A DNA stretch of 63,967 bases. Source: a virus. Its lineage: Duplodnaviria > Caudoviricetes. The stretch covers positions 1 to 63,967 of IMG/VR virus record IMGVR_UViG_3300031718_000009. One strand, given 5' to 3'. A program made the position numbers and the translations under genes. Of this stretch, positions 1 through 63,967 are shown in pieces. Each line of letters begins with the position of its first letter. Positions within the stretch are counted from its first letter, which is position 1. Under the pieces are notes generated by a model. It was not told where the DNA came from. It made no database searches and worked only from the letters and a program-made list of their open reading frames with translations.

Positions 1-127
1 GCACTGCCACCATTTCATTTCCCGCCTCGCTCGCTTCTCAACCTTCATCATGCGTTCGCCGGAGCCCCACCGCCAAACAGTTGCGCGAGGAGGCCGCTCC
101 CTCCAGCATCAGCCGTTTTCCCAAGGT
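1..127. repeat. Terminal direct repeat, copy 1 (assembly overlap of a circular genome)
   Basis: Bases 1-127 are identical to 63841-63967. The ORFs 48..974 and 63688..63891 join across the seam through an ATGA overlap. Confidence 0.97.
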
Positions 128-974
128 ATGGCACCGAGCTCGCGTCAAACCCGGGTTTGTGCGGATCAGTTTGGCCAGGAATTACGCCAGGCGCCGGAGA
201 AGCTGCGGCCGCTGGCTGTTGGACAGGCGCGGCAGCGGCGGGCGCCTGCGCCATTTGTTGAGGCGCCTGAGGCATTCCACCGCCTGGCGTTTGCCCCCCA
301 TTCAGCGCGCTTCCTAGACCACCTAGCGCCGAACCGATGATCCCCTTTTGCTGGATTGGCTGCGGGAGCAAGCCCATGATGCCTTGGCGCCCAAACAGAA
401 GGTTGCCGAGGAGACCGCCACCGCCTTGCGCGAGCTGCGTTTGCCCGACAGGAGGCACGAGCGGCGGCAGCGTTTGAGGCGTTGGCGTGCTTCCGGGGCC
501 GGAATAGGGTGTCGTAGTCTCAGGACCGCCCGGCGCGTTGCCTGGCGTAGCGCCGCCGCCTGGCGCGAAGAAGACATGACCGCCGATCTCGGCTAGCGGC
601 GTGCCTTGCGCCCACTTCGGTGTCGATCGCCCTAGCTGCGCTTGTGCGGCCGGCGCATAAAAATGGGTTGCACCATTGGTTTGATCGGCAACCACGCCGG
701 TGAACACCCCTTGCGCGAGCGCTTGCGCCTGCTTGTACGAGGCGTCGCTTGGGCTCGCGGTCAGCGCCGGGCCGGTTCCTCCAGGCGGATGCCACGCCTC
801 GAACTGGTAGGGAGCGTGGACGATCTCCGATGGCGTTTTGCCGTAGCCGCCAGCTTGGAGGCGATTGCGGATGACGCTCGCGACTGCGGCCATCGAGGCA
901 TGTGTCGCGTTCGGCCCGGCTTCGCCGAGGATCGTGCGAGTTACCGCGTCGAGGTCCGCGCCGGACAGGTCCAT
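48..974 (-). CDS. SleB/Hydrolase_2-family cell wall hydrolase with a long Gly/Pro/Gln-rich C-terminal tail
   Basis: Motifs RTILGEA, AVASVIRNR, PYQFEAW, TNGATHFYAP and IGGHVF. The ATG at 974 overlaps the upstream TGA. Confidence 0.88.
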   Translation of the reverse strand: MDLSGADLDAVTRTILGEAGPNATHASMAAVASVIRNRLQAGGYGKTPSEIVHAPYQFEAWHPPGGTGPALTASPSDASYKQAQALAQGVFTGVVADQTNGATHFYAPAAQAQLGRSTPKWAQGTPLAEIGGHVFFAPGGGATPGNAPGGPETTTPYSGPGSTPTPQTLPPLVPPVGQTQLAQGGGGLLGNLLFGRQGIMGLLPQPIQQKGIIGSALGGLGSALNGGQTPGGGMPQAPQQMAQAPAAAAPVQQPAAAASPAPGVIPGQTDPHKPGFDASSVPYLGKTADAGGSGLLAQLFGGGAPANA

Positions 975-1111
975 CAATCACCCAAAAAGCAAAGCGCTAA
1001 TCCGACGACGCCGCCAACAAAAATACAAGCCTCCACGATCACGCATACGAGGATACAAACATCACCTACGACGAGCATTACGGCGTCGAGGTCAGTGCCC
1101 GGAAGGTCCAT
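974..1111 (-). CDS. 45-aa small membrane protein (MDLPGTDLDAVMLVVGDVCILVCVIVEACIFVGGVVGLALCFLGD)
   Basis: Translated by hand; below the ORF-track cutoff; TGATG coupling to the hydrolase gene. Confidence 0.6.
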   Translation of the reverse strand: MDLPGTDLDAVMLVVGDVCILVCVIVEACIFVGGVVGLALCFLGD

Positions 1112-1157
1112 TATACCCTCTGTAACAATTCGTGATCGCACCTTCTGGGTGCATTCA

Positions 1158-1185
1158 TTGACAATGCGCCGCTTAGGAGTATATT
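1158..1185 (+). promoter_or_regulatory. Sigma70-type promoter of a counter-oriented four-gene cassette
   Basis: TTGACA-N16-TATATT, followed by a GGAG RBS and the ATG at 1227. Confidence 0.65.
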
Positions 1186-1226
1186 CAGGTTATGCACTAA
1201 TCCAGTGCTTATATGGAGTACGGAAA

Positions 1227-1445
1227 ATGACCAAATTCCCCAAGCACATCTCTAACGGCATGAGCGCCAATGCCGGGGGCCCGGTACTGGCCCTCACTGC
1301 CAATAACCAAATCGTATCATACGGATACGATGACCCAATCAATCCTGATGCGGCGTTGAGGCGCGCCGCCAGAGACGGAATGACCGCGATTGCCACGTAT
1401 GCCAACACAGGCACGTTGCACCGCGTAGTGGAGATAAACCAATGA
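1227..1445 (+). CDS. Hypothetical protein, 72 aa
   Basis: RBS GGAG; ATGA-coupled to the next gene. Confidence 0.6.
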   Translation: MTKFPKHISNGMSANAGGPVLALTANNQIVSYGYDDPINPDAALRRAARDGMTAIATYANTGTLHRVVEINQ

Positions 1446-1765
1446 AAGCAATCATCAACGGACTACGCTACGACACCGAGAAGGCGGTCCTGATCGGCGA
1501 GGCGAGCACGCCGTTCACTCGCTTGAGTGGAGACTTTACCCATTGGGAAGCTGGCCTTTACCGCACGCCTCGATCCGGTCGCTATTTCCTGGCCGGTCGC
1601 GGAGGCCCAATGACGCGATTTGCCCATAGCGCAGGACAAAATGAAACGCGCGGCGGCTCTCGCATCTTTCCTATGGACGACGCCGAGGCGCTTGCATGGG
1701 CCGAGGAATATCTGACAACCGACGAAATTGAACGCGGCTTTGCCGCAAAACTAGAGGACGCATGA
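1442..1765 (+). CDS. Phage hypothetical protein (IINGLRYDTEKA...LYRTPRSGRYFL type)
   Basis: ORF track; ATGA coupling at both ends. Confidence 0.75.
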   Translation: MKAIINGLRYDTEKAVLIGEASTPFTRLSGDFTHWEAGLYRTPRSGRYFLAGRGGPMTRFAHSAGQNETRGGSRIFPMDDAEALAWAEEYLTTDEIERGFAAKLEDA

Positions 1766-2010
1766 AAATGCTCACACGCACACTTTTAATCGCGGCCGCG
1801 CTTGTAGCCTCGGCTACATTCGCCACGGCCCAAACCTACCAGAGCCTCGGCAACGGCGTGGTCATCGGCAGCGACGGATCGATGGCCCAGCCGCTCGGCA
1901 ACGGTGTAATCATCACGCAAACACCGCCGTTCCCGCAGTATGGTCAACCGCTACAGCCACAGCGCCAGGTCTACTGCCAGCCGCTGGGGTACACGGTCGT
2001 CTGCAACTGA
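1762..2010 (+). CDS. Small secreted protein with an internal Q-x-LGNG repeat
   Basis: Signal peptide MKMLTRTLLIAAALVASATFATA; C-terminal Cys pair. Confidence 0.7.
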   Translation: MKMLTRTLLIAAALVASATFATAQTYQSLGNGVVIGSDGSMAQPLGNGVIITQTPPFPQYGQPLQPQRQVYCQPLGYTVVCN

Positions 2011-2022
2011 AGGACGAATGAA

Positions 2023-2238
2023 ATGTTCACGCGTGAAATGACAACGTACCAAACTCGAATCCAAGAGATCGAACCTGCGGTTAACCCGCGCCACATCGAA
2101 GGATTGATGCGCGTCCATTACGGGACACTCGATCATCTTAACCACGATGATTTCAAACACGAGGTTCACGTTTGCGCGGTAATTGCGTTGCAAGACTATG
2201 ATACCGCAGAAGAAATAGCAACGAGCTATGGGCTCTGA
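2023..2238 (+). CDS. Hypothetical protein
   Basis: ORF track; RBS AAGGA; converges on terS. Confidence 0.65.
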   Translation: MFTREMTTYQTRIQEIEPAVNPRHIEGLMRVHYGTLDHLNHDDFKHEVHVCAVIALQDYDTAEEIATSYGL

Positions 2239-2240
2239 CC

Positions 2241-2588
2241 CTAATTGGGCGCGGACGGTTCACGCCGCTCGCGCTCAAATTCCCTCGAATATTCGATCTG
2301 CGGCGGACCCAGCCGCGATCTCAACAGCTCCAACGTCTCCGCAATCTTCGAGGCCGGCGATTGCAAACCTCCATCTTTTGCAGCTTGCAGTTGCAGCGGC
2401 AAAATGCGGGCGAGGAGAGCGCAGAACACTTGCGGATTTTGGCGCGCCACCTTCACGAGATAATCCTCGCCGCCAACCTTTTCGAAGGCGTTCATGATCG
2501 CCTCGCGCAGGCTCACGGTGATTTTATTTGGTTTCCCACTTGGGCGCCCCTTGGCCAGCTTATGACCAGGTTGGAACCTTCCCATCAT
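2241..2588 (-). CDS. terS: Terminase small subunit (putative)
   Basis: GRFQPG..KGRPSGKPNKIT.SLREAI..AF...GG..YL...NPQVF..LL..ILP pattern; first gene of the late operon. Confidence 0.7.
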   Translation of the reverse strand: MMGRFQPGHKLAKGRPSGKPNKITVSLREAIMNAFEKVGGEDYLVKVARQNPQVFCALLARILPLQLQAAKDGGLQSPASKIAETLELLRSRLGPPQIEYSREFERERREPSAPN

Positions 2589-2617
2589 ATCCCATTTATT
2601 TTATGTGAAATAACGTG

Positions 2618-2760
2618 TCCGCCTCGGCTCATGGCTCAGTTCGGGTACAACGGATGCGCATGATTGAGCCGGCTGGCGCGTATGAACCGAGGCGAAACTT
2701 GACGAGAGTGTGCCCTAGCGGGCGCGAGGATGCGGGGACCATTTTCCACCTCTTGTCAAG
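2618..2760 (-). promoter_or_regulatory. Late-operon leader/promoter region with nested inverted repeats
   Basis: Stems 2618-2632/2682-2696 and 2633-2640/2663-2670; inverted repeat 2698-2708/2750-2760 containing TTGAC in each arm. Confidence 0.5.
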
Positions 2761-2811
2761 CGGTTGGCACAACTATTTTGTGGGCAACTCAAAATAACCG
2801 CCATATTCGCG

Positions 2812-3327
2812 CTAATAGAGGCCGATCTGTGTGGCACGGAGGGGCTGTGGATGGCACACTTCCCAGACAAGAACCCCGCGCGCATTGAGGGACGCCGCCA
2901 CGATGCAGAGCGCCTTTTCGCGTTTGCGGAAAAACGTCCGCGGAGCCCAAAGCTTATCCGCACAAAGCCGCTTAATCGATCGACCTTGCGAGACACGTAG
3001 CGCCCAAAGACCTGTGACAAGCGCCATACCAGGGTCCTCTCGCCGAAGTTCGCTTAACCACTCGAACGCAGCTTCCATGTGCTTAATCTCCTCTCCGCTC
3101 GGCTGCGGCCGGCGCCCACGGTTTGCCGCCTCCTCGCGCATCTTGCGTTCGATCGGATCAATCCCAAGTTGATCACCCCACTCCGTCATCGTCGTTGGCC
3201 AATTTCCGCCAGGCGCGCGAGGACCGGCAGCCACAGGCATCATGGCCAGCGTGACGAACGCTTGAACGATTGCCTGCCCTACGCGCTCCGCATCCCACAT
3301 TTGCACAGCCTCAATGGTTGTCGCCAT
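2812..3327 (-). CDS. DUF6362-like putative late-gene regulator (Q-analogous position)
   Basis: W....V...AF.TL..MP, P..EI..ME....WL and a C-terminal HTH-like segment; directly upstream of the late leader. Confidence 0.6.
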   Translation of the reverse strand: MATTIEAVQMWDAERVGQAIVQAFVTLAMMPVAAGPRAPGGNWPTTMTEWGDQLGIDPIERKMREEAANRGRRPQPSGEEIKHMEAAFEWLSELRREDPGMALVTGLWALRVSQGRSIKRLCADKLWAPRTFFRKREKALCIVAASLNARGVLVWEVCHPQPLRATQIGLY

Positions 3328-3460
3328 CGTCCGATAAACCCAATTTTCTAAAAACCTCCCTAAGCGCATACCTCCATCCGCATTGAAGACCGGTCTCAAA
3401 CCCTGTCCAAAAACAAATGCAGCAAAAAATATACAGATCGATCCAGAACATCATCAGCAT
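3311..3460 (-). CDS. Small hydrophobic protein
   Basis: TGATG-coupled start; hydrophobic, Cys-rich N-terminus. Confidence 0.45.
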   Translation of the reverse strand: MLMMFWIDLYIFCCICFWTGFETGLQCGWRYALREVFRKLGLSDDGDNH

Positions 3461-3783
3461 CACCCATTGAGCCTGATGTCTCCAGGGTTTGCCACAAGCA
3501 GACCGGCCCGCTGTGCCTGGTACGCCGACTCTGCCTCTCGGCTCGGTGCGTTGGTCCATTGGATCAATCGCGTGTTGAGCATGATCGAGGTGCCGCTAAG
3601 GCACGGCGAGTCGCGCAAAAAGTTTCTAAACAGAATTGTTTTTGGCGGCGCGATTTGCAGAAAACACGGGTATTCGAATTTGATAAAAAACCCAAGTGGC
3701 GTGTCGGTGGTATCCCACGTCGTCTCGCCGATCAGGTCGATACCGCCAACCATCGTGAGGATGACCAGTTGTTTGGGTTTCAT
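3460..3783 (-). CDS. Hypothetical protein
   Basis: ORF track; coupled to both neighbours. Confidence 0.65.
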   Translation of the reverse strand: MKPKQLVILTMVGGIDLIGETTWDTTDTPLGFFIKFEYPCFLQIAPPKTILFRNFLRDSPCLSGTSIMLNTRLIQWTNAPSREAESAYQAQRAGLLVANPGDIRLNG

Positions 3784-4019
3784 TCCGCAATCTCCGGTAT
3801 GCCTGCACCGAGCTTCGCGCGCAGTTCTGGGGATAACGGCGGGAGGGGTTTGTCCCGGTACTTGGCGGCGAGAGCGGCTTCAATGTCGCGATCCGCTTCG
3901 GCATAAAGTTCGTCTCGATTTTTGTGCAACACCTTCTCGAAATCTCTACCGAGAGGTTGCATGCTGTTTGCCAATTCGCGGATTAGCGTGCTTACTGGTG
4001 CTCGATCGTTGGTTGTCAT
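3780..4019 (-). CDS. Hypothetical protein
   Basis: ORF track; ATGA-coupled. Confidence 0.65.
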   Translation of the reverse strand: MTTNDRAPVSTLIRELANSMQPLGRDFEKVLHKNRDELYAEADRDIEAALAAKYRDKPLPPLSPELRAKLGAGIPEIAE

Positions 4020-4594
4020 GTGCAGTCTTTCGCTTCAAGTTTTTTCCAGCAACTTGGCGGTTGCCCCTCGTATGCTGGCGCAAACTCGCCAGCCTTGAAC
4101 AACCGTCCTCCTATCCGCTTTGTCGGTACCCAACGGCTCTCTTGCCTTAATTCACCATTAAAAGACTCTTTTTTAATATTGTAATTGTAATTGTAGAGCA
4201 GAGGGTGTAGCACATCGGTAGCATTGCTATGTATCCTCCCCTTATTTTTCAATGCTTTAGCAGTCCCGCCAAGGTGCCCCGCGAGCTTCTTTTTTTGATG
4301 CCTCGCGAGCGCATTTAAAATCTCGTCGCGAAGCCTCTTTTGCGTTATCTCTTGGCCGTCCGATCCTTCGACTATCGTCATGAAATCCATGATCTTTTTC
4401 TCAATTTTCATCCATTGAGGCATAGGTGCGCCGGCTATCAATGCTAACTTTTTGCTATTTTTTGCTAGCTTTCCGCCATTTCGCCACATCGCCATCAAAA
4501 TGAGGAGGTATGCGCCATGCTCGAACGTCGTCAGGTGGCGTGTGTCGCCCAAATAATCGTCCGTCCAAAGGATCATTCCAGGGATGTCGGTCAT
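4016..4594 (-). CDS. DUF1376/YdaU-family replication initiator (lambda O analogue)
   Basis: N-terminal motif WTDDYLGDTRHLTTFEHGAYLLILMAMW and QKRL; internal AT-rich stretch at about 4165-4230. Confidence 0.82.
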   Translation of the reverse strand: MTDIPGMILWTDDYLGDTRHLTTFEHGAYLLILMAMWRNGGKLAKNSKKLALIAGAPMPQWMKIEKKIMDFMTIVEGSDGQEITQKRLRDEILNALARHQKKKLAGHLGGTAKALKNKGRIHSNATDVLHPLLYNYNYNIKKESFNGELRQESRWVPTKRIGGRLFKAGEFAPAYEGQPPSCWKKLEAKDCT

Positions 4595-4814
4595 TCAACT
4601 AGGCATCCTCCAGCACGCGCTTCCGCGCCGGGCGCCGCCAGAATTGCACCGCGACGTGCTTGATCTCTCTGGTGCCAAATTGGCCAAGCTGATCGGAAAC
4701 TGCCAACCACTCGTCGTCCCAAACAAACGCCGTAGATAGCCGTTGTTCCATGCACAGCCGATCAACCGTGAGGCTGGCCGTACATCAGCGTATCTGTGAT
4801 TTTTGGATCAGCGC

Positions 4815-5819
4815 TCATTCGGCAGCCTCGGCGACTTCGTTGCCCCACGCATCCCACCCCGGCCGCGGCGAACCACGACGGAAAAGCTCGATCTTTGGAA
4901 GCGTTGGAAAATACTCGTCGATCATGTCTAGGAAGCACTCAGGCTTCGCGGAGTGCTTACCAACCGGCGCTTCGATTAACGAAGGCCATTGCGTACCCAT
5001 CGCAGGCGCCGGAATATTTCCATGGACGCCAATTAGCAAAAGCTCATGCTTGTTGCGGTTCCAATATCCGGTCCCAATTTTGTCCTTTGCCCAGACAAAA
5101 TGAGAGCGGTAATCGAACCCCCAATCCGCCATTAATTGAAGCGCTTGAGGAAGCATCGGAACGGTTGACCAAAGGAACAAGACACAATCTTCCGCCGCGA
5201 TCGGAATAAGCCCACTATCAGGAAAAAGGAGCGCTGGAAGCGCGATCGTCGGATAGTGATTGTCAGCCGCGCGGTCCATACCTGTTTCGCGTGACCGTGG
5301 CTCAAAACGCCACGGTGGATCACCGTAAATCAAACCATATTTTTTATCAGGAAGAGCCGTTTGCTTGGCGCCTAGCTCGGCTTCTCGCGCAACCCTCGCG
5401 GCCTTCTTTTCCTCGGTGCGCTCGACAGCGGTTGCCTCCACAGATTTCACGGCATGATGCTTGGCGTGAGCGCACCGCGCCTCAAAACTAACATCGTCCA
5501 AGGCCGCCAATTTTTGCCATCGCGATGACTGCATAGCGGAAACGCCGAGGTCAGAAAGAGTAACCTTATGTGACCCTTTTTCTGGCCTGTTAATTGGGCG
5601 CTCGCCTTTCTCACGCATCTCGGTAAGAAGTTGCCCAGCCTTACGCTCGGCGCGTAAGCGTATTTCAGTCGCCCATTCGATGAGCTGGCCATCCTTGGCC
5701 TGCCGAGCATATTCCTGCATTGCCATGGCTTTGTCGCGGATCGATTTAACCTCATCGACGCGATTAGCTTCGGCCAAGGCATTGCGCGCAGCATCGTATC
5801 GAGTAAGTTGCATGCTCAT
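4815..5819 (-). CDS. MT-A70-family N6-adenine methyltransferase
   Basis: IYGDPPW, VLFLW, WGF.Y, VWAK, GTGYW.RNKHELLL, HSAKP and KIELF.R motifs. Confidence 0.92.
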   Translation of the reverse strand: MSMQLTRYDAARNALAEANRVDEVKSIRDKAMAMQEYARQAKDGQLIEWATEIRLRAERKAGQLLTEMREKGERPINRPEKGSHKVTLSDLGVSAMQSSRWQKLAALDDVSFEARCAHAKHHAVKSVEATAVERTEEKKAARVAREAELGAKQTALPDKKYGLIYGDPPWRFEPRSRETGMDRAADNHYPTIALPALLFPDSGLIPIAAEDCVLFLWSTVPMLPQALQLMADWGFDYRSHFVWAKDKIGTGYWNRNKHELLLIGVHGNIPAPAMGTQWPSLIEAPVGKHSAKPECFLDMIDEYFPTLPKIELFRRGSPRPGWDAWGNEVAEAAE

Positions 5820-6208
5820 CTCAAAATGTCCTTGAGCCTGATCAGCGCGACGGTGAACCTGCCGCCGTCGCCAGCCCTATCTCGCCATTGTCCGGCGCGG
5901 ATCGCTTCGCGCGTAAGTTCCTTTAATCGCCAGACAGGAAACATCAAATAGACGAGCGTGCTGTCATCGCGTCGCAGCTCGTGAACCCATACGTCCGCTT
6001 CAGTCGTTGCGATCCCGGACGGCTCGCCGTTCTGCCGGTATTCGATGCAAATATTACCCGTCTGTTCCCATTGCCATGTCTCGCTTTTGAGCTCGATGCG
6101 CCCATTGCAAAGGATGCCCGCAAGCTCATGTTCGCGCAAACGCGCTTGGCTCAATTGAAGATCAAACTTGTTGTCACGATTGAATTCGATTGGTCCGCAC
6201 CCGCTCAT
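5816..6208 (-). CDS. Phage protein, possible PD-(D/E)XK-type nuclease fold
   Basis: IELK...TGNICIEY...PSGI.TTEAD.W motif. Confidence 0.55.
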
Positions 6209-7422
6209 GACAAAAGCATCCTGCTTAAAACATCGATTTCCTCGGCAAGCGCCTTGTCCTCGGCGACAAGCTTTTCGATCTTTCGCACGCCATGCAATAC
6301 CGTTGTGTGATCTCTACCGGCGAACCGCCGCGCAATGTCCGGCAGTGATCTCAGCGTCAACTGCTTTGAGAGATACATAGCGATCTGGCGCGGGCGCACC
6401 ACGCACGCGGTTCGCCGCGCGGATAAGATGTCGTCGCGGGTTACGTTGAAATGGCTCGCGACCATTTTCTGTATGGCCTCGATCCTGACCTTTTTCCGCT
6501 CTGGCTCGCACACAAGATCACAAATGGCGGACTCGGCGAGCTCCATTGTCACATGGCCTGGAGATTGGTAGTGATGATGCTCAGAATTTTTCACCGACGA
6601 ACACGCTACTAGACGGTTTACCGCTCCCACGAGATCGCGCCCGTTTGTCTGAATAACGCTCGCGATGTAGGCGATAACCTCGGCTGGAACCTCAAAAGTT
6701 TGATGCACCAGTTTGACGGCGGCTATGCGCGCTTCGAGAATTTTGACCCGTAAATCCGCATCTAGCGGACCGATTTCGATGCAGAGGCCGCCGGCAAAGC
6801 GCGAGCGGGTTCTTTCTTCGAGACTTTCGAGATCGCGCGGCGGGCAATCGGCCGCGACTATGATCTGCTTTTGAATGTCGTCGAAAAAGGCATTAAGCGC
6901 ATAACAAAACTCCTGTTGAATCGACTTGCCCTGAAGAAATTGAATGTCGTCGATCACGAGGACATCAACAGCACGTAGTCTTTCCTTGAACGCGCATGCC
7001 GTCTGTGCCTTGAGGGCTGACACGAACCCGTACATGAACCGATCCGCGGTCAAATAGAGGACTTGCCGGTTTGCGGCTGCGGCCTGCGCTACAGCTTGGA
7101 GAAGATGCGTTTTCCCCAACCCAACCGAGGCATGTAGATACAACGGATTGTAAATAGGCTTGATCGCACACGCCGCTCTGTTCGCCTCGACGTATGCCAC
7201 GCGGTTCGAGTCGCCGACATGGAAGCTCGTAAACGTCATGCGGGGATCGAGCGAAGAGCCGGTAATAGGCTCGACTGTCTTCTGTGGCGGTTTGACTGTC
7301 TTCTGTGGCGGCTGGATGGATTTCTTGGGCGGCGGCGGAAACCATGCCTCATGAATGCGATCATGCTCCGCGGCGATATGATCGAGCAGCGATGAACCCG
7401 TGTTGTGGCGAAGATCGGTCAT
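6205..7422 (-). CDS. dnaA: DnaA homologue with AAA+ domain III and DNA-binding domain IV; domain I absent
   Basis: [26 protein letters not shown] (Walker A), VLVIDDIQF (Walker B), RSRF, NGRDL, RQIAMYL and RDHTTVLH. Confidence 0.95.
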
Positions 7423-7751
7423 GCCCGCTCTCCACTATTCTGTCGTTGTTGATCACCGAGAGCGTCAAGATAAGTTCTAGGAGAGTAATATGGTTTTGGG
7501 TCGCGCCATTCTTTATCCTTCGCAGCGCGCTTCATATCGTCAGTAATATTTATGCACCTGTCGCCGCCTTCTTCGCGACACACAGACGAACAAAATTTTG
7601 GAATTGGAACCTCATCATCAAGCTCCCTGACGCTGCAAAATGTTGACCAATTGCGGCCCCAAACTTCAAGCTTCAGGCAAACGCAACAGCAATGGAGAAG
7701 CCTTCCTTCAATCGTTTTCCTTCTTTGCGGTCCAAGTTCTCGATCGGTCAT
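7419..7751 (-). CDS. Cys-rich hypothetical protein (possible Zn-binding)
   Basis: ATG at 7751 coupled to the ruvC-like stop; CCCVC and FCSSVC motifs; flanked by a 22-bp direct repeat. Confidence 0.65.
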
Positions 7752-8347
7752 GCCGGCTCTCCATACATGGTCAATTCCGAAGGAATTGAGCGCGCGAATT
7801 TGGCGCAGCCGTAATCCCACAAAGCACAACTGTTAGCTTCATCCCATCCAGTAGAGCCTTCCGGCAGATAGCCGAGCAGGATGGCGCGGCGAAGAACCGC
7901 CTCGTTGATGAACTTGCGTGCCTCGATCGCTTCTTTCGAGGTCCGCTTGTGGCCACACACCGCAGGTGCGTGCGCCATGCCACAGAAATGCTTGCGAACC
8001 GCCATCACTGGCGCTAACGCGACGTCTACATCGAAGATCGCAGAAACGCCTTGCAAGGTGCCATGTAAATGAAGCTGGTAGATGGTCGCGTCGGCACTCT
8101 TAGACGCCGCCGGATTCATCGGCGCCTCGGTGATGATTAGCTGTTCGCTTGGCCCCTCGCTTTTCCAGTGACAGAGTTTTTCATGCAGCCACTCGCCGAG
8201 AAATCGCGCACGCTTTTCCGCGCTCGTTCCGCGCAAAGTCACGGCCTCGATGTGCGGGCATTCACCAAAGTGGCTCTTGCCAAACAGCGACGAATCGCCG
8301 TCCGCGACGCCCATACGTGTGCCGAGGTCGAGAGCGAGAATGCGCAT
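7748..8347 (-). CDS. RuvC-like Holliday junction resolvase
   Basis: MRILALDLGT..G.A, IITEAP, VRKHFCG and DEA..ALW motifs. Confidence 0.8.
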   Translation of the reverse strand: MRILALDLGTRMGVADGDSSLFGKSHFGECPHIEAVTLRGTSAEKRARFLGEWLHEKLCHWKSEGPSEQLIITEAPMNPAASKSADATIYQLHLHGTLQGVSAIFDVDVALAPVMAVRKHFCGMAHAPAVCGHKRTSKEAIEARKFINEAVLRRAILLGYLPEGSTGWDEANSCALWDYGCAKFARSIPSELTMYGEPA

Positions 8348-8354
8348 GGCTCAC

Positions 8355-8621
8355 TCACCGGAGCTTGTATTCGAATAGCCCTTTTTCAGGCGAAAGCCGG
8401 CTGCGCCGCTGAATGTCATGGCCGCCAAATCTCGCTTTTCTAAAATCTCTTAGCCGAGCGGAAATAGATTGCAGCGGATATCCAGTTTCATTCTGGATTT
8501 CTTGAAGCGTGAGCCATTCCTTGCGATGGAGATAAATGACCTTCCACACTCGATAGAGCTGTCGTTGCAACCGCTCACGGTCACGACCATCGTTATAAGT
8601 TTCACCATCAAACCATATCAT
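8355..8621 (-). CDS. Small winged-HTH protein
   Basis: WLTLQEI..ETG...SISARLRDFRK..FGG motif. Confidence 0.75.
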   Translation of the reverse strand: MIWFDGETYNDGRDRERLQRQLYRVWKVIYLHRKEWLTLQEIQNETGYPLQSISARLRDFRKARFGGHDIQRRSRLSPEKGLFEYKLR

Positions 8622-8657
8622 CGCCCGTATCCTAGCGAAGTCGTTCAGCGGTTATCA

Positions 8658-9050
8658 TCACTCGTTGCCCCAAAGAGCATCGCGAGCCTTAGCCAACGCA
8701 GCCGCAGCCTCACATAAAGCGCGATCATCAACGCCCATCCGGCGCGCGCGAGCCGTTGCAATTTCATGTTCGGCTGCCCTAATTTGTTCAGCGGCTTTGC
8801 GCTCTGTAGCAACACAAAGTCTATCAAATACATCGGCCGCAATCGTCTTTGGTGGCCGATAGCGAAGGGTATGAAGAAACGATATTCGAATGCCCGTGAA
8901 GCGTGCCACGCGATCCCGCGCAAGGCGGCGAGAGCCTGTGGCATCGACCTCTTTGTCTTCGAGCGCTGCCGCCATTTTGCGTGCGTCATCGACAAAACCT
9001 GAAGCATCCATTTTCGTTTGCTCCAAACGTGAACGCGGTTTGCGGACCAT
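8658..9050 (-). CDS. Putative CII-like regulator
   Basis: HTH-like VARFTGI...LRYRPPK; downstream of the cro-like gene. Confidence 0.5.
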   Translation of the reverse strand: MVRKPRSRLEQTKMDASGFVDDARKMAAALEDKEVDATGSRRLARDRVARFTGIRISFLHTLRYRPPKTIAADVFDRLCVATERKAAEQIRAAEHEIATARARRMGVDDRALCEAAAALAKARDALWGNE

Positions 9051-9180
9051 GATAATTTCTCCGTGCGATGGTCAAACCATCGAAGGAGAGCCTTCAAAAT
9101 GTTCCGCGAACGCAACACAGCTACAAACACACTTCAGACGCTCGGCATTGCAGTGCCAAGCGTCACGTCATCGAAGCTCG

Positions 9181-9218
9181 AAAAGGAAAAAGGCCGCGCG
9201 AAAAAGCTTCACGCGGCC
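9181..9218 (-). terminator. Intrinsic terminator (tR1-like)
   Basis: Minus-strand GGCCGCGTGAA/TTCGCGCGGCC stem followed by TTTTTCCTTTT. Confidence 0.7.
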
Positions 9219-9476
9219 AAGCGACTCGCAAGGTGCGAGACGACAAGCAGCGGTGACATGAGCTGAAGCCGCCGCTTGAAAGGGGATAGGATTGATCAGT
9301 TTTTAGGCTGCGCAGCCGCTTTGCATGAGCACCATGGAATCGAACACCACGCGCGCGATATCCGAAATTCTCGCCAGTCTGATCGCCATGCTCGCCGCGC
9401 GCGGGATCATCACACCCACCGAAGTGCTGACACTCGCCGTGATCGCCGAGCGATATGCGGAAAAGTAAGCGCGCGC

Positions 9477-9734
9477 TCATTCCGCCGCCTCGATCTCTCG
9501 AATCTGCGTTGGGGGCGGCAGGAAATCATTCGGCGAGATGCAATCATCGTCGTAATCCGCAATGATGCCGCGACGTTTGCACTCTCTCATAAGTACGACC
9601 GCCGCTATGGGCGGAATGCGGCGCTCGCGCTTCCACTTGCCAACAAGGTCCGCCGAAGGGCGCTTGCCGCGTGCTGCGGCTATGACCTCAAGAGAGGAAT
9701 TCTCGCCGCCAAGCTTATCAAAAATCCTGAACAT
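9477..9734 (-). CDS. Cro-like HTH regulator
   Basis: IFDKLGG...VGKWKRERRIP; divergent from the repressor gene. Confidence 0.7.
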   Translation of the reverse strand: MFRIFDKLGGENSSLEVIAAARGKRPSADLVGKWKRERRIPPIAAVVLMRECKRRGIIADYDDDCISPNDFLPPPTQIREIEAAE

Positions 9735-9740
9735 AGGAGC

Positions 9741-9769
9741 GGTGTAGGATTATTTGTCTAGCTAGTCAA
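9741..9769 (-). promoter_or_regulatory. PR-like promoter, probably giving a leaderless cro mRNA
   Basis: TTGACT-N17-TACACC; ATG 6 nt downstream; no SD. Confidence 0.6.
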
Positions 9770-9825
9770 GAAATTTTATCGCTAGCCGGAAAAATACGAA
9801 TTTGGGGACGAGTCTTTTTACCTTC

Positions 9826-9855
9826 TTGCAACGTTGAGAAAAAAAATCGTATGCC
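9826..9855 (+). promoter_or_regulatory. PRM-like promoter overlapping operator GAAAAAAAATCG (9838-9849)
   Basis: TTGCAA-N18-TATGCC; ATG 5 nt downstream. Confidence 0.5.
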
Positions 9856-9860
9856 TATGA

Positions 9861-10295
9861 ATGGCCAAGCTTGACATAGAGCGCTTGGAAAAAGAGATCG
9901 GCGAACGAATTGACGCGGCGGTCAGGGCCGATCCGCGCCCGCAGGCCGAGATCGCCACCGCATTGGGGTTAAGCGCTAGTGCGCTGCAAAAAATTCAGGA
10001 AGGCAAAAGCACGACGCAATACGCCAAGCTCGCGCAAATGGCCGAAGTCCTATGCCGGACCCCAAATGAATTGCTTGGCTTTGCCGCGGTGGACCGCGAG
10101 GTTCTCAGGGGGGCAATAGAGGGCGCTTGCGAGGGACTCGGATATCCCCAGCTTGCGGCTCAGGCGCTTGCTCTAACTGTTCTAAAAGTAATCGAAACAC
10201 CAGAAGTCGGCGATCAATCATCCAATCCTCTGGAGCGTGCCCGCTCGATCGCCAAGTTTCTAACTCAGCAATCTTCTGAGTTACGACGGCGATAG
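9861..10295 (+). CDS. CI-like XRE-family repressor without a visible S24 peptidase domain
   Basis: PQAEIATALGLSASALQKIQEG...LAQMAEVL..TPNELLG HTH. Confidence 0.8.
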   Translation: MAKLDIERLEKEIGERIDAAVRADPRPQAEIATALGLSASALQKIQEGKSTTQYAKLAQMAEVLCRTPNELLGFAAVDREVLRGAIEGACEGLGYPQLAAQALALTVLKVIETPEVGDQSSNPLERARSIAKFLTQQSSELRRR

Positions 10296-10424
10296 CCCCC
10301 GTTCTCACTCCAATTCGGTCAGTCATTTATGTCCTCGCCGCCCCTGGCGGCTGACATTTCATGACATTTAGTTAACGGCTTTTTCAAGTGGTAAAGGGCT
10401 CTGGACAAAATTTATTTCAATTTG

Positions 10425-10466
10425 CGATTTTTTTTCTTTGACAAACCGATTTTTTTTCCGTATGGT
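10425..10466 (+). promoter_or_regulatory. PL-like promoter with two CGATTTTTTTTC operators
   Basis: TTGACA(10438)-N17-TATGGT; identical 12-mers at 10425-10436 and 10447-10458. Confidence 0.75.
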
Positions 10467-10560
10467 TCTCTCCATTCGCGGTGAAGCGGGAAGGCGGCAA
10501 GCGGCGCAGAAGCAGCGCCGGCGGTCAGGACCCTCGCGAAGCAGGAAATGGAGAGCAAAA

Positions 10561-10707
10561 ATGAAATGGGCAACTTTCACTTCTGAGCAGCAGGAAGCTG
10601 TTGAGCAGTGCTTGCATTGGTGTCGATGGCACCACCACCACATCCTAGCGGAGAACTTCTCCCAATGGTTGAGGCAAGGTGGATACTGGTATCCGGTGTC
10701 GCCATGA
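10561..10707 (+). CDS. Small early hypothetical protein
   Basis: RBS GGAGAG; ATGA-coupled to the next gene. Confidence 0.55.
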   Translation: MKWATFTSEQQEAVEQCLHWCRWHHHHILAENFSQWLRQGGYWYPVSP

Positions 10708-10880
10708 CCCTTGAACCGATCACAATCTCGCTCATCGAGTACCGTGTATTAATCGTCTTTCTGATCGTGGTGCCATCCATCTTGCTCGTGGCGACGATAC
10801 AACTGTCAATATGGCTGGCGAAGGCGTTCCTACAGGTGTGGCTGGCGAAAGCGGTCGTACGGCTGAGGGTGCGCAAATGA
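10704..10880 (+). CDS. Small membrane protein
   Basis: Hydrophobic; ATGA-coupled at both ends. Confidence 0.55.
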   Translation: MTLEPITISLIEYRVLIVFLIVVPSILLVATIQLSIWLAKAFLQVWLAKAVVRLRVRK

Positions 10881-11248
10881 CCGCGCGCTTTACCGCCGAT
10901 CCCCCGCTCGCCTCCGCCGGCTCGTGGCCCGTGCGCCCCTCGCCTGCGCGACTCGCCCAGCTAGAAACGACCTGGCGTGCGAACATGGCGCGCCGAGACG
11001 CCGCCGCGAAGGAATACGGCGAGCCGGAAACCCCGCACGAGTTCTACCGCGGGCGACCAGGATCGCAGGCAGAAACGATTGTCCTCGACTGCTTGCGTGC
11101 GCTCCAAGCGATCCCAGAGTTCGACCGGCTGTTCGCCGACGAGCTCATGGACGTCATTGCGCGCGACTACATCGCTACGGCGACGGGCTCCCCGACAAGG
11201 ATACGTAGGCTCACGGCGCTGCTAGAGATCGCGGGGGGAAAGGAATGA
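10877..11248 (+). CDS. Hypothetical protein
   Basis: ATGA-coupled start within the listed ORF. Confidence 0.6.
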   Translation: MTARFTADPPLASAGSWPVRPSPARLAQLETTWRANMARRDAAAKEYGEPETPHEFYRGRPGSQAETIVLDCLRALQAIPEFDRLFADELMDVIARDYIATATGSPTRIRRLTALLEIAGGKE

Positions 11249-11331
11249 TCACCGCCGTCGCCATATTTATCTGCTTGCTGGTCGCGTCCGCGTGCGTGTT
11301 TCTCAGCTACTTTAACGGGGGCTCACCATGA
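11245..11331 (+). CDS. 28-aa membrane peptide (MITAVAIFICLLVASACVFLSYFNGGSP)
   Basis: Translated by hand; coupled at both ends. Confidence 0.5.
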   Translation: MITAVAIFICLLVASACVFLSYFNGGSP

Positions 11332-11699
11332 GCGAGTTTCACGAAGGCCAAGAGGTCGAGGTGCGCGTAAGCGAAGATGGCCAGATTTATCGCGAATGGC
11401 ACAAGGCGAAGATCATTCCTCATGTCTATGATTCCGTAACCGCAAAAACGCCAGGCCTATATCGCGTCCAATTCCCCGATGGGACTAGCTGCGTCTTCGA
11501 CACGGCGCACATCCAGAAGCGCACGCGCAGCTACGATCCAATTTGCGACGCGGTTGCAGTCCACTTTATGGATAGACCCACCCCCGACTGGCTTGTCGAA
11601 GAGCTTGCGCAGCACATTCAAGACACGATTGAGGATTGGCTTACGTCTGAAAGCGAACGGATCGAGGCGGCGATCGCCAAGGCGAAGGAAACGGCATGA
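11328..11699 (+). CDS. Tudor/SH3-like domain protein (paralogue A)
   Basis: F.EGQEVEV...W.KAKI...Y.VQFPDGT..VFD..HI. Confidence 0.65.
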   Translation: MSEFHEGQEVEVRVSEDGQIYREWHKAKIIPHVYDSVTAKTPGLYRVQFPDGTSCVFDTAHIQKRTRSYDPICDAVAVHFMDRPTPDWLVEELAQHIQDTIEDWLTSESERIEAAIAKAKETA

Positions 11700-12592
11700 C
11701 CGGCCCTGGCCTCTATCCCGACATGCCGGCGGCAACCTACCATGCCGATCCTGCCGACGAGCCGAGCCTTTCAAGCTCGATCGCAAAAATTCTGATCAAT
11801 GAGACCCCAAAGCACGCGCGCGAAGCCCATCCGCGGCTCAATCCGAATTTCACGGAAAAAACAGCAACGAAAGCAATGGATCTCGGCTCTGTCGCGCACG
11901 AAATTCTACTCGGCAAGGGCACCGGGTTCGAAGTGTGCCCATACGATGATTACAAAACGAAGGTCGCCCGCGAGTGGCGCGACGAAATCACATTGAGCGG
12001 CAAAATCCCGATAAAAGAGGATGACCTTGATGCGGCCGAAGCAATGGCCTCTGCCGTTTGTGCAAGGCTTGCTGAAATCCAAGGGATCGAACGTGCGCTC
12101 ATAGAAGGCGCGGCCGAAACGTCAATCATCTGGCGCGACGCGCTAGGCCCAATGTGCCGCGCGCGGCCCGACTGGCTCGATTTAGGTGGCCCCGCCATCT
12201 ACGATCTCAAGACGACCGGAACTGGCCTCGACGACCGTTCCTTGAACGCAAAAATCGCCTCCCCGTATACCGCGTACGACATGCGCGCAGCATTTTATCT
12301 TCGCGGGATCGAACGGCTTGTGCCGGCAGCCGCCGGGCGGATCGTCTACCGCTGGATTTTCGTCGAAAGTGCGCCGCCTTTCGAAGCCCGTGTTGTCGAA
12401 ATGGACGAAATCACGCGCGGCTTCGGCGACAGGAAGGCCGCATACGCAATAGCTAAGTGGCAACGATGCCTCACCGAAAATCGTTGGCCAGGCTATCCGC
12501 GCAAGATCGAGAAGCCGAGTTATCCGCCTTGGGCCGAGACGGCGTGGCTCGATCGCGAATTCGAGGAGATGGTCAGTGACACAGTTTCGTGA
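11696..12592 (+). CDS. RecE/exonuclease VIII-like PD-(D/E)XK nuclease (DUF3799 type)
   Basis: YHAD...LSSS, GSVAH, CRARPDW, DLKTT and Y..RAAFY motifs. Confidence 0.88.
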   Translation: MTGPGLYPDMPAATYHADPADEPSLSSSIAKILINETPKHAREAHPRLNPNFTEKTATKAMDLGSVAHEILLGKGTGFEVCPYDDYKTKVAREWRDEITLSGKIPIKEDDLDAAEAMASAVCARLAEIQGIERALIEGAAETSIIWRDALGPMCRARPDWLDLGGPAIYDLKTTGTGLDDRSLNAKIASPYTAYDMRAAFYLRGIERLVPAAAGRIVYRWIFVESAPPFEARVVEMDEITRGFGDRKAAYAIAKWQRCLTENRWPGYPRKIEKPSYPPWAETAWLDREFEEMVSDTVS

Positions 12593-12821
12593 TGGACAGG
12601 AAGTCGAGGTCGAAGGCATTTGGTTTAAGCGTGGCGAAACAAGCCGCGAGATCGCGTGGCGCAAGGCGAAGATCGTTCCCACGCGCCAAGGAAGCCCCGC
12701 GCAACCACCGGATTTTTACGGCGTCCAATTCCCCGACGGCACGCGCGCCGTGTTCGACGCAGAGCATATCAGGCCAATCGGCGACTTTGAACTTGGTATT
12801 GTTAGGAGTGATTTCCGGTGA
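12576..12821 (+). CDS. Tudor/SH3-like domain protein (paralogue B)
   Basis: F.DGQEVEV...W.KAKI...YGVQFPDGT..VFD..HI. Confidence 0.65.
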   Translation: MTQFRDGQEVEVEGIWFKRGETSREIAWRKAKIVPTRQGSPAQPPDFYGVQFPDGTRAVFDAEHIRPIGDFELGIVRSDFR

Positions 12822-13546
12822 ATGACGACATTCTACGAACCATCGAACCAAAATCAGATCAATTAAACGCTGACAGCTTACTCGGCCGCACGCTCACGAT
12901 CAAAGTCACGAAAGTGATGGTCAGTGATGGGGGCAAGGGCGATCAGCCGGTAACAGTCTCATTCGAGGCTGACGATGGCAAGCCGTATAAGCCGTGCAAG
13001 TCCATGCGCCGCGTCTTGGTCTTCGTTTGGGGGCCGGACGTAAGCGCATGGGCCGGACGATCGATGACGCTCTATCGTGACGAGCATGTGATGTTCGCAG
13101 GGGCGGAAATCGGCGGCATCCGCATTTCGCATATGTCCGGGATAAAGACGCCATGCACGCTGTCGCTAACCTCTTCGCGCAGCAATCGAAAACCATACAC
13201 CGTTCAGCCGCTTACGCAGCGGCGCAACCTGCTTGCGGCACCAGAGGAGCCAGTTGATAGCCTTTCTCTCGTCCTGGATGGCCATCGCATCGCCGAACAA
13301 GGAATGGCCGAGCTTGGCGCTTTCTGGCAGCGGTTGACGCCGGATCAAAAGCGACAGGCGGGCGGTGCCGCGCAGCTCGAAAGCTGGAAGCGCACGGCGG
13401 TTGAGGCTGACCACGCCGCGCTAGTCGATCCCCCCGCCGGTCGCGCCGCGGGGGTGAAGGATACGGGGGCGGTGGAGCCCCCCGATGCTGCCCCCGCATC
13501 CGAGATCAAAGCTGCGGCACAATGGGGAGGAGAGTGGCTGATATGA
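12818..13546 (+). CDS. Conserved phage recombination-module protein (putative ssDNA-binding/annealing)
   Basis: PKSDQLNAD, KPYKPCKSMRRVL..VWG and GGIRISHMS motifs; next to the exonuclease. Confidence 0.55.
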   Translation: MNDDILRTIEPKSDQLNADSLLGRTLTIKVTKVMVSDGGKGDQPVTVSFEADDGKPYKPCKSMRRVLVFVWGPDVSAWAGRSMTLYRDEHVMFAGAEIGGIRISHMSGIKTPCTLSLTSSRSNRKPYTVQPLTQRRNLLAAPEEPVDSLSLVLDGHRIAEQGMAELGAFWQRLTPDQKRQAGGAAQLESWKRTAVEADHAALVDPPAGRAAGVKDTGAVEPPDAAPASEIKAAAQWGGEWLI

Positions 13547-13731
13547 TGACCTTTACCGCTGAGGAAAAATTCAAATGCGCCGCGCGCGAGGCGAAAATGC
13601 GCCTTCGCGTATATCCGCGATTGGTTGAAAAAGGCCAACTGACCGAAGAAACGTCCAAACGCGAGATCGCGTTAATGGCCGCGATCGTCGAAGACTACCG
13701 CGCGCTTGCCGCAGAAGAGAGGCTGATATGA
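13543..13731 (+). CDS. Small phage protein (EK..CA.RE..MR..VYPR type)
   Basis: ATGA-coupled; flanked by a 16-bp direct repeat. Confidence 0.7.
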   Translation: MMTFTAEEKFKCAAREAKMRLRVYPRLVEKGQLTEETSKREIALMAAIVEDYRALAAEERLI

Positions 13732-13982
13732 AACAGACCAAAGTGTTTGAAGCCGACGACGGAACGCAGTTTCCAACGGCGGCAGAATGCAAAGTGTATG
13801 AGGAATACGGATATCTTTATGATCTTCTCAGCGCGCTTGACTCCGCGCAAATCCGTGATGCTCTCGACCGTACCGATGTCAAGCTCGCCGACGCCTTTGA
13901 GCGCGCCGGCGGCATCATCGCGGCGAAGCGGCGCGAGAGCGGCGAATTGCGACGCAGGAAGAAATCGGGACAAAAGCCATGA
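13728..13982 (+). CDS. Hypothetical protein
   Basis: FEADDGTQF...EC..YE motif; coupled to neighbours. Confidence 0.7.
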   Translation: MKQTKVFEADDGTQFPTAAECKVYEEYGYLYDLLSALDSAQIRDALDRTDVKLADAFERAGGIIAAKRRESGELRRRKKSGQKP

Positions 13983-14092
13983 GCTATGATGCCCTTGTTT
14001 TCTGGCTCGGGATATTCATGGGGTTCACAGTCGGCCGTGCCTTCACGCCAATATGCAAGGCTATAAGCGATTTCTGGAAAGGTGCAACATGA
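13979..14092 (+). CDS. 37-aa membrane peptide (MSYDALVFWLGIFMGFTVGRAF...)
   Basis: Translated by hand; ATGA-coupled at both ends. Confidence 0.5.
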   Translation: MSYDALVFWLGIFMGFTVGRAFTPICKAISDFWKGAT

Positions 14093-14352
14093 CGCTCGCT
14101 CTTCCGCTGCGGCTTGATGGTAGTTTCCATATTCTTGATGCAAATGGCGCACCAATCGCAATGCTTTATTTCACGCCACATGTGCCTGTACGCCGCGAAC
14201 ACGGCGAGGAAATCGTCGCGGCCATCAACTCGCACGATCGGCTGCTCGCGGCGGCGAAGGCAGGCTTGGAAGCGTTGCAGGCGAGCGACTTAGACCCACA
14301 ATCATACCAATGGGTGAAAGATGCCATCGCAGCGGCCGAGGCCGCGCAATGA
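14089..14352 (+). CDS. Hypothetical protein
   Basis: IVAAINSHD.LL motif typical of small early phage proteins. Confidence 0.65.
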   Translation: MTLALPLRLDGSFHILDANGAPIAMLYFTPHVPVRREHGEEIVAAINSHDRLLAAAKAGLEALQASDLDPQSYQWVKDAIAAAEAAQ

Positions 14353-14639
14353 CCCGCGACGAACAGCGCGCGAAGTTCGCCAAAACAATGGCCGATGCAC
14401 TCCACGACATGACAGACGACGATCCGTTTTCGCCAGAACAGGAATTAAGGATTGCATATTTTATCCTCGACTCCTTGCACGGCATCGCGTTCGTCAATCC
14501 GATCGAAACGACGGAGGAGATGTGGAAGGCTGCGGATGATGAATGGATAGCGGCCGAAGGCTATATCGATTTTTCTGAGTTTTGGCGTGCCATGGCCGCC
14601 GCTGGCGACCTCACCAACCCGCAGGAGACGAAGCCGTGA
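14349..14639 (+). CDS. Hypothetical protein
   Basis: P.E.TEEM..A motif; coupled to neighbours. Confidence 0.65.
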   Translation: MTRDEQRAKFAKTMADALHDMTDDDPFSPEQELRIAYFILDSLHGIAFVNPIETTEEMWKAADDEWIAAEGYIDFSEFWRAMAAAGDLTNPQETKP

Positions 14640-14968
14640 ACCGCGACGAACGCGACTGGACAACCCCAACCCTTACCGAAGTCCGCTCGCTTCGCCCGGC
14701 CGATCTCGCCAAGCGCTGGCAGTGCTCTGACCGCCACGTCCGCAACCTCGTGCGCGCAATGATCTTGCCAAGTTTCCGCGTCGGGGGCAAGCTGATACGA
14801 ATTCCTCTGGACGCCGTCGAGGCTTACGAGGGGCTAGCGCAAAGATGCAACCAAAGTTTCGGGCAGTCCTCTATCGCGGGCACTACTACGCCGCCTGGCG
14901 GGAAAACGGAACCATCCGCCGCAAAGCGCTTCGTACCCGCGATCGTGAGTGCGCCGAGCAAACGCTGA
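14636..14968 (+). CDS. xis: Excisionase (HTH_17/MerR-like)
   Basis: LRPADLAKRWQCSDRHVRNL...LPSFRVGGKLIRIP; GTG start with GGAG RBS; overlaps the integrase gene. Confidence 0.8.
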   Translation: MNRDERDWTTPTLTEVRSLRPADLAKRWQCSDRHVRNLVRAMILPSFRVGGKLIRIPLDAVEAYEGLAQRCNQSFGQSSIAGTTTPPGGKTEPSAAKRFVPAIVSAPSKR

Positions 14969-15882
14969 AATCTTTCGCCGAGCAGTACGAGATCGCCAAC
15001 CGGCCGCAGGTCATTACCGTGGAGTTTGTCTGGAATGGATACCGTGAAACGCTCGCTGGTCGTCCTGCCGGCAAAACAATGGAATTTGAGGCGCGAGCGC
15101 TGCTTCCATTCCTTGGCTCAATTCCTGCCGGCTCTATCACAGAGAGAGATTGCCGGGATTATCATGAGCGCAGAAAAGCTTCAGGACGCAAAGACGGAAC
15201 AATCTGGACAGAGCTCGGGCGACTGCGATCGGCGCTGAAATGGGCGGAAAGAAAAAACCTGATCGTCAAGGCCCCGGCGATTTATCGGCCGCCAGCGTCC
15301 CCGCCGCGGGATTTGCGCTTGACGCGGGAACAAGCTTCCAAGTTCATGTCCTCATGCGTGATGCCGCACGTCAGACTCTTCGTCATTCTCGCCATGACGA
15401 CCGGCGCGAGAGCTGGAGCCCTCCTCGGGTTGACGTGGGATCGCATCGACTTCGATGGGAAATTGATCGATTTAGCCGATCCGGCGCGCCCGAGGACTAA
15501 GAAAGGCCGGCCAATGGTGCCAATGAACCGCACGGCCGCCGCCGCCCTCCAGGAAGCCCGCGCGGGGGCGCTGACGCCCTTCGTGATCGAATGGGATGGG
15601 AAGCCGGTGCAGAGTGTGAAGAAGGCCCTAGCGGCCGCCGGGAAGCGCTGCGGGCTGCCTTGGGTGAGCGCGCATGTGTTCCGGCATTCCGCGGCGAGCT
15701 GGATGGCCGAGGCGGGGGTGAGCATGGACAGGATCGCGGCGTTTCTCGGCCATACCGACAGCCGGATTACCTCCCGCGTCTATGCTAAGTTTTCGCCCGA
15801 TTATCTGCGCGATGCGGCCGAGGCGCTGGAGATCGATCTATTGAAGGACGGCATTCGTGCTCCGCACAGAAACATTCGATGA
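14845..15882 (+). CDS. int: Tyrosine recombinase/integrase
   Basis: TGAR, HVFRH, LGH and VY catalytic motifs. Confidence 0.95.
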   Translation: MQPKFRAVLYRGHYYAAWRENGTIRRKALRTRDRECAEQTLKSFAEQYEIANRPQVITVEFVWNGYRETLAGRPAGKTMEFEARALLPFLGSIPAGSITERDCRDYHERRKASGRKDGTIWTELGRLRSALKWAERKNLIVKAPAIYRPPASPPRDLRLTREQASKFMSSCVMPHVRLFVILAMTTGARAGALLGLTWDRIDFDGKLIDLADPARPRTKKGRPMVPMNRTAAAALQEARAGALTPFVIEWDGKPVQSVKKALAAAGKRCGLPWVSAHVFRHSAASWMAEAGVSMDRIAAFLGHTDSRITSRVYAKFSPDYLRDAAEALEIDLLKDGIRAPHRNIR

Positions 15883-16162
15883 CGAAGAGTGGCAACTCGT
15901 CCCAAAAAAACCGACGCCTGCTATGCTTGGGAAAGCACTATCCGTAACCGCGTCTTGGCTTAACCTATCAGGAAGCGGCGTAACTATGAATTACAAGAAA
16001 ATGAGCATGAGATACAGAGCTATGTTGTATGCTGCTCCGGTGCCTTATGATCAAGATAAGAATTGGGATAAAGACCTAGAACTGGCATTAGCTGAACGTC
16101 AAGTAATCGAGGCGCTGGAGATCGACACAGTGGCCGAAGTGAAAGGAAAGGTGACGGGATGA
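15857..16162 (+). CDS. Lower-GC inserted gene (WQLVPKKPT..M motif)
   Basis: Lies between the two copies of an 18-bp direct repeat. Confidence 0.6.
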   Translation: MLRTETFDDEEWQLVPKKPTPAMLGKALSVTASWLNLSGSGVTMNYKKMSMRYRAMLYAAPVPYDQDKNWDKDLELALAERQVIEALEIDTVAEVKGKVTG

Positions 16163-16458
16163 GCGGCGAGTGGCAACCGATCGAGACGGCGCCGAGAGAT
16201 GGAACTTGGGTCATCGTCTATCGGCCGAATGCCAACGAATACATTAGACACATAGGTCAGGACCACTGGCGATTGGACCTCGAAGGCGGCTGTTGGGGAG
16301 GATCGCCTGCATTATGCCAGCCTACTCATTGGATGCCTTTCCCGGAGCCGCCTGCGGAGTCGCCCCGTGTTCATCGGGCACGCTCGAAAGAACCTTCCGT
16401 GCCCGAAACGGCTACAAATGCCGGCCCAAAAAAGGCAAAGGACGCCAAAAGCCCTTAG
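16159..16458 (+). CDS. DUF551-family protein
   Basis: WQPIETAPRDGT...PTHWMP.PEPP. Confidence 0.8.
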   Translation: MSGEWQPIETAPRDGTWVIVYRPNANEYIRHIGQDHWRLDLEGGCWGGSPALCQPTHWMPFPEPPAESPRVHRARSKEPSVPETATNAGPKKAKDAKSP

Positions 16459-16478
16459 ATTCCAGTGTGGCCGCTATT

Positions 16479-16523
16479 TTCACACGGGAGGGGTCGTTGG
16501 TTCGAAACCAACCGTGCCCACCA
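16479..16523 (+). other. attP core: 3' half of tRNA-Val(CAC)
   Basis: TT-CAC-AC anticodon loop, T-arm GTTGG-TTCGAAA-CCAAC and acceptor strand CGTGCCC-A-CCA. The 5' half is absent; the site is downstream of the integrase. Confidence 0.88.
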
Positions 16524-16593
16524 ATATTTACAGATATTTAGCCTTTGGGCTAAATTTACGAAGGGTGTTCAAGTGAACGTGAAGCGAGGCAAT

Positions 16594-16821
16594 ATGGCCA
16601 TGATACGGACTTTCCTTCTATGTTTCGTTTCGTTTTGGTGCGGCGTCCTTGCCACCGGGTATCGACAGCATTGGGTTTGGCCTACGGCGGCAGACAAGAT
16701 GAACCAGACCGCCGGGCCACTCGCCGGCTTTTGCTTGCGCGGCTATCCTATTCCGGACCCGGAAGCTCGCGCCGCGAACGAAGCGGCTTGCGCCAATCTG
16801 AAGGGCGCCCTGGCGAAATGA
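16594..16821 (+). CDS. Small membrane/exported protein
   Basis: Hydrophobic N-terminus; Cys pair; located after attP. Confidence 0.55.
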   Translation: MAMIRTFLLCFVSFWCGVLATGYRQHWVWPTAADKMNQTAGPLAGFCLRGYPIPDPEARAANEAACANLKGALAK

Positions 16822-17051
16822 ACCTCTTACAGACCGTCACCTGCCCTCAATGCGGACACAAGAGTTACCTCGACCATGATTATATCGTTGAGCTTGGAGA
16901 CGTTCTTGAATGCGGAAACCACAATTGTTCAATCATGTTCCAGCCGGACGACACAAACACGGAAACGTTTTCATGGGATGGCGTCAAGCTTGTTCACGTT
17001 TCAACCCCTGATAATCGCGGGCCAACAGACCGCGACCTGAGAAACGCATGA
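16818..17051 (+). CDS. Zinc-ribbon protein
   Basis: CPQCG...ECGNHNC. Confidence 0.65.
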   Translation: MNLLQTVTCPQCGHKSYLDHDYIVELGDVLECGNHNCSIMFQPDDTNTETFSWDGVKLVHVSTPDNRGPTDRDLRNA

Positions 17052-17170
17052 CCCACATGAACGGCGCGCACGCGGATATCGTGTTCGCGATCCTATTTGC
17101 GGGCTTTTTCACTTTTTTAGGCCTGCTTGTGATCGCCTTGGCAATTTCCAAATCAGGGAAGGAGAAATGA
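17048..17170 (+). CDS. 40-aa membrane peptide
   Basis: Translated by hand: ...IVFAILFAGFFTFLGLLVIALAISKSGKEK. Confidence 0.55.
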   Translation: MTHMNGAHADIVFAILFAGFFTFLGLLVIALAISKSGKEK

Positions 17171-17174
17171 CACT

Positions 17175-17264
17175 ATGTTGAACGTAATTGCATTCGCCTG
17201 GAGCTACATTGTTCCATTGCTTTTGATCGCCTGGGCGGTTTCCAAATTATGGAAGGGGAAGTGA
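17175..17264 (+). CDS. 29-aa membrane peptide whose C-terminus duplicates the previous gene
   Basis: MLNVIAFAWSYIVPLLLIAWAVSKLWKGK; 47-bp imperfect repeat. Confidence 0.5.
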   Translation: MLNVIAFAWSYIVPLLLIAWAVSKLWKGK

Positions 17265-17581
17265 TGGGACGTGACGCCATGAACGACGCCCTGGACAAGC
17301 GCACGCACCAGGCCGGAAGCTTACCGCCCAAAGACCATCGTGGCAATGACCCTGGGGGCGATAGCTTCCAGTTCCGCCCACACATCGACATAAGAGAGCT
17401 CAATAGCCGCGTCGAAGCTCTCTACGAGCGCATTGCCGCGCTCGAGGCGGCGCTCGCCAAGCAGCGCGCTGTGAATGAGGCGCTAGCCAAGGCCATTCCT
17501 GTTTTTGTCGGCATCGGAACGGTCACACTAATTAACGACATTGACAGTCTTGAAGCAGCCCTTCGCGAAGCGCTGAGATGA
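17264..17581 (+). CDS. Coiled-coil hypothetical protein
   Basis: ORF track; TGATG-coupled. Confidence 0.6.
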   Translation: MGRDAMNDALDKRTHQAGSLPPKDHRGNDPGGDSFQFRPHIDIRELNSRVEALYERIAALEAALAKQRAVNEALAKAIPVFVGIGTVTLINDIDSLEAALREALR

Positions 17582-17589
17582 ACACCTGA

Positions 17590-17982
17590 TTATCCGCGAG
17601 CCTTTTCCAATTTCTTGTCTAGGTCGTTTATCATTTTCTGCATCGCCTCGATCTTGTCTTCCATTGCCGTCCGCTGACTGTTGACGATCTTATGGGTTTC
17701 GTCCGTCACAGCCATATTTTCATCGGCCGACTTTTGGAGCCCAGATAGTCGCGCGTCGGTCGTCTTTGCTGCCTCGACTAATGCCCGCGCAGCATTGGCC
17801 GCGTCACGCGCCGCGTTCTCCGTAGCGATTTGCGCCTTTGCGGCGGCCTCGGATGCACGGTGCGCCGCTTCCTGCGCCTTCCTATTCGCACGCTGATTTA
17901 AAAAGGAGGAGCCGACCGTCGCTATGATGTTTCCGAATAGGCCGATGACGGCCGCGATGATGAGATAGCCGTTTTCAGTCAT
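17590..17982 (-). CDS. Membrane-anchored coiled-coil protein (lysis-module accessory)
   Basis: N-terminal TM helix followed by a coiled coil; end of the late operon. Confidence 0.6.
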   Translation of the reverse strand: MTENGYLIIAAVIGLFGNIIATVGSSFLNQRANRKAQEAAHRASEAAAKAQIATENAARDAANAARALVEAAKTTDARLSGLQKSADENMAVTDETHKIVNSQRTAMEDKIEAMQKMINDLDKKLEKARG

Positions 17983-18170
17983 TGCTTAAGTCTCCTTAAG
18001 CGCCCAGCATTGCGCATGATGTCGGTCGGTTTGCGCATTCTACGAAAGCCGAAAATGTGGCGGAACGCGATACGCCTCGCCCACCGCGATCGCCACATGC
18101 CGGCTCGCGCGCACCGCCATAAAAACCTTATGCCGGTGCAACGCGAACCTCTAAGCACGTCGCCCATTGC

Positions 18171-18404
18171 TTACCTTGAGTGCATACCGAGCGTTGGGAA
18201 CGATGCCCCGGATATTCCAGAGGCAACGACCAACTGCCATATGATCCACAGCACGATGCAGACCAGAACTAGGACCATCAGGACGTACACGATCGTCCTG
18301 AACGGCTCGGCCATCGGGATCAGCGGAAGGAGCGTTTGGATAGCCCACCACACAACTCCGATGATGATGACGATGAAAATTATGCCGATTAGCGTCCCGA
18401 TCAT
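18171..18404 (-). CDS. Two-TM small membrane protein (Thivi_2564-like; holin candidate)
   Basis: LIGIIFIVIIIGVVWWAI...IPMAEPFRTIV pattern. Confidence 0.7.
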   Translation of the reverse strand: MIGTLIGIIFIVIIIGVVWWAIQTLLPLIPMAEPFRTIVYVLMVLVLVCIVLWIIWQLVVASGISGASFPTLGMHSR

Positions 18405-18405
18405 T

Positions 18406-20763
18406 TCAATGTACCTCGATGATGTATGGGTGATCAGTCAGGGGAAGAACTACGGAGCTGATGTTAGTACATGCAGTAGCGCACGGCGCGACCGCCGAGG
18501 TCCCCTGAGTTGGGTCGTACGTATTCACAGTCCCGTAGCTCGCGCCGAGGTTAACGGTCACGCTCTGCGTCGGCACCGGCTGCGTGCAGTTTGTTCCCGC
18601 AGTTGATCCTGATGGGCATTGTTCGTCCCATACAACGAGCTCGAAATTCCCATTGCTCTTTTGCAAGAGAAGATCGTGAACCGTCGCAGGCTCGCTTGTG
18701 ATCGAGTAGTTAAGTGTTCCGGTCGTAAATGCTACAGTGTCGGCGAGGATCGTAGTGAGATTATGGATGTATCCTGCCACCGGTCCAACAGCGACACCGG
18801 AGCTGTTGTACCATTGGAAGCCGTCGCCGGATGCAATGGCATAGATCGCGGTGTACTTATACCCACGCTTGAACTGTGAGAGGTAGGTGGAGAGATCGAT
18901 CTTCGCCCCAATAGCTTGAGCTGTCGCGTCTCCCAAGTACCATCCAGTCTCCGTGGTTACTTTTGGAACACCAGGAGCCTGAGTCGCCGAGTAGCCTTGA
19001 TAACTGTGATACCAAGTATTTTCGTAATCGCTGTAGAACGGATATCCAGTCCCCGGCAAATTACCGTTAACTGGATCGGCTGAGTTCCACGCGACGTTAT
19101 CTTGCGGCGTATATGTGCAATTGGTGCAGATAGTGTAGTTGTGCATGTTCGCCCAATCGGCGAACACGGTGCCAGCGGTCATCAACGTTACTAATGAGGC
19201 TCCAGCGCACGTACTGTCGAGGACCAAGCACTGAGCACCGGCATTATCGATTTCGTGGCCACCGTGCGTCAAGCCCCAGACTGGGACACCGTTTAGAGTG
19301 GCGTCTCCGCGAACTGCGGTGCGGAGATCACGCTGGATTTCCATGACGGGAACCCACGAGTAGGCTGTGCCACCAATAGCCCCCCCAGGGACACCATTGT
19401 AATAACCGCCCCAATTATCAGGTTCATTAGCACCCTCGACACCGATCAGAATGCCGGCGTTTTTTGTCGTATCCGCCGCAGAGATTACCGGCGCGATTTC
19501 AGAGTTAGATGCATGATACGTCGGGCAATTGAAGCCATTGATATCCTGACACATGGACCCCATTCCAACTGTCAGCTTCACGTTCGATCCTACAGCTTGC
19601 GCAAGAGAGACAAACTGCGCAGGGGTAACTGTTCCAGCCTCCGGTGCCCAACCACGTATCCATCGAACGCCTATGTATTGTAGGGCCGTTGGCAACCATG
19701 TAGTGAACCCTGTGCCCGTGCCGGTTAGAGTTCCGTTGATGTCAACGGCAATCGAGCTCAGGAAGTCATTAGCGGCAATGGCGTTCCCATTGGAACCACC
19801 CCCACCGCCTGCTGCCACAATTTGGCTTGTAGCGGCGCTTGTAGAGGGGAGGCTCGGGCCAGCCGCGTTCGTGGCGATTTCTTGGACCATCAAGGTGGTT
19901 CCTTGATCGGCCGTAACCAACGGATAAGATGTCCCCGTTGCGCCGGAGATCGCCGTTCCATTGCGCAACCACTTATAAGCGACAGAGGTCGGGCTGCCCG
20001 TGAAAACACCGGGGGTAACGGTAAGCGTCTGGTTTACCTGTGGAGACCCGCAGATTGCGGGGGGCACAAATACGACCGGGACATTGGCCGTCGCTTGAAC
20101 GAGCGTCACGCCGATGCCATCGAAATAGTTGGCGGGCGAAGACGTCGCTGTTTCAATCGGGGCGGTCCCGGTCAGAGCCAGATCGCCGATGGCCATAGAG
20201 CGTTGCGTATGATCCGTCGCGGCATTTCCAAAGCCAGTTGGCAGGGTGATCGTTTGCGCCGCACCGTCGTTATCCCAAAACCCGACATATTGCTCGGCGG
20301 CGATGCCGTGCATGGCAGGGATTGCGCACGAGGTTGCGTAAGTCCCGCACCCCGCTGACGCATCGATAGGTGTCGGGTTGACGTTCCGATAAGTACGGAT
20401 AACCCCTTCCGGGTACGATGTCCCGCTCCAAGTGTATGAAGCCGGTTCATTATTCGCAACGCGCCACCAAAGCTGAGCGCCTTGGATGGCATTGAAGGTA
20501 GGAACGCCGGTGCTCGTGACCTGCGTCCACCCGGTTGGTGTCGGGATTGATCCGGCCGCCGTTTCTTGGGTTGCGACATAGGCGAGCATAACGTCGCCGT
20601 TTTGCGTGCCTGTCGGGACGGCAATCGTCACTGTGGGACCTACACCAGACCCGAAGGTGGTTCCGATGTAAGTGATCGCCGCGCAGTTTCCTGCGGTAGG
20701 CGTTGCGAGGTATGCCAGAGCGCAGACAAGCGCGCTCACGGCAACGATTTTGGCGTTGACCAT
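18406..20763 (-). CDS. Multidomain glycoside hydrolase (clan GH-A-like) with an Ig-like domain and an N-terminal signal peptide
   Basis: Catalytic-type EGANEPD, NMHNY and TTETG motifs; Ig-like PPAI.G.PQV.QTLT..PG.....Y.W.RNG; signal MVNAKIVAVSALVCALAYLA. Confidence 0.7.
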   Translation of the reverse strand: MVNAKIVAVSALVCALAYLATPTAGNCAAITYIGTTFGSGVGPTVTIAVPTGTQNGDVMLAYVATQETAAGSIPTPTGWTQVTSTGVPTFNAIQGAQLWWRVANNEPASYTWSGTSYPEGVIRTYRNVNPTPIDASAGCGTYATSCAIPAMHGIAAEQYVGFWDNDGAAQTITLPTGFGNAATDHTQRSMAIGDLALTGTAPIETATSSPANYFDGIGVTLVQATANVPVVFVPPAICGSPQVNQTLTVTPGVFTGSPTSVAYKWLRNGTAISGATGTSYPLVTADQGTTLMVQEIATNAAGPSLPSTSAATSQIVAAGGGGGSNGNAIAANDFLSSIAVDINGTLTGTGTGFTTWLPTALQYIGVRWIRGWAPEAGTVTPAQFVSLAQAVGSNVKLTVGMGSMCQDINGFNCPTYHASNSEIAPVISAADTTKNAGILIGVEGANEPDNWGGYYNGVPGGAIGGTAYSWVPVMEIQRDLRTAVRGDATLNGVPVWGLTHGGHEIDNAGAQCLVLDSTCAGASLVTLMTAGTVFADWANMHNYTICTNCTYTPQDNVAWNSADPVNGNLPGTGYPFYSDYENTWYHSYQGYSATQAPGVPKVTTETGWYLGDATAQAIGAKIDLSTYLSQFKRGYKYTAIYAIASGDGFQWYNSSGVAVGPVAGYIHNLTTILADTVAFTTGTLNYSITSEPATVHDLLLQKSNGNFELVVWDEQCPSGSTAGTNCTQPVPTQSVTVNLGASYGTVNTYDPTQGTSAVAPCATACTNISSVVLPLTDHPYIIEVH

Positions 20764-20808
20764 GTTGTGAGTTCCTATTCGATTGTGAGGGTGAAAGTTT
20801 TTAGTGGG

Positions 20809-20931
20809 TCAGAAGAAGATGATGAGCGTGACGAGCCACAGCATCGCTGCCACGGCCGCTGCCCACCGGCCGTATATAATGGCGAGCCCGTCGATGATGA
20901 CCCGCCACATTTCCTTATCGACGCCGGTCAT
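20809..20931 (-). CDS. 40-aa membrane peptide
   Basis: Translated by hand; ATGA-coupled. Confidence 0.45.
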   Translation of the reverse strand: MTGVDKEMWRVIIDGLAIIYGRWAAAVAAMLWLVTLIIFF

Positions 20932-21257
20932 GCGACTGGCGGCGCGCCGGGAACCGGGAGAGCTTTGATCTTCGCCTCAAATTCGGCCCCGAGAGCGGTT
21001 ATCTTTGTCGCCAGCTCATCGAGCGGCGCGACGAATGTATCCAGCACGGCGGCGTGCCCAGCAGGGACCGTTGCAACCATGTCGGTCATCGCGGTATCGA
21101 ATTTCGTCTTCAGTGCGTCGATTGTCGTGCTAATCGCCGTGATCTTCGCGAGGATATCTGAGGATGTTGCCATGATGTCTCTGTGCCTTTTCTGCTCGAT
21201 GTCAAAGAAGAAGTCCAGACGGTCGAGCACCGTCTGTTTAAAGTCTTCGTCGGTCAT
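20928..21257 (-). CDS. Coiled-coil hypothetical protein of the lysis region
   Basis: ORF track. Confidence 0.65.
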   Translation of the reverse strand: MTDEDFKQTVLDRLDFFFDIEQKRHRDIMATSSDILAKITAISTTIDALKTKFDTAMTDMVATVPAGHAAVLDTFVAPLDELATKITALGAEFEAKIKALPVPGAPPVA

Positions 21258-21258
21258 T

Positions 21259-21531
21259 TTAGTTAGCTACGACTCTGTTATTCGCGGCAAACTTCGGGGA
21301 GTCCGCAATGGCCGGAGTCGTCACGACCTTTTGGACTTCAGGAAGAGAAGCAGCCGCGGCGATGGTGTTGGTCGTGTTGTGGGTCCATAACGACCACCCA
21401 AATGATGCTGCGGCGGTCACACCGCCAACCAAAGACGTCATCGTGGATTCATCGATTACGCCTTTGCTAACAGCGGCGCCCCCGAAGGCGAGAAGAACGG
21501 ACCTAATTGTTGCCAAAACTTGCGGGTTCAT
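21259..21531 (-). CDS. In-frame internal gene: Pam3-gp28-like putative holin, 90 aa
   Basis: AAGGAAG RBS before the ATG at 21531; IRSVL.AFGG..V.KG...LVGG...WSLW. Confidence 0.55.
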   Translation of the reverse strand: MNPQVLATIRSVLLAFGGAAVSKGVIDESTMTSLVGGVTAAASFGWSLWTHNTTNTIAAAASLPEVQKVVTTPAIADSPKFAANNRVVAN

Positions 21532-22284
21532 TATTGGGCTTCCTTGTGGTTGAGCCGCCTGGATGGCGGCGGGTTTTTGTAAAAGTGTAGGAAGCGGGCT
21601 TGTTGCCCCCTGCAATTTTCCAAAATCTGCGATTGTCGTTTCGAGGATGGCGATCTCGGCGTCGATCGATGCGCGCTCGGCGACGTAGCTTGCGTGTAGG
21701 GCCGTGAGATTGTCGAGAACCGCCGCAATCCTGCCCGCGGTGGGCGCCGACATCGGCGGAAGCACAGCGGGCGGCGCTGGGGCCGGTTGAATGGGAATTG
21801 GCATCGATGGGGCTGCCGGTTGCGGGATGGCCTGTGGGACGGCCTGGGGCGACGGCACGTCAGCCGTAAGATAAAACGCCGCCTCGGATATCCTGCGCTT
21901 GCGATTCACCCCGCCGTTAGCGTTTTGAAGAGCGCGGATTGCCGCCGCCGTTTTTTCAGGATCGCTTGGCGTGATGACGATCGGAAGGCGCCCGTAGTTG
22001 TAGACGAGCGAAGTGATTGCGGTTTTCTGATTTTCGGTCAGCTTGTCCCAGACGGGCCGCGTCATCCCGGTCTTGCCGTAGATCGCCTCTTGTTGGAACT
22101 GCGGAATGCGAAGCGCGAGATTTTGAAGCGCCCGCGCTTTTGTCGTCTCCATCCCTTCGGTGACATGAACCTGGTCAGGCCCCTCGGTATCGCTGCCATA
22201 ACCGAGGCGCCACGCATTCACGTCCCAATAAGCGCGTCCGGCATAGCCCTCGAACCCGGCTATGAACTCAGCGGTTGTCGTCAC
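21259..22284 (-). CDS. GH24 lysozyme-type endolysin fused to a C-terminal holin-like domain
   Basis: IAGFEG...AYWD...LGYG, NQ..AI.SLVYN.G and RR..EA; Pro-rich linker; two hydrophobic helices at the C-terminus. Confidence 0.85.
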   Translation of the reverse strand: MTTTAEFIAGFEGYAGRAYWDVNAWRLGYGSDTEGPDQVHVTEGMETTKARALQNLALRIPQFQQEAIYGKTGMTRPVWDKLTENQKTAITSLVYNYGRLPIVITPSDPEKTAAAIRALQNANGGVNRKRRISEAAFYLTADVPSPQAVPQAIPQPAAPSMPIPIQPAPAPPAVLPPMSAPTAGRIAAVLDNLTALHASYVAERASIDAEIAILETTIADFGKLQGATSPLPTLLQKPAAIQAAQPQGSPIMNPQVLATIRSVLLAFGGAAVSKGVIDESTMTSLVGGVTAAASFGWSLWTHNTTNTIAAAASLPEVQKVVTTPAIADSPKFAANNRVVAN

Positions 22285-22418
22285 GGCTCACCGTGCGTTT
22301 GGATGGCGGACGGGTAGTTCTTCAGCGCTACATGATGGCCGGAATTGGCGTAAACTGCCAAAGCGCAGCCGATCAGAATACCGAGTATCTGAAAGCACCA
22401 GTCAGGAGGTAACTTCAT
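22281..22418 (-). CDS. 45-aa single-TM peptide upstream of the endolysin
   Basis: Translated by hand (MKLPPDWCFQILGILIGCALAVYA...); GTGA-coupled. Confidence 0.5.
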   Translation of the reverse strand: MKLPPDWCFQILGILIGCALAVYANSGHHVALKNYPSAIQTHGEP

Positions 22419-22422
22419 TCGC

Positions 22423-25400
22423 TTATCTCGCTTGCTGGAAATTCGCGCCTGCTTTGATCAGCGCCTCGAAGACAGCCGTAGCTCTGTCTGGTGGCGCGAG
22501 CGCACGCATTACGCTGCCGCGCTTGATGAATTCGTCGCGGTCGAGCGCTTCGAGGACACCAGGATCGAGGAAGTATTTTCCGCCGATCTGTCGCGCGCCA
22601 GCGATAGAAATAAGAAAGCCACCCGATGGGTGGCCTGTGATCGTGATCGCGCCGTCCGCGGATTCCGCGGTGCCCCCAGGTTTTTCCAGGTATTTGATGA
22701 TTTCTCTCGGCTCTCGAAGTTTTTTGACGGCCCCGGCGACAACTTCCTTGTGCGATGTCTGCGCGCGAGGAGCCATAAGCCCCTGTCGAACGGTGCCATC
22801 ATCCATCGTGAAGTGTGCGATTTGCCCGACCTTGTGAAGTAGATCGTATGCCGCGAGCAAATTCCCCGTGGCGATCACCCGCTTTTCGCGAAGCTCGGAC
22901 TTGAAGCTGTCGAACAGCTTGGCGATTTCTGTGGCACTCGTCTTCGATGGATTGACGTGCATCGCGTTCGCCTCGCCGGTCTCTCCAGTCGTCAACTGCG
23001 AGAAAGGAACAGTCCTTGTGCCATAGCCAGGCATCGCGAGCACCGCGGACCAACTCGACGCGGCGTAGGGATTGATCGTCTTGCCTTCATGTTTTACCCC
23101 AACGACAAGCGCATCCGGCAAGGGCGTCTCATGGTTATTGGTGTGCAGGATGGCGCCAGGAAAGACAACGGCCAACTTGTCTCTCATGGCCTCCCTGCCG
23201 TCCGCCAATCGATTAGCTTGCTCTGCCGCTACCTCCGGGTCTTTGGTAATCGCCGTCATCGCGCTCTTGTATTCGTTGAACGCCTGATCGGCGCGGGTCA
23301 TCATCGCGGTATTGGCCTTCCCGCCAGCCGTTTGGAGCGCTTCGAGCGGCGCGAATTTTGGCACGATTTCTCGTCCCAGCATCGCATAAGCGGATTTCAT
23401 CACGTCATCGAATTTCGGCGGCTTGCGGGCGCTCTTGACGTCATACGTACCGACATGCACGGCGGCTTGGAACGGGCTATCGCCAGTCTTTGGAGAGATG
23501 TCCGCGCCGCCCTCGTACTTGGCCTGGAGATCAAGATGTTTGGCCTCAAGCGCATTTTCCCCGCGCTCGTCGAGATCGTCGATCTTGGCTTTGTATTGGC
23601 TCTCGATCGCGTCGTATATCCGTTCTTGGTCTTGCGGGTCTAGCAATGCGATGCGTCCGGTCGTCTTACGCGCGGCGTCTTCGTCCGGGTCTTTCGGATC
23701 AAGCGACTCTAGCGGCTCGCCAAGGTCGATATGAGCGCGCATGTCATCGAGCATAACCTGCGTCACCACTTCATCGCCGTAGTGGTTCAGGAAATCGACC
23801 GCGCCCTTGCCGGAAAGGCCGCTTTTCGCGTCCGCCGTCGTATTGGCGTTTAGGGAGGAAAGTTTCTTGGCGAGCACCGCCATCGGCCGCTTTTCCGCCG
23901 GTACATCGGCACCAAGATGGGCATAGCGCGGCTTGGACACTTGACCTGTGCGCAGGACACGACCGAGCATTTGCATATGAACAGTGATGTTCGGATGCGC
24001 CTGAGCGATGATCATGGCCCGCTGGCCGCGGCCGCTTTCCGGGAATGCCTCGCTATCGTGAAGCGAGATGCCGGTCGCACCGCTTTCGTTTAGAATGAGC
24101 GCTTTCAGTTTCCCGGAATTGAAATCTTTGACCGTCTGGGTGCGGCCCGCAACGGATTTTTCTTTTGGCGATCTGACCCCGATCCGCGGGATATTGCCCT
24201 TCCCGTAATCGAGCGTGTTGTTGCGGCCGGTGATTTCTGAAACGGAATGACCTGCTTGCGAAATCACCTGCCGTATTTTGTCGATCGGCGAGATCGGAAG
24301 CTTGCCGAAATCAAGCCCGTTGATGATGGCTTGCGCCTGATGATACGCGGCCAACCCCTCCGGTCCTAGCTCTTCGTCGGTCATCGTGTGTTTGTCTTCG
24401 ACGGCGCCGAATGGTTTTTTGATCGTGACGACGCGCGATCGATCGAGATAGCGCGAGAGAAGATCGCCGAAGTTCGCTCTGATGAGGTCGCCGGTCTTTG
24501 CGCCGGTCTGCTTCATGTAGTCAGAGACGAAGCTTTCCAGCGTGTTTGCGACGGCGATTACCGGGCGCTCGCCCCTGTTGATCGCCTCGACCGCAAGCTG
24601 CCCTGCGCGTTCCGCCTTCGAGGCGAGGAGGAATTGCGCAACGACGTTGTGCATGAGGGAGGTAAAATTCGTGCTTTCGGCCCCGGCCGTCCCAACCGAG
24701 GCATCTTGCCCGGCAATCGCGGCCTCGGCCTTGACTTGTTTGTCAATGTCCTTGACGGATTTGCCAGCTTTCTTTGAGAATTCATTAATCGCCCGCAACG
24801 CCCGCGAAAAGCCGGCATAGAGCTCGCGATCGATCGGCGTCACTTCCATATCGTATTTGATGCCGTCGAAAGACCGCTCGCGGCGAAGATACTGGCCGCT
24901 CTCGGCAAGCGCGGACGCAACAACTTGCTGCATCGGCACGCCGCCCTTTTTGATCGCCTCGCCGAGGTCCTTCATATCTGAGACGGCGTAGCGCATGTCG
25001 GTCTTGGAATAGAGCCGCATACTGTCCGGCCGCTTGGCATAGGTCGCCGAGGAATACGCAACGGCCTTGGCCTTTTGGACAAGCTCGCGGGCGAACTCGG
25101 CGCGATCTGCAGGGGGCGGGAGCTTGCCCTTTGCAATGCGCTTCTCGACGGCCGCACCGCCGGCATTATGGCTCTCGTCGAAAAGAATGATCGAGTTCGG
25201 CGCCATGCTCCGCAGAAAGTCCCGCCGCGCCGTATTCTGACCTTTGACCGTTTGCATTTGCGAGTAAGTGGTCATGATCATGTCGTGATCAAGCAGCCTA
25301 GCGCCGACGCGGTTGCTGCCCTGTTGGTTCCCGGTCGCCGCGATGTCGCGGAGTTGTTTCTCCTGCTCTGGGCCGTCCGGCGTTTTCAGAATTGTTCCTT

Positions 25401-28400
25401 GATCGCCGACCGGCAGCTTCAAGTTGCTATTGGTGGGCAGAATGCGCGGCTCGCGACCAAGCATGTCCGTCATCCCAATGTCCGTCATATCGTCGAACAT
25501 GGCGGCGTACAGATTGGGTTTCTCCGTGACGAAAATAGGCGTCATCCCGTTACGGATGCCGTAACGAAGGAGACCGGCAAGAACGCGGCCCTTGCCGATG
25601 CCGGTTTGATCGCCGAGGATCAACGAGGCGCCACGCTCGATGTTGTCGATCGCGAGTCCGAGCGCATCGACCTGCTCGGCGGAATAGTGCTTGCCGAGAT
25701 CGGCGGCTTTGTAGCCAAGCTCGCTTGCAACATATTTGGCGATCGGACCGTGACGACTTTCGACGCGGGCGAGAGCGGCGTCCGAGGCGTCGCGCATGTT
25801 CCGCGGCGCGAGCGTGCCGAGTTTCATGCCGGACGTAGATTTCGGGCTATAGGCTACCTGATTTTCGGTTTCGGCTTCTTTCGGGGCCTCGGGTTGTGCT
25901 GGTGCGGCAGGAGCAGCCCGCGGCTGGCGTGGTTCCGGCTTGAGAACGAAATGAACCTCGTCGTCACCCCACGGGGCCGCGCTACGATTGCGCACGTCCG
26001 AAGGAAGCCCTTCCGGCATATCCAGACGGCCAAGGTTTATCTCGCGCGCTTTGCCAGCCTGTACGAGCCTTTCCTTGAAGCTCGCGAGCGTGCCGGCGTC
26101 TGGATATTTGCGCCCGTAGGCATCATAGACTTGGGAGATCGCGACGCGCGTAGGGAACGGCGGCGTTTCGAGCTTATAGGCCACGTCCTTGACGCGATCG
26201 GCGAAGCTTGGCTCCGGCGTGCTTACTCCAGGTGGCCGTCGTTCGGCAGCACGCGGAGCGCCATGTCCTCCGGGTCCTCCGCGCACAGGACGTTCGGCAG
26301 GTTCAGGTGCGGCAGGTGGTTCTCGATGCTCATGTTGTTGAGGAACATTTGTTGGCCGAAGTGCTCCGGGTTCGACTTCGGGTCGATGTTCGGTTCCAGC
26401 ATTCCCGCGTCCGACATCGATCGGTTTATCCGCCTGATCATGTCCGGGCGTTCCGACTGCGGGACTCGGTGCATTAACGTCTGCGCTCGCGCCGCTAACT
26501 GGCTGCGGATGGCTTGGTTGCTGGGCAACGGCTTTCTCCTTTACTTCGCCCCACGTCTTTAAAATGGGGGGCGCGGTCATCATCGGGTAGGGGAGCGCGG
26601 ATTTCCCGGCCCCGGAAATCGTGATTACATCGACCGGCCAGCCGGCGCCCTGCTTCTCGTAGAGGTCGCCCGCGACGGTGAAATGCCCATCGACATTGAA
26701 CTTGTCATAGAGTGTCTTAAAAAACTCGCGCTTGGTCTTCGATCCGTATGCCTTTGTTCTCGCTTCGTCGGACTTCGCCAACGGCGACGGCCCACCGAGG
26801 ATCAGGACGGCCCGCCCGTCCGGCTTCATCGCGGCAAGCGAGTTCAGCGCGATAGCATGATCGATCTCGCCAGTCTCATAGCCAGGCTGGAAACGCGATA
26901 GGTCAAAACGGTCCCCTGCACCACCTTCGCCGTGACGCACTCCAAAAGGAGGGTTAGCAAGTACAATATCGAACGGACCATCGTTTTGCTTGACCGCCGC
27001 TTCGGCTGTTGCAGGTTTCGAGGCATCTCCGGTCATAGCAAAGAAGCCCTGTGACTTCAATGCGTTTATCCGTCCTCGGTTCAATTCGTTGGCAACAGTA
27101 TCGACGGCGTGCGCCTCAATCAAGAGCGCGCCGTTGCCCGCGGACGGCTCGTAGACTGTCTTGTCCGGCGCGACGCCAGCGAGCCTCGAAGCGGCATAGG
27201 CGAGCGGGATCGGCGTCGAATAAGCCTGGTCGCGCATCGAGGACGAGGTTCGCGTTCCAAGCTTCGGCTGGTCGGCGTAGAGCTTGACGAGCCGGTCGAA
27301 AGTGTCCGCCGGATCGGCGCCGTGGATATTGACGATCTGGCGCGCGGCCTTGACGACGCCTAACTCGACATTTTCCTCGAACGCCTTGAGCTGGTTTGGG
27401 TCCTTGAGATCGTGGCCCGTGACCTTGGCGGCATTCTCGCGCGAGAGCGGGACACTCGCCAGAAGGTGCATTGCGATTTTATCGGCCGGCGTATGGACAG
27501 GTTCGCTCTGGCCGCTCGCGAGGACCAAGCGGCCGGTTTCGAGCGCGTTCTGGGTAGCGGCGGCAAGCGCAGCACTGTCCGCCATCCAGGGTTTTTTGAC
27601 CTGGGCTGATTGTGGCGGCTTTGTGGCTTCTCGTTCATTTAACGAGACTGGCGTGTGAGATAGAAATCCACCCTGATTTCTAACTTTTTCGGCATTCTCG
27701 CGCGCCTCTCGGTCCTTTAGCGCCTGCGGCGTCGCTTGATAGGCACCTACGCTTGGTGCCGCTTCCGGTGCGCCAGGAGCAGGGCTTTTGCCCAGCGCTG
27801 GTAGCGCAACTGGTCCGGTCCTCGCGACAGGCGGGCGAGGCTCTGGAGGCGCCTGAGCAAGGTTTTGTATTGGCTCGGGGGCAGCGGGGAGTTGTTCGCC
27901 ATCTTGGATGCCCTGAACTTTCGGATCGGCGAGCGCCGCCTCGATGACAGCGTGCTCGTACGCTTCGTCCGGCGCCATTCCTGAAGCTTGGTGCTGTTTG
28001 GCGGCGGCCGCGGCCGGCGGATCGATGTCGATCGGACGAAGGCCGAGGGGCGGCGCAATTCCCCGCACAATTTCTGGCGTTGATATTGCTGGCTTTTCGG
28101 CTAATTGCGCGGACGGCGCGGAATTCGGCGCATTTCCTGGCGCAATTGGCTCGAAGCCTTCCGGCAGCGTACCTGACGGTTTGGCAAACGGCTTCTTGGC
28201 CTGCCCGCTCGCCAGCCATGTTTTGAGCTGGTCGATCGGGACTTCGGTAATTCCACCGATACGCTGCGGTGCGGAGCCGTCCGGGAAGGCCGCATCGTAG
28301 ATGCGCGTAGCCTCAGTTACGTTATCGACGCCTGCGACGATCTTGTGCTCGTCAAATTTTCCCGTCGCCGGGTCGTTCTGGTCGATAACGAATGCTTTTC

Positions 28401-29538
28401 CGTTCGGCCCTTTGTCGCCGAGGAAAATATCGACCTGATCGCCATCCTTACCGACTGAGCCCTTCAGATACCCGTAGTCCGCCGGGAGCACGGAGCTCCA
28501 TGGGGCGCCGGTCGGATCGACGCCTGACCGGATCGAGCCCTTGGGATTTTCGATCGTGACGGGGAGCCCGTCATAATTCACATGGCCTTTCTGGTAATTC
28601 CCGGCTTCGGCTTGCGGCGGTGTTGGCGCGGTGTCTACGACGTTGCGCGCGGGCTCGATGTCTTCCGGCGCGGCGATCTTGGCCGGGGTTTGGCGAGTTC
28701 CGGTCTGAGCCTCCGCATTCGGCGGTTGAACTGCTTCTTGGACTTCTGGCGGTTGTGGCGGGGCATTCGCAGCGGCCTGTGGCGGCGCGATCTGCACCGG
28801 GGGACCGCCAGCTTCTTTGTTTTTTATGAACTGGTCAATCTCTGCGCGTGTCTTTGCCCCAGCCGCGCGCGCTGAGGCGATATCCGCCTCGTTCAAGAAA
28901 CGTTCTACATCGGTTCCTTGGATGTCCGTTGGTTGTCCAACCGCTGTGGACAATTTCCCAGCGGCATGTCCAGTCGCCAATTGAGCGGCGAGCTGTGCCG
29001 CGGTCTTAAATCCCTCCGGCGCCGCCTCTGCGGCTGCCCCGCCGGCGCCGCCCGCCGCAGCGCCGATCGCAGCCGTCGTTGCCGTTGGCGCGCCGGTGAT
29101 CGCCTGTGTCGTTTCTAGGGCCGGTCCAGCGAGCGTTCCGGCCTTGCCGAGCAGCCCAACGGCAGTTGCCGGTAGGGTAGCGGCCGCGGCGCCATAACCG
29201 GTCGCATGGGCGATCTTCTCGGCCGTCGTCGCGTCTGGTGCGAGATCAGGGTTGATGCCGACCTGACGCTCAATCTCTCGCAACCACGCCGAGCCCATGA
29301 TGGGCGCCGGGTTGGTTTGCAGACCAACTCCGCGCAATGCCGTGTTGGCGATATCGACCGGAAGCCCGGCTATTCCCGCAATGGCGGCGTTAGGACCGGC
29401 TGCCGCGGCACCGAGCAGCCCGCGCGCCGTGGTTTGGCGGGGCGGCGGCGGGTAGAGTTTGTCATCGACGTATTCAAAGTCGGGAGGGAGAGGATGTTGA
29501 GGCGGCGGCGCAAATTCGGCGAAGAAATTGGCGCTCAT
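22423..29538 (-). CDS. DarB-like polyvalent virion protein, 2,371 aa: inorganic-pyrophosphatase-like domain, N6-adenine MTase and Strawberry-notch SF2 helicase
   Basis: GNYQKGH..IENPKGS.R..DYGY..DGDQVD; QAYSTP, YEPSAGNG and NPPF; GDQTGIGKGR, FDESHN, YSSATYAK, GISLH and QMLGRV.RTGQ. The ATG at 29538 is ATGA-coupled. Confidence 0.9.
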   Translation of the reverse strand: MSANFFAEFAPPPQHPLPPDFEYVDDKLYPPPPRQTTARGLLGAAAAGPNAAIAGIAGLPVDIANTALRGVGLQTNPAPIMGSAWLREIERQVGINPDLAPDATTAEKIAHATGYGAAAATLPATAVGLLGKAGTLAGPALETTQAITGAPTATTAAIGAAAGGAGGAAAEAAPEGFKTAAQLAAQLATGHAAGKLSTAVGQPTDIQGTDVERFLNEADIASARAAGAKTRAEIDQFIKNKEAGGPPVQIAPPQAAANAPPQPPEVQEAVQPPNAEAQTGTRQTPAKIAAPEDIEPARNVVDTAPTPPQAEAGNYQKGHVNYDGLPVTIENPKGSIRSGVDPTGAPWSSVLPADYGYLKGSVGKDGDQVDIFLGDKGPNGKAFVIDQNDPATGKFDEHKIVAGVDNVTEATRIYDAAFPDGSAPQRIGGITEVPIDQLKTWLASGQAKKPFAKPSGTLPEGFEPIAPGNAPNSAPSAQLAEKPAISTPEIVRGIAPPLGLRPIDIDPPAAAAAKQHQASGMAPDEAYEHAVIEAALADPKVQGIQDGEQLPAAPEPIQNLAQAPPEPRPPVARTGPVALPALGKSPAPGAPEAAPSVGAYQATPQALKDREARENAEKVRNQGGFLSHTPVSLNEREATKPPQSAQVKKPWMADSAALAAATQNALETGRLVLASGQSEPVHTPADKIAMHLLASVPLSRENAAKVTGHDLKDPNQLKAFEENVELGVVKAARQIVNIHGADPADTFDRLVKLYADQPKLGTRTSSSMRDQAYSTPIPLAYAASRLAGVAPDKTVYEPSAGNGALLIEAHAVDTVANELNRGRINALKSQGFFAMTGDASKPATAEAAVKQNDGPFDIVLANPPFGVRHGEGGAGDRFDLSRFQPGYETGEIDHAIALNSLAAMKPDGRAVLILGGPSPLAKSDEARTKAYGSKTKREFFKTLYDKFNVDGHFTVAGDLYEKQGAGWPVDVITISGAGKSALPYPMMTAPPILKTWGEVKEKAVAQQPSHPQPVSGASADVNAPSPAVGTPGHDQADKPIDVGRGNAGTEHRPEVEPGALRPTNVPQQHEHREPPAAPEPAERPVRGGPGGHGAPRAAERRPPGVSTPEPSFADRVKDVAYKLETPPFPTRVAISQVYDAYGRKYPDAGTLASFKERLVQAGKAREINLGRLDMPEGLPSDVRNRSAAPWGDDEVHFVLKPEPRQPRAAPAAPAQPEAPKEAETENQVAYSPKSTSGMKLGTLAPRNMRDASDAALARVESRHGPIAKYVASELGYKAADLGKHYSAEQVDALGLAIDNIERGASLILGDQTGIGKGRVLAGLLRYGIRNGMTPIFVTEKPNLYAAMFDDMTDIGMTDMLGREPRILPTNSNLKLPVGDQGTILKTPDGPEQEKQLRDIAATGNQQGSNRVGARLLDHDMIMTTYSQMQTVKGQNTARRDFLRSMAPNSIILFDESHNAGGAAVEKRIAKGKLPPPADRAEFARELVQKAKAVAYSSATYAKRPDSMRLYSKTDMRYAVSDMKDLGEAIKKGGVPMQQVVASALAESGQYLRRERSFDGIKYDMEVTPIDRELYAGFSRALRAINEFSKKAGKSVKDIDKQVKAEAAIAGQDASVGTAGAESTNFTSLMHNVVAQFLLASKAERAGQLAVEAINRGERPVIAVANTLESFVSDYMKQTGAKTGDLIRANFGDLLSRYLDRSRVVTIKKPFGAVEDKHTMTDEELGPEGLAAYHQAQAIINGLDFGKLPISPIDKIRQVISQAGHSVSEITGRNNTLDYGKGNIPRIGVRSPKEKSVAGRTQTVKDFNSGKLKALILNESGATGISLHDSEAFPESGRGQRAMIIAQAHPNITVHMQMLGRVLRTGQVSKPRYAHLGADVPAEKRPMAVLAKKLSSLNANTTADAKSGLSGKGAVDFLNHYGDEVVTQVMLDDMRAHIDLGEPLESLDPKDPDEDAARKTTGRIALLDPQDQERIYDAIESQYKAKIDDLDERGENALEAKHLDLQAKYEGGADISPKTGDSPFQAAVHVGTYDVKSARKPPKFDDVMKSAYAMLGREIVPKFAPLEALQTAGGKANTAMMTRADQAFNEYKSAMTAITKDPEVAAEQANRLADGREAMRDKLAVVFPGAILHTNNHETPLPDALVVGVKHEGKTINPYAASSWSAVLAMPGYGTRTVPFSQLTTGETGEANAMHVNPSKTSATEIAKLFDSFKSELREKRVIATGNLLAAYDLLHKVGQIAHFTMDDGTVRQGLMAPRAQTSHKEVVAGAVKKLREPREIIKYLEKPGGTAESADGAITITGHPSGGFLISIAGARQIGGKYFLDPGVLEALDRDEFIKRGSVMRALAPPDRATAVFEALIKAGANFQQAR

Positions 29539-29732
29539 CGCTGGCGCACCATCCAACACCACCAAGTCGGCGGGGGCTTCCAATCCGGGATTGAATAATC
29601 TATCATGCCAGGATCAACCCAGACCTCTGTCATCCCTAGAGCCGCCTTTATCCAATGGATTATTAACGCGACAAATAGAACACAATTGATGAAAACCAGA
29701 CAACGAAACAACAGACCATATTTATTCATCAT
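29535..29732 (-). CDS. Small membrane protein
   Basis: Hydrophobic N-terminal half; coupled to the giant gene. Confidence 0.5.
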   Translation of the reverse strand: MMNKYGLLFRCLVFINCVLFVALIIHWIKAALGMTEVWVDPGMIDYSIPDWKPPPTWWCWMVRQR

Positions 29733-29821
29733 TCCACCTTGACATTTCTCCATTTATACTGAATATAGTGAGTTGTTCATGCCTGACACGCGGAACAAAT
29801 CAGTATAAATGGAGAAGTAGA

Positions 29822-30040
29822 ATGTCAAAACATAAGCAAGTTCCGGCTGTTACCGAGGCCGCTAGGCAAGCGGGCGCTCAGCTCGCAACATGGAAGGCGG
29901 TCGAGGCTATGGGCCAAAGGGTCATGGCCGAATCCGAAAGGCTTACGCAGCGTGACGACTTCGCCGAATTCCTTCTTTCCGGCAGCGGATCGAAGGCTAT
30001 CGTCAGGATCGGCGGTTCGATCTTCAGGATCGAGGACTAA
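29822..30040 (+). CDS. Counter-oriented moron-like gene
   Basis: RBS GGAG; upstream TTGACA at 29739; downstream GC hairpin at about 30047-30077. Confidence 0.55.
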   Translation: MSKHKQVPAVTEAARQAGAQLATWKAVEAMGQRVMAESERLTQRDDFAEFLLSGSGSKAIVRIGGSIFRIED

Positions 30041-30218
30041 ACGAAGAACCGGGGCCGGCCTGTTGCCGGTCCCGGCTCGCCGCAAGCTGTCCGCACGGCG
30101 TGCCTTCGCAGCAATATGTGATGCCAGAGCCGCCGCACGCCGGACATGGGCCGTATCCATTCAATGTTGGGTATGGCCCGAAGACCAACCCTCGCCCGTG
30201 GCATTTTTCGCAAATCAT
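30024..30218 (-). CDS. Small CxxCxGxG zinc-finger protein
   Basis: CEKCHGRG...CPACGGSG...CCEG. Confidence 0.6.
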   Translation of the reverse strand: MICEKCHGRGLVFGPYPTLNGYGPCPACGGSGITYCCEGTPCGQLAASRDRQQAGPGSSFSPRS

Positions 30219-30220
30219 GG

Positions 30221-30622
30221 TTAATTCACGGTCTTTGAAGCATCAGGTTGCGGGTCAAGTATCTCATGTAGTCTCGCAACCATCACCGGGTCAGAGACTT
30301 TGTCGGCCCGCTTGAGAATGAGAAGCTGATCTTCATGCTTGATCACTGGATGGTCTTTCCCAAAAAGTGATATCGCAAGCGCCCCAGCCCGAGCGCTGTC
30401 AGGGTCATTGGGGATTGGCATGGCAAGAATCGATTGAATCGTGTTCCCGACCGTCATTTCCTCTAGTCTCGCGCAGCTTTTCCCGTCCTCTGAATTTTCG
30501 AGGCAGAGTTTTTTGACGGTCACTCCATCCGGCATGAAGATTTTGGCAGTTTGATCGACGGTCAAATCGACGGCGAAGGCCGGGGAAGAAAACAGAAATG
30601 CAGCGACGAAAAACTTTCTCAT
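30221..30622 (-). CDS. Fibre-associated accessory/chaperone-like protein with a signal peptide
   Basis: MRKFFVAAFLFSSPAFA|V; Cys pair; follows the fibre-like gene. Confidence 0.6.
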   Translation of the reverse strand: MRKFFVAAFLFSSPAFAVDLTVDQTAKIFMPDGVTVKKLCLENSEDGKSCARLEEMTVGNTIQSILAMPIPNDPDSARAGALAISLFGKDHPVIKHEDQLLILKRADKVSDPVMVARLHEILDPQPDASKTVN

Positions 30623-30634
30623 CTCAACCATCCT

Positions 30635-32299
30635 TTAGCAGTGTGTGACCAAGCCGCCCTTCGAGGAGAAGCTAGCTGTCGGCGATCCTGTTGCGCATGT
30701 GACCCCGGCCGTTCCAGCGGACGAGAAAATCCCGGTATTCGAAATGCTGGCCTCTGTGGTGCCGCCCGTCGTGCGGAAGGTCCATGAACCACCGGCGAGG
30801 TCATCGAAGAACATATTGGTTGAGGTTTGATCGAGCAGGATTTGGCCGCCGTTAGTCCCTGAATTTGTCCCCCAAAATACTTGCCCTGCTGTTGCTGGAA
30901 GCCCAAGTGTATTCAACTTCCCGTTGCCACTGCCGTCAATAGACGCGCCTGGGCTTTTCCACGCGAAATTCGTGATGGTTGTATTGCCGCCTCCGGTCAG
31001 ATCGAAGCCAGAGCCAATAGTCGCAACCTCGTTCGCCGTGGCAAGCAAAGTTCCCGTGGGCCCAACGCCAAGGCCGCCGAATCCATCCGTGCGTCCAAAC
31101 AGAATTCCTTGATTGGCTCCGACGCTCCCATTCGCGTTGAACATCCAAATGTTCGCGTCAACCACTGACCCGTGGGCCGTATCGCCGCCCAAGTGCGCGA
31201 GAAGAAGCATCGACTTGGACGAAACGCTTGACCCGTTCGCCGCGTTGATATCGAGCTCCAAGGATTGCAAGGAACCAACGAACGCCGCGAGCGGTCCCAG
31301 GGAGGCCGTCCCCCAAAGACCATAGTAATTCCCCTTGGGAGTGCCAACTGTTCCCCCATCTCCTGAGAGGGAATTGATCGAGCCCTGCGCGCCTACATAG
31401 TCGGGGAACGCATTATAAGATGCCGACGCAGCGGTTTGAGTGAGCGCCGCATAGAGCATGATGCGGCCGCCGGTCGCAGTTGATCCTCCAAAATTAGTGT
31501 CTTGAATTGTCTGCAAGTTCAGGAATGCGTTACCCGGTGCTCCAGATACCGCTAGCGTGTCAGTCGTTACATTCAAGGCGCTGATGGTCGCCGAAGTCGC
31601 CGTGCCGGCCGATCCAGTGGCAGAATACGTTGTGTTGATCCCTGGCACCGCGCCGGAGGCATAAGGCGTCGTTGGGGTCTGAGCGAGCGAGCCGGTTGAA
31701 GAGACAGTAAGTTGCGCGGCAGACCCGGCTGAAAGTGAGTTGAGAGTAGCGAGTCCAGTCGATAAGAATGTCGTCGCGTCAACAACCCCCGCAGCCGTGC
31801 AGCCGATGCACGGGGGAGACGCAAAAAGCGCCGTTACCCCTGCACCAGACAGCGCGCCCGTGACGGTTAGGTTCGTGAAGCTCGGCGACAAGGCAGCAAT
31901 GTCAGCCGCTACGAGCGCCCGGAACGCTGGCGCGACGGGCGAGCCAGTCGTTGGGCCAGCAAGGAGGGTATTCGCCGTAGCCGTGGCCGCGCCGGTCCCG
32001 CCATTGCCTGCCGCGATGACCAGCGGAACCCATGCGGTTCCACTCCATTTGTTGAGCAGGCCGTTTTGGACATTGCTCGCGTCAAACCATAGGTTTGTGA
32101 ACGGATCGAACTGATTCAGGATGGTGTTCAGGGAATTCGCGGTAATGCCGCCTGGAAGGCTAGGCGCGATGGCGGTATTGGTAGCGCCCTGTATTTGCGT
32201 CGGCGAGAGCGGAACAGAGTTCGGCGCTTGCGCATTGGCGATGCCGCTCAAGAGGATAATGAGCGGAAAGAACGCCTTGAGAACGGTCATTTTTCGCAT
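30635..32299 (-). CDS. Tail-fibre-like protein with a signal peptide
   Basis: MRKMTVLKAFFPLIILLSGIANA|Q; GNGGTG and LAGPTTG...PAFRALVAADI fibre motifs; GLVTHC end. The start is placed after the upstream stop. Confidence 0.65.
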   Translation of the reverse strand: MRKMTVLKAFFPLIILLSGIANAQAPNSVPLSPTQIQGATNTAIAPSLPGGITANSLNTILNQFDPFTNLWFDASNVQNGLLNKWSGTAWVPLVIAAGNGGTGAATATANTLLAGPTTGSPVAPAFRALVAADIAALSPSFTNLTVTGALSGAGVTALFASPPCIGCTAAGVVDATTFLSTGLATLNSLSAGSAAQLTVSSTGSLAQTPTTPYASGAVPGINTTYSATGSAGTATSATISALNVTTDTLAVSGAPGNAFLNLQTIQDTNFGGSTATGGRIMLYAALTQTAASASYNAFPDYVGAQGSINSLSGDGGTVGTPKGNYYGLWGTASLGPLAAFVGSLQSLELDINAANGSSVSSKSMLLLAHLGGDTAHGSVVDANIWMFNANGSVGANQGILFGRTDGFGGLGVGPTGTLLATANEVATIGSGFDLTGGGNTTITNFAWKSPGASIDGSGNGKLNTLGLPATAGQVFWGTNSGTNGGQILLDQTSTNMFFDDLAGGSWTFRTTGGTTEASISNTGIFSSAGTAGVTCATGSPTASFSSKGGLVTHC

Positions 32300-32303
32300 T
32301 GTT

Positions 32304-34481
32304 TTACTGCCCTGCCGCATAAGGTTGCATTTGGCCGGTATTCGGATTGTGGAGAACCAGCGGGCCACCATTTTTGTGGCGGGCGAGTCTCCAAGTGGCC
32401 GGAACCGCGGGTTCCGCTTGCTTTTGGTCCGGTTCGCCCTGTTGCATTTCGGCCGGCGTCATGGCGCGGATCGAGCCGCTAGCACCAGGCGCACCCTGTA
32501 GGGATTGCGGCGCGCGCGAGACGAGACCCAATATTTTCGATGTCGTCTCAGGCGGCGCACCAATATCGTGCATCTTGGCGGCGAATTGCTGTACCGCGAC
32601 GGGATCGGGGTTCAGGATGATCTTGCGCGCCTCGTTCAGGACGGCCCCACGCATGGCCGGGTCAACGTTCTTCACATAGCCAACCGCTTCCCGAATCAGC
32701 CAATGCGGATGTCCAAGAACAGCGGCCGCGCCGAGCTTAATCGATTGCCCTACGTCGCTGGCTGAACCCTGATCCTCGGCGATCCGCCGGGCCGTGTCCG
32801 GCCCTCCCAACGCTTGGCGCGTTGTTCGTGCCATGTCCGACTCTGCCTGCATCCTCTGCGCAAAGAGAGCATGACTGTCCTCGTCCGGGGCGATGATCTT
32901 AAGTTTCTGGCCAAGCGCCGTTCCTTTGACAACGGCATCGGGCAAGCCGTTCGTTCCTGGCGCGCGCGCGATCGTTTCGCGGAGCGAATTCCCGGCGCCA
33001 AGACGGAACATATTTTGCTCGCCTGGAGAAAGATCGTTGAAGTCGGAAGCGAGCTGTTCTCGCGTATAAGATGGATCGGCAAATTTGCTCCCGAGCGCGA
33101 GCGCATCCTTCATATCCGCGTCAGATTTCCAGACGGCGTTGGCCTGCTTGTAATTGTCGCTCTGATTATAGAGCTCGGAACGGAGGTCGTCGCTAATGGT
33201 CCTCATTCGTCCGGCAAGTTTCGGTTGACCAGAATCGTAAAGTTTCCCGATCTTATCGTCGAGGGCTTCCTTCATTGCCTGCCACGGCTCCAACGTCGAA
33301 AGATCAACTTGGCCACCGCCCAATTTTACGTAATGGGACGCCTTATCGTAGGCACCTGATTCCTGGAGACGAGGGATGAGCTGTGCCAAGGTATCATTCA
33401 TAGTGATCGGATCATTGGCGGCAGCGGCGTAAAGGGGCTTGCTTGCGGTCTTTTGCCTTTCCGTAATCGCTTTTTCCGCCGCTAGGCTGCCAGTATCGCC
33501 GTTACTTCCACCAAGGTAGTCCGCAACCGCCTGATCGTTTCGGACGCGCGCTCCCGTATCGAGCCCGTTACCGTACTGCCGCTCATTTAGAAATTCGCTT
33601 GTCGGCGCTCGGCCTTCCCCTGGCTGGCGTGAGATCGATCCAGGAAGGCCGCCGAGTTTGTCTTGCGCGGCGTCCGCGAGCGTGTAATCCGTCTGCCCGG
33701 CCGCGTGCATGGCAGCAACCTGGTCGGCTAGCGCCTGCGGATCGGCGCCGCCTTGCTGCAACCTGTCCTGGACCAGCTTTTCGCCGGCCGCCTCCGGCCT
33801 GAACGTTGCGCCGATGTGGCCTACGACGCGCCCGAATAGTTTACCGAGCAGCCCCAGCGTGCCACCGATCCCCGCAGTCGTCGCCCCGCCGGTTAACGCG
33901 CCCTCGGCTGCCGCGCGCGGCATATCGGCGCTCGTTGGGGCCGCGCCCGTGGAATTGAGGGCGCCATAGACCGCGCCGGTCGTGCCAAGATTGCCGAGCG
34001 TGCGCGCGGCGTTCGCGATCGTGCTGCCGCCCTTGGCGAGCGCAAGGGGTTCGGCCACCGGGAGCGCGAGACCAGCTCCAACGCCGCCAGTAATCTCACC
34101 GAGCCCATAAGCGCCAGGATGCGCTTTGTTGAAAAGCTCGCTTTCCGCGCGCTGTTCGTCGAATGCCTTATCGTAGGCTTGCGTGCCTCCGGTTCCAAAA
34201 AGTTTGGGCAAGAGATTTTCGCCGAGAAGCCGTCCGGCTCCAATCGCCGAATTGCCTGGACCGTAGGCTTGCCCCTCTTCTTGGAACGGCGACGCGGCGG
34301 ACATGGCCGCTATCCGGTCGTACCAATTCTGACCGCCACCTTGAAGCGCACCCTGCAAAAATGAGCCGGAAGTAGGGATATTCGAAGCCTTGAGAGCTGC
34401 TAGCCGTGCCTCCAACGGCGTCTGTGTCTGAAAATCTGGCGGTGGTGATGGCGCGAATTCGGCGAAGAAATTATCGTTCAT
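32304..34481 (-). CDS. Internal virion (ejection) protein
   Basis: Ala/Gly-rich and helical; position in the ejection cluster; GPDTARR motif. Confidence 0.65.
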   Translation of the reverse strand: MNDNFFAEFAPSPPPDFQTQTPLEARLAALKASNIPTSGSFLQGALQGGGQNWYDRIAAMSAASPFQEEGQAYGPGNSAIGAGRLLGENLLPKLFGTGGTQAYDKAFDEQRAESELFNKAHPGAYGLGEITGGVGAGLALPVAEPLALAKGGSTIANAARTLGNLGTTGAVYGALNSTGAAPTSADMPRAAAEGALTGGATTAGIGGTLGLLGKLFGRVVGHIGATFRPEAAGEKLVQDRLQQGGADPQALADQVAAMHAAGQTDYTLADAAQDKLGGLPGSISRQPGEGRAPTSEFLNERQYGNGLDTGARVRNDQAVADYLGGSNGDTGSLAAEKAITERQKTASKPLYAAAANDPITMNDTLAQLIPRLQESGAYDKASHYVKLGGGQVDLSTLEPWQAMKEALDDKIGKLYDSGQPKLAGRMRTISDDLRSELYNQSDNYKQANAVWKSDADMKDALALGSKFADPSYTREQLASDFNDLSPGEQNMFRLGAGNSLRETIARAPGTNGLPDAVVKGTALGQKLKIIAPDEDSHALFAQRMQAESDMARTTRQALGGPDTARRIAEDQGSASDVGQSIKLGAAAVLGHPHWLIREAVGYVKNVDPAMRGAVLNEARKIILNPDPVAVQQFAAKMHDIGAPPETTSKILGLVSRAPQSLQGAPGASGSIRAMTPAEMQQGEPDQKQAEPAVPATWRLARHKNGGPLVLHNPNTGQMQPYAAGQ

Positions 34482-35905
34482 TTTTGCGGCCCGAGCACCG
34501 CATCCGAGGCGCCAGGACCAAACATCGCATCGAAGTCCGCGCGCTTATCAGGGTTCGCCTGCAATTTCTTGATGGCCCCCGGTGGGACAGCCGCCAACGG
34601 CGACGGCGCGGCGTTGGCTGACGAACCAAGCGCATCTATCCCGGCAGCACTTGGGGGGGCCGCCGTGACCTTGCTTGGCGCCGGACCGGCGGCGCGAGTG
34701 GTTCCTGGCGTGGCCTTCAGAGGCGCGAGGTCCTTATCAGGGTCCCAATCCGAATACGGGTCCGGCGCTTTGTATCCAGCCTGAAACATCCTGCGAGATT
34801 TGATATCGTCTAGGGTCGTATATTCGCCCTTAAGCGCTGCTTCCCGCCTACGGATGATATTGTCGAGAACCATGCGCATCGCCTGTGGCGAATTCCCGGA
34901 ACCGGGAGTGAGGTTTTGCATGACCCGCTCTTCGTAATTCGTCACCCGTCCGAAATAATCCTTGCCGAGTGGGAGCACCGCGCTCTTGACGGCGTTGTCG
35001 TAGGATGTCGTTCTCGCGGCCTTGTCGAGATCGACCGCCATGCCGGCCATACTGCCAGGCAGTTTATTTGCGGCCGCAGTTGCCGCGCTTGCTTCAAGGC
35101 CGGTGTAAATGTCTCCGGTGTCTAGGATGTTTTTCGCCTGCAACAGCATACCGCGCGAGGCTTGAAGCGCCTCAATTTTATTGCTTGAGGCGAGGACCCC
35201 TCTTTCTTCCGTGGGGTTTAGTGGGGCATCCGCGCCCTGTGGCTTGTTTGGCCATTTCGCCGTCGCGTAGAATTCTGTGCCTTCGGGAGTCTTCGCGGTG
35301 GTTCCTTCCGGCAAGCCATGCGCGGTGTCGATCGCCTTTAATATTTCGCCGCGTTTTTCAGCGTCTGCGACAACATCAGTATCCTTAGCTTTTGCCGTGG
35401 CAAGCGCGCCTTGAATCGTTGGATCTGTCTGCGCCTTGTAATAAGCGTCTAGGCTCGCGTCTCTCTTCGCCTGTTCCGCCTGCGAGGCCTCGGTGTTTTT
35501 CTGTTGGAATAGCGTCTTATAGAGTTCGAGATTGTTTTGAAAATTCTGGCTTTGCACTTGCTGGGCAAGAAGTCCTTGCTTCGAGGCGTCCCCAAGGCCG
35601 CTGGAAAGACCGCTGGCAAATGCCGCTCCTCGCGACATGCCGCGCACGTCCGGCGCCCCAGAGAATATGTGCGGCACCGTTACGGCGGGAGGCTTGGGCG
35701 CCCCGCCGGTTTGCAGTCGCGCGAGGACATTGCCAGGCGCCGCGGCTGGGAGAGCAGTTTCTCCGGTTGGGTCGATCGGGGCGGCTTGGGGGACGGCGGT
35801 CTGTGGAGGCGGCGGCGCGGGCTGTTGTTGTCCTAATCCGGCTAGGAAGGCCAGCGGATTGGGGCCGCCATTGCCGGCCTGGCTGAGAAGGTCCGAGAGA
35901 GCCAT
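34478..35905 (-). CDS. Internal virion (ejection) protein
   Basis: Low-complexity composition; C-terminal FDAMFGPGA motif; position. Confidence 0.6.
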   Translation of the reverse strand: MALSDLLSQAGNGGPNPLAFLAGLGQQQPAPPPPQTAVPQAAPIDPTGETALPAAAPGNVLARLQTGGAPKPPAVTVPHIFSGAPDVRGMSRGAAFASGLSSGLGDASKQGLLAQQVQSQNFQNNLELYKTLFQQKNTEASQAEQAKRDASLDAYYKAQTDPTIQGALATAKAKDTDVVADAEKRGEILKAIDTAHGLPEGTTAKTPEGTEFYATAKWPNKPQGADAPLNPTEERGVLASSNKIEALQASRGMLLQAKNILDTGDIYTGLEASAATAAANKLPGSMAGMAVDLDKAARTTSYDNAVKSAVLPLGKDYFGRVTNYEERVMQNLTPGSGNSPQAMRMVLDNIIRRREAALKGEYTTLDDIKSRRMFQAGYKAPDPYSDWDPDKDLAPLKATPGTTRAAGPAPSKVTAAPPSAAGIDALGSSANAAPSPLAAVPPGAIKKLQANPDKRADFDAMFGPGASDAVLGPQK

Positions 35906-36099
35906 CAGCGGTGTAATTCGTCCAGAGGCGACATGAAATTGCGATATGATCTATCGCACCATTTTAGTTCCGCAGACGTGCCGGTGATCCGTACTATTTC
36001 ATATTTGAACTTGTACCTGTCTGGAATTCGCTTGAATTCATCCTCAACCAGCTTTGAATGATAGACCACATCGCCGACCTTCATTGCTTCCTCCATCAC
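35905..36099 (-). CDS. Small hypothetical protein (KOW-like start)
   Basis: MKVGDVV; coupled to neighbours. Confidence 0.5.
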   Translation of the reverse strand: MMEEAMKVGDVVYHSKLVEDEFKRIPDRYKFKYEIVRITGTSAELKWCDRSYRNFMSPLDELHR

Positions 36100-36254
36100 G
36101 CCCTCACTTCTAACAGTTCTGGGCGGTTATCACGAATCCATTGGATCAAATCAATAACATCGATCTCCGGTTCAAATCCTTCGACGCTCACGACATAGCG
36201 CCCATCCTTAAGTTCGATAGCGGCACCAGAAGGGTTTGATTTCACCCCCCTCAT
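36096..36254 (-). CDS. 52-aa hypothetical protein
   Basis: Translated by hand; GTGA-coupled. Confidence 0.45.
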   Translation of the reverse strand: MRGVKSNPSGAAIELKDGRYVVSVEGFEPEIDVIDLIQWIRDNRPELLEVRA

Positions 36255-36268
36255 GAGAATTTTCAAAG

Positions 36269-37327
36269 TCATGCTGCAATCCTATTGATGATGTCGATCA
36301 AGCGAGCGCCTTCCGTGGCCTTCCCGTAATCGACGGCCTTCATGCCGCTCGGCATTGTCACCACGGCATCCGGTCGCGTCTTTTGGACTTCCTGCGCCAT
36401 AAGCCCGATCCGCGGTGTCCGATCGCCCTTATAGCGGAAGGCATAGACATTTTGACCGTCGTAAAGCTTCCCGACAGGCGCGATATCGGTCTTCAGGCGC
36501 ACATCGGAGCTCAACAAGCCAGTGCTTCCCCCGGCGAGGCCGGAATTGCCCAACAGCGAACCAAGCAGCCCATAAAGCACATTGTTCGGCTGGGAGGTCT
36601 GGCCGAATGTCTGGCTGTTCCCCCAAGTGTCTTTCGGGATGCCGGAAAGAATGCTGGCGAGCGTCGCGCCTTGCGCCAACGGCATCATCTGATTTTGTTG
36701 GTTCAAATTGATCGCGTTTTGAATGCCGGTCTGAGCGACATTTTGCTCTTGCGCACCGAGGCCAGCGAGCAAATTGCCAGCGCTTGTTTGCTGGCCGGCC
36801 GCGCCCAGAAGGTCGGCGAGGCTGTTTTGCTGCTGCTGGATGGCGGAATTGTAGGCGTTGGAGTAGGCTTGCCCCGAAGCATTGGCAACATTCTGATTGG
36901 TGAAATAGTTGGTGAGCGCGTCTTGCACGCCCTGGCCTGTCCCGCCGTATGCGCCAGCTAGCGTCGCGGCGGCGCCAGTAGCCTGATGTTGTTGTTGGTT
37001 CGCGGTTTCCAGATTTTGCAGCGTCGGGTTGAGCGTCGCCTGAACATAGGGGTTCATGTACTGGCCGGGGCCAAGCGACGGATTTATCGAGTTGATGACC
37101 GACGCGAGCGGCCCGGATTGTCCTGTGGCTGTCCCGGTTGCGGTTTGCTGCGCGGTATTCTGGGCGCTCGTCGGTGCCGCGGAAGTGGGGCCGCTGTATG
37201 GTGTCCAACTCGGATATTGGTTCGCGAGGCCTTGATAAAGATTTTGGCCCGCGTTTTGCGTCCATTGCGGATAATTCTGCGACGATGATGTGTTTTGCTG
37301 TTGGGTGCTTGTCGATTGCCCGCTCAT
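36269..37327 (-). CDS. Internal virion protein with a C-terminal peptidase S74 (intramolecular chaperone) domain
   Basis: YMNPY and GAYGG; SDVRLKTDI..IGLMAQEV..AVDY. Confidence 0.8.
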   Translation of the reverse strand: MSGQSTSTQQQNTSSSQNYPQWTQNAGQNLYQGLANQYPSWTPYSGPTSAAPTSAQNTAQQTATGTATGQSGPLASVINSINPSLGPGQYMNPYVQATLNPTLQNLETANQQQHQATGAAATLAGAYGGTGQGVQDALTNYFTNQNVANASGQAYSNAYNSAIQQQQNSLADLLGAAGQQTSAGNLLAGLGAQEQNVAQTGIQNAINLNQQNQMMPLAQGATLASILSGIPKDTWGNSQTFGQTSQPNNVLYGLLGSLLGNSGLAGGSTGLLSSDVRLKTDIAPVGKLYDGQNVYAFRYKGDRTPRIGLMAQEVQKTRPDAVVTMPSGMKAVDYGKATEGARLIDIINRIAA

Positions 37328-37818
37328 TGCATCAGCACCTTTGGTTCCTCTGGATGGATTTCCATAGTCACGCCTGCCGGAAAGCAGCAAAACACGTGGC
37401 CTATGCGGTCGATGTCGTCTCGCACGCGCACGCGCTTATCGTTGAATATCCGCAGAAAACAGGGGATTTGCGCGCGGTCGCAGAGATTTTTCACTTCGTT
37501 CAACAACAGGCTGAACGCGCCTGCATCCAGGCTCTCGGGACGATATGAGGGCATTACGTAAAACCATTTATCTATTAACCACGGCGAATCGCTGTAAAAT
37601 AGGCCACCGTACAAAGGAGCGATGCCAACGCTTGCGACAATCAACCCGTTGTGCTCGACGATGAAACAGGCGTGATTTCTCACCGTCTCGACGATCTCCG
37701 TACATGCCTTTTGAGGATTGAGCGGGCAACGGCCAACCTCCTGGTACATGCACAAGAGCAGTTTCGCGATTGCCTCTTCGTCTTCCTGCGTGGCCGGGCG
37801 AGAGGTCAATTCGCTCAC
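37324..37818 (-). CDS. GNAT-family acetyltransferase-like virion assembly protein
   Basis: RPAT.ED...WFYVMPSYR; typical podophage position. Confidence 0.7.
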   Translation of the reverse strand: MSELTSRPATQEDEEAIAKLLLCMYQEVGRCPLNPQKACTEIVETVRNHACFIVEHNGLIVASVGIAPLYGGLFYSDSPWLIDKWFYVMPSYRPESLDAGAFSLLLNEVKNLCDRAQIPCFLRIFNDKRVRVRDDIDRIGHVFCCFPAGVTMEIHPEEPKVLMQ

Positions 37819-38189
37819 TATACCTTCCCGACTTCGGCTTCCCCCTCAAAGGTCAGCGCCGACGCTGTGCCCGCGCCGCCAACAAGGAAGTCGGCAGCAT
37901 CAAGCCGCAGCAAACCGAACCAATCAACAAAGGAGTTCGCTGCAACTGACACCCCTTGACCTATAACCTCGGTGCCGGCCACGTTGCCGCCCGTGGCGCC
38001 GAGCCAGAATGAAAAGGTAGCGGCCGATGCCGTCTTGTTCGTGATTCTGATGTGCCGGATTAGCAGGAAATCGGCTGTCGCCGTGTAACCAACGGCGCCC
38101 GTCCCGGCGATTGCCGGGTTGACGACGTTGGTCGTGAGTGTGGCCGATAGGATGACCGGGCCGAGCCGGATGATTTTGTTCGATGCCAT
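37818..38189 (-). CDS. Small beta-rich structural protein
   Basis: IRHIRITN...F.FW...SVAANS...L..ADFLVG. Confidence 0.65.
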   Translation of the reverse strand: MASNKIIRLGPVILSATLTTNVVNPAIAGTGAVGYTATADFLLIRHIRITNKTASAATFSFWLGATGGNVAGTEVIGQGVSVAANSFVDWFGLLRLDAADFLVGGAGTASALTFEGEAEVGKV

Positions 38190-40124
38190 TTATGCAAGCC
38201 TTTCGATTGTTGCCTGTTGAATGGTCCAGAGATCACCAGCTACAACAACAGACATAGAGAACTGTAGGAAGATGTTAGTAGTGGCGCCAGTTGGATTAGC
38301 TGAAACAGGGGCTATAGTCTGAAGTGTATATACTCCAGTAGTAGAATTTAAAGCGGTGAATATCGATCCAGTTAAATATGCTGCTATCGCTGAAGTACCA
38401 ACAACAAAGAATTCAATACGAAAATTAGTAGTCTGGGCAGTAGATGCCGCAACAGCTAACGAAATACTACCAAGATTAGCCCCCCATTTAACACCAACCA
38501 CCGCATTCCTAGCCGTAGCACTCGACACGGCTGCGAATGTACCGATTGCCGTTAGTCTATATACCTGAGAGGCATTAGGCGGCGGTGTTGAATAACTAAC
38601 CCCTGAGCTTGTTGGCGTAACCGTGGCTGGGACTGTGTTGGCGCTTGACAGAGGCGCCCCTACCATCCCCAACGTTGGGACGGCGGGTCCACTTGGCTGG
38701 ACTATCGGCTCGTCTGCTTCCGGCGCCTCAAGGTAGACGGCTGGCCCGAGTGGACCTTGAGAGCCCGTGATCCCCTGAATTCCCTGCGGACCAACAACCG
38801 GGCCAAGCGCCACGGCCTCGTCTGCTTCTGGAGCTTCAAGATAAACCGGCGGCCCAAGAGGACCCTGCGCGCCGGTTATGCCCTGAATGCCTTGCGGGCC
38901 AACAACAGGAACGACAACCGGTTCATCGGCTTCGGGGGCTTCGAGATAGACGGGAGGTCCGACAGCGCCAGGCACCCCTTGAATGCCCTGGATGCCCTGG
39001 ATGCCTTGAGGTCCTGGCTGCGTTATCGGCTCGTCTGCTTCCGGCGCCTCGAGATAGACCGGTGGGCCAAGAGGACCCTGCGCGCCAGTCGAGCCAGTCG
39101 AGCCAGGCACGCCTGGAGGCCCGGCAACACCGGGAAACATAACCGGTTCGTCGGCTTCGGGGGCCTCAAGATAGACTGCCGGCCCTGTGGGGCCTTGTCC
39201 TCCCGTCGTGCCAGGCGCGCCGGCTAATCCTTGCGGTCCAGGGATGACGATAGGTTCGTCAGCCTCGGGGGCTTCTAGGTAGACGGCAGGGCCGATCGGT
39301 CCAGGCGCGCCGGTCGTACCAGGAGCTCCCGTGGTTCCCTGTGGGCCAGAAGGTCCCGGAATGGCGATCGGCTCATCGGCTTCCGGCGCTTCGAGGTAGA
39401 CGGGAGGCCCAAGGGGTCCTTGACTGCCAGTCGGGCCTTGAATGCCCTGAATGCCTTGCGGACCAACGACCGGAATAACAACCGGCTCGTCTGCCTCCGG
39501 CGCTTCGAGATAAACTGCGGGACCCGCGGGCCCCTGAGCACCGGTACTGCCGGGCGGGCCAGCGGCACCGGGAACCCCTGGGATGATGATCGGCTCGTCG
39601 GCTTCCGGGCCTTCGAGGAACACTGTGGCACCTTGAGGACCAGGAACCCCTGGCGCGCCTGGAAGCCCCGCGGCGCCCGGCACCATGACAGGTTCATCCG
39701 GGTCCGCCGGATCGAGAAACAATGTTTGGCCTGGTAGCCCGCTTGCACCAGGCGCGCCGGGCGCTCCAGGAGAGCCGGCGGGGCCTGCCGGACCCGTAGG
39801 ACCAGGTGGACCTGGCGGCCCTGGCCCACCACCGCCGCCTCCTTCGTCCTCGGCAGCAACTCCATCGCCGCCCTGCACGCCCCGCTTCTGCATGTCGCGG
39901 AGAAAGGTCGCAAGAACCTCCGCGGTTTTCGTCGGCGTGTTGTTGGTAATGTCGAGGGTTCTAAGCGGCGGGGTAGGTGCCTTTATGGTGTAAGCGTCGG
40001 CTAGTGTGCCCCCCTCTTGCCGCGAGAAGGCGGCAATCGTCGTAAGCGCCTGCATACACCAGGCAAGTTTTGCATCGGTCGAAGCGTTTGGCGGCGGCAT
40101 TCCGGTTAAGGAAAGCGCACGCAT
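38190..40124 (-). CDS. Collagen-like fibre with ten acidic interruptions
   Basis: G-X-Y tracts separated by V(Y/F)LEAPEADEP-type units; lower-GC C-terminal beta domain. Confidence 0.8.
   Translation of the reverse strand: MRALSLTGMPPPNASTDAKLAWCMQALTTIAAFSRQEGGTLADAYTIKAPTPPLRTLDITNNTPTKTAEVLATFLRDMQKRGVQGGDGVAAEDEGGGGGGPGPPGPPGPTGPAGPAGSPGAPGAPGASGLPGQTLFLDPADPDEPVMVPGAAGLPGAPGVPGPQGATVFLEGPEADEPIIIPGVPGAAGPPGSTGAQGPAGPAVYLEAPEADEPVVIPVVGPQGIQGIQGPTGSQGPLGPPVYLEAPEADEPIAIPGPSGPQGTTGAPGTTGAPGPIGPAVYLEAPEADEPIVIPGPQGLAGAPGTTGGQGPTGPAVYLEAPEADEPVMFPGVAGPPGVPGSTGSTGAQGPLGPPVYLEAPEADEPITQPGPQGIQGIQGIQGVPGAVGPPVYLEAPEADEPVVVPVVGPQGIQGITGAQGPLGPPVYLEAPEADEAVALGPVVGPQGIQGITGSQGPLGPAVYLEAPEADEPIVQPSGPAVPTLGMVGAPLSSANTVPATVTPTSSGVSYSTPPPNASQVYRLTAIGTFAAVSSATARNAVVGVKWGANLGSISLAVAASTAQTTNFRIEFFVVGTSAIAAYLTGSIFTALNSTTGVYTLQTIAPVSANPTGATTNIFLQFSMSVVVAGDLWTIQQATIERLA
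38700..39830 (-). repeat. Coding tandem repeat: collagen tract plus VYLEAPEADEP unit, x10
   Basis: Eight copies of VYLEAPEADE plus two degenerate copies (LFLDPADPDEP, VFLEGPEADEP). Confidence 0.9.
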
Positions 40125-40346
40125 TTACGCGCTGACTTTCTCTACACAAGCAGGCGCGAATTCAGCATCCTCGATGACAAGCGCGAAATCATCTTTGCCT
40201 TTAAAAATGCCCGTGTAGCACCGATCATAAAACTCGTTTAGATCATTGTTTTCGGTGTTGGTGTACCATCCACCGCTCAATCGCTTTCCAAGAGATATTT
40301 TCTCGCCGGTTGGCCTATGAACAAGCCACAATCGATTATTCGCCAC
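40125..40346 (-). CDS. Small hypothetical protein
   Basis: ORF track; fits exactly between two structural genes. Confidence 0.6.
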   Translation of the reverse strand: MANNRLWLVHRPTGEKISLGKRLSGGWYTNTENNDLNEFYDRCYTGIFKGKDDFALVIEDAEFAPACVEKVSA

Positions 40347-40348
40347 CC

Positions 40349-41965
40349 TTACCTCCTAGTCCCAGAGATGCCCATTTCGAGGCGTGGAACACCTAGCCTG
40401 AAATCGCATCCGAGCCCGTCGCCGGATAGCGTCAAGGCGAGCTCTCTTCCGGCCACTCGCATGTCGATCGCTGATGTTGTGGGGTCCGCCGTACCGGTTG
40501 ACGTATCGACGATTGGCGAGCCCGGCTGCGTTCTGTCGGTTGCCACGATGGTTGCAGTCACGTTTCCGACTTGCCGCTGCATATCGATGAAAACGCCGAG
40601 CGCTTCGATCCACGCCTGGCCTCCGACCACAGCCACTTGGGCGCTTCCAAAAGAGCCGGCTTCAACCGGGGCGTAACTGATTGACCACGGCTTATGAACG
40701 CCATTTGCGTCGAGCCCTACATTATCCTCGTACAACAATCCGTCGATGCCGAAAAACAACGGGTTGGTTATCGGGCTCGATAGGCTCGCCGCCGATGATC
40801 TTGAGACGATCATAGTGTCGGTGTACCAGAATTGCCCAGATATGTTGTAGATAACGATGATCGAATTTTCCAAACTGCCGTTTATCGGGATCGCCCAAGA
40901 TACCTCGTTGAAGAATTGATCATACCAGCATACAACATTGGCAACGGCGGTCGGGGTGAGATTGCCAAATACGAATTCACGAATGTTGTCTTGGTTCGGG
41001 ATCGCCGACACGCCGCCGGAATAAACGAAAAATCCTTGCGTGCTCATCCAATATGCTGTCGAATTCACAACAGCAAAAGCCATTGGTCCGATGAGGCCAC
41101 ATTGAAGTCCAAGAGGGTATCCGTCAAAGACGAACTGTGACCCTGTGTACTGGAGAGCATAAAGCGAGAAATCTGTCCAGAATAGTGTGATGTGCGTGCC
41201 GAGATCGGCAGCCGCGATGATCGCGTTGCCCTCGTTTATCCTTCTGACTTGCGACGGCGCGCCGTTTGGACCCGCAATCGCGAGCGTGTTCCAATTCGTA
41301 TAGTCGCCTTGCGCGGAGTTCCATATTTGCAACGGATCGGATCGGCCGCCGGCAAGTTGCGTGGCGGGGTTGAAATTCGTACCATAGGCGATGAGAATGT
41401 TATCGGATGTCGATACAATTCCGGCCGCTGTCGGCGCGGTCGGCACAATGGCCGCTTGGCCAACAAGTGCTGACGGGTCCCAAAAATAAATGCCGCCAGG
41501 ACCGCCAGGACAAAACAACCCTATCCTGCCGAAATTCCCCATCGACCAAATGCGGGGCTGTCCAATGATGAATTGTCCTGGCTGCGATCTACCCCAGGCA
41601 CCGCGCCCGTAATATCCAGTGCCCCAGCCGGAGAGTTGCGTTTGATAGATGTTCCCAGCCACTAATCCAGCCGGGGTGATGTCCATCGGGACATAATTCG
41701 TGTCGGGGATTGCATAGAGTTTCGAGGCTGTACCAACCCCGATCAACTCTCGCCCTGTAAGGTCGTTCCATGCGAATGACCCGCGCGGAATACCCGCGAG
41801 CGGCGTAGCCGTGAGCGCTAAGAACCCTGCTCTTTTTTCCGGGAAGTTATTTCTGAACCGAACCCCGAAACCACCGGTAAACTGGCCCTTTGAGGCGAGC
41901 GGCGATTGGGTGAGCAAAAAGCCAGGCTGCGCAACGAGCGGGATTGGATCGTATTTCGTTCCCAC
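40349..41965 (-). CDS. Tail nozzle/packaged-DNA stabilisation protein (P22 gp10/T7 gp12-like)
   Basis: VRFRN.FPEKR.G, GWGTG.YG.GAW, WS..NFG, CGLIGP, YWMS..GFF.Y and EVSW; beta-propeller-like. Confidence 0.75.
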   Translation of the reverse strand: MGTKYDPIPLVAQPGFLLTQSPLASKGQFTGGFGVRFRNNFPEKRAGFLALTATPLAGIPRGSFAWNDLTGRELIGVGTASKLYAIPDTNYVPMDITPAGLVAGNIYQTQLSGWGTGYYGRGAWGRSQPGQFIIGQPRIWSMGNFGRIGLFCPGGPGGIYFWDPSALVGQAAIVPTAPTAAGIVSTSDNILIAYGTNFNPATQLAGGRSDPLQIWNSAQGDYTNWNTLAIAGPNGAPSQVRRINEGNAIIAAADLGTHITLFWTDFSLYALQYTGSQFVFDGYPLGLQCGLIGPMAFAVVNSTAYWMSTQGFFVYSGGVSAIPNQDNIREFVFGNLTPTAVANVVCWYDQFFNEVSWAIPINGSLENSIIVIYNISGQFWYTDTMIVSRSSAASLSSPITNPLFFGIDGLLYEDNVGLDANGVHKPWSISYAPVEAGSFGSAQVAVVGGQAWIEALGVFIDMQRQVGNVTATIVATDRTQPGSPIVDTSTGTADPTTSAIDMRVAGRELALTLSGDGLGCDFRLGVPRLEMGISGTRR

Positions 41966-41971
41966 AGCCAG

Positions 41972-42937
41972 CTACGTCCTTATGATGAAAGGCGCGGCTA
42001 TATTTTTCCCTACGGTTTCCGCCGATCCCGTGCTCTGATTGACGGCGGTAGCATTATTGATCGTGAGCCCTGTCGCCGCGGCGCCGGTGCTGCCTGGAGT
42101 GCTTGAATTAACTGCGGTAGCCCCACCTGCCGCAAAGCTGTTAGACGTAACGATTGAGCCGTAGGAATGCGTATGGCCGGATTCCGTCGTTCCGTGCGCG
42201 TGTGCATTTTGAATATGGGTATGCGACGCAAACATATCCGCCTGGTAGGATGCAAAAGCACGTCCAACATCAAGACCTTTCCCACTGTCCAGCCCGCGAA
42301 GCCCAACGCCACGCAAATCCGGTACATGGAAAGAGCCGGTTGGCGGGGCCGCTGTTTGGTTCCACGACGCGCCATCAGTCCCGCTTGTTCCAAGTGCCGC
42401 AGCGAGCGCCGGATAGGTCGAGATAAGGTATGCCGTGCCATTGCAGAGTAGCCACCCGGACGGAGCCACCACCCCGCAAAATGGCATAATGACACCAGGC
42501 GGCAAATACGCCGCGAGCGCGGCGGTAATAGCGGCACCGCTCGCCGACGCATCGAAAATAAACTGGCCGTCAGTCCAATAAACATGGGTCTGGCTCGTCG
42601 ATGGCGGAATTATGAGCGGCACACCTGCGCCAGCCTGCAAACTCAGCGAGAACGGCCCCGTCGTCTGATTGGAAACGATGAACTGTCTCGATACCGGCGG
42701 GAGCGTTACAAGCGAATTCGAGAGCAGCGTTCCAGTGAAAGCAAGAACCGCCGCGCTAGCTTGGGCAATCGTTAGAGTTTGGGCAGCGCCTGAGATGGGG
42801 ATGATGCTAACCCCGGCAATCGCGGCCTCGATAGTATTTAAATTCGCATTGGTGGTGTCTCCCCACGTATTATAATCGAGGCCGTCTCCCATCAATGTAA
42901 GGCCGAGGAGCGGCGAGACTGAATCAATGACTGCCAT
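41972..42937 (-). CDS. Tail fibre with a phage tail-collar domain
   Basis: WGDTTN.NL; PPGVIMPF.G..APSGWLLCNG..F.VPDLRG; APFIIRT. Confidence 0.85.
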   Translation of the reverse strand: MAVIDSVSPLLGLTLMGDGLDYNTWGDTTNANLNTIEAAIAGVSIIPISGAAQTLTIAQASAAVLAFTGTLLSNSLVTLPPVSRQFIVSNQTTGPFSLSLQAGAGVPLIIPPSTSQTHVYWTDGQFIFDASASGAAITAALAAYLPPGVIMPFCGVVAPSGWLLCNGTAYLISTYPALAAALGTSGTDGASWNQTAAPPTGSFHVPDLRGVGLRGLDSGKGLDVGRAFASYQADMFASHTHIQNAHAHGTTESGHTHSYGSIVTSNSFAAGGATAVNSSTPGSTGAAATGLTINNATAVNQSTGSAETVGKNIAAPFIIRT

Positions 42938-43052
42938 AGACCAACCACACTGCTACTAAGCAAAGATAAATGCTGCGCTCAACGAGCCCCATAGATCGTA
43001 TGCCGTATACCAGCAATATCATCGCTAGTATTCCACATACCCAAGAAACCAT
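42924..43052 (-). CDS. 42-aa two-helix membrane peptide
   Basis: Translated by hand (MVSWVCGILAMILLVYG...); low-GC gap. Confidence 0.35.
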   Translation of the reverse strand: MVSWVCGILAMILLVYGIRSMGLVERSIYLCLVAVWLVYGSH

Positions 43053-43097
43053 TAGAAGGATGCCCCGTTATAATGGCCACCGCTATGCACGTGCGAG

Positions 43098-43769
43098 TTA
43101 ATCGGCATCAACCTCGATCCCGCGGTTCACGAGGTCATCCTGCGTCTTCGCATCCTGAACGAGACCGGTAAGGCGCTGTATACACCTTTGATAGTCGGCA
43201 TCATCCTTGCGGAAATCAGCGGCAGCGGCGAGAACGCCCGCGCGCAAAATGTGTGGGTACCGATTGGTGAGAAAATTGGTATTTGTGGCTGGGCCGAGCG
43301 AGGGCTGCGTGCCGTAATAAATCATCCAGTAAATCATCGACACATTGGCGGCGACGTCGAATTGAAGCTGCTCGCCGAAGATCGACGCGAAGTGCGGGAC
43401 ACCTTGCTGCCAGGCCGCAGCGGTCAAAAAGTCTTGAGGGTTGAAGTCGGGAAATGCAAAATCGCCTGTCTGCGCAGTCACGAACCGGCGCTTTAACAGC
43501 GATTCCGGGTCTTTCATAAAGACAGGAGCGAAAGACGCATCGTGGACCGAGATCGGATCGAGGAAGCCTGCCGGCAACGCTACGCTGATGGCACCGACAG
43601 CAAGAGGGATCGGCAACGGCCCGATGCGCATTTCACGGACGCGAAGCCTTTGATAGATGAGAGCTTGAGCATCTATCAAGACTTCTGTCGCCGGCGCCAG
43701 CCCGTAATTGGCATAGTTGGCGATCGAGCCGGGAGTGGTCTTCGGCCCGATCAGGTCGTTGTAGTTCAT
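43098..43769 (-). CDS. Head-tail adaptor (tail tubular protein A-like)
   Basis: MNYNDL, AQ..I..RLRVREM, LP.GFL and TNFLT..YP. Confidence 0.75.
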   Translation of the reverse strand: MNYNDLIGPKTTPGSIANYANYGLAPATEVLIDAQALIYQRLRVREMRIGPLPIPLAVGAISVALPAGFLDPISVHDASFAPVFMKDPESLLKRRFVTAQTGDFAFPDFNPQDFLTAAAWQQGVPHFASIFGEQLQFDVAANVSMIYWMIYYGTQPSLGPATNTNFLTNRYPHILRAGVLAAAADFRKDDADYQRCIQRLTGLVQDAKTQDDLVNRGIEVDAD

Positions 43770-43773
43770 GGTG

Positions 43774-43878
43774 TCAGAACAACATGAACGCCGAATGCAA
43801 CAAGATCGCCAAGGTGCCAAACATGGCAATAATCAGCACTTCACGCAGACTCAAGCCGGTTGTCTCGATGGCGCGCAT
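43774..43878 (-). CDS. Small membrane peptide
   Basis: GGAG RBS; hydrophobic C-terminal half. Confidence 0.45.
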   Translation of the reverse strand: MRAIETTGLSLREVLIIAMFGTLAILLHSAFMLF

Positions 43879-43972
43879 TTTTAGGACTCCATTTCCTGGT
43901 GGTATAAGGCCAACATCCAGATGATGCCCGCTAAACCACAATTGAGCATATTTATATCCACCCAATCTAAGG

Positions 43973-44440
43973 TCATCGGTTCACATCGCTTTCCGCGATC
44001 TTTTTGTTGTCCACCATCCAGGTCAGGATGGCGTCTCGTGTGTCGCCGGCATAAGCGTATTGCTCTTTCACGGCTTTCCTGACGGCGAAGAAGGGGTATT
44101 GCTTCTGACCCCTCGCCCAGGCCACGAGGTCGATGCCGCCAGCATCTACGGTCGCGGCTTGCATGACGTTCGTGAGCGCATCCTCGCCCTCAAGATCGGC
44201 TGGCGTCAGGCCGGATTGTTCGAGGAATTTTTTGCGCGCCTCGGCCGCTGCGGCATCGGCCTTCTTGCGATTTTCGAGCTTGCGCAAACGCTCCTTGGCC
44301 TCGTCGTCGAGCATGAGTTGCGCGAGGACGCCATGGTGGTCAAAATAGAACCCATCTTGATGAAAATGGGCTCCATTTTCGGGTGGAACGACCACGGCGA
44401 ACGGTTTGCTTTTGTCCAATTTGACGAGTGGCGAATCCAT
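43973..44440 (-). CDS. Hypothetical protein of the head module
   Basis: ORF track; RBS AAGGA. Confidence 0.75.
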   Translation of the reverse strand: MDSPLVKLDKSKPFAVVVPPENGAHFHQDGFYFDHHGVLAQLMLDDEAKERLRKLENRKKADAAAAEARKKFLEQSGLTPADLEGEDALTNVMQAATVDAGGIDLVAWARGQKQYPFFAVRKAVKEQYAYAGDTRDAILTWMVDNKKIAESDVNR

Positions 44441-44535
44441 GAGCTGTTCCTTATTGAATGTCCTCGCCCGCCGCGCTGACGCCGGGGCTTCTATCCGGCT
44501 TTAATGGCGCCATGCCAGTTGAGCGGCGGACGAGG

Positions 44536-44844
44536 TTAGCGCGTCGCCGATTTGATCGTGGTGTCTTTCCTACCGCCAATATCCGGGCCGGTCACAACCG
44601 CCTTTGAGACTTTGCAGCCGTCGAGCGAATGCCCGATATAATCATCGGCGTGTGCGAGATCGCGTCCGCATTCCTCCTCTTCCTTGCCGTGCATGGTCGA
44701 GCGGTCGAGCGGGTGTGGAACGATCAGCGTTTGCCCAAAGTCTGCCTTGATGCGGTACATGCCGCCGTTGGTTTTCCCGGAATGCCCGGTTTCCATCATG
44801 TCAGGCACCTTGTCGTCGATGCCGTTGCTTCGAGTTCTTTTCAT
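44536..44844 (-). CDS. Hypothetical protein
   Basis: TGATG-coupled start. Confidence 0.6.
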   Translation of the reverse strand: MKRTRSNGIDDKVPDMMETGHSGKTNGGMYRIKADFGQTLIVPHPLDRSTMHGKEEEECGRDLAHADDYIGHSLDGCKVSKAVVTGPDIGGRKDTTIKSATR

Positions 44845-45122
44845 CAGAGTTCTCCGACTTTTATGGTGACGTGATCCCAATGCGGATCAGCGCCTTCGCT
44901 CGCCGGAACAGCCGGCGCCTTGCTGGGATTTACTGGAACACCGAACGGAAAGAATGGCTCGGTGCGGTCTGTGCGATCGAGCACCTCATAACCGGCCTTC
45001 GCCACTTCCATCGGGGTTTGAGCGAGCCGGGCATTGCCGGTTCGCTCCGTGTCATGGTGCGGCGCCGAGTCTCGACCAAGCGGTTGGAGCTTGTAGAACG
45101 GCGCGCGTGGATTGAAGGGCAT
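44844..45122 (-). CDS. Hypothetical protein
   Basis: RBS GGAGG. Confidence 0.65.
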   Translation of the reverse strand: MPFNPRAPFYKLQPLGRDSAPHHDTERTGNARLAQTPMEVAKAGYEVLDRTDRTEPFFPFGVPVNPSKAPAVPASEGADPHWDHVTIKVGEL

Positions 45123-45137
45123 TTCCGCCTCCTCTGT

Positions 45138-45653
45138 TTAGCCTACGTCTGATAGCTCGTAGACGATAACAACGTCGGCCACGCCAGCATTACCGGCGCC
45201 GGACGGGACAACGAACGACACAACAAGTCCGGTCGCCGAGCTTGCGAACAGGAATGCCCCGGAGACGCCCGCCGATGGCGCATTGGCCGGGTTGCGGCCT
45301 GTCATGCCGCTTTGATCCGACGTGCCAAGGCCAGCCGCCGTAAGCCCGGCGAGCGGCGGTGGCTTGTCCAAGATCATCTTCGTCTGCCCAGCCGTAAACG
45401 GAGCGGCCGTCAGGTTCGTTTGCAACTGCCCGAACTTATTGACGGTCGTACCATCGCCAACTTGGATCACGCCCCAATTGGTCGTGGCGCCTGCGAAGGT
45501 CGTCGTGCAGATCGCCATGATCCCGCGCACTGACGCAACCCATCCGGCCGGAACCGGGATATTCAGCGCCGTGATGGCGCCGCCGAAAGCCAATGCTGGA
45601 TACCGCATGGTAATCAGCAAAGGACTATTTACGTTGTAAGCTGCACCGGGCAT
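45138..45653 (-). CDS. Putative capsid decoration/cement protein
   Basis: Beta-rich; directly after the MCP gene; strong RBS AAGGAGG. Confidence 0.65.
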   Translation of the reverse strand: MPGAAYNVNSPLLITMRYPALAFGGAITALNIPVPAGWVASVRGIMAICTTTFAGATTNWGVIQVGDGTTVNKFGQLQTNLTAAPFTAGQTKMILDKPPPLAGLTAAGLGTSDQSGMTGRNPANAPSAGVSGAFLFASSATGLVVSFVVPSGAGNAGVADVVIVYELSDVG

Positions 45654-45760
45654 TGCGCCCTCCTTGTGATTTGAGTTGCGAACAGACCCGCAACGCAGGT
45701 CTGCTCTGCCAGTCTTGACCGGTCAGCTCTGTCAGTCCTGACCGGGAACGAAAATGACGC

Positions 45761-46195
45761 CTACGTCGCGCTGTCCCACATCACGATCTTCGCGTTCGCC
45801 GCGTCGGGGTGCGCAATGCCGAATCCGCCCAAGTAATACCAAGCGACGCCGCGACTTCTTCCGTAGTCGTCCGGGATTTTGGCGCGTATCTCCTCGGGGA
45901 GCGCAATAGCTTCGGTCACTGTGTCGGCGCCGAATAGGAATGCCCAACTAGACTGTCCGTTCGCCCATGGGTCGGATACTTGCGCGTACGGATCGAATAG
46001 CACGGAAGCATCGGAACCGCCAGCCGGGATGAACGTCTGTTCAATAAAGCGGGTGTTTTCGTAACGGCCGATCTCGCCGGAGAAGATTTCGGCGATACCA
46101 AGGACCGTATACTGCTTGATGCCTTCGAGGGTGTTCTTGAACGGCCGGTAGGTCGTCGGCCGCGAGATCATCATATAGTCGTCGTCTTTGAAAGG
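45761..46195 (-). CDS. Major capsid protein, exon 2 (144 aa)
   Basis: PFKDDDYMMISRP...GEIGRYEN.RF.E...DYGR..GVAWYY; N4-gp56-like MCP C-terminal half. Confidence 0.9.
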   Translation of the reverse strand, partial: PFKDDDYMMISRPTTYRPFKNTLEGIKQYTVLGIAEIFSGEIGRYENTRFIEQTFIPAGGSDASVLFDPYAQVSDPWANGQSSWAFLFGADTVTEAIALPEEIRAKIPDDYGRSRGVAWYYLGGFGIAHPDAANAKIVMWDSAT

Positions 46196-46989
46196 CTTAG
46201 TGTTCGCTCTGGTTCGCTACACCAGAACCGCCATTTGGCCGCTGCAACTTTCATTGCAGAACAGACTATATCTTGCTCCGTTATCCACAGAGACTGAGCG
46301 CTTCGGGCCGCTTGGCCCTACTCCCTTACGGGATAGTCGTTGAACGTTATCGAAGGATATGAAAGAGTGTAACCGTATCCCCCTTTCATGCGGTGAAACA
46401 TGAGACGACAACATCACTTCGCCACCCCAATGACGCCCTTTAGCGACATCGAAGCGGCTTACATCGCTGGAGTAATTGATAGCGATGGATGCATCCATTT
46501 CGAAAGAGCACGCCGTAAGAACGGCGGCTTCCGCTACAGGATCATCGTTGCCGTCGATATGTGCGATCTGCCTACTATGGAGCACATTTCCAAAACCACT
46601 GGAGGGCGTCTCGTCACAAAACGCTCTCTGCGCGGGTCGCTAACCAAACGACCATTCATTTATCGTCTCACTTGGCGGAACGGCCCTGCCGAAGATTTTC
46701 TTCGGAGGATTCTTCCGTTCCTGCACAACAAGAAACGGCAGGCAGAGCTTGGTATTGAATTCCAAAACCAAGTTGCAAAGCCCCTTGGAGTGAAATTCAC
46801 TGCTGATGATTTCACCATTTGCGAGCGCTTCTATTTAGAAATGAAAGCGCTCAACAATCCTTCCGATCTTCGCTGCTGATTGCCCAATCCTGCCAGTTTT
46901 CAAACCGTCGCGTTTATCCTCGCGGATTCCGCTGTGGTTGGCAGGCTCTAAGGGGTTTCCAGACAATTCACTCAGTGTACCCAAACTTT
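46196..46989 (-). ncRNA. Group I self-splicing intron, 794 nt, in the major capsid gene
   Basis: 5' exon ends in U with a P1 U-G pair (UACCU/GGGUA). Core elements P AAUUGUCUGGAAA, Q AAUCAGCAG, R GUUCAACGACUA and S AAGAUAUAGUCU are present, with a terminal G. Splicing restores the frame. Confidence 0.93.
46400..46879 (+). CDS. Single-motif LAGLIDADG homing endonuclease, antisense within the intron
   Basis: AAYIAGVIDSDGCI...ILPFL..KK.QA...F. Confidence 0.9.
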   Translation: MRRQHHFATPMTPFSDIEAAYIAGVIDSDGCIHFERARRKNGGFRYRIIVAVDMCDLPTMEHISKTTGGRLVTKRSLRGSLTKRPFIYRLTWRNGPAEDFLRRILPFLHNKKRQAELGIEFQNQVAKPLGVKFTADDFTICERFYLEMKALNNPSDLRC

Positions 46990-47547
46990 AGGTATGTTTT
47001 GCTCCTTCATATAGTCCGAAAGAGCTTTGATATGCCCTGTATTCAAGCCAACGTTGTTGGTGATCGCTGTTGAGCCGGTCGTTGAGACCGTTACTGACGT
47101 GAGGGACGTTCCGCCGGTCGGTGCAGCTCGAAGCGGGGTCTGCTTGAACTGCAAGAAGGCGACGATGTCGAAGAATTTCCTGGCGTCGTTCTTCAGCGTC
47201 TGATTGATGATCGCCATGATGTCGTGTTTGGCGAGGTCCATCAGCTTGCCGGTGAAGGGAACGGAGATACCGGCTTCGGTGATCGTCAGCGTCCGCTGAA
47301 GGATCGTAAAGCCGCCTTCCGGCATGGCTTGGCGCTCGTCGAGCTGGCGCCCTTGAGTGCCAATATTCGTATAAACGTTCCAGTGAAAGAGATCACCGCG
47401 GTTTAGACCTTTCTGTTCTCCGTCTGGAGCGTCGCAAAACTGTCTAAACTTGGTTAGCGGTTGAGTAACGGTCCGCATATAGTCGGAAAGTTCGTCCGAA
47501 TACGCGAAGCCGCCCTCGCTTGAGACCGTCCAGATTTGTCCGGCCAT
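46990..47547 (-). CDS. Major capsid protein, exon 1 (186 aa; spliced product 330 aa)
   Basis: KFRQFCD, G..FHWN, TITEAG.SVPFT; follows the scaffold gene. Confidence 0.9.
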
Positions 47548-47550
47548 GAT

Positions 47551-47583
47551 AATTACCTCTACGTGTTGGCACGTAGGGGAATT
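47551..47583 (-). promoter_or_regulatory. Hairpin sequestering the MCP ribosome-binding site
   Basis: AATTCCCCTACGTG-CCAA-CACGTAGAGGTAATT, with GAGGT in the 3' arm. Confidence 0.55.
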
Positions 47584-47589
47584 GTTCTT

Positions 47590-48933
47590 TTACGATGTTG
47601 GTTGGAAGCGTGCCTTTCGCATCTTTTGAATTGCTGCCGATGCGACGGCAATCCGATCTTCTGGCGCGGGCGCCGGTTCGGCGCTTCCCATCTGAGAAGT
47701 TCCGCTACGTGCGAGTGGGGGCATGAGCGCGCGTTTCTCCGCGATGCGGGAATCGGCGACTCTGGGTTGGGGCGGGACCGGCGTGAAATTTGGCCTTGTC
47801 TTGGCTATGTTTTCTTGCGGTGTCCCAAAAGTTTCAGTGAGCTTGTCACTCGCTGCCTGGAAAATTTTATCCGGTGAGCGAACCGGTCTCCCCTCCACTA
47901 GCGCGGCGGTCAAAACATCCGCTGCAAGTCTGGGGTTGGTCGCGATGGCCGCATACTGGTTGTCATCCACGAGGCCGAGCGCCTTGATGTCATCGGCGAT
48001 TTCTCCAGCGACGAACGAGATGTGCGCCCTGGACAGATACGGACTCGCTATGATGTTGTTGTTGTTGGCTGCAAAGCTCTCTACGGCTCTGGCGTACTCT
48101 TGCTGCACGGAGCCCAACGCGCGCGTGTGGTCATTGGTACGGAGGGCATGGCTAACGCCAGCGTCGAAGACCTCTTGAAGGGCGCGCGCGGCCTCCTCAG
48201 GGTCGCCTAACTGAATTTTCTCGATTGCGCTGATGAGCGCCGGATCGGGTCGCGCAGGCGCGATCGCTGGTGCCTGAGTCGGCGCTGGCGGCGTCTGTCT
48301 GCGCGCTTGATCCTTGAGAGCATTGGCTTCCGCAAGGCGATTTGAGAACGCGATTTGCTTTTGCGCGAGCCGCTGGAGCGACACTTCGCTGAATTGCTCG
48401 GCATCGGCCGGATCGACCTCCGCGTAGCGAAGCAGCTCCTCGCGGGAGACACTGAATTGATTGCCGTCAACCTTGAGCAAATATGTCTTGGTGGTGGCCT
48501 TCCGTTCCTCGGCGGCGCGGGCGGCAAGCTCCTCACCCTCGATGCGCTCTTTCTCTCTGGCCGCAGCATCGGGATCGACCGGCTCGGCAGGCTCTGGTTC
48601 GGCTCCCTCGACCGGAATTGCGCCGGGGATATCCGGGTTATCGCCATCGATGAACGGGACATGGCTCGCCGGGATGAGGTTTTTACGCTCGGCGGCTCGA
48701 TCAGCCTTGAACCGTTCGGCGATTATCTCGCGCTGGCGATCTCTAAATGCGGGCGTGCGGTCCCCGGTGACAAGAGGAGCTGCGGCAGGCGGTGCAAGCG
48801 CGGTCTTGCGCGCGGCATCCTCGCCTTCGTGCGGCGCGGCCGGAGGCGCGCCTGTCCCGTCTTCGACGGGCTGCGGAACGTTCGACTTCGGATCGTCCCT
48901 GTAACCGGCAAGTTTGTCTGTTGCCATACTCAA
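47590..48933 (-). CDS. Capsid scaffolding protein
   Basis: Acidic/Pro-rich N-terminus, LKVDG...V..EEL, coiled coils and a basic C-terminal helix; upstream of MCP. Confidence 0.8.
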   Translation of the reverse strand: MSMATDKLAGYRDDPKSNVPQPVEDGTGAPPAAPHEGEDAARKTALAPPAAAPLVTGDRTPAFRDRQREIIAERFKADRAAERKNLIPASHVPFIDGDNPDIPGAIPVEGAEPEPAEPVDPDAAAREKERIEGEELAARAAEERKATTKTYLLKVDGNQFSVSREELLRYAEVDPADAEQFSEVSLQRLAQKQIAFSNRLAEANALKDQARRQTPPAPTQAPAIAPARPDPALISAIEKIQLGDPEEAARALQEVFDAGVSHALRTNDHTRALGSVQQEYARAVESFAANNNNIIASPYLSRAHISFVAGEIADDIKALGLVDDNQYAAIATNPRLAADVLTAALVEGRPVRSPDKIFQAASDKLTETFGTPQENIAKTRPNFTPVPPQPRVADSRIAEKRALMPPLARSGTSQMGSAEPAPAPEDRIAVASAAIQKMRKARFQPTS

Positions 48934-49292
48934 TCGTCCACCATTGTTGCGTCACCGCCTCTTGTCAGTACCGCCATGTGCATGTTTTCGCGCTCCTCGA
49001 TTTTCATGGCGGCGTAGATTGCGGAGATTTGCTCACCCTCGTTGATGGTCTTGCCCACCCACCGGATAAGGTCGAGATGCATCGTGATCTTGTTCTGGAG
49101 GCTACGGATGACGCTTGGCGCGTCAGCATCGGCATCGATCAAAGCCAGAAGTGACTCTGCCGCCTCGGCCCTGGAGCAAGCGAGAAGGTGCAGGATCGGG
49201 CCACCTTTTGGCAGCACAAGCTCTGCGAAGTAGTTGTCAGAGAAAGCCTGAATGGCGCGCGCGGCCATGTCGGTCGAGTAGTCACGACTCAC
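48930..49292 (-). CDS. Hypothetical protein of the head module
   Basis: ORF track; coupled to neighbours. Confidence 0.7.
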   Translation of the reverse strand: MSRDYSTDMAARAIQAFSDNYFAELVLPKGGPILHLLACSRAEAAESLLALIDADADAPSVIRSLQNKITMHLDLIRWVGKTINEGEQISAIYAAMKIEERENMHMAVLTRGGDATMVDD

Positions 49293-49452
49293 GTTCTGGT
49301 AATTCCGCTACAAGCGCTTCTATTTCTTCCTGAGCGCGCGTGAGTTGCCTTGCGAGCACGACAATATCGGCGTCTGGATCGAGGTCCGGGTTATCCAAAA
49401 GACTTGCTGCCAATATCAGCGCGCGCCGTCTTTCCGAGATGTAGGTGCTCAT
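49282..49452 (-). CDS. 56-aa hypothetical protein
   Basis: Translated by hand (MSTYISERRRALILAASLLD...). Confidence 0.45.
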   Translation of the reverse strand: MSTYISERRRALILAASLLDNPDLDPDADIVVLARQLTRAQEEIEALVAELPERES

Positions 49453-49509
49453 TTTTCATAGAGCTTTCGCAATCCAGTTATGCTATACAAGGTTAAAGGA
49501 GATACAGAG

Positions 49510-49701
49510 ATGCCCGCCATGGTTGCAATTCTATTGGCAACGAGCATGATCACGCCCCCTATGACCAAGCCTCATCTCGAAGCCCAGCCCGCTTGCGCTC
49601 CAGGTATGAGCGATCAAATATGCCAGGATGCGATCGATCGGAACAAACAGGCCTTAAGGCAGCTTCTATTTAAGCCTAGGGCCACGGACCAAAATAACTA
49701 G
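49510..49701 (+). CDS. Counter-oriented small exported peptide (moron-like)
   Basis: RBS AAAGGAG; hydrophobic N-terminus; Cys pair. Confidence 0.55.
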   Translation: MPAMVAILLATSMITPPMTKPHLEAQPACAPGMSDQICQDAIDRNKQALRQLLFKPRATDQNN

Positions 49702-50599
49702 GTGGCCCCACACTGTTCGAAAGCAGCCAGGGCATACCGTTGGGGTCTCCCGCAACAAACCATGATGGAACATTTTGAGGGGTCACATCGCTGGTCACAT
49801 TTCCTTGTGTCGCGTCGAATGAAAGAATAGGAGTCATGTTGCCAGGCCCCGGCCCAGAATAGGACAGAGCTGGGAAAAGGGCTCGTCCATTGTGGTCAAT
49901 GGTATGGCCTACTTGAGCGCTCGACAGCCATGTGGCAGGATTCCCCGCGTCCTCTATTTCTTGCTCTGTTGGGAAATCGCTCACGCTGCCGCTGATAGGA
50001 TGATGCGGAGCCGGCGCATTCCAATCCGGCAGATCGACAGGCCAATCATCAACTCCATTCCCCATGAACCATGCCGGATGATCGGCGGGGGAAAGCCACA
50101 TTTCAAGAGGATGACTTACACTGGCGCCCATAAGCGCCTTAGTTATATCTTGGCGAGTAGCGCGCCTCCCCGTATTACTTAGCCCTCGTATGCTGATCAC
50201 GCCGGGGGTCTCGATTTCTGTCCTCATGCGAGCGGTTTGCTCTTGACCAAAGACGAAGATCGCGAAACCAGTTGGGCCAAAGTACGGAGCGTCTGCCCAT
50301 AAATCGCCTGGTACACTCTGCACGCCCAATTGGCCTAGCGCCCGCTGTACGGCTGCTCCGGGGCCACCTGGATAAGCAGAAGACCGCGACGCAATAGAGG
50401 CGGTAGCAGGATCGAGATTAGTTGGAACACCAGGAATGACGAAATCGTACGAGGATGGCGTGTTGCCGTGAGGGTTCCACGTGTCTGCCGTGCCGCCATG
50501 CCCACTTGACGACCACCACGGGATTGTCGTGCCAGGCTGCCCATTTGGTCTATCTGGGGTAACTAAAACTTCCGGCAGCTCACCACCATCGTAAGGCAT
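49676..50599 (-). CDS. Hypothetical protein (possible virion accessory)
   Basis: RBS AGGAG; Pro/Gly/Trp-rich. Confidence 0.7.
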   Translation of the reverse strand: MPYDGGELPEVLVTPDRPNGQPGTTIPWWSSSGHGGTADTWNPHGNTPSSYDFVIPGVPTNLDPATASIASRSSAYPGGPGAAVQRALGQLGVQSVPGDLWADAPYFGPTGFAIFVFGQEQTARMRTEIETPGVISIRGLSNTGRRATRQDITKALMGASVSHPLEMWLSPADHPAWFMGNGVDDWPVDLPDWNAPAPHHPISGSVSDFPTEQEIEDAGNPATWLSSAQVGHTIDHNGRALFPALSYSGPGPGNMTPILSFDATQGNVTSDVTPQNVPSWFVAGDPNGMPWLLSNSVGPPSYFGPWP

Positions 50600-50610
50600 T
50601 TACAATCTCC

Positions 50611-51360
50611 TCATCGCATCGGCCCGAAGTTGAGAGGGCCGCCGAGTGTCCTGTATGGTGTTTGCGTGAACGTTGGAAGGATTGTAGCCGGGGCCAAACT
50701 ACCTGTTGGGGGGTGAGGAGTCCCGGAGCAAGTGATCACGTACATTATATTATTAGCTGCGAGGATATTCGCAGCGCTTGACGAACCGAACCCAAGTGAA
50801 CCGGCACCAAAGTAGACACCAGAGAATTGCCATGCGCCTGAGACACTATCGATATACAGGTAGTAGCGTCTCACAACGACGCCGCTTATAATTTGAGACC
50901 CCAATGCCGCGCCGATCGCCTCATCTGCCGCTGTAAAATCGGACGCCGCGGACGGAGAGTTGCCTGGAATGTTCCAGACATAATAGTTGTTATTTCCCGC
51001 GGGCGGCGAACCACCGCCCATGCCTGATGTCATTATGCTGGGGAACGCGCCGACCGTTGTCCATGTATAGGCCGTTCCAGGGCCAGGGTCAGCGACTGGC
51101 ACGGTATTCGAACCGGAATTGGGATGAGCCACGCCGGAGCACGAAACTGTTGCAACCGTGAAAATCCCACTGGCATTATAAACGTATGTGACCCAAAGAT
51201 ATCCCCACATACCAAGCGGCGAGCTGTCTACGTAACGCCAGGAGTCTGCCGGGGGATTGCCGAGCGCAAGTGCGATCTTGGAAATAGTCTCGTCACGATC
51301 CGACACCGCGGCTGTTGGAGGGATTACGACATTCAGTCTGTTTATTGATGATCCAATCAC
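50611..51360 (-). CDS. Hypothetical protein with an internal duplication
   Basis: RBS AAGGAG; two I..ALG...Y...CSG..HP units. Confidence 0.7.
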   Translation of the reverse strand: MIGSSINRLNVVIPPTAAVSDRDETISKIALALGNPPADSWRYVDSSPLGMWGYLWVTYVYNASGIFTVATVSCSGVAHPNSGSNTVPVADPGPGTAYTWTTVGAFPSIMTSGMGGGSPPAGNNNYYVWNIPGNSPSAASDFTAADEAIGAALGSQIISGVVVRRYYLYIDSVSGAWQFSGVYFGAGSLGFGSSSAANILAANNIMYVITCSGTPHPPTGSLAPATILPTFTQTPYRTLGGPLNFGPMR

Positions 51361-51375
51361 AACATTCTCCTTTGT

Positions 51376-54039
51376 TTATGCCGCTGGTGCCATCTCAGGC
51401 GCAGGGTTCTGTGTGGGCATCATGCCCGGATTCTGCGTTGGCTGATTTGCGCCGCCGGCCGTTCCGCTGCTCGCGTTGCCCATGGTATTGCCAAAGAGCT
51501 TCGCAAGGTCTGAATTTTGCGCTGTACGCGCCTGGTGCGCATGGTCCTGCGCCTGCGAATGCAGCTTGTGGACATGATCGGCGGCTTGCTTGCCGCGGTC
51601 ATGCCCCATCGAGACAACGTTCTTGGCGAGCTCCGCGCGCGCGCGCATTTTCTCAAGCTCGATTTTCGCAGCGTCCTGGCGGTCCTTTTGGGCGATTGCG
51701 GCCATTTTCGTCTGGTTATCTTGCTGATTCTTCTGCGCGGCGATCATGTTGGCCTGGCGCTTTACGTCCTGCTCGGCCATCATCGCCTGCGCCTTCGGGT
51801 CCGGCGCCTGCCCTTGTGCCCCGCCGAGATCGACAAAGAAGCGGTCGCCGCCGTCGCGGAAGCCAGCCGCGCCGAATACCGTGTTGATGATTTCCTCGAC
51901 GTTTGGAGTTGGCGGCTTGATCACGCCGGCCGCGACGAATGGCTCAAGCACCCCCCCAATCGTTTGCGCGGCCATTTGGAATTTCTGCAGCCGCTGCATC
52001 GGCAAATTCGCAGCACCAACCCCAACTTTGATCGTGAGGCTCGTTTCCGCCGTAAGCAGGTTGTCGGTTATCTCAGACATTCCAAATCTCTGAAATAACC
52101 GCGCCTTCTCGCCAGCAATCGCCAAAACAGTCTCGTCGCTCTCGTAATACTCTTCCAGGTGCATGACCTGGTTGAGGACCGGCGCGACCCATGTCTCGGT
52201 TTCGACCGATAGATCGAACTCGGACGTTGACGACGCATCGCCGGCGAGCAGGTTCATCCCGCCGACCGTCTCATTGAGCTGCCGGTTTGTCTGGACGGTT
52301 CCCATGTTCATGACGCCGGCCAGGCTGTCGAAGTCGCTATTGAGCTGGGCATCCTGTTGCGCCGCGGATTGCGGGATATCCGGGATTTGCGCCCATTCGA
52401 CATCACCCGGATTGGTGATCATGATGATGCGATCGGCGCCGCGCTTCTGGATCGCCTTGAGATCGACATCCGCACCACGTTTGACCACGGCGGGCGGAGA
52501 GACACACTGCTTCAAGTGATCAAGCCGAAGGTTGACTTGATCGTTCAATTCGAGCTGGAGCGGCTGCCAGGACTCGACCGGCGACATGGGGTAGGGGCGG
52601 AACGCCTCGATTGCCCCAAGGCCAATAACGATCGGCCGCGCGCCGCCCTGTTCCGGGTAGGCGTCAGCGGTTAAGACAGGATCGGACAGCATCCGCGTGA
52701 TGCCGAGGGTCCAAAACGTGTAATCCGCCCCGCCGATTCGCATGTACCATTCGTAAAGCCAGACCCTTCCGAACGTACCGCTGACCATCATCATCGGGTC
52801 TGTGCCCTCGTTACGGGCTACCCGGCTTGCGATGCTGTCCGAGGGGCCGGACGTCGGCGAGACGGCTGATCTGAACACCTCGATCGGCGTATCGACGAAC
52901 GGAATTTTTTTACTCTGGCCTTGCGAGCGCGAGACGAGCAGCCATGCGTCGTCAGCGCTCATCGGATGCGCGATGCGAAGGTACTGCGCGGATTGGGCCG
53001 GGTCCGTCCAGTCGCAATTCGGATCGAAGATTACGTTCTCCGGCGGGAAAAGCTGAATGTCCGGCCGGTCCTCGATGACCCGTGTCTTTTGCGGCTCCTC
53101 CGGCTCGAACGGAGGCGATTGGATCGACGCCTGCAATTGTCCTGGCGGATTGGGCGGTGGCGCGGGCTGCGCAGGAGGAGCACCGCCGAGCGGCGCTCCT
53201 CCTGGCCCAGGAGGGCCGCCTGGCGCTGGTTGCGCCCCCCCTGGAACTTGAGACCCTGGAGCCGGCGGGGGAGCGCCTGCACCAGCCCCGGACGGTGATA
53301 TGGTTGCCGGCGGCGGCGGCGGCGCTCCCCCTGGCATCCCGCCTCCTCCTAGCCCCATGGATGACGGCCCTGGCGGCGGAATGCTTTGGGACAAAGCGAA
53401 ACTTTGTTCGTTTTTGCGCTCATTCTCACCGCGGGCGTCGGTTTTCTCCTCCTTGAAAATCCACGACTGCTTTGAGACGCAGAGCCCGGTGATCTGCATC
53501 GTCTGGACGGCGCCGGATGCGGTCAGGAACCATTTGATCCCGTTGCGTTTGGTCTCGCGGGCCAGGCGATAATTTAGCAGCTCTTGCTTGAGTGCCGCGC
53601 TTGCGGCCTGTACCTGATCAGCCTCGTTCTCGGGAGTGATCGAAACCACATCACCAGTCGAAAACAGCGCCGTCGCGGCTGCCTGCATCTTCTTACGAAC
53701 CGCGTCGCGCGTCTTCGGGCGAAATGTCTTCGACCGCCCGGAAAAACGCGAATGAAGATATTTCGAGCCCTCAAAATGCTGCGAGCGATAGGCCCGATAA
53801 TTTCTGGCCCAAAACGAACGAACTGCCGTCTGGAAGAACGTGGCACCTTGGCTCTCCGCTTCTTGGGCAAGTCTCAATATCTGGCCGGGGCGAAACGCTT
53901 CCTCTTCCAAGAGCACGCGCGGATCGTCACTCTCGGAAGCTGTCGGGCCTCCCGAAGTTCCACCTTGCGCGCCACGAAAGCCAGGGGTTGATTGGTCACT
54001 GCCATCAACCGGAAAGTTCCCGGCTAGCGTTGGGATCAT
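51376..54039 (-). CDS. Portal protein (P22-like) with a Pro/Gly-rich insertion
   Basis: RSKTFRPKTR, EN.IFDP, QLELN..VN.RLD, ETVGGMNLL and a Q-rich C-terminus; size and position. Confidence 0.88.
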   Translation of the reverse strand: MIPTLAGNFPVDGSDQSTPGFRGAQGGTSGGPTASESDDPRVLLEEEAFRPGQILRLAQEAESQGATFFQTAVRSFWARNYRAYRSQHFEGSKYLHSRFSGRSKTFRPKTRDAVRKKMQAAATALFSTGDVVSITPENEADQVQAASAALKQELLNYRLARETKRNGIKWFLTASGAVQTMQITGLCVSKQSWIFKEEKTDARGENERKNEQSFALSQSIPPPGPSSMGLGGGGMPGGAPPPPPATISPSGAGAGAPPPAPGSQVPGGAQPAPGGPPGPGGAPLGGAPPAQPAPPPNPPGQLQASIQSPPFEPEEPQKTRVIEDRPDIQLFPPENVIFDPNCDWTDPAQSAQYLRIAHPMSADDAWLLVSRSQGQSKKIPFVDTPIEVFRSAVSPTSGPSDSIASRVARNEGTDPMMMVSGTFGRVWLYEWYMRIGGADYTFWTLGITRMLSDPVLTADAYPEQGGARPIVIGLGAIEAFRPYPMSPVESWQPLQLELNDQVNLRLDHLKQCVSPPAVVKRGADVDLKAIQKRGADRIIMITNPGDVEWAQIPDIPQSAAQQDAQLNSDFDSLAGVMNMGTVQTNRQLNETVGGMNLLAGDASSTSEFDLSVETETWVAPVLNQVMHLEEYYESDETVLAIAGEKARLFQRFGMSEITDNLLTAETSLTIKVGVGAANLPMQRLQKFQMAAQTIGGVLEPFVAAGVIKPPTPNVEEIINTVFGAAGFRDGGDRFFVDLGGAQGQAPDPKAQAMMAEQDVKRQANMIAAQKNQQDNQTKMAAIAQKDRQDAAKIELEKMRARAELAKNVVSMGHDRGKQAADHVHKLHSQAQDHAHQARTAQNSDLAKLFGNTMGNASSGTAGGANQPTQNPGMMPTQNPAPEMAPAA

Positions 54040-54407
54040 TGTGGGACCGCGCTCTTACGCCCGACCTTTGCGCGGGCCTCGAGGAACGCAACCTCAGCCA
54101 TTTTCATCGGCGAGCGTGGGATTTTGTAGCGCACGAGGAGATCGCTCGCCGCTTCGAGCGAATATCGTCTCATGTCGTTCTCTGTGCAAAGAAAGCAGCC
54201 CGGCACGATTTGATAGGTATGTGGTGGAAGCAGAACAGGCAGCGAGATCGCCGCGCCGCGGTATTGGCCGGTTAAATTCACCTTCACCGTCCAGATAAAT
54301 CCAGGATACTTACGCTCGATGAATTCTAGAATGCGGCGCGCCATTTCGATTTCGCGACGAGCGATCGAGGCGCTTTCCGCGCCTTCCGAGGTTTGGTTGG
54401 CAATCAT
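54036..54407 (-). CDS. Phage protein upstream of the portal
   Basis: YPGF.W.V motif; coupled to the portal gene. Confidence 0.7.
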   Translation of the reverse strand: MIANQTSEGAESASIARREIEMARRILEFIERKYPGFIWTVKVNLTGQYRGAAISLPVLLPPHTYQIVPGCFLCTENDMRRYSLEAASDLLVRYKIPRSPMKMAEVAFLEARAKVGRKSAVPQ

Positions 54408-54410
54408 GTC

Positions 54411-54917
54411 TCACAGACCGCCGCTCGTCGTGTGAACGGGGCCAACCGCAGCACTGACCGCCTCGGCGCCGGCCCCTATACTGTTGACCCCCTCAACGCC
54501 TGCCGACAGCATGGCACCGGCATCGCCAACAGTCGGAACGTAGAATTTCGACGCGGCGCCGATGATCGGAACGCCGTTGCGAAACCAGCGATAGACAAAC
54601 TCCGTTGGCGATCCTGTCCACACTCCGGTCGGGACTTTGAGCGTTATCCCAACGACTGGCGGCAACCCTTGGGAAATGACCGGGATTGCAGTGTTGGCGG
54701 GTGCCCCGCTAACCGGCGGCGCGTAAGGTCCTAAGACGTAGGGATCGCCGTAGAAGTTGCGGGCGCGGTGCCCGGCCTCCCCGAACGGGTACATTAGCTC
54801 GTCGTGCTTATCGCGTTCGAATGTCGGCTCGAGGTCGAGGACGACGCGCAGGAACGGGATCGCGATCGAAGTGACAGTCCGGCTCGACGCCTGTGTCGGG
54901 GGCGCTGGGTTGGTCAT
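54411..54917 (-). CDS. Ig-like domain protein
   Basis: P.NT.IPVIS...VG.TL...G.WTG.P....Y.WFRNG. Confidence 0.75.
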   Translation of the reverse strand: MTNPAPPTQASSRTVTSIAIPFLRVVLDLEPTFERDKHDELMYPFGEAGHRARNFYGDPYVLGPYAPPVSGAPANTAIPVISQGLPPVVGITLKVPTGVWTGSPTEFVYRWFRNGVPIIGAASKFYVPTVGDAGAMLSAGVEGVNSIGAGAEAVSAAVGPVHTTSGGL

Positions 54918-55266
54918 TAGGCGCCATCCGCACAAGAAAGAACGAAGTATGAATGACCTGTGTTTGGAATTTCGGTAAGACCATTCGCAAAACCAAACGT
55001 AAGGTTAGTCAGCGCCGTCTCGCAAAGCTCCCGTGAGGTATATTCAATGTGTCTGGTCTCGTGGCACGCGGAAGCTCTACACGTCATCCACACGAGGAAA
55101 ACAGCCATCATTTTCTCTATAACCCCGTCATCGCGATAAGATCGATGACAGCGGCGATACCGAAGCAAAGACCGCCAACGTCGAGCAGGAGCCGGATGAT
55201 CATTTGCGCTTCGACTTCGCGTTTGATTTGTTCACCGCCGCGTTACCGGCACGAACGGCGCGCCCC

Positions 55267-55500
55267 TCATCGCCAGTGGATTTGAGAACCGAATTTGATG
55301 CCTCGGCGAACGCGCGTTTTGATTTCGCCGTCTTCGCCTTTTTCGTGTGCCTCGTCGCATCGGCTGGAGTCCACGGCATGTCGATTTTCCTCCAAAAGCG
55401 CGCGCAGGAACCGCATATTTTGTTCTTCGCTTATCCGAACCGGCGGATCAGCTTTCATGATGTCCATGTCGTACTCTGGTCTTCTTCTCGGCTTCCGCAT
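55267..55500 (-). CDS. Small hypothetical protein
   Basis: ORF track; coupled to neighbours. Confidence 0.5.
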   Translation of the reverse strand: MRKPRRRPEYDMDIMKADPPVRISEEQNMRFLRALLEENRHAVDSSRCDEAHEKGEDGEIKTRVRRGIKFGSQIHWR

Positions 55501-55600
55501 CAGTCTCTTCTGGCGATGAGCGCGACAAAATAAAAAATTGTTACCACACTCCCGACGACAAGCCCGATGATGAGCCCGGCTAGGAACATTGGCATGACAC

Positions 55601-55792
55601 CTATTTGCCCTTGCCGAGTTTAGCGTCCGCCCTGCGGTCGATCTTGGCTTTTAGAGCTGGGCTTGCGTGCTGGGCCGCGCGAGCCTTCGCGTCCCTGGCG
55701 TGAGATTTATCTTCGACCGGATAAGTACGATTAGGACCAGCGAATGCTGAGTCCGGTAGAGCGTTTCGCGCTTTCGCGGTGAGCTTGGCCAT
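55601..55792 (-). CDS. Small basic protein (DUF6582-like)
   Basis: MAKLT...RNALP.SAFA.P.R.YP..DK.HAR.A.AR. Confidence 0.7.
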   Translation of the reverse strand: MAKLTAKARNALPDSAFAGPNRTYPVEDKSHARDAKARAAQHASPALKAKIDRRADAKLGKGK

Positions 55793-56046
55793 CACTCGAC
55801 CTCGCAAAGTTCCTTAGCGGCGATGGGATTCTTTTCTATGATGTCTTGCGCCATCGAGCTGCGCGGAGCTGGCTTGCGCACCTTATCGCGGCCCTTGGAC
55901 GGCGGAACGAATTGCACAGAAACGACCCGTTGATCTGTGTTGACTCGTTCATGAGCTATCACGCGCCAATCGGACGATGACCACCACATTGCGTAGCGGG
56001 TAAACGTCCCGTCGCCGTTGGGATAGTAGGTTCGGTCAGCGTCCAC
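55792..56046 (-). CDS. Hypothetical protein
   Basis: ORF track. Confidence 0.5.
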   Translation of the reverse strand: MDADRTYYPNGDGTFTRYAMWWSSSDWRVIAHERVNTDQRVVSVQFVPPSKGRDKVRKPAPRSSMAQDIIEKNPIAAKELCEVE

Positions 56047-56200
56047 GGCCGCTCTTCTTCATGAACGGTGGCGCCATGCCTTTGCCGGACTTGCCGTCGC
56101 GCTTGTCCTGCGCTGCGTCGGTCTTGCTGCCTTCCGGCTTGCCGTGCTTTTTGTCGGCCTTCTTATCCTTGGCCGATTTCTCGAATGCTGCGGGTTTCAT
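56036..56200 (-). CDS. 54-aa Lys-rich peptide
   Basis: Translated by hand (MKPAAFEKSAKDKKADKKHG...); RBS AGGAG. Confidence 0.65.
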   Translation of the reverse strand: MKPAAFEKSAKDKKADKKHGKPEGSKTDAAQDKRDGKSGKGMAPPFMKKSGRGR

Positions 56201-56322
56201 TGTTATCTCCTAAAGAGCCGGCGAGCCTCAGGAACCCGCCGGCCTAGTCATGGGATTTTGCCATGTCCCCGCGCCAGCTTTGGCGGCTGACGCGAAGCTG
56301 TTTTATGCCGCGATCGCGGCTG

Positions 56323-56982
56323 TTAGTTCATCGCATTTATCTCAAAAAAGAACAGAACGATGTCGGCAACGGCAGTCGTGGCATTGCCCGTAACCGCGAT
56401 GATGATCGCGGCGTTTTCAGGCGCTGTCGGTAACACCGGAATACCGAGCGCGCCAGCGGCGCCCAACCCAAGGTGCGTAGAACCGAAAATGGCGCCAGTG
56501 CATTGGGCGTACTGCGTGTTCGAGCCAGCGGCACCGGCCTTGAAGACGTTCGCGGAGAGCGTCCATCCAGCGTTTACCGTCGTTTGGGCGCCAGTGTCGG
56601 CGATGAGCGTGCCGCCGGACACCGTGCTACCAACAACCGCGGCGGTGCAGGCCCAATAGAGACGCACCGTCTTGTTGGTGGCGTTGGTCGGCCCGGATCG
56701 GCCGGCCGCGGTCAGAGCAATGCCGCGCCCGGCGATATCAAGTGTGCCGGCCGGAAGCGTGTAAACGGCGAGCACATTGTCCGCGCCGGTCGCACCCGGA
56801 TTGATACCAGTGGCAGAAACCTGCCGAAAGATATTGCCTTCCCTCGACATTGCGGCGAGCCCACCACCGAACGGCTCGACGAAGTTTGGATTTTGATAAA
56901 TGTCGTTAAAGACCGCATCGACGCCGTAGCCGTCCTCTTGCGGGTTGACGTATTTCTGAGTTGTGCCGGTCGGCGCTACCAT
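56323..56982 (-). CDS. Beta-rich virion appendage protein
   Basis: RBS AAGGAG; its 30-aa N-terminus is homologous to that of 57663..59918. Confidence 0.7.
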   Translation of the reverse strand: MVAPTGTTQKYVNPQEDGYGVDAVFNDIYQNPNFVEPFGGGLAAMSREGNIFRQVSATGINPGATGADNVLAVYTLPAGTLDIAGRGIALTAAGRSGPTNATNKTVRLYWACTAAVVGSTVSGGTLIADTGAQTTVNAGWTLSANVFKAGAAGSNTQYAQCTGAIFGSTHLGLGAAGALGIPVLPTAPENAAIIIAVTGNATTAVADIVLFFFEINAMN

Positions 56983-56992
56983 CGTTGTCTCC

Positions 56993-57538
56993 TTAGTGGG
57001 TGAAGCCCCAAAGAATCACAGTGATTCCGGTTCCCGTGGCGTCTGCGGTGGTTGCAAGCGAGATGGCGGTATTGACGGCGCTGGCCGCGAGGCACGGGTT
57101 ATAATTTCGGATGAATGTCGCGCCTGGCGCGACGAGGGCTTGGAAACCCTGATAGGTAATCGTGCCGCCGAGAACACCAGTCAGCGTCATTGGGCTAACG
57201 CTTCCGGTCGCGCTACCTACTGCGTCAACCTCGATACCGCAGATATAGTTGGTCTTGCCGGGGACTGCGGCCATCGTCGCGGTGACGATGCCGGTCGTGC
57301 CCGATGCGTTGTTGACCGTCGTCGCGCCCGGCGTCAGGCAGTTGTTCGGGTTGTAGGCATCGCAGACTGCGACGTTCCCCGAGAGGATGCCGACCGGTCC
57401 GGGATTTGGATTGCTGTTCTGGACGGTCTGAGCGGCCACCGTCTCGCCGAACAGGACGAAGACACCCGGCGGCAAAGCCCAATCGACAAACAGATATGCG
57501 AGGATCGATGCAAGAAAAAGCCGGCTCGTGTGTCTCAT
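56993..57538 (-). CDS. Beta-rich protein with an N-terminal hydrophobic/signal sequence
   Basis: MRHTSRLFLASILAYLFV...; Cys pairs. Confidence 0.65.
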   Translation of the reverse strand: MRHTSRLFLASILAYLFVDWALPPGVFVLFGETVAAQTVQNSNPNPGPVGILSGNVAVCDAYNPNNCLTPGATTVNNASGTTGIVTATMAAVPGKTNYICGIEVDAVGSATGSVSPMTLTGVLGGTITYQGFQALVAPGATFIRNYNPCLAASAVNTAISLATTADATGTGITVILWGFTH

Positions 57539-57545
57539 TTGACCG

Positions 57546-57662
57546 TCATCTCCAAACGTTCTGTGTCACTATCAACACAAGCCACGCTATGCTGGCGACC
57601 GCGGCGATTGCGAGAAGCAGCTTGATCCATAATGTCTGTTCTTGATTGAAGTTGTAGTTCAT
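57546..57662 (-). CDS. 38-aa membrane peptide
   Basis: Translated by hand (MNYNFNQEQTLWIKLLLAIAAVASIAWLVLIV...). Confidence 0.5.
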   Translation of the reverse strand: MNYNFNQEQTLWIKLLLAIAAVASIAWLVLIVTQNVWR

Positions 57663-59918
57663 TTATAGCCCGTCGATTGCTTGCAGGGTCGCGGTTGGCG
57701 AGCCTCCGAGCGCGGTCAGAGTGACGATGAAGTCGCGGTATGCCCCAACCCCCACATTCGCGCCGCCGAGGATGGTCCAGCCGCCGCCGCTTGCCACAAC
57801 CGAGCTCGTGAAGTTGCTGTCGAGATGATAAAGCTCGGCGAGACCTGCTTCCGTTCCCGACCACGCGGAAGCCGGCGGGGTGTAGCTGGCGGTGTGAAGA
57901 GCGGTATTCCAAATCGACACTTCGTCGATCTCGCCCTGCCATGGAGAGATTAAAGTCCTCGCCCTTGCCCCTATGGCAAAATTCGGTCCTTGGCTTGCGT
58001 CCGCCACATGGGCGGAAGATGTCATTCGCAGGTTGCCATCAACAAAAAGCTTGCCGCCTGGAGATTGCAGAACAACCTCTAATAAATGCCATGCTCCATC
58101 ACATATATTTAATGTATCTGAGAAGGTAAATTGAGTGCCGCCGCTCACGTACCCCCAATTAGCAACTCCGCTGGTTAGTATAATAAGTTGCACCGTGGTA
58201 GCTGTTCCGTTATCAAAACAAACAACAAATCCGTTCGATGAAGGCACGGCGGACTTTTTAACCCAAGCCTGAATAGTTCCTGTAGATCCAGGCCAACTAG
58301 GAAATGCTCCCGAAGATCCGTAACCGGTCAACAGAGCGCCGGTCCCGAATTGCATCGTGCTTGTGTCCCAAGTCGGTGTCCCACCGCCGGTTAGATTAAG
58401 GAATGACCCTCCGTAAGTTCCGTTGATCGTCCATATACCTGAGCCGGAACCGCCCTTGTTGATGAAGCGTAGCCTAAACGTCTGTCCAACCTGTGGGTTG
58501 GTCATCGCGCCGAGGAGAGATGTCACAGACGGGAGGGTTGCGGCCGACGCGGCGGTGATGGCGCCAGTCAGGCTTAGAACGTGCGTGTCCGATTCGCCGC
58601 CGTAGACATCGGCCGTGACCAGTTGCAGAGTCGCCAGCGTAGAGGAGTTCTGCGAGTATCCGTATGAATTAATAAACCCAGGGCTTGCAATTGGCGCCGT
58701 ATTGTCACCAATCTTGTAAGTGAGAAAGTTAGTCTGTTTCGCCGGCACGCCTGTAGTGAAATTGCTTGCTAGGCTCAGATTGAATGCAGTGCTTTTTATA
58801 TTGCCCTGAAAGAGGCCATAAACCTTGCCGTCTATGTTGGTAAGATTTAATATTGGGACTTGCGGATTAGCAAACGGAGTCTGGAAATCAAAGTTGTCAA
58901 GCGTGACTGTCCATTCCGTCGATGTCGTAACATCACCAATAATCGGCGTGTTGCCGCTTTGCAACATCTGGATGCTGCCATTTCTAATCCATAAAGATTG
59001 CTTAAAATTATTGTTATAATTCGCAAGCGTCCCAGCAAGGAACTTAAATAGACCGCCCCCAAGCTCGGAGTAAAGCGAATCGATGGAAAGAGCGCCGGTA
59101 TCCCTGAGGATCAGATTGAAGTCCGTTGATGTACAATAAAGATTTCTAATGAGCATATTAGAAATGGTATCAATGCAATTGGTAGACTGCTTAACAAGTA
59201 GAGTATCGAATGAAATAGCCGAGGCATTCGGGTTCTGGCTCCAAATGCCAATACCCGTAACCCCATTAATCATCACCATTCCAAATTTATTCGTGTCTCC
59301 GTTAACTGTGCCTGAGAAGATAATTCCATTGGTAAGCTGAGAGTTGGTGCCGTCAGTATCAATGCCAAACGTCTGACCTATCCATATTTGGTCAAACGTT
59401 CCTTCCGTGCAATTTCTATTTTCTGATGGATTACTAAAACTGTTAGTGACTATGCTGTATTTGCCGGTATCCATCAGGATTGCGCAAAGCGGCGGCGCCG
59501 AGGTAAGGCCTTTGAACATAACCCCGAATACGCCGCCACCAAAATCGCATTGGTGGACGTACATCGGCAATCCAGCCGGCCCAACCCATTGCAGGACCGA
59601 CCCGCCTAAATTTTGGTGTAGTGTGCTGCCCCAACCCCCAAACCCGAACAGTCGAGAGCCAAAAAGACCGAGGCCACCGCTGTTTAGCAGAGACCCATTA
59701 ATCGGCACGGTGCCTTGGATATAATAATCGCCGCCTTGCGCGAGCGCCGCATTTATCGCAGCGACGTTGGCCGAGGCATTCGCTGGTAACGGACTTGTCT
59801 GAATGGGCGCGGCGAGAGCAGCGATTCGGCTGTAGATATCGGTGAAGATCGCATCGACGCCAAAGTTATCCTCCGGCGCGTTGATCCATAATCTCGCGGC
59901 GGCAGACGGCGCTGTCAT
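57663..59918 (-). CDS. Spike-like protein: beta-helix-like region plus LamG/concanavalin-like domain
   Basis: NVAAINAAL..GG entry motif; TIQAWVK..DGAWH..LFVDG..GEIDEV.IW LamG motif; low-GC core. Confidence 0.7.
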   Translation of the reverse strand: MTAPSAAARLWINAPEDNFGVDAIFTDIYSRIAALAAPIQTSPLPANASANVAAINAALAQGGDYYIQGTVPINGSLLNSGGLGLFGSRLFGFGGWGSTLHQNLGGSVLQWVGPAGLPMYVHQCDFGGGVFGVMFKGLTSAPPLCAILMDTGKYSIVTNSFSNPSENRNCTEGTFDQIWIGQTFGIDTDGTNSQLTNGIIFSGTVNGDTNKFGMVMINGVTGIGIWSQNPNASAISFDTLLVKQSTNCIDTISNMLIRNLYCTSTDFNLILRDTGALSIDSLYSELGGGLFKFLAGTLANYNNNFKQSLWIRNGSIQMLQSGNTPIIGDVTTSTEWTVTLDNFDFQTPFANPQVPILNLTNIDGKVYGLFQGNIKSTAFNLSLASNFTTGVPAKQTNFLTYKIGDNTAPIASPGFINSYGYSQNSSTLATLQLVTADVYGGESDTHVLSLTGAITAASAATLPSVTSLLGAMTNPQVGQTFRLRFINKGGSGSGIWTINGTYGGSFLNLTGGGTPTWDTSTMQFGTGALLTGYGSSGAFPSWPGSTGTIQAWVKKSAVPSSNGFVVCFDNGTATTVQLIILTSGVANWGYVSGGTQFTFSDTLNICDGAWHLLEVVLQSPGGKLFVDGNLRMTSSAHVADASQGPNFAIGARARTLISPWQGEIDEVSIWNTALHTASYTPPASAWSGTEAGLAELYHLDSNFTSSVVASGGGWTILGGANVGVGAYRDFIVTLTALGGSPTATLQAIDGL

Positions 59919-60130
59919 GCTTCCTCATCTTTCAGTAATGCGCCCTCCAACGCGATGAGACAATCTGCACTTACAACTTTGTCGCGCAGTGACACCAAGC
60001 CTGCCAAAGCGGTAAATAAATCCCGAGGATTGCCGCCGCGTTGCTCATATTGGAGCGCCAAACTTTCCGCGAAAGCAGCGGCAGAGAGTACGCTAATAGG
60101 AATTTCGCCAGTGACCCCGGCCGGGATCAC
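59915..60130 (-). CDS. Hypothetical protein
   Basis: ORF track; coupled to neighbours. Confidence 0.55.
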   Translation of the reverse strand: MIPAGVTGEIPISVLSAAAFAESLALQYEQRGGNPRDLFTALAGLVSLRDKVVSADCLIALEGALLKDEEA

Positions 60131-60475
60131 GACTTACCCCCAGTGTCCTCACCGCGGGAAAAACGGAACACATCGGAAACGCTTAACGGCCCCCTGCATC
60201 GGGTGCGCTCGGACGGGTTCTTTCTGAGCCTTTCCGCGATGGCGTCTACCTGACGCTTATGGGTCTGAACAAGGGGAAGATGCGCGATCGACTGGCTGTA
60301 GTCCCGCCCCCTGCGCATGATCTGCTCCGTACGGAGAAACGCCGCTATGTTCACCATCAAAACACCATCCCGGATGTTGGATCGTAAAACATAAGTCCGT
60401 TCCTCCACCAAATGACCCACATCGCGAATATCGCGACCAGCGCCAATGCCAAGAGAACGTCCTTAATTCTCTCCT

Positions 60476-60766
60476 TCAAAATTCTTTTCCGGTGTTCGAA
60501 CGCAGGTGATCCAACGGGGAGGGGACGTGGTAAGGGGGTCCCATATCAATGGCCGCACGCTGGACCGTCGCCGCTTTTTCGAGCGCGTCCGCGATGCGCT
60601 TGAGCGAGATCGCGATCGAGGCGAGATATTCTTCACTCCAGCCCTCATGATAAGAGCGGATGACGCCAGGCTCGATACGCCCAAGGATGTCAGCAACACC
60701 ACCGGCTTGCTGTGGTCTCAGCTCATCATATTCGCGCGCCGCCGCCTCTACCTCACTTGTCATCAA
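60476..60766 (-). CDS. Hypothetical protein
   Basis: LASIAISLKRIADALE motif; coupled. Confidence 0.65.
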   Translation of the reverse strand: MMTSEVEAAAREYDELRPQQAGGVADILGRIEPGVIRSYHEGWSEEYLASIAISLKRIADALEKAATVQRAAIDMGPPYHVPSPLDHLRSNTGKEF

Positions 60767-61392
60767 GTTGCACCTTCTCTAAGTCCGCCCATAACCGCGT
60801 CCAAAAGTCGTGTATCGCTCTGTGCGAAACGCTTGAGGCGGCGCAATGCTTTTTTTTCGATTTGGCGAATGCGCTCAACAGAGCGCGCACCTGAAGTGCT
60901 CTCATCTCCTATTTGTCCGAGAGTCTTCTCTTTCCCATCGATCAGCCCAAACCGTTCGTTGATGATATTGCGCTCGCGAGGTGGAAGCACCTCAAGAATC
61001 GCATCGAGGGCGTTCTTAGATTCACGCATCAATAGCTTCTCATCCGCGGGAAGCGCCATTGCGCGCAGCGAACTGGAAATCTGATGAATATCCGCCGCAT
61101 TGGCCGTGAATGTGGCTTCGTTCTTCTCCAGCGCCTTACGAATTTGCGCAGGCGGAAACATATCCTCGGGAAGGCAGCGTAGACACTCGGCAAGACGTAA
61201 GGCGGCAGGACTCCATTTCGAGGCGTTGTAAGGCAGCGGCGCCACCTTCATGCCGATATATGAACCAATCTGTCCTTGGCTTACGCCGCACGCGCGAGAG
61301 AGAGCAGCTACACTCTCATACCCGGCTTCACGTATTTTTTCGATGAGACGATTGTTTCGGACTTTGATCGTAACGGAATAGTCGCGCGGCAC
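60763..61392 (-). CDS. XRE-HTH plus sigma70 region-4 domain protein
   Basis: LPPRERNII..RFGL..GKEKTL.QIG......SVERIRQIEKKALRRLK; N-terminal HTH. Confidence 0.8.
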   Translation of the reverse strand: MPRDYSVTIKVRNNRLIEKIREAGYESVAALSRACGVSQGQIGSYIGMKVAPLPYNASKWSPAALRLAECLRCLPEDMFPPAQIRKALEKNEATFTANAADIHQISSSLRAMALPADEKLLMRESKNALDAILEVLPPRERNIINERFGLIDGKEKTLGQIGDESTSGARSVERIRQIEKKALRRLKRFAQSDTRLLDAVMGGLREGAT

Positions 61393-63129
61393 TTAGGCGT
61401 CCTCGAATATGAATTCGTTGATATCGTCGGCGATCTTCTGCTCGTCGAGATCGGGCGCAACCGGCTGCATGTCGTAGAACCGCGACGTCGCGTCCGCCAA
61501 ATCGTCATGCGGGGCGAACTTGAAATAGAGCAATTCGTCGATCAGCATCCGCGTCAAATCGTAAGGCTCGCCATCAGCGTCCTTGCGGCGCAATCCGCGA
61601 ACGAGGTAGCTGTCGCGGCCTGCGTCCTTCGCGTCACGCATCGCGCGTGACGGGCCTTTCATCGGGATCGTTACAACGTGGTTACGTGCGCCGTCACCTG
61701 ATCGCCCGTCTGCCGAGGCCATGTGCCAGTAACAATCACCGAGCCCCTTAACGGATATGAGAGCAGGAAAATAAAATCGTCCGTCGCGGATGTCCGGTTC
61801 CAGGCGCTCGATGCGCGACCACTTCGAATGCTCTCCCTCTCGCGGCCATGCAATCTCTTCGATGGCGAAGACCTCTCCGCTTCGCTGCATTTCGAGCTGG
61901 AAATATTCGAGATCGGCCTGCATTCCATATCGTTCGTATCCGACCTTTACGAGCTTGACGCCGGGCGCCGACTTCCACTTGCGCCGAAGTCTTTTCAGAC
62001 GATCCCAGCGCTCGGTCAGCGACATTCGATGGCAGTAGCCGTCGAGGAAATACCTCGAGCCGCCCTTATCAACGCCAACGACAGCAATCGCGGTATTGTC
62101 GCTCGATCTCGTCCGGCCGGCTGATGGGTCCGCCATGATGTAGACGTTAAGCACCGCCGGGCGAACTTCCCAGCGGCTCTCAAACCATTCCGGCTTGAAC
62201 ACCTGCTCGCTCCCGGCGAGCGGGTTTTGCAGCATTTGGGCCGAGAACGTCGAGCGCTGCGTTCGAAGCTTTTCCTTCCATCGCTCGCCGCTCATCATGA
62301 CCGGATTGCCGGTTGGCGTTCCGTCATCGCTGCCCGGATAAATCCGAGGCTTTAAAATGTTCCGTTCGAGGATTTGCCCGTATGTGTCACCAAAGGAATA
62401 CCGCGTGCCCACGTGCTGCTTGCGCACGTCGCCAGCGCCGAGGTTGTCCGAAAGCTCCCACGCCTCCATGGCCTTCTTGACCATCTCGGGGTTTCGCACC
62501 GTCTCGACAGTCACGACATCATCGTATTTGAGGATCGTATAGTGGCCGCCTGTCGGCATTCCGTCGATGAGGCCCCACGCCTCGATCGTCGCCTCTTTTG
62601 GGTTCGATTGACGCTTCAACACGAGCCCGTCGAGGCCCCATCGCGGAGCTTCGATCTTCGGATTTGCCCAGATTACGTCAGCGTAAGCCCACCGCAAAAG
62701 CGCGTTGGTTTCGAACTCCTGCTTGATCTGATGCAGAAATTTACGCGCGGCCTTTTGCGTGCAAGAGAAGATCGCGACCGTCTGCTCGGGATCGCTCACC
62801 ACGTCCTGGATCGTGCCGGCCCAGGTGATGAGCGTTGATTTGTAGTGCTCTCGTGCCCAGAGGTCGAGATAGCCGTCCGGCGCGGCCTCGACTTCGCGGC
62901 ACCGATCATAGACCCACGGATGGATCATATCGCGCCGGCCAAGGATGCAAACGCATAGAAAAAAGCGATCGAGACAACCTAGAAGCGCGTAATCGGTCGG
63001 GCGAAGCTTGCCAGAGCCTACCAGGTTCTCGTAGCTCGCCATCGCGGTTTGCATGTCTGCGTAGGCAAGTGTCGCGGCGAGATCGACGAGCTGGCGATTA
63101 GCCGCGTCGATGTAGCGCTCGCCCTTCAT
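61393..63129 (-). CDS. terL: Terminase large subunit
   Basis: WAREHYKST (Walker A-like), YDDVV (Walker B), VGTRY, MADPS, DNTA and HDDLADA nuclease motifs. Confidence 0.92.
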   Translation of the reverse strand: MKGERYIDAANRQLVDLAATLAYADMQTAMASYENLVGSGKLRPTDYALLGCLDRFFLCVCILGRRDMIHPWVYDRCREVEAAPDGYLDLWAREHYKSTLITWAGTIQDVVSDPEQTVAIFSCTQKAARKFLHQIKQEFETNALLRWAYADVIWANPKIEAPRWGLDGLVLKRQSNPKEATIEAWGLIDGMPTGGHYTILKYDDVVTVETVRNPEMVKKAMEAWELSDNLGAGDVRKQHVGTRYSFGDTYGQILERNILKPRIYPGSDDGTPTGNPVMMSGERWKEKLRTQRSTFSAQMLQNPLAGSEQVFKPEWFESRWEVRPAVLNVYIMADPSAGRTRSSDNTAIAVVGVDKGGSRYFLDGYCHRMSLTERWDRLKRLRRKWKSAPGVKLVKVGYERYGMQADLEYFQLEMQRSGEVFAIEEIAWPREGEHSKWSRIERLEPDIRDGRFYFPALISVKGLGDCYWHMASADGRSGDGARNHVVTIPMKGPSRAMRDAKDAGRDSYLVRGLRRKDADGEPYDLTRMLIDELLYFKFAPHDDLADATSRFYDMQPVAPDLDEQKIADDINEFIFEDA

Positions 63130-63454
63130 ACCGCGCGCTCAACCTCTGTGCGATGAAATCAGGCTCAGGTTGCCCGTTTATCATTTCCTTCAAACTGGCT
63201 AGCTCGCCGGGGAGAAGTCCTACCTTCTGCGCGAGTGACCCAATGAGGGCGCCGGTGTCTTCGACTTCGGTGATGCGCGAGGTAAGATCGTCCTCGAGGT
63301 CTCCCATTTCCGACCGATCAAGAGCCCGGAGACGGCGCATCTCGTCGAAGGTCTTAGCAAGCCGCCTCTCAAGCGCGGCAACGCGTTGCTCTAGCAACGT
63401 AATGCGCGTCTCTGATTTTGTTGCGCGTACCGTCAGCGTTAGGCGGCGTTTCAT
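63098..63454 (-). CDS. Coiled-coil hypothetical protein
   Basis: ORF track, internal ATG. Confidence 0.6.
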   Translation of the reverse strand: MKRRLTLTVRATKSETRITLLEQRVAALERRLAKTFDEMRRLRALDRSEMGDLEDDLTSRITEVEDTGALIGSLAQKVGLLPGELASLKEMINGQPEPDFIAQRLSARYEGRALHRRG

Positions 63455-63458
63455 GAGG

Positions 63459-63695
63459 CTATTTTCCCGCCTCACGGCATTCCTTGCACGTAAGGACGTT
63501 TTCCTGGAACTTGGTTTGCAAGTGGGATAGCCCTTCAATCAATTTCCGCACGGTCTCGCTATTCATCGTCCACCCACATTTTGGCACACCTGCGCGGTTC
63601 GAAGCGCAGTACGCGAATGCGACAAATTCGCCGGCCTTTGCTTGATCCAATAGCCTCTCAATTTGAGCGACGATCAGATCATTTGTCTTACCCAT
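63459..63695 (-). CDS. Hypothetical protein
   Basis: ORF track; internal ATG overlapping the upstream gene end. Confidence 0.6.
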   Translation of the reverse strand: MGKTNDLIVAQIERLLDQAKAGEFVAFAYCASNRAGVPKCGWTMNSETVRKLIEGLSHLQTKFQENVLTCKECREAGK

Positions 63696-63891
63696 CCGAC
63701 GCGCCCGCCATGATCGCATTCCAAGCTTCACGATAGACGGCGCGTATATCATCTGTTGGCACATCCCAAAAGAGCCAACCGCTTAGAATAAGATCGCCCT
63801 CCGGGTTAATGGCCGCCGTCGTTCGCCACGCGCGATAGTCGCACTGCCACCATTTCATTTCCCGCCTCGCTCGCTTCTCAACCTTCATCAT
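63688..63891 (-). CDS. Hypothetical protein spanning the circular seam
   Basis: Start is ATGA-coupled to the hydrolase stop. Confidence 0.6.
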   Translation of the reverse strand: MMKVEKRARREMKWWQCDYRAWRTTAAINPEGDLILSGWLFWDVPTDDIRAVYREAWNAIMAGASDG

Positions 63892-63967
63892 GCGTTCGCC
63901 GGAGCCCCACCGCCAAACAGTTGCGCGAGGAGGCCGCTCCCTCCAGCATCAGCCGTTTTCCCAAGGT
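63841..63967. repeat. Terminal direct repeat, copy 2
   Basis: Identical to 1-127. Confidence 0.97.

Follow-up and report, generated by a model that had tools for sequence, protein, structure and literature searches.

How does a compact phage genome come to carry small genes that are bracketed by direct repeats, each of which duplicates the gene end or gene junction at which it lies? The question is raised by the early region of the 63,967-nucleotide stretch of DNA analyzed here (the window), which is the complete 63.8-kb temperate genome of a soil phage and in which the early genes are densely packed with overlapping stop and start codons. An earlier note listed eight such repeat pairs as traces of a candidate system for the gain and loss of gene cassettes, and a recount on the window reproduced all coordinates and match counts exactly. 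The repeats are relic copies of the end or the start of a neighboring gene, they bracket small ORFs, and at most repeat junctions the ATGA or GTGA overlap of start and stop is retained. Each repeat is unique to its own locus (best cross score between repeat units, 6), which rules out an IS family or an attC array. We consider it probable, at roughly two chances in three, that the repeats are scars left where recombination inserted single genes at gene boundaries or close to them, retained since the start, stop and coupling signals were preserved. The copies are real, they derive from neighboring genes, they occur as single copies in relatives, and the same is seen in other phages.

Pairs 1, 3 and 8 lie on the minus strand. 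In pair 1, the cell-wall hydrolase gene 48-974 (PF07486) has its true 5' end in copy 941-974, which encodes its first 11 residues (MDLSGADLDAV). Copy 1078-1111 (28/34) opens a hydrophobic ORF of 45 aa (974-1111) with 11 codons reading MDLPGTDLDAV, and the stop of this ORF overlaps the start of the hydrolase gene. A contig from a second soil metagenome (X2 piece 360-1145) contains both copies with 0 differences. In pair 3, copy 7413-7434 spans the junction at which a small ORF (7419-7751) meets the DnaA-like gene (6205-7422) and contains the last 4 codons (GERA*), the ATGA overlap and the first 3 codons (MTD), and copy 7742-7763 (21/22) spans the junction between the RuvC-like gene 7748-8347 (GEPA*) and the same small ORF (MTD...). 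The bracketed gene, X3, encodes a Cys-rich protein of 110 aa belonging to no family. Pair 8 (17980-17988 and 18165-18173, 9/9, TAAGCAATG) lies around ORF 17979-18167. Separately, the DnaA-like gene contains an internal 21-nt tandem duplication.

The remaining pairs lie on the plus strand. Pair 2 (1749-1778 and 2005-2033) is degenerate (16/29 ungapped) and surrounds gene 1762-2010. Pair 4, first noted as 13531-13546 and 13716-13731 (15/16), extends to 13528-13546, the end of gene 12818-13546 (..EWLI*), and 13713-13731 (17/19), the end of the 62-aa gene 13543-13731 (..ERLI*), both with an ATGA overlap. Pair 5 joins the start of the 96-aa gene 14349-14639 (14350-14364, MTRDE) to the GTG that opens gene 14636-14968, which is excisionase-like (14637-14651, 14/15; vNRDE; phrog_66). 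Pair 6 comprises 15819-15836, the EALEID codons within the 3'-terminal part of the tyrosine integrase gene (14845-15882), and 16108-16125 (18/18), at the C-terminus of ORF 15857-16162. In pair 7, copy 17124-17170 covers the last 15 codons of a 40-aa membrane ORF (17048-17170) plus SD and ATGA, and copy 17218-17264 (39/47) covers the last 15 codons of a 29-aa ORF (17175-17264) plus SD and GTGA, the latter being the start of gene 17261-17581.

A scan for local direct repeats (copy distance 40-700, ungapped scoring of +1/-2) returned 60 matches with a score of at least 12, of which 24 remain once a gene with internal repeats (38.7-39.8 kb) is set aside, and the top four of these 24 are noted pairs: 17124 (score 23), 7413 (19), 15819 (18) and 941 (16). 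Codon-preserving shuffles (n = 16) gave 3-12 such matches each and a maximum score of 15, so that the expected excess over shuffled sequence holds for 941/1078, 7413/7742, 15819/16108 and 17124/17218, which beat 16/16 shuffles, and fails for the other four pairs. Pairs 13531/13716 (score 13) and 14350/14637 (score 12) are at noise level on score alone and stand out only by their in-register copies at adjacent junctions. In-register start contexts scoring at least 12 were found in 4/77 adjacent same-strand gene pairs vs. 1/4294 non-adjacent ones (Fisher 4e-7), three start codons having been set with the repeat positions known; a stop-anchored, offset-free and gapped test, which is free of start-codon choice, gave 4/74 vs. 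10/4288 (Fisher 7e-5). Two pairs are not above chance, namely 1749/2005 (gapped score 10, reached by 2.6% of null pairs) and 17980/18165 (score 9, a level reached by 0.5% of null pairs, so that 77 pairs would yield about 0.4). The enrichment is mild when real phage sequence is the reference: other viral loci contain 59 simple repeat loci with a score of at least 16 per 1.32 Mb, which predicts 0.82 for the 18.4-kb early region, where 4 are seen (P about 0.01), and 2.85 for the whole genome (P 0.32).

ORF 15857-16162 ends in EALEID-TVAEVKGKVTG* and is ATGA-coupled to gene 16159-16458, and its last 18 codons match the C-terminal tails of integrase homologues (9/100 with a score of at least 20; shuffled mean 0.9, maximum 5), best that of homologue P0004, DTVHEFKGKITG. 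For the present tail of the window integrase, 3/100 homologue tails match, which is not significant. Copy 16108-16125 and the tail that follows it, to 16162, are a relic integrase 3' end. The EALEID segment is the last one conserved among integrase alleles, and GCCGAGGCGCTGGAGAT occurs in alleles that have neither tails nor downstream genes in common. Among 14 loci of integrase relatives examined, L198 and L197 have additional GAGGCNCTGGAGAT copies with integrase-type tails behind them; L197 contains two relics, and the L198 relic reads ETMREIKVAK* compared with ETMHEIKVAK* in L203. The genes inserted at this boundary are mutually unrelated, X6 itself matching phage family phrog_5913, which is unrelated to integrases. 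Two independent relatives show a duplication of this type at this boundary, around inserts that differ. The left edges of the relics precede the motif by 0, 3, 3 and 15 nt and therefore look like illegitimate joins, not a defined site, and the L198 insert is out of frame with its relic. The proposal that repeat identity reflects the age of an event is not supported, since integrase alleles of different phages already share a 14-17 nt boundary, so that the members of a pair can derive from two parents that had already diverged.

Comparison with the closest relative, G001, a colinear 62-kb viral contig with 50-86% aa identity, adds sites with a single copy. DNA homology to the window breaks exactly at 974, 3780 and 7748. 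G001 has one hydrolase start without the 45-aa ORF, and its RuvC-like gene ends in GGAGCGCGGGCATGA, present once and followed by a different 98-aa gene; X3 is absent, and both window copies of pair 3 share a derived base relative to GGAGCGCGGGCATGA. The anticipated single-copy alleles were thus found at the start of the hydrolase gene and the end of the RuvC-like gene but not for pair 4, as the motif GGCTGAT(A/C)TGA occurs at both G001 junctions and there encloses the X4 homologue together with an additional gene of 68 aa; the pair 4 motif is no fresh scar but either ancient or maintained by function. The pair 5 start at 14349 is native to the 96-aa gene, because the G001 homologue begins MTPAED. 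At pair 8 the repeat is not conserved in G001, although ORF 17979-18167 is, being a real Arg-rich gene. In another phage group, L175 has the order U - CGGAGATTTTGAAA - 121-aa gene - CGGAGATTTTGAAA - V, whereas in L179, L181 and L185 U and V are joined by one ATGA junction, a clean comparison of a filled with an empty site. Together with the integrase-tail relic and the single-copy junctions in G001, this bears out the earlier note in that the repeats mark gene gain. The pattern is not universal: besides the two chance-level pairs among the eight, two clean single-gene differences between window and G001 (3460-3783 and the extra 68-aa gene of G001) have no flanking repeat, and the G001 early region contains no local repeat with a score of at least 14, so that the pattern is not a constant property of the lineage.

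The arrangement is more general among phages. In 98 other viral loci (1.32 Mb), local direct repeats bracketed exactly one ORF in register in 10/25 cases at a score of at least 19, 9/43 at 16-18 and 10/87 at 14-15, compared with 2-4% under random placement and, in host DNA (1.51 Mb), 0/28 at a score of at least 16 and 2/122 at 14-15. The GC content of inserts X1, X3, X6 and X7 is 0.43-0.50 vs. 0.55-0.61 in the flanks (for the 307 bases between the copies of pair 3, 7435-7741, 0.47 vs. 0.57), while that of X4, X5 and X8 is no different from the flanks.

Scars of this kind would arise if a small gene or short block were added between two genes with one join a few codons inside the neighbor, so that a short piece of that neighbor would be left on both sides of the newcomer, either its start codon and the codons just after it, or its last codons together with ATGA and the ribosome site. 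The newcomer would thereby borrow a start or stop from the neighbor, and the downstream gene would retain its own translation signals, which is probably why such events survive selection. The joining may have proceeded by a homologous crossover in the conserved neighbor gene combined with a join that was illegitimate or guided by microhomology, or by a template switch, with selection for coupling playing a role. Relics of 15-50 nt would remain because long ones are lost by recombination and very short ones are invisible, and the repeats could later permit deletion of the gene.

A working cassette system, in which the junction repeats are recombination sites at which an exonuclease VIII-like nuclease and an annealing partner excise genes as circles and insert them precisely, is an unlikely alternative, and the analysis gave no sign of dedicated cassette machinery, of excision or of a part played by the RecE-like nuclease. 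The RecE-like nuclease of the earlier note (gene 11696-12592) does belong to the exonuclease VIII family, independent integrase relatives repeatedly show insertions, each of a different gene, at a single boundary, and the repeat lengths of 16-47 nt are near the usable range of phage recombinases, recombineering being described in an excerpt as requiring about 40-50 nt (PMC7516269) and Red-like functions, in a further excerpt, as accepting diverged short sequences (PMC4378225); mini-circles from PeSLs of T4-type phages offer a precedent, as far as the excerpt of that paper extends (PMC2839356). Against this stand the uniqueness of every repeat, identities from 82 to 100%, the variable relic edges, the out-of-frame L198 insert and the gene indels without repeats. 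Pfam, PDB and fold searches identified no annealing protein, and the neighbor labeled an ssDNA protein (12818-13546) received no Pfam, PDB or fold assignment. Deletion or circle junctions were absent from the assembled contigs, which cannot show rare variants. On the plus strand, the nuclease gene is flanked by paralogous genes, 11328-11699 (N-terminal domain) and 12576-12821, with DNA repeats at 11397-11479 and 12657-12736, and both flanking genes are different in G001.

Two similarities link more distant genes. A 22/23 in-register repeat at 29507/34450 encodes a shared N-terminal peptide (NFFAEFAP) that is replaced in both G001 homologues by another shared peptide, DPWAGLANWD; the peptide co-varies between the phages, and not every junction repeat is a scar. 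Moreover, the ends of the MT-A70 gene and the 9477 gene share 18/20 positions in register at a distance of 4.66 kb. Both cases, like the pair 4 motif conserved at both G001 junctions, speak for similarity by function or convergence, in which shared initiation constraints (SD, spacing, ATGA), a translational operator or an N- or C-terminal peptide suffice without any insertion history. As a general account this is improbable: non-adjacent junctions under the same constraints hardly ever score so high (1/4294), the repeats are sharp-edged and run into unrelated coding sequence, and convergence cannot explain the integrase-tail relic or the single-copy sites. In-place tandem duplication and divergence, by which the small gene would be a decayed or frame-shifted neighbor duplicate, or born from one, with only the junction still similar, is more improbable still, for while the adjacent mini-ORFs of pair 7 share their last 15 codons, paralogues flank the nuclease gene and the DnaA-like gene holds a tandem duplication, similarity to the gene that follows extends past residue 12 in 0/26 testable bracketed genes (window and other phages; z of at least 5), X1, X3 and X6 are lower in GC than their flanks, and X6 matches a family unrelated to integrases.

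Insertion scars, as preferred here, can be set beside several known systems. In integrons, promoterless single genes are added as cassettes beside the integrase gene in the same orientation. The window likewise adds promoterless single genes by an integrase gene in the same orientation; unlike integrons, it has no attC-like shared site, its repeats are direct and unique, its relic edges vary, and its integrase, accompanied by an excisionase, is of the ordinary phage tyrosine type. At phage mosaic junctions, short conserved boundary (linker) sequences are reportedly found, a concept attributed to Susskind and Botstein in 1978 and to Clark et al. in 2001. In line with it, homology between diverged phages stops at gene boundaries, and the integrase segment is common to differing alleles; the model accounts for swaps, not for duplicated copies within one genome, and most window repeats are locus-specific, unlike boundary sequences common to many phages. 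These studies on such sequences are cited in excerpts of two papers (PMC3029335; PMC3945230). Morons, as characterized in the first of these excerpts, are single extra genes with their own promoter and terminator (PMC3029335). As so characterized, they resemble the window genes in being found in one phage but missing from its relative, whereas the window genes are translationally coupled to their neighbors and borrow their codons.

PeSL regulatory cassettes of T4-type phages are said to have been treated by Comeau et al. in 2014. In the excerpt available from Arbiol et al. (2010), PeSLs likewise flank small non-essential ORFs in plastic regions, and recombination between them shuffles genes and yields mini-circles (PMC2839356). 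PeSLs are there one genome-wide family with a promoter and a terminator stem-loop, whereas the window repeats are each unique, lie inside polycistronic operons and carry SD, stop and start signals. Promoter- and terminator-like sites in the window were no more frequent than in shuffles and did not coincide with the repeats. The closest counterpart is the gp67/gp68 repeat of Island3 in Cluster I mycobacteriophages, where, according to the relevant excerpt of Pope et al. (2011), a small gene is absent from a close relative, its last 18 residues (~50 nt) copy the end of the upstream gene, and recombination between short sequences, by insertion or deletion, was proposed (PMC3029335). The anatomy is the same, although Island3 is, in that excerpt, a single case, called the first in mycobacteriophages, whereas the window has several in one genome, some copying the start of the downstream gene instead and one lying inside an integrase 3' end and recurring in other phages. 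The junction repeats are probably a known kind of phage mosaic scar, with one case in print, that is found in unrelated phages too.

The record starts and ends with an exact 127-bp direct repeat, bases 1-127 being identical to 63841-63967, so that it represents a complete phage genome of 63,840 bp that is circular or terminally redundant, with an assembly or terminal repeat. Its GC content is 0.57, a tRNA search of the window found none, and the phage collection searched held no near-identical record. The same phage is present at low depth in a second soil metagenome, which belongs to another study (run X2); there, eight listed pieces covering parts of window positions 1-20000 show no differences and a few variant positions lie outside these pieces, in the DnaA-like gene and near 2355. 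The region under study is the early, non-structural part of the genome. It is composed of a leftward operon encoding a cell-wall hydrolase (48-974), a DUF1376 protein, an MT-A70 methylase, a DnaA-like protein and a RuvC-like resolvase, and of a rightward operon encoding an exonuclease VIII-like nuclease (11696-12592), a conserved protein (12818-13546), an excisionase-like protein and a tyrosine integrase (14845-15882). Overlaps of 1 or 4 nt join 21 of 35 same-strand neighbours in the early region compared with 8 of 41 in the late region in our gene model. The DnaA-like protein (6205-7422, minus strand) is 70% identical over residues 51-404 to the chromosomal DnaA of Hyphomicrobiales/Methylocella-type MAGs, which suggests a host origin of the gene; its residues 1-50, in which a 21-nt tandem duplication is found (7268-7309), are unrelated to chromosomal DnaA, and the gene has no counterpart in the closest relative, the viral contig G001. 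Searches for viral relatives of this protein and of the one encoded by the neighbouring small ORF 7419-7751 found none, and the genome-contig search with the DnaA-like protein returned solely host chromosomal dnaA loci, which served as the host-DNA control.

The eight pairs of direct repeats that the earlier note had placed around small ORFs (941/1078, 1749/2005, 7413/7742, 13531/13716, 14350/14637, 15819/16108, 17124/17218 and 17980/18165) were all confirmed in coordinates and match counts. A scan of the whole window for local direct repeats at distances of 40-700 nt (+1 for a match, -2 for a mismatch, ungapped) yielded 60 matches with a score of at least 12, 24 of them outside one internally repetitive gene, and the top four of these 24 are the pairs at 17124 (score 23), 7413 (19), 15819 (18) and 941 (16). 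All four exceed the maximum of 15 reached in 16 codon-preserving shuffles, while the pairs at 13531 (score 13) and 14350 (12) are at noise level by score. Start-codon-aligned contexts score at least 12 in 4 of 77 adjacent same-strand gene pairs versus 1 of 4294 non-adjacent ones (Fisher P 4e-7). Because three of the starts in this test had been chosen with the repeats already known, a stop-anchored test with free offset and gaps was also performed, giving 4 of 74 adjacent versus 10 of 4288 non-adjacent pairs (Fisher P 7e-5). The pairs 1749/2005 and 17980/18165 do not rise above chance. The observation reported by the earlier note thus holds for the larger part, four pairs being solid and two probable, and falls for the two pairs attributable to chance. 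Its statement that the repeat units are unique to their locus is correct, as they show no mutual resemblance (best cross score 6). Repeat lengths range from 15 to 47 nt at identities of 82-100%. Within 1-18400, promoter-like sites (6 versus a shuffle mean of 9.0) and terminator-like sites (23 versus 22.2) are not enriched and none coincides with the repeats.

Further similarities were seen elsewhere in the window. The 644-aa gene at 38190-40124 consists of many diverged internal repeats (38.7-39.8 kb) with periods of about 108-114 nt and has a homologous repetitive gene in G001. On the minus strand, a 22/23 repeat (29507-29529 and 34450-34472) corresponds to an N-terminal peptide, NFFAEFAP, shared by the 2379-aa and 725-aa virion-region proteins; their G001 homologues share a different N-terminal peptide, DPWAGLANWD, and this co-variation of the tag between phages suggests a targeting signal or gene conversion. 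Also on the minus strand, the ends of the MT-A70 gene and of gene 9477-9734 (4815-4834 and 9477-9496), 4.66 kb apart, agree in register at 18 of 20 nt (EAAE-stop followed by ATGAGCGC), and the two corresponding junctions of G001 are alike at about 12 of 20 positions by hand count.

Read in frame, each solid pair is a copy of the terminal codons of a neighbouring gene. In the pair 941/1078, hydrolase codons 1-11 are repeated at the 5' end of a hydrophobic ORF of 45 aa (974-1111, minus strand), again as codons 1-11; this ORF lies directly upstream of the hydrolase start, overlaps it and is missing in G001, and it could encode a small membrane (holin-like) protein. In the pair 7413/7742 the repeat runs from the final four codons of the RuvC-like gene through the ATGA overlap into three further codons, and its second copy forms the end of the 110-aa ORF 7419-7751, where the DnaA-like gene starts. 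One copy of the pair 15819/16108 belongs to the integrase 3' end (EALEID) and the other precedes the stop codon of the next ORF by 37 nt, and in the pair 17124/17218 the repeat spans the last 15 codons, the SD and the ATGA of two adjoining mini-ORFs of 40 and 29 aa. A copied start or end of the neighbour within the terminal codons of the small gene was found for these four pairs and for the integrase-tail relic described below. The two probable pairs consist of the final five or six codons plus ATGA (13531/13716) and of (A/G)TGA plus four codons (14350/14637).

G001 is a 62,352-bp contig that is colinear with the window and, in blocks, shares 50-86% amino-acid and 64-91% nucleotide identity with it. 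The homology blocks end exactly at 974 (the hydrolase start), 3780 and 7748 (the RuvC-like stop). At the first of these positions G001 has a single hydrolase start, the block 974-1827 being missing entirely; at the last it has a single RuvC-like end followed by a different 98-aa gene that takes the place of both ORF 7419-7751 and the DnaA-like gene. Both phages have an identical junction (TGTCATGAGCG) in front of the next gene that they share, despite the different upstream genes. The two window copies of 7413/7742 agree in a base at which G001 differs, which places the duplication in the lineage of the window phage. A single-copy relative without the small gene therefore exists for the pairs 941/1078 and 7413/7742, the latter with another gene at the site, and not for 13531/13716, whose motif is present at both junctions in G001 too, where it brackets an extra 68-aa gene and the homologue of the window's small ORF. 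No repeat was seen around this 68-aa gene or around the 3460-3783 difference, and the early region of G001 contains no local repeat with a score of at least 14. In the G001 homologue of gene 14349-14639, CCAACCCGC(C/A)GGAGA occurs twice with a spacing of about 75 nt (reverse complement, 20740-20850); the window has one hybrid-looking copy at 14590-14640 and a shorter protein, which by comparison of the two sequences looks like an intragenic deletion or duplication between short direct repeats.

The integrase boundary was traced through homologues of the enzyme, of which 676 were found at E<=1e-20 (up to 77% identity) and the best 120 were fetched. These homologues have the ending EALEI, after which the tails vary. 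Downstream of the second copy of 15819/16108, the tail TVAEVKGKVTG-stop resembles several of them (homologue P0004 ends in DTVHEFKGKITG, and P0014 and P0002 are also similar), scoring at least 20 against 9 of 100 homologue tails, where shuffled tails reach a mean of 0.9 and a maximum of 5. The present integrase tail does not match the homologue tails (3 of 100; shuffled maximum 4). From the match of the relic tail it follows that ORF 15857-16162 now terminates in an old integrase 3' end (16108-16162) and is still ATGA-coupled to gene 16159-16458. The 271 nt between the two copies carry the new integrase tail and the body of the ORF, which matches phrog_5913, at a GC content of 0.45 compared with 0.60 in the flanks. 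Metagenome loci of integrase relatives have the segment GCCGAGGCGCTGGAGAT in common, beyond which all tails and downstream genes differ. Among the 14 loci examined, the 14-nt core is present once in seven, absent in five and present in extra copies in two: L198 (1317-1580) has the order integrase, 61-aa ORF and relic ETMREIKVAK-stop (ETMHEIKVAK-stop in L203), followed by an ATGA-coupled gene, and L197 (1140-2070) has integrase, HNH-like gene, relic, 95-aa ORF and relic. None of the inserts at the integrase boundary is related to another, the L198 insert is out of frame with the relic, and the left edges of the relics lie 0, 3, 3 and 15 nt upstream of the motif in a motif-based search that detects only motif-containing relics. 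Judged from these sequences, this looks like repeated, independent additive events beside the last conserved integrase stretch with imprecise joins. The boundary was also considered as a site-specific recombination core and dropped, as the relic edges vary and the motif-based search carries a detection bias. In the search for an attP or tRNA site, Rfam yielded nothing above threshold near 16.1-17.1 kb, and a comparison with the tRNA-Thr of L197 showed no similarity.

Junction-copy repeats are not special to the window phage. Simple local repeat loci with a score of at least 16 are found 59 times in the 1.32 Mb of 98 other viral loci and 34 times in the 1.51 Mb of 80 host chromosomal loci, clusters of at least three matches with successive matches less than 1.5 kb apart (24 viral, 5 host) having been set aside before the count. 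At the viral-loci rate, the four simple repeat loci of the window's early region compare with 0.82 expected (P about 0.01), and the whole genome is unremarkable (P 0.32). We scored a repeat as ORF-bracketing when an ORF starting from copy 1 ends at copy 2 and the next ORF starts in register. At scores of at least 19 this applies to 10/25 viral repeats, 17/500 random placements and 0/8 host repeats; at 16-18 to 9/43, 36/860 and 0/20; at 14-15 to 10/87, 31/1740 and 2/122; and at 13 to 2/112, 43/2240 and 2/247, respectively. Many of the strongest repeats in other phages are thus of the same kind, e.g., in L061 (29/29, comprising SD, ATG and five codons, 280 nt apart), L002 (25/25), L033, L043, L041, L025 and L001. 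In 26 testable examples, the bracketed gene never resembled the gene after it past the first 12 residues. Among the 31 ORF-bracketing examples searched for empty sites in the loci compared, only L175 had relatives with both neighbours: its 121-aa gene has a copy of CGGAGATTTTGAAA, the final codons of the gene upstream, on either side, and in L179, L181 and L185 the same two neighbours are joined by one ATGA junction. Empty sites of the kind that the earlier note had proposed to look for are found in G001, with a different gene at the 7413/7742 site, and, cleanly, in these relatives of L175, which belong to another phage group. In this small survey, the pattern recurs among phages and is specific to them: phage early regions commonly carry it, and host DNA essentially lacks it. 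L052 (10288-11041) contains a block of about 70 nt repeated 684 nt apart before two genes, with a promoter-like TTGACA..., a palindromic GTGACGC box and an RBS; unlike the coding relics, this repeat is of a regulatory-cassette type.

The copies are shown to be relic ends or starts of neighbour genes, alongside extra genes missing in relatives, and gene gain at junctions, as put forward in the earlier note, is supported by these relics, by the extra genes without counterpart in relatives and by their recurrence. The evidence does not support a cassette "system" that excises precisely and relies on a named enzyme. We infer an additive recombination in which one join would be homologous, within a conserved neighbour gene or boundary, and the other illegitimate or microhomology-based, located a few codons into the neighbouring gene; a backward switch of the template would have the same outcome. 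The events that survive probably retain the operon's stop, SD and start, which would account for the position of the copies on junctions. A comparable known process is homology-facilitated illegitimate recombination. A different account would take the junction copies as working sites of a general, recombinase-driven gain and loss of single, translationally coupled genes in tailed phages, in which a gene excised with one copy as a small circle would move into any phage with the same junction, e.g., the conserved last integrase segment. If true, this would amount to integron-like or PeSL-like cassette traffic without a dedicated site; we consider it unlikely. Logan contigs from two soil metagenomes, in which rare deletions or circles are invisible, contain no joint at any repeat pair.

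The earlier note had named a RecE-like nuclease and a neighbouring ssDNA protein as possible agents of the joining. The nuclease (11696-12592) matches phrog_412 exonuclease VIII and PF12684. Sequence searches of Pfam and PDB gave nothing for its neighbour 12818-13546; the AlphaFold model of this protein (pLDDT 83.5) has no significant fold match and weak OB-fold-like rows only, Foldseek against PDB returned nothing at E<=0.001, and the best hit of VIA-align wide (Z 5.3) concerns the helical tail only, so that Pfam, PDB and fold comparison do not identify it as an annealing or ssDNA-binding protein. The best 80 (L001-L080) of its 159 viral relatives are too distant for junction comparison and share almost no neighbouring small genes. 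Two paralogous small genes, 11328-11699 and 12576-12821, both different in G001, flank the exonuclease VIII-like gene and have the motif GQEVEV...KAKI.P...VQFPDGT..VFD..HI in common. A weak joint 11362->12723 in run X2 (one contig, 23-nt side) was discounted, as it misses the register of the paralogous repeat by about 100 nt.

Among the known systems compared, a RecET/Red module encodes an exonuclease together with a single-strand annealing protein; in the window, the exonuclease VIII match lies beside a protein with weak OB-fold-like rows only. The nearest "working" analogue are the PeSLs of T4-type phages, yet these form a genome-wide family made of an early promoter and a terminator stem-loop (PMC2839356), whereas the window units are unique and no such sites form the repeats. 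The integrase of the window has a PF00589 match and an excisionase-like partner gene; integron attC sites share an architecture and a core, whereas the window repeats have nothing in common and are direct copies of local coding sequence. An IS or transposon, with transposase, terminal inverted repeats and a target-site duplication of fixed length, does not fit repeats of varied length and identity, and a PHROG scan of five bracketed ORFs, including 7419-7751 and 15857-16162, gave no match for four, unknown-function families only for 15857-16162, and no transposase. No systematic survey of such repeats was found in the literature covered, which includes few subscription journals. How phages come by single accessory genes is usually described as unknown; the mechanism is called "mysterious" in one paper (PMC4378225), and homologous versus illegitimate recombination is debated in the field (PMC3945230). 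The repeats are readable footprints of individual insertions that record join positions, borrowed neighbour start and stop codons and retained translational coupling. Being common in phage early regions and essentially absent in host DNA in the small survey, they could help to find and polarise recent gene gains, and the cross-phage comparison suggests that scars of this kind occur commonly and can serve to mark recent gains of single genes. In mycobacteriophage Island3, the last 18 residues of gp68 copy those of gp67 over a repeat of about 50 bp, the gene is missing in Brujita, and the repeat was tied to the boundary-sequence model of Susskind-Botstein and Clark (PMC3029335). The window pairs have the same anatomy as Island3 gp67/gp68, where it was described once before, and the window is a good multi-case example of a known phage recombination scar, not a new system.

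Follow-up and report, generated by a model that had tools for sequence, protein, structure and literature searches.

DnaA is the universal bacterial initiator of replication, and its domain I is a hub for helicase loading and regulation. The nearest described relatives of the protein reported here fall into several groups. In the laboratory, an N-terminally truncated Escherichia coli DnaA consisting of domains III and IV alone is described as opening oriC in vitro while supporting neither replication nor viability (PMC5448010). In nature, DnaA-like proteins are described as the replicases of alphaproteobacterial chromids, with Paracoccus pYEE2 and Roseobacter-group replicons as examples (PMC6209633). 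Proteins with only the DNA-binding domain IV (PF08299) are found in HTVC010P-type pelagiphages (PMC8477408), Pelagibacter phage Skadi, Bradyrhizobium phages ppBeUSDA76-2 and ppBjS10J-1, and Aurantimonas phage AmM-1. These proteins are about 130–250 aa long and have no AAA+ domain, so they cannot bind ATP, form arginine-finger oligomers, or melt DNA. Finally, the prophage genes yfdR (E. coli CPS-53) and yqaH (Bacillus subtilis skin) are described as acting on host initiation via DnaA, but their products are small proteins that bind DnaA and, unlike the phage protein, are unrelated to it.

Here, we describe a phage DnaA that has both the AAA+ domain and domain IV but no domain I. The window that we analyzed is the whole of IMG/VR record IMGVR_UViG_3300031718_000009 (63,967 nt), a complete 64-kb genome with direct terminal repeats and a CheckV completeness of 100. 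In domains III and IV the protein resembles chromosomal DnaA: it is about 70% identical to the chromosomal DnaAs of Methylocella-like Hyphomicrobiales, scores 382.4 bits against TIGR00362 (cut-off 343.9; profile positions 78–437 of 437; 381.6 bits in a six-frame search of the genome), is nested in a 97/99* clade with four chromosomal DnaAs, and keeps the key residues. Unlike chromosomal DnaA, it has no domain I and a different N-terminus, its gene lies in a phage replication operon, it evolves far faster, and its GC content has moved toward that of the phage.

It has domain IV in common with the PF08299-only phage proteins (as much as 57% identity to those of cultured phages) and, like them, is encoded in an early or replication module; the phages concerned mostly have alphaproteobacterial hosts. 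At 405 aa, however, it also contains a full PF00308 domain. Like the initiators of pYEE2 and the Roseobacter-group replicons, it is an alphaproteobacterial DnaA homologue off the main chromosome. That likeness is one of description, and whereas those plasmids and chromids are described with partition (PAR) modules (PMC6209633), the phage has an integrase and no ParA/ParB match. It has the same III–IV architecture as the engineered E. coli truncation but is natural, is under selection, and has a new conserved leader. Hda and the DnaC/IstB loaders belong to the same AAA+ clade but lack domain IV. The phage protein is a member of neither family, scoring 79.5 against Hda TIGR03420 (cut-off 194.8), 38.6 against IstB NF038214 (cut-off 200), and 19.9–20.5 bits against PF01695 (cut-off 24.1), and it is the only match to the DnaC/IstB family, below cut-off, in the genome. 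Its layout of a short N-terminal peptide followed by an AAA+ domain is one that we take to recall DnaC.

A near-complete DnaA in a phage replication operon

The genome has terminase, portal, tail fibre, integrase, and cI-like repressor genes, and the carrier of dnaA is a temperate soil phage. As read from the DNA letters, dnaA overlaps both of its neighbors by ATGA (Table 1), a sign of translational coupling on either side, and there is a GGAG 7 nt 5′ of its ATG. The Cys-rich ORF on the 5′ side has no Pfam, PHROG, or NCBIfam match, and none of ten neighboring proteins matched NCBIfam. The DUF1376 gene reported in the preliminary description is present by a clear margin, and its product aligns with only the first ~130 positions of PHROG "primosomal protein" profiles of 272–345 positions. 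Profile searches of the complete 64-kb genome gave no match for a DnaB-type helicase, a Toprim_3 primase, or ParA/ParB (profiles ParB_N and AAA_31).

Table 1. Positions of dnaA, its parts, its neighbors, and the box-like cluster in the window
Feature	Position	Strand	Remarks
dnaA gene	6205..7422	(-)	405 aa, ATG start; leader, spacer, AAA+ domain III, domain IV; no domain I
Leader	7339..7422	(-)	residues 1–28; occupies the place of domain I
Predicted leader helix	7348–7392	(-)	residues 11–25 (AF2 secondary structure)
Pro-rich spacer	7252..7338	(-)	residues 29–57; predicted disordered, pLDDT about 55
AAA+ core, Bac_DnaA (PF00308)	6778..7251	(-)	residues 58–215; 166 bits
His-rich insertion, nine residues	6553..6579	(-)	residues 282–290; lid-subdomain loop after sensor II (R262)
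Domain IV helix-turn-helix, Bac_DnaA_C (PF08299)	6277..6483	(-)	residues 314–382; 99 bits
RuvC-like resolvase	7748..8347	(-)	phrog_159, E 7e-8; 5′ of dnaA, shared leftward operon
Cys-rich ORF	7419..7751	(-)	110 aa counted from ATG at 7751; 5′ of dnaA, its stop overlaps the dnaA start (ATGA)
phrog_13596 ORF (function unknown)	5816..6208	(-)	130 aa; 3′ of dnaA, its start overlaps the dnaA stop (ATGA)
MT-A70 family DNA methyltransferase	4815..5819	(-)	PF05063, 66 bits; phrog_359
DUF1376 protein, short form	4016..4594	(-)	192 aa; PF07120, 48.3 bits (cut-off 30.1)
Candidate DnaA-box-like cluster	2742..3086	unstranded	seven 9-mers with ≤2 mismatches from the canonical box within 400 bp

The AF2 model of the protein has a mean pLDDT of 89.8. 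The translation contains GLGKTH, VIDDIQ, RTRSRF, NGRDL, RQIAMYL, and RDHTTVLH, and residues K104, T105, D158, D159, R204, R208, and R262 are each the majority residue among 269 other DnaAs. We take K104/T105 to be Walker A, D158/D159 Walker B, R204/R208 box VII, and R262 sensor II, an assignment based on work on the E. coli and Aquifex aeolicus proteins. In domain IV, residues R337, P361, D371, H372, T373, and H377 are conserved by column counts against the same 269 DnaAs and presumably make the base contacts with the DnaA box. Judged from these residues, every class needed for ATP binding and hydrolysis, an arginine-finger oligomer, and DnaA-box reading appears to be present. The preliminary description had called the protein a near-complete DnaA whose AAA+ and DNA-binding domains are intact but which has no domain I, and had listed Walker A/B, box VII, sensor II, and domain IV motifs; Pfam and TIGR00362 agree with this view, and the translation contains all of the motifs.

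At E ≤ 0.01 there is no match to DnaA_N, the KH-like domain I (PF11638), in the phage protein; two viral loci used as positive controls (L003 and L008) do match. The open frame around dnaA is only 409 codons long, with four open codons 5′ of the ATG, so an in-frame domain I further upstream is impossible.

The N-terminal leader and other departures from host DnaA

A 28-aa leader and a Pro-rich spacer, modeled by AF2 as a single helix followed by disorder, stand in place of domain I and most of the linker. The leader also occurs in two metagenomic proteins, P0127 (identical at 18 of 28 residues) and P0012 (at 12 of 28), and its identity to P0127 compares with 177 of 325 outside the leader. The spacer is only weakly kept in these relatives (7/28 and 6/20 identical residues). 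It contains a 21-nt tandem repeat (7268–7309, 90% identity) that encodes PPQKTV(K/E) twice, and the exact 18-nt copies read from the DNA letters (7273–7290 and 7294–7311) lie precisely where a PPQKTV duplication of 18-bp copies had been placed.

Searches for further leaders returned little. A leader profile found no match below E 0.05 among 1670 sequences beyond the phage DnaA, P0012, and P0127, and a leader-only search of a 5.8-billion-protein set, by a method that requires shared 5-residue words, found only the phage DnaA itself. A degenerate DNA pattern of the leader, which a TTR leucine codon at one position would escape, had 0 matches in viral and metagenome contigs, and a metagenome search for the contig of P0127 found just three distant loci at 31–35% identity. 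A common leader motif seen by eye in all domain-I-less and domain-IV-only forms was not supported statistically. A profile built from five domain-IV-only leaders did not retrieve the phage DnaA leader, and decoy frames scored equally well.

Two other features had been singled out, an HHHY-containing insertion and AADCPP, and both exist but neither has special status because the positions are naturally variable. The insertion, defined by alignment to nine relatives, lies in a loop and has a pLDDT of about 74 in the AF2 model, and 5 of 269 other DnaAs also have an insertion in that loop, so it is not unique. The Cys of AADCPP is C193, in a column that holds R in 216, K in 18, and C in 9 of the 269 other DnaAs; since this column varies naturally, we do not regard AADCPP as a functional lesion.

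Recurrence of DnaA forms in viruses

Among the best 80 IMG/VR loci with DnaA-like genes, 59 encode domain-IV-only proteins and 20 encode AAA+ plus domain IV, in line with the earlier suggestion that domain-IV-only phage proteins are the commoner kind. The near-complete form is not unique to this phage: 10 IMG/VR loci encode AAA+ plus domain IV without domain I, as do roughly a dozen protein clusters made at 50% identity, and full-length DnaA is present on six viral loci. Monophyly of nine domain-I-less forms is rejected (p-AU about 1e-30), and the tree indicates that these forms are polyphyletic, having arisen in at least three host clades. In the two named cultured-phage records examined, of 55 that matched, the encoded proteins are 163 and 170 aa long. 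The top 50 matches of a BFVD fold search contained generic AAA+ proteins and one 170-aa DnaA C-terminal protein but no near-complete DnaA, and our literature search found no paper on a phage DnaA with an AAA+ domain yet without domain I.

The gene neighbors recur as well. Of five further domain-I-less loci from viruses that were examined, four have a phrog_67-type DNA methyltransferase gene downstream (three of them within 1 kb, L004 at about 3 kb), and two have a "replication initiation protein" gene within about 3 kb. In locus L037, MT-A70 and DUF1376 genes come after a domain-IV-only gene, which matches the gene order of this phage.

DnaA-box-like sites and a proposed role in phage initiation

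Canonical DnaA boxes are not enriched genome-wide (10 found vs 7.0 ± 2.45 expected). When up to two mismatches are allowed, the genome mean is 0.84 sites per 400 bp, and the best interval, with seven, is the cluster in Table 1, which adjoins an AT-rich intergenic stretch (about 2580–2620). In local shuffles, some interval reached seven sites in 9 of 500, and five of the seven sites fall inside an ORF. In two sister-host genomes, the presumed oriC next to hemE reaches no more than 3–4 such sites per 400 bp. The cluster may be a binding region, a candidate for which the evidence is weak. With boxes of at most one mismatch, the maximum per 300 bp was 0 or 1 in 76 of 81 sources (80 viral loci plus this phage).

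The preliminary description had put forward three possible functions: poisoning of host oriC, help for the phage origin, and rewiring of DnaA-regulated cell-cycle genes. Our leading interpretation, to which we give a probability of roughly 40%, is that the phage DnaA is the origin-opening partner of the phage DUF1376 protein. The gene would be expressed from an early leftward operon with the RuvC-like, MT-A70, and DUF1376 genes, and its product would bind DnaA-box-like sites on phage DNA, for which the cluster is the best candidate, oligomerize with ATP, and then open the duplex. Without domain I, it would be unable to recruit DnaB itself, and recruitment would be provided by the DUF1376 protein, the leader helix, or host factors. 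The outcome would be a split initiator whose origin-reading and melting engine is borrowed from the host.

This proposal fits the position of dnaA within a replication module, apparently coupled to both neighbors, and nothing else in the 64-kb genome fills the role, the helicase, primase, and partition searches having found no match. It also fits a DUF1376 partner that is short, covering only the N-terminal part of the primosomal profiles, and a DnaA in which the catalytic and DNA-contact residues are all present and conserved columns are spared. The recurrence of methyltransferase and replication initiation genes beside domain-I-less viral forms points the same way, as do the described precedents of domains III–IV opening oriC and of DnaA-like chromid replicases. 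The seven-site cluster adds weak support, being denser than the presumed oriC of two sister hosts, but it rests on two-mismatch sites that lie mostly within an ORF, canonical boxes are not enriched, and viral loci are nearly devoid of clusters of boxes with at most one mismatch. Further points count against the proposal: a DUF1376-type protein could itself be the initiator, keeping domain I would be the simplest way to recruit helicase, as the six full-length viral forms illustrate, and related phages have in the same slot (L037) a domain-IV-only protein that is unable to melt DNA.

Possible action on the host origin or on promoters

A second reading, to which we give a chance of about one in three, is that the protein acts on the host orisome as a poison subunit or a decoy. 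It would bind host oriC boxes and co-polymerize with host DnaA via the conserved AAA+ interface while contributing no domain I, so that DnaB loading fails, host initiation is blocked or retimed, and the phage replicates by other means. What is absent is precisely the DnaB-loading domain, what is kept are the parts for origin binding and oligomerization, and the truncated E. coli protein is described as an opener of oriC that supports no replication (PMC5448010). The protein is still host-like, at about 70% identity and within the clade of four chromosomal DnaAs, and the emergence of domain-I-less forms in at least three host clades is a pattern that a requirement for matching the local host would explain; however, repeated capture may reflect opportunity and not selection for host matching, and the fast evolution of the phage copies (end branches of 0.26–1.62 vs 0.02–0.05 in host sisters) could erode any match. 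Domain-IV-only proteins in the same slot could be simpler box competitors, the phage loci lack strong box clusters near these genes, and prophage proteins that target DnaA, YfdR and YqaH, are on record. On the other hand, a pure poison would not need a conserved leader, yet the leader is better kept with respect to P0127 than the rest of the protein, and a temperate phage that encodes no helicase must in any case have host DnaB loaded somewhere.

In its broadest and equally tentative version, this reading holds that Hyphomicrobiales phages captured the dnaA of their own host on repeated occasions, across at least three host clades, and stripped it of nothing but the helicase-loading domain. 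The product would be a host-matched "Trojan" subunit that blocks DnaB loading at oriC and acts as a switch over host chromosome replication, with the domain-IV-only proteins as the minimal form of the weapon.

It is unlikely that the protein serves instead as a transcription factor or sensor, an ATP/ADP-switched DnaA-box regulator of phage or host promoters that would couple the lytic program or DnaA-regulated cell-cycle genes to the host replication state. DnaA is described as a transcription factor as well (PMC8203912), the domain IV contact residues are intact, and the box-like cluster borders an intergenic region 5′ of leftward genes. Alphaproteobacterial phages are also reported to exploit cell-cycle regulators such as CtrA, but the same report describes no positional signal for DnaA sites in their genomes (PMC9437464). 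Moreover, it is not obvious why a regulator should have the complete arginine-finger and sensor II apparatus maintained by selection.

Origin of the gene and selection on it

The phage dnaA is a xenolog from the chromosome of a Methylocella-like (Beijerinckiaceae/Hyphomicrobiales) host lineage that later adapted to the phage genome. Its GC3 of 0.63 equals the local level of the phage, compared with 0.70–0.73 in sister hosts, which implies long residence in the phage. Relative to the sister-host consensus, 98 of 335 residues differ, and the changes fall off steeply as host conservation rises: 29 of 40 variable columns (72%), then 43 of 106, 16 of 85, and finally 10 of 104 columns invariant in 78 hosts (10%). 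Because the substitutions avoid host-conserved columns, the gene is under purifying selection, and the neutral evolution that the preliminary description had raised as a refuting scenario does not fit. A DnaA match was seen in 198 of 201 sampled genomes of the host family, with more than one match in just 5 of them. These additional matches comprised full-length copies, fragments at contig ends, a frame of 38% identity, and matches limited to domain IV; no prophage copy with AAA+ and domain IV but no domain I was found.

We see little chance that dnaA is a passenger, that is, a fragment of host dnaA acquired by recent transduction and now decaying or neutral for the phage. Its branches are long compared with those of host sisters, and three Arg-to-Cys changes (193, 301, and 305), all CGN-to-TGY transitions, are as expected of AT-ward drift, but the 405-codon frame is unbroken despite the many changes, the gradient of change is steep, the catalytic residues are all retained, the shifted GC3 speaks against recent arrival, the leader is common to two diverged relatives, and the same architecture is found again in other phages.

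A chimera in which a host dnaA fragment was misjoined into the phage contig, the other refuting scenario raised earlier, is scarcely credible: although Logan contigs of the probable source run break inside dnaA (6939–6949) into pieces of 10,708 and 53,030 nt that are linked only by a 49-nt piece and differ in mean depth (45.6 vs 35.8), contigs from a run of another study bridge both ends and the interior of the gene with 0 differences (6661–7144, across the break; 7141–7515, the gene start plus 93 nt upstream; and 5504–6245, the gene end plus the downstream gene), the two source contigs sum to the length of the phage genome, the GC of dnaA is like that of its neighbors, the ATGA overlaps tie it to both of them, and its identity to any host gene is just about 70%.

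Implications

A natural initiator without domain I that is maintained by selection and has had several independent origins is a ready-made in vivo test of domains III–IV alone. If the protein fires the phage origin, origin melting and helicase recruitment would be splittable between proteins in bacteria without DnaC. Should it instead be a poison of the host orisome, it would represent a takeover factor of a new class in phages and would provide a natural template on which inhibitors of initiation could be based. In addition, it offers a functional handle on the widespread, unstudied domain-IV-only genes of alphaproteobacterial phages, including pelagiphages.

A phage gene for a DnaA without domain I

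By sequence, the window protein is a member of the DnaA family, and Pfam recognizes in it the AAA+ domain (domain III) and the DNA-binding domain (domain IV) with no match to DnaA_N, the helicase-loading domain I. The NCBIfam model TIGR00362 scores it at 382.4 bits (cut-off 343.9), with profile positions 78–437 of 437 aligned. The nearest solved structures by sequence are DnaA chains (8BTG, E 1.6e-73; 1L8Q; 2HCB), and an AlphaFold2 model (mean pLDDT 89.8, from an alignment of 53 sequences) predicts domains III and IV with confidence, preceded by a single helix and a low-confidence segment. Every DnaA motif listed in the preliminary description was found in the translated ORF, and in a column comparison with DnaAs the residues assigned to the ATP site, to the arginine finger, to sensor II and to contacts with DnaA boxes are all intact. 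An in-frame upstream domain I is impossible because the frame is open for just 409 codons. GGAG lies 7 nt 5′ of the ATG, and ATGA overlaps link the gene to both neighbours, its start with the upstream ORF's stop and its stop with the downstream ORF's start. Two defining features of a chromosomal initiator, domain I and a chromosomal role, are missing from the protein.

Features of the window dnaA gene, its product and its surroundings (nucleotide positions unless marked as residues)
Feature	Position	Strand	Detail
dnaA ORF	6205-7422	minus	405 codons, ATG start
Bac_DnaA (Pfam)	residues 58-215		166 bits
Bac_DnaA_C (Pfam)	residues 314-382		99 bits
Predicted single helix	residues 11-25		AlphaFold2
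Low-confidence segment	residues 26-55		AlphaFold2
His-rich insertion	residues 282-290
18-nt repeat	7273-7290, 7294-7311		exact copies
21-nt tandem repeat	7268-7309		90% identity
Cys-rich ORF	7419-7751	minus	CCCVC run and further Cys pairs
MT-A70 methyltransferase	4815-5819	minus
DUF1376 protein	4016-4594	minus	short form
DnaA-box-like sites	2701-3100		7 within 2 mismatches
Candidate origin or operator	2580-2860		AT-rich stretch, then TGTGG-containing sites
TGTGG-containing sites	about 2780, 2831, 2846		three, on one strand
Giant ORF	22423-29583		2386 aa
Domain in giant ORF	residues 261-472

The 18-nt repeat reported earlier was confirmed, and a repeat search returned the 21-nt tandem. AADCPP, which had been thought unusual, is present, but among 269 other DnaAs the column of its Cys is R 216 times, K 18 times and C 9 times; likewise, the His-rich insertion is real but not special, since the same loop bears insertions in five other DnaAs. 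Three of the protein's Cys residues are CGN-to-TGY changes, as expected from AT-ward drift.

The window is the full IMG/VR record, which has direct terminal repeats and a CheckV completeness of 100. It encodes a large terminase, portal, virion and tail-fibre proteins together with a tyrosine integrase, an exonuclease VIII-like protein, a cI-like repressor and a cell-wall hydrolase, and it is therefore the genome of a temperate tailed phage. A domain of its giant ORF recurs in phage proteins of very large size, whose annotations read DarB-like antirestriction protein, endolysin or virion protein. The GC content of dnaA (0.549; GC3 0.628) fits that of the neighbouring genes (0.48–0.58) and is unlike that of dnaA in four sister hosts, Methylocella-like Hyphomicrobiales (0.605–0.613; GC3 0.70–0.73).

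The stretch is present in two soil-metagenome runs from two studies, with no RNA run among the runs listed. Logan contigs of the probable source run break within dnaA at 6939–6949, where a 49-nt piece separates contigs of 10,708 and 53,030 nt; the break falls in the Walker B region (6920–6968). Contigs of the second study cover 6661–7144, 7141–7515 and 5504–6245 with no differences. They span the break and both gene ends, and the idea of a misassembled host dnaA fragment, raised beforehand as a possible refutation, is rejected. Thus, the window dnaA is a phage gene and no artefact. A separate 462-nt contig of the probable source run (depth 33.6) has 35 nt in common with the domain IV region (6458–6492, 3 differences). 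Its depth is close to that of the phage, and it may come from the dnaA of a different organism, perhaps the host.

Origin and constraint

We considered the best 120 relatives in a set of 5.8 billion proteins. The top matches are chromosomal DnaAs, at about 70% identity over 87% of the query, named Methylocella, Methylocapsa or Beijerinckiaceae where they carry source names; the best matches in species-representative genomes are Hyphomicrobiales and Methylocella MAGs (70–71%). In a first maximum-likelihood tree (29 rows, 379 columns), the window protein forms one clade (support 91/84) with P0012 and P0127, metagenomic proteins with a similar leader, and this clade nests in a starred 8-row clade (97/99) with the four sister-host DnaAs (L082, L083, L085, L087) and the protein P0126. 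The three mobile copies have end branches of 0.83, 0.26 and 1.62, compared with 0.02–0.05 in the hosts. In a 37-row tree, P0012 adjoins L082 (95/95) and the window protein pairs with P0127 (94/90). A single clade of the three was not rejected by the AU test (p 0.238), so that one capture followed by fast evolution is an adequate account of them; later exchange with a host gene is possible.

P0126 (470 aa, on a 3.2-kb Logan contig) is itself fast-evolving and keeps domain I. Its sensor II region is degenerate, and Gln takes the place of the AADRPP Arg of most DnaAs; it may represent a further mobile copy. P0002, a DnaA-like protein of 518 aa, has two tandem domain IV copies, either a true duplication or an assembly artefact, and no Pfam DnaA_N match on record.

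Residues 1–28 of the window leader are identical to P0127 at 18 of 28 positions and to P0012 at 12 of 28, and the spacer that follows is not conserved. A leader profile found no further match among 1670 test sequences, and a leader-only search of the 5.8-billion-protein set returned only the window protein itself. One leader motif common to all short and domain-IV-only forms, a by-eye impression, failed its test.

As a protein proxy for selection, we used the positions with one shared residue in all four sister hosts and grouped these according to how conserved they are in 78 Hyphomicrobiales chromosomal DnaAs. The window protein changes 29 of 40 columns conserved below 50%, 43 of 106 at 50–90%, 16 of 85 at 90% or above and 10 of the 104 invariant ones (98/335 in all), and P0012 and P0127 follow the same gradient. 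By domain, the changes number 36/160 in IIIa, 20/59 in the lid and 20/88 in IV. This pattern indicates purifying selection on a protein that works under DnaA's own constraints, and the difference between invariant and variable columns contradicts the neutral evolution that had been proposed as a second refuting scenario.

Recurrence of the domain-I-less form

A profile-guided IMG/VR scan gave at least 469 relatives among the 599 pattern matches listed, and the best 80 loci were kept. These comprise 59 domain-IV-only ORFs, one contig-end fragment and 20 loci that combine AAA+ with domain IV. Six of the 20 have domain I (L003 and L008 by Pfam, four more from reading N-termini), four are shorter ORFs (328–350 aa), and ten are domain-I-less at 401–446 aa (8 distinct sequences, PF11638 absent in 8/8). 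An all-against-all representative search contained more ~400-aa clusters of this layout. The near-complete, domain-I-less DnaA is a recurring kind among phages. In the 37-row tree, starred branches require at least four changes of the domain-I-less label, these forms are united in 0/200 bootstrap trees, and the AU test rejects their monophyly (delta lnL 172.6, p about 1e-30, for a group with long branches), which indicates more than one lineage. Full-length DnaA with domain I occurs on IMG/VR contigs L002, L003, L008, L010, L015 and L016, which may be of phage, plasmid or chromosomal origin.

Among deposited phage genomes, a domain IV query matches 55 records, including Pelagibacter, Rhizobium, Bradyrhizobium, Brucella, Aurantimonas and Microcystis phages; in two records inspected the proteins are 163 and 170 aa. 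The full-length query reaches at least 80% coverage in 33 deposited records, every one below 60% identity, and most of them are fragments that lack annotation or whole-genome contigs of bacteria deposited as phage. Near-complete DnaA is absent from the top 50 structural matches in BFVD. Of 201 host-family genomes sampled, 198 have a match and only 5 more than one, with no domain-I-less AAA+ plus domain IV form among the extra matches. In two genomes the extra match is limited to domain IV (G161:C1:473162-473419 and G050:C87:1771-2052); the open frames there, of 360 and 427 aa, may have other domains attached, and the matches may be prophage-borne.

Unlike the phage genes described in PMC8477408, which encode DnaA domain IV only, the window protein keeps the whole AAA+ engine, and unlike DnaA-like chromid replicases it comes without a partition module. 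In text searches of the literature, a phage DnaA of this design was nowhere described, and supplementary tables might list such genes; one table entry of a 2025 paper gives COG0593 DnaA in Sinorhizobium phiLM21-like prophages, there without comment. The window DnaA is a real feature.

Neighbouring genes

The order domain-IV-only gene, MT-A70, DUF1376 at the viral locus L037 matches the window's order, and homologues of the window MT-A70 and DUF1376 occur in 9 and 5 of the best 80 IMG/VR loci. A phrog_67-type DNA methyltransferase lies downstream in 4 of 5 other annotated domain-I-less loci, no more than 1 kb away in L005, L011 and L014 and at ~3 kb in L004; a phrog_116 methyltransferase is immediately upstream in domain-I-less L012. 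A "replication initiation protein" gene occurs within ~3 kb in L005 and L011, and L014 has a helicase and L004 a sliding clamp. An MT-A70 homologue directly follows full-length DnaA in L002 and L003. Unrelated DNA adenine methyltransferase families (MT-A70, phrog_67, phrog_116) adjoin full-length, domain-I-less and domain-IV-only DnaA-like genes of phages, the loci being the window, L002, L003, L004, L005, L011, L012, L014, L037 and L165. Methylation may be functionally linked to DnaA-box proteins in alphaproteobacterial phages. The Cys-rich ORF coupled upstream of dnaA has no family match, and its product may bind zinc.

Possible function

Domains III–IV of E. coli DnaA opened oriC in vitro, and truncated E. 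coli DnaA supports neither replication nor viability, according to PMC5448010. The 64-kb phage genome has no DnaB-type helicase, Toprim_3 primase, ParAB or loader besides dnaA. Canonical DnaA boxes show no overall enrichment in it; the 400 bp with seven DnaA-box-like sites compare with a mean of 0.84, a count of seven is reached somewhere in 9 of 500 local shuffles, and the presumed oriC beside hemE in two sister hosts has a maximum of 3–4 such sites. The TGTGG-containing sites sit within and just beyond an intergenic region, and the stretch holding them is a candidate origin or operator.

A rival reading that fits the same facts, and is slightly less likely than the one favoured below, is that the window DnaA acts as a dominant-negative subunit of the host orisome. 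In its favour, domain I was lost selectively and repeatedly, the protein sequence is host-like, domain-IV-only proteins occupy the same slot, and box clusters are lacking around genes of this type in 76 of the 81 sources. We tentatively favour, at a probability of about 0.4, the window DnaA as part of a split phage initiator, in which it would read and melt the phage origin and a separate partner would bring DnaB there.

Follow-up and report, generated by a model that had tools for sequence, protein, structure and literature searches.

Leader-bearing, cysteine-paired proteins of a temperate phage as a candidate exported accessory set

The temperate phage whose complete genome (63,967 bp) constitutes the window analyzed here appears to encode at least five Sec-exported, disulfide-bonded proteins that would act outside the cytoplasm. 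We consider it an even bet that they form an accessory set acting on the envelope or the exopolysaccharide as free proteins, not as parts of the virion.

Results

Leader-bearing genes of the phage

The genome carries an SU10-type portal gene, and an integrase (14845-15882) together with an HTH repressor-like gene identifies the phage as temperate. The initial annotation had described four late genes with export-type leaders, and all four ORFs (P0001 to P0004) were found, each on the minus strand. P0001 (18406-20763; 785 aa) comprises a leader, an N-domain, an Ig-like domain and a C-terminal candidate GH clan-A-like domain; its start at 20763 is preceded by AGGA 9 nt upstream. P0002 (30635-32299) has 554 residues counted from M25, with the leader MRKMTVLKAFFPLIILLSGIANA^QA. 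Directly downstream lies P0003 (30221-30622; 133 aa; leader MRKFFVAAFLFSSPAFA^VD), with AAGGA 8 nt upstream of its start at 30622. P0004 (56993-57538; 181 aa) starts at 57538, and its leader ends in VAA^QT. In each protein the leader is first basic and then hydrophobic, with small residues at -3/-1, and the AxA ends reported for P0002 and P0003 were correct (ANA and AFA). The closely spaced cysteine pairs were also as described, the mature parts of P0001 to P0004 having 14, 4, 2 and 4 cysteines, mostly closely paired. The label 'fibre/spike-like', in contrast, suits P0002 but not the other three genes. A fifth leader-bearing gene lies outside the originally flagged range, on the plus strand at 1762-2010 (82 aa; leader MKMLTRTLLIAAALVASATFATA^QT), and the mature part of its product has two cysteines, nine residues apart.

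The leader genes sit tightly in late and lysis operons, overlapping their neighbours or at most 4 nt away from them, so that their products would appear along with the structural and lysis proteins. P0002 and P0004 do not look like classic morons, which counts against an accessory role: they are present in both this phage and its sister phage G152, have ordinary GC contents (0.59 and 0.60) and show promoter and terminator signals at chance level. GC is ordinary in P0001 as well and deviates in P0003 (0.50). As to patchy presence, a criterion for morons, an orthologue of P0001 is absent from the sister phage while those of P0002 and P0004 are present.

Leader prediction and conservation

Leaders were scored in the 73 called genes with a heuristic for a positive n-region, an uncharged h-region of ~8-18 residues and small residues at -3/-1, using a strict (score ≥ 26) and a lenient cut. 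Five of the 73 genes passed the strict cut (P0001, P0002, P0003, 1762-2010 and a 72-aa membrane ORF at 29535-29753), compared to a mean of 1.11 (sd 0.94, maximum 5) for shuffled proteins in 300 shuffles and to 1 of 234 internal Met starts used as control. P0004 (score 21.5) passed the lenient cut only, because its long, atypical leader is broken by Asp and Pro in the h-region. With the lenient cut the number rose to 10 of 73, versus 4.28 ± 1.96 in shuffles, so that the heuristic is weak by itself. The main support for the predicted leaders is their conservation in homologues, a check proposed with the original claim. Leaders were present in all 8 P0001 homologues fetched, in 5 of 7 close relatives of P0002 (two with unrelated leader sequences) and, by eye, in 13/13 relatives of P0004, 11 of which the heuristic flagged. 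Among homologues at viral loci, 20 of 28 loci had a leader.

Covariation of leaders and cysteines

Cysteine density was 1.55% in the four mature proteins versus 0.36% in 16 leaderless late proteins (≥ 200 aa). The number of mature cysteines was even in 11 of 11 leader-bearing proteins of the two phages. In the P0004 family, both conserved cysteine columns were occupied in all 31 leader-bearing members, versus zero cysteines in 7/7 leaderless members. For the P0002 family the comparison covered 138 representatives of ≤ 1000 aa, 61 leader-bearing and 77 leaderless. An even number of mature cysteines was found in 57 of the 61 (median 6 cysteines) versus 45 of the 77 (median 2), and cysteine content differed between the two groups with a Mann-Whitney p of 1.8e-13. 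The covariation of leaders and cysteines in two families, together with the even counts, strongly supports the predicted Sec export and oxidative folding of the leader proteins.

At E ≤ 0.001 one of these families counts 2,503 representatives, and leaders are present in ~44% of those that score best. Exported phage proteins as such are familiar in the form of endolysins, spanins and exclusion lipoproteins. The present case adds two widespread, unannotated phage families that switch cleanly between a cytoplasmic, cysteine-free and an exported, disulfide-bonded form. The switch provides a sequence-only rule for where a phage protein works.

P0001, a putative polysaccharide hydrolase in the lysis cassette

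P0001 is most likely cleaved at TAG^NC, leaving all 14 cysteines in the mature part. Its conserved N-domain contains an invariant C139/C146 pair, followed by the Ig-like domain at about residues 244-318 and the C-terminal domain with NEP446 and TETGW604. These resemble the motifs of clan GH-A, in which the acid/base Glu lies in N-E-P and the nucleophile Glu in T-E-x-G, ~100-160 residues on. Of the 9 aligned rows, 8 have N-E at the acid/base position and 7 have TETGW. No Pfam family matched P0001, and the PDB profile search returned a single weak match, 5jvk_A (E 0.042), around the nucleophile. Based on the motifs and this match, a GH clan-A-like fold is a candidate.

The closest relatives of P0001 are Methylocella proteins, one of them named 'conserved exported protein' in its source. 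Bacterial homologues adjoin GT1/GT4 glycosyltransferases and a polysaccharide deacetylase at one locus (L003), and a Wzz-GNVR-AAA_31 co-polymerase, GT9 and a UbiA/FAD/SDR set at another (L044); no phage genes surround them in 3/3 loci. Thus, P0001 clearly looks like a copy of exported bacterial proteins of polysaccharide-synthesis loci, with a host, non-virion origin.

The lysis cassette holding P0001 is bracketed by an endolysin gene (21259-22284, minus strand; Phage_lysozyme domain and C-terminal Phage_holin_10 domain) and 17590-17982. A 77-aa protein with three hydrophobic segments is encoded at 18171-18404 (minus strand); its start overlaps the P0001 stop, and it therefore looks translationally coupled to P0001. 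The product looks holin-like or like a membrane partner. Judged by ORF order, it has no counterpart at the same place in the sister phage, where a P0001 orthologue is likewise lacking and a leaderless Ig plus beta-helix-like gene lies nearby in its place.

PslG is a periplasmic clan-A-type hydrolase encoded within a polysaccharide synthesis locus. P0001 would resemble it as a putatively exported protein with clan-A-type motifs and relatives in loci of this kind. Lys44 of Oenococcus phage fOg44 and the SAR endolysins are described as having an N-terminal export signal and accumulating outside the cytoplasm before lysis (PMC6116005). P0001 is similarly a late lysis-cassette product with an N-terminal export signal, but it lacks a muramidase signature, is accompanied by the separate endolysin and has relatives in bacterial polysaccharide loci. 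Pantoea stewartii WceF is presented as an exported glycosidase of an exopolysaccharide cluster that is related to phage depolymerases (PMC7949094). As far as that account goes, WceF illustrates traffic between host exopolysaccharide-trimming and phage enzymes; the two differ in that WceF is bacterial, with a Tat signal and a trimeric beta-helix, whereas P0001 is phage-borne, with a Sec-type leader and clan-A-type motifs. P0001 is thus a candidate exit depolymerase, a host-derived putative polysaccharide hydrolase within a lysis cassette.

P0002 and its downstream partner

P0002 has cysteine pairs at 164/167 and 535/554. Its core, spanning roughly residues 190-547, is that of a large family without annotation, and tail-fibre relatives are among the members. 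Eight polar core residues are ≥ 90% conserved in both the leader-bearing and the leaderless subset, as expected for a putative binding or catalytic site. P0002 itself matched nothing in Pfam or PHROG. The monomer model was poor (pLDDT 58.2), with scarcely any secondary structure, and Foldseek with this model returned nothing at E ≤ 0.001. Streptococcal prophage HylP tail-fibre hyaluronate lyases (2c3f and others), fibre-shaped phage enzymes that cut host capsule polymer, head its fold list, but the hits fall short of significance (E 0.37, TM 0.14; model pLDDT 58) and serve as a lead only. Across three relatives the N-terminal 190 residues of P0002 are conserved (67% identity) and the C-terminal part is swapped; this is the usual build of a virion receptor-binding protein and speaks against an accessory role. 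P0003 has a single cysteine pair (C-x9-C), and its slot in the sister phage is occupied by an unrelated leader-bearing protein of 156 aa.

P0004, a predicted jelly-roll protein

P0004 has cysteine pairs at 59/67 and 100/149. Its model shows a helix at 4-17, a low-confidence linker and a jelly-roll beta-sandwich at 73-181, a CBM-like fold. The sandwich superposes on PBSX XepA (6i56, Z 6.7), by its PDB entry title an exported protein of the phage-like element PBSX, and on SPbeta YomS (6i5o, Z 6.3). However, Z values of this size are usual for common folds, sequence similarity to P0004 is absent and the host is Gram-positive.

In other phages, leaderless P0004-like genes are tightly placed between terminase and portal (L030, L034 and L036), and a leader-bearing one follows the portal (L018). 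In a further phage (L031), a leader-bearing copy has the protease and capsid genes upstream of it and a tailspike-like gene downstream. The siting of the domain, with and without leader, in the terminase-portal region of unrelated phages speaks for a possible structural link, and its occurrence in or beside head and tail modules runs against the accessory reading.

Discussion

A proposed exported accessory set

In the reading to which we give even odds, the leader proteins, co-produced with the structural and lysis proteins, would be translocated by Sec. Signal peptidase I would cut after ANA, AFA, VAA and probably TAG, and the host Dsb system would close the neighbouring cysteine pairs. P0001 would have come from an exopolysaccharide or capsule locus of a host and now lie between the endolysin gene and the holin-like gene. 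It would trim the host's own polysaccharide from within the periplasm and, once the cell has lysed, around its remains, allowing progeny to leave the slime layer without sticking. The dependence of its fold on seven disulfides may be why it retains the leader. P0002 would represent an exported branch within a fibre-like family that binds or cleaves glycans, and P0004 would be an exported jelly-roll binder; both would target glycans of the envelope or receptors at the surface, again for exit or protection. P0003 may be a periplasmic helper or inhibitor fitted to the variable C-terminal part of P0002. Note that lysis frees proteins anyway, which counts against this reading: passage through Sec is then hard to explain unless it serves oxidation.

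The accessory nature is suggested by the sister phage: of its leader-bearing late genes, six in all, two are inserted where the window phage has none, and one, a P0004 paralogue, is a fusion with a TolB-like periplasmic propeller (TIGR02800, E 1.1e-29). It is also suggested by P0002, whose mature part matched nothing at E < 1 when compared by BLASTP with 13 late proteins of the window, fibre-like ones included. The initial annotation had offered soluble exported effectors as an alternative; this fits better than virion appendages, with functions that we infer. The findings would thus bring to light a set of exported proteins that has so far been overlooked in temperate phages infecting slime-producing soil bacteria.

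Possible superinfection exclusion

An unlikely reading, though one worth weighing, is superinfection exclusion or receptor masking in the manner of T5 Llp and Cor, with the exported proteins binding or modifying, from the periplasm or the surface, the receptor that the phage itself uses. Lysogens might then be protected and progeny not wasted on debris, benefits as unlikely as the reading itself. Cor of phi80/N15 is an exported, envelope-acting lipoprotein encoded beside a receptor-binding gene; llp and cor both adjoin such genes, and lipoprotein leaders of the Llp/Cor type are marked by the lipobox pattern [LVI][ASTVI][GAS]C. T5 Llp is described as a small exported lipoprotein that acts in the envelope and is made early (PMC9586334; bioRxiv 10.64898/2026.03.26.714494). 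The window proteins would be comparable as small exported products of genes beside receptor-binding genes, with P0004 flanked by two fibre-like genes that have a common N-terminal 29 aa. The temperate lifestyle, the CBM-like jelly-roll and the TolB-like fusion would also fit. However, when read directly, none of the four leaders of P0001 to P0004 ends in a lipobox, P0001 having A-G-N-C with Asn at -1 and the others no Cys at the cleavage site. PADLOC gave no match in 9 of 9 proteins scanned, and leaderless homologues cannot act this way. Separate lysogen-active promoters were not seen either, in a scan that, being at chance level, proves little.

Possible appendages matured in the periplasm

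We rate as quite unlikely the original proposal that appendages are added to virions at or after lysis, with P0002 (helped by P0003) and P0004 exported, oxidized and docked on finished particles once the compartments mix at lysis. Several observations favor it. The same domains occur by head and tail modules in leaderless, cysteine-free and in exported, cysteine-paired forms, and P0002 has the build described above. The small exported gene after P0002 differs between phages, as fibre chaperones do. Leaderless P0002 family members have tail-fibre-like N-termini, 3 of 100 scanned members carry Gp34_trimer or Peptidase_S74 domains, and one BFVD structural neighbor of P0004 is a 'virion structural protein'. 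On the other hand, the proposal gained no direct support: the BLASTP comparison revealed no docking similarity of P0002 to the phage's virion proteins, P0001 appears clearly host-derived, the leader-bearing gene sets differ between the two phages, and one P0004 paralogue carries the TolB-like domain. In a broader version of this proposal, domain families of phage structural modules occur in or beside those modules in two topological forms, cytoplasmic without cysteines and Sec-exported with disulfides. Should the exported forms share the job of their cytoplasmic counterparts, there might, with the same slim likelihood, be tailed phages of diderm hosts that finish their particles with periplasm-matured appendages or decoration proteins. 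In that case the textbook rule of all-cytoplasmic tailed-phage assembly would need an exception; in titles and the opening parts of abstracts, no description of such a route was found.

Membrane anchoring or artefact as improbable alternatives

It is improbable that some of the proteins keep their leaders uncleaved and so stay tethered on the periplasmic face of the inner membrane. The best candidate for this is P0004, given its Asp/Pro-broken hydrophobic stretch of ~25 residues, its score below the strict cut and the modeled helix followed by a linker; yet in 13/13 aligned relatives the hydrophobic stretch is succeeded by an A-x-A^Q site, and most relatives have short classical leaders. An artefact of wrong starts or of chance hydrophobic N-termini on cytoplasmic proteins is hardly credible: among 73 shuffled proteins 4.3 pass the lenient cut and the P0002 ORF is open 24 codons further upstream, to 32371 (M25 at 32299 lies 4 nt past the upstream stop), but homologues keep leaders even where the leader sequences are non-homologous, leader presence tracks cysteines completely in the P0004 family, and the covariation in the P0002 and P0004 families contradicts it.

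Leader-bearing genes of the phage and its sister

The phage record is 63,967 bp long, with direct terminal repeats, an estimated completeness of 100% and a GC content of 57.3%. Pfam and PHROGs searches identified an SU10-type portal and adaptor, the large terminase, an endolysin, tail-collar and collagen-like fibres and a 2,386-aa DarB-like protein, and on the other genome arm an integrase, an HTH repressor-like protein, a DnaA-like protein and an MT-A70 methylase. The SU10-type portal and adaptor together with the integrase and repressor-like genes therefore indicate that the phage is temperate and has a head-tail connector of the SU10 type. No resembling record was found in the phage collection by blastn or tblastn.

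The initial annotation had proposed that four late genes encode exported fibre- or spike-like proteins. All four were confirmed in the sequence on the minus strand: P0001 (785 aa, 18406-20763), P0002 (554 aa, 30635-32299), P0003 (133 aa, 30221-30622) and P0004 (181 aa, 56993-57538). P0001 starts at 20763 and P0004 at 57538. The P0002 reading frame stays open as far as 32371. Its M25 (32299) is 4 nt past the upstream gene's stop, and relatives conserve the leader from M25 onward. The start of P0003 is most likely 30622, with AAGGA 8 nt upstream. The predicted Sec-type leaders and proposed cleavage sites (^) are MVNAKIVAVSALVCALAYLATPTAG^NC for P0001, MRKMTVLKAFFPLIILLSGIANA^QA for P0002, MRKFFVAAFLFSSPAFA^VD for P0003 and MRHTSRLFLASILAYLFVDWALPPGVFVLFGETVAA^QT for P0004. 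The Asn at -1 ruled out P0001 as a lipoprotein.

Leaders were scored with a simple heuristic of our own, based on the n-region, the h-region and the -3/-1 residues. At the strict cut it flagged 5 of 73 called genes, compared with 1.11 ± 0.94 in shuffled proteins (maximum 5 in 300 shuffles), and 1 of 234 internal Met starts; the strict set also includes an 82-aa ORF (1762-2010) and a 72-aa membrane ORF (29535-29753). The lenient cut, the only one at which the P0004 leader was recognized, flagged 10 of 73 genes versus 4.28 ± 1.96 in shuffles. Taken alone, the heuristic is a weak test.

One sister phage is known in IMG/VR, G152 (62,352 bp, 94% complete), with six leader-bearing late genes. These encode orthologues of P0004 (77% identity) and P0002, a 156-aa protein directly after the latter, a P0004 paralogue with a TolB-like propeller (PD40; TIGR02800, E 1.1e-29) after its P0004-like domain, a 449-aa fibre-like protein inserted just before the portal module, and a 281-aa protein, beta-helix-like by eye and without family match, inserted just before the portal module. 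The window has nothing at the position of either insertion. Comparison of the two leader-bearing sets shows that the set of predicted exported proteins changes within the lineage. In the TolB-like fusion (locus L007, 1360-2859) the P0004-like part has 53% identity and the TIGR02800 match falls below the equivalog cut-off; its product is predicted to be a phage-encoded periplasmic TolB look-alike.

Cysteine pairing tracks the leader in two protein families

The initial annotation had noted Cys pairs suited to disulfides, and this was strengthened by their relation to the leader in the P0004 and P0002 families. In a P0004 family sample of 13 database relatives and 28 viral loci, all 31 members with a flagged leader have Cys at both columns aligned to C100 and C149, compared with 0 of 7 leaderless members at either column. 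The latter contain no Cys at all, and their C100/C149 columns are mostly Ser-Ser. The remaining three members, one locus cut by a contig end and two with leaders missed by the score, are all Cys-Cys.

For P0002, a family profile built from the seven closest proteins retrieved 2,503 representatives at E <= 0.001 (1,112 at E <= 1e-10). Cysteines were analyzed in 138 of these, the 150 listed less 12 of more than 1,000 aa. An even mature Cys count occurs in 57 of 61 leader-bearing members (median 6) versus 45 of 77 leaderless members (median 2); at most one Cys is present in 2 leader-bearing versus 30 leaderless members, and Cys density differs with p = 1.8e-13 (Mann-Whitney). All 11 leader-bearing proteins of the window and G152 have an even number of mature Cys (2, 14, 4, 2, 4, 8, 6, 4, 0, 8 and 4). 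Cys content is 1.55% in the four flagged proteins versus 0.36% in 16 leaderless late proteins of at least 200 aa, and the 2,386-aa and 725-aa window proteins, like their 475-aa neighbour, have zero Cys.

The leaders also proved to be conserved in homologues, being present at the N-terminus of 8 of 8 fetched P0001 relatives, in 5 of the 7 closest P0002 relatives (two of these leaders are unrelated in sequence) and in the majority of the P0004 family sample. Only export followed by oxidation accounts simply for the leader-Cys pattern, and Sec translocation, signal peptidase I cleavage and Dsb oxidation of the four proteins are strongly supported predictions.

P0001 resembles exported bacterial proteins and lies in the lysis cassette

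P0001 is not the fibre that had been proposed. Its relatives are exported bacterial proteins, and it carries clan-A-type motifs. The best relatives are proteins of 660-680 aa, one named in its source 'conserved exported protein of unknown function [Methylocella tundrae]'. The family has an N-terminal domain of ~200 aa with an invariant C-x6-C pair, and a C-terminal domain is common to most members; of 9 aligned rows, 8 have N-E at its acid/base position and 7 have TETGW. N-E and TETGW are hallmark motifs of glycoside hydrolase clan A, of which P0001 is a putative member. P0001 matched no Pfam family; a PDB profile search gave 5jvk_A as sole match, weakly (E 0.042) and around the nucleophile, and plain PDB sequence searches with P0001 and P0002 returned nothing useful. 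The phage copy additionally contains an Ig-like domain at ~244-318.

A sample of 151 genomes from the family of a Methylocella MAG yielded bacterial P0001 homologues in three. One lies near GT1/GT4 glycosyltransferases, a polysaccharide deacetylase and methyltransferases (L003), another near a Wzz-GNVR-AAA_31 co-polymerase, GT9 and a UbiA/FAD-binding/SDR set (L044), and the third has neither polysaccharide nor phage genes around it (L045). A Methylocella-like host is suggested by the P0001 relatives only.

In the phage, the P0001 gene lies between the endolysin gene (21259-22284) and a gene whose start overlaps the P0001 stop and whose 77-aa product has three hydrophobic segments. An orthologue is absent from G152, where only the Ig-like part finds a match elsewhere; the corresponding place is occupied by other small genes, and a leaderless 614-aa Ig and beta-helix-like gene precedes the endolysin. 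The endolysin itself shows a module swap: the window protein has a C-terminal Phage_holin_10 domain, and in G152 (L008, 2421-3557) a different catalytic domain, Phage_lysozyme2, is joined to the same C-terminal domain. By eye, no lipobox-bearing outer-membrane spanin ORF was seen in the lysis region (17100-22400). The product of 17590-17982 carries a hydrophobic segment at its N-terminus and resembles an inner-membrane spanin or similar protein, with a coiled-coil impression from sequence reading only. A second cell-wall hydrolase (48-977; Hydrolase_2, SleB-like, 309 aa, GC 0.66) is encoded at the far genome end, remote from the lysis cassette.

P0002 and P0003

P0002 has no Pfam or PHROG match, and among 100 scanned family members only four matched Pfam (Gp34_trimer 1, Peptidase_S74 2, LRR_6 1). 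Leaderless members have tail-fibre-like N-termini by eye. Eight polar core residues (D247, R279, Y301, D314, E348, K362, D373 and D381) are kept in 53-56 of 59 leader-bearing and 60-64 of 64 leaderless rows, a pattern that points to a site for binding or catalysis. The monomer model was poor (pLDDT 58.2), too poor for a meaningful fold search, and Foldseek returned nothing at E <= 0.001. The non-significant top rows were all phage HylP fibre hyaluronate lyases, a likeness that may serve as a lead only.

The G152 orthologue retains the leader and first 190 aa (67% identity) and differs in its C-terminal part. Further P0002-relative loci were found in neither viral nor metagenome contigs, leaving one sister phage as the only source for the genomic context of P0002. 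Family profiles A1 and A5 matched 0 of 151 genomes of the Methylocella MAG family and 0 of 401 of its class; A5 did recover the window's own P0002 gene. A cluster look-up of 10 family members gave no informative names.

P0003 has no relative in viral contigs, and the only proteins close to it in structure are small viral ones of unknown function (TM 0.62-0.66). The 156-aa protein following the G152 P0002 orthologue has no similarity to it. Gene order is what suggests P0003 as a possible partner of P0002. A toxin-immunity pair was ruled out, the variable part being a 350-aa domain common to thousands of fibre-like proteins.

P0004 is a predicted beta sandwich found near head and tail genes

Confidence in the P0004 model is good for residues 73-181 (means of 71-95 per ten-residue block, mostly >82), and the modelled fold is an all-beta sandwich. 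In VIA, the best match was a satellite-virus coat protein jelly-roll (Z 8.5), followed at Z 6-7.7 by carbohydrate-binding modules, spore appendage subunits, phage baseplate and cement proteins and the exported PBSX protein XepA; such a Z range is typical of a common fold, the jelly-roll, and has no functional implication. Foldseek against PDB gave at best E 7.3e-4 with TM 0.28. BFVD gave an uncharacterised protein of a Curvibacter phage as best match (E 4.1e-8), and numerous small phage proteins ranked after it.

In other phages the P0004 domain occurs within or beside head and tail modules. Leaderless 145-aa forms are packed tightly between terminase and portal (L030, L034 and L036); leader-bearing forms lie after the portal (L018) or, in L031, between the protease and capsid genes on the upstream side and a tailspike-like gene on the downstream side. 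The proteins flanking P0004, a 751-aa Laminin_G_3 protein (57663-59918) and a 219-aa protein (56323-56982), have their first 29 residues in common (48% identity, E 2e-7), and this may be a docking end common to two fibre-like proteins. P0004 is similar to neither, ruling it out as a copy of a neighbouring fibre's tip.

Possible functions of the exported proteins

Operon packing, leaders, Cys pairs and gene neighbourhoods were read directly from the sequence; the functional assignments of P0001-P0004 are moderately to weakly supported. No PADLOC match was obtained for 9 proteins scanned, and NCBIfam gave sub-threshold matches only. We favour, at about an even chance, an exported accessory set that acts on the envelope or exopolysaccharide. 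P0001 would be a host-derived polysaccharide hydrolase, co-expressed with the lysis genes, that acts from the periplasm and around the lysed cell to thin the exopolysaccharide of the host itself, letting progeny escape rather than be trapped; it may retain its leader because the fold needs disulfides. P0002 and P0004 would be exported binders or enzymes for envelope glycans or receptors, and P0003 a matched periplasmic helper or inhibitor of P0002.

Alternatively, the exported proteins might mask receptors or mediate exclusion, which we regard as unlikely. Maturation of virion parts in the periplasm, as the initial annotation had suggested, appears slightly less likely again. Several points favour a structural role and count against the accessory reading: the occurrence of the P0004 domain within or beside head and tail modules in several phages, the receptor-binding-protein-like build of P0002 with conserved N-terminus and swapped C-terminus, and the lack of a moron signature in P0002 and P0004 (ordinary GC; promoter and terminator scans at chance). 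That some of the leaders serve as uncleaved anchors is improbable, and an artefact is hardly credible given Cys pairing that follows the leader in two families.

Known exported late phage proteins include Sec-exported and SAR endolysins (PMC6116005). Exclusion lipoproteins such as T5 Llp have also been described (PMC9586334; 2026 preprint), and bacterial WceF illustrates the kinship of exported EPS-trimming enzymes and phage depolymerases (PMC7949094). Neither a clan-A-like hydrolase with a leader inside a lysis cassette nor protein families alternating between a Cys-free cytoplasmic form and a Cys-paired exported one have a precedent among these examples. No description of periplasmic maturation of tailed-phage virion proteins was found in literature represented mostly by titles and abstract openings, which does not prove absence.

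Other features of the genome

The 2,386-aa DarB-like protein (22423-29583) and a 725-aa protein (32304-34481) have the N-terminal motif NFFAEFAP in common. Their G152 orthologues (L002, 3900-6062 and 8212 onward) have a different common motif, DPWAGLANWD; these motifs could represent an N-terminal tag that co-varies between internal or ejection proteins. A sigma-70 region 4 protein is encoded directly 3' of the large terminase gene (60763-61392, minus strand). The major capsid gene (45761-47547) appears to be in two pieces: 46972-47547 aligns weakly with phrog_1357 at positions 51-200 (E 0.005), and 45761-46174 aligns with it at positions 238-339 (E 2.9e-06). In between, the group I intron model RF00028 matches over its full length (46242-47030, minus strand; 33.2 bits, short of the gathering score of 50; E 3.7e-6), and an ORF for a LAGLIDADG-type homing endonuclease occupies the other strand (46400-46879, plus strand).
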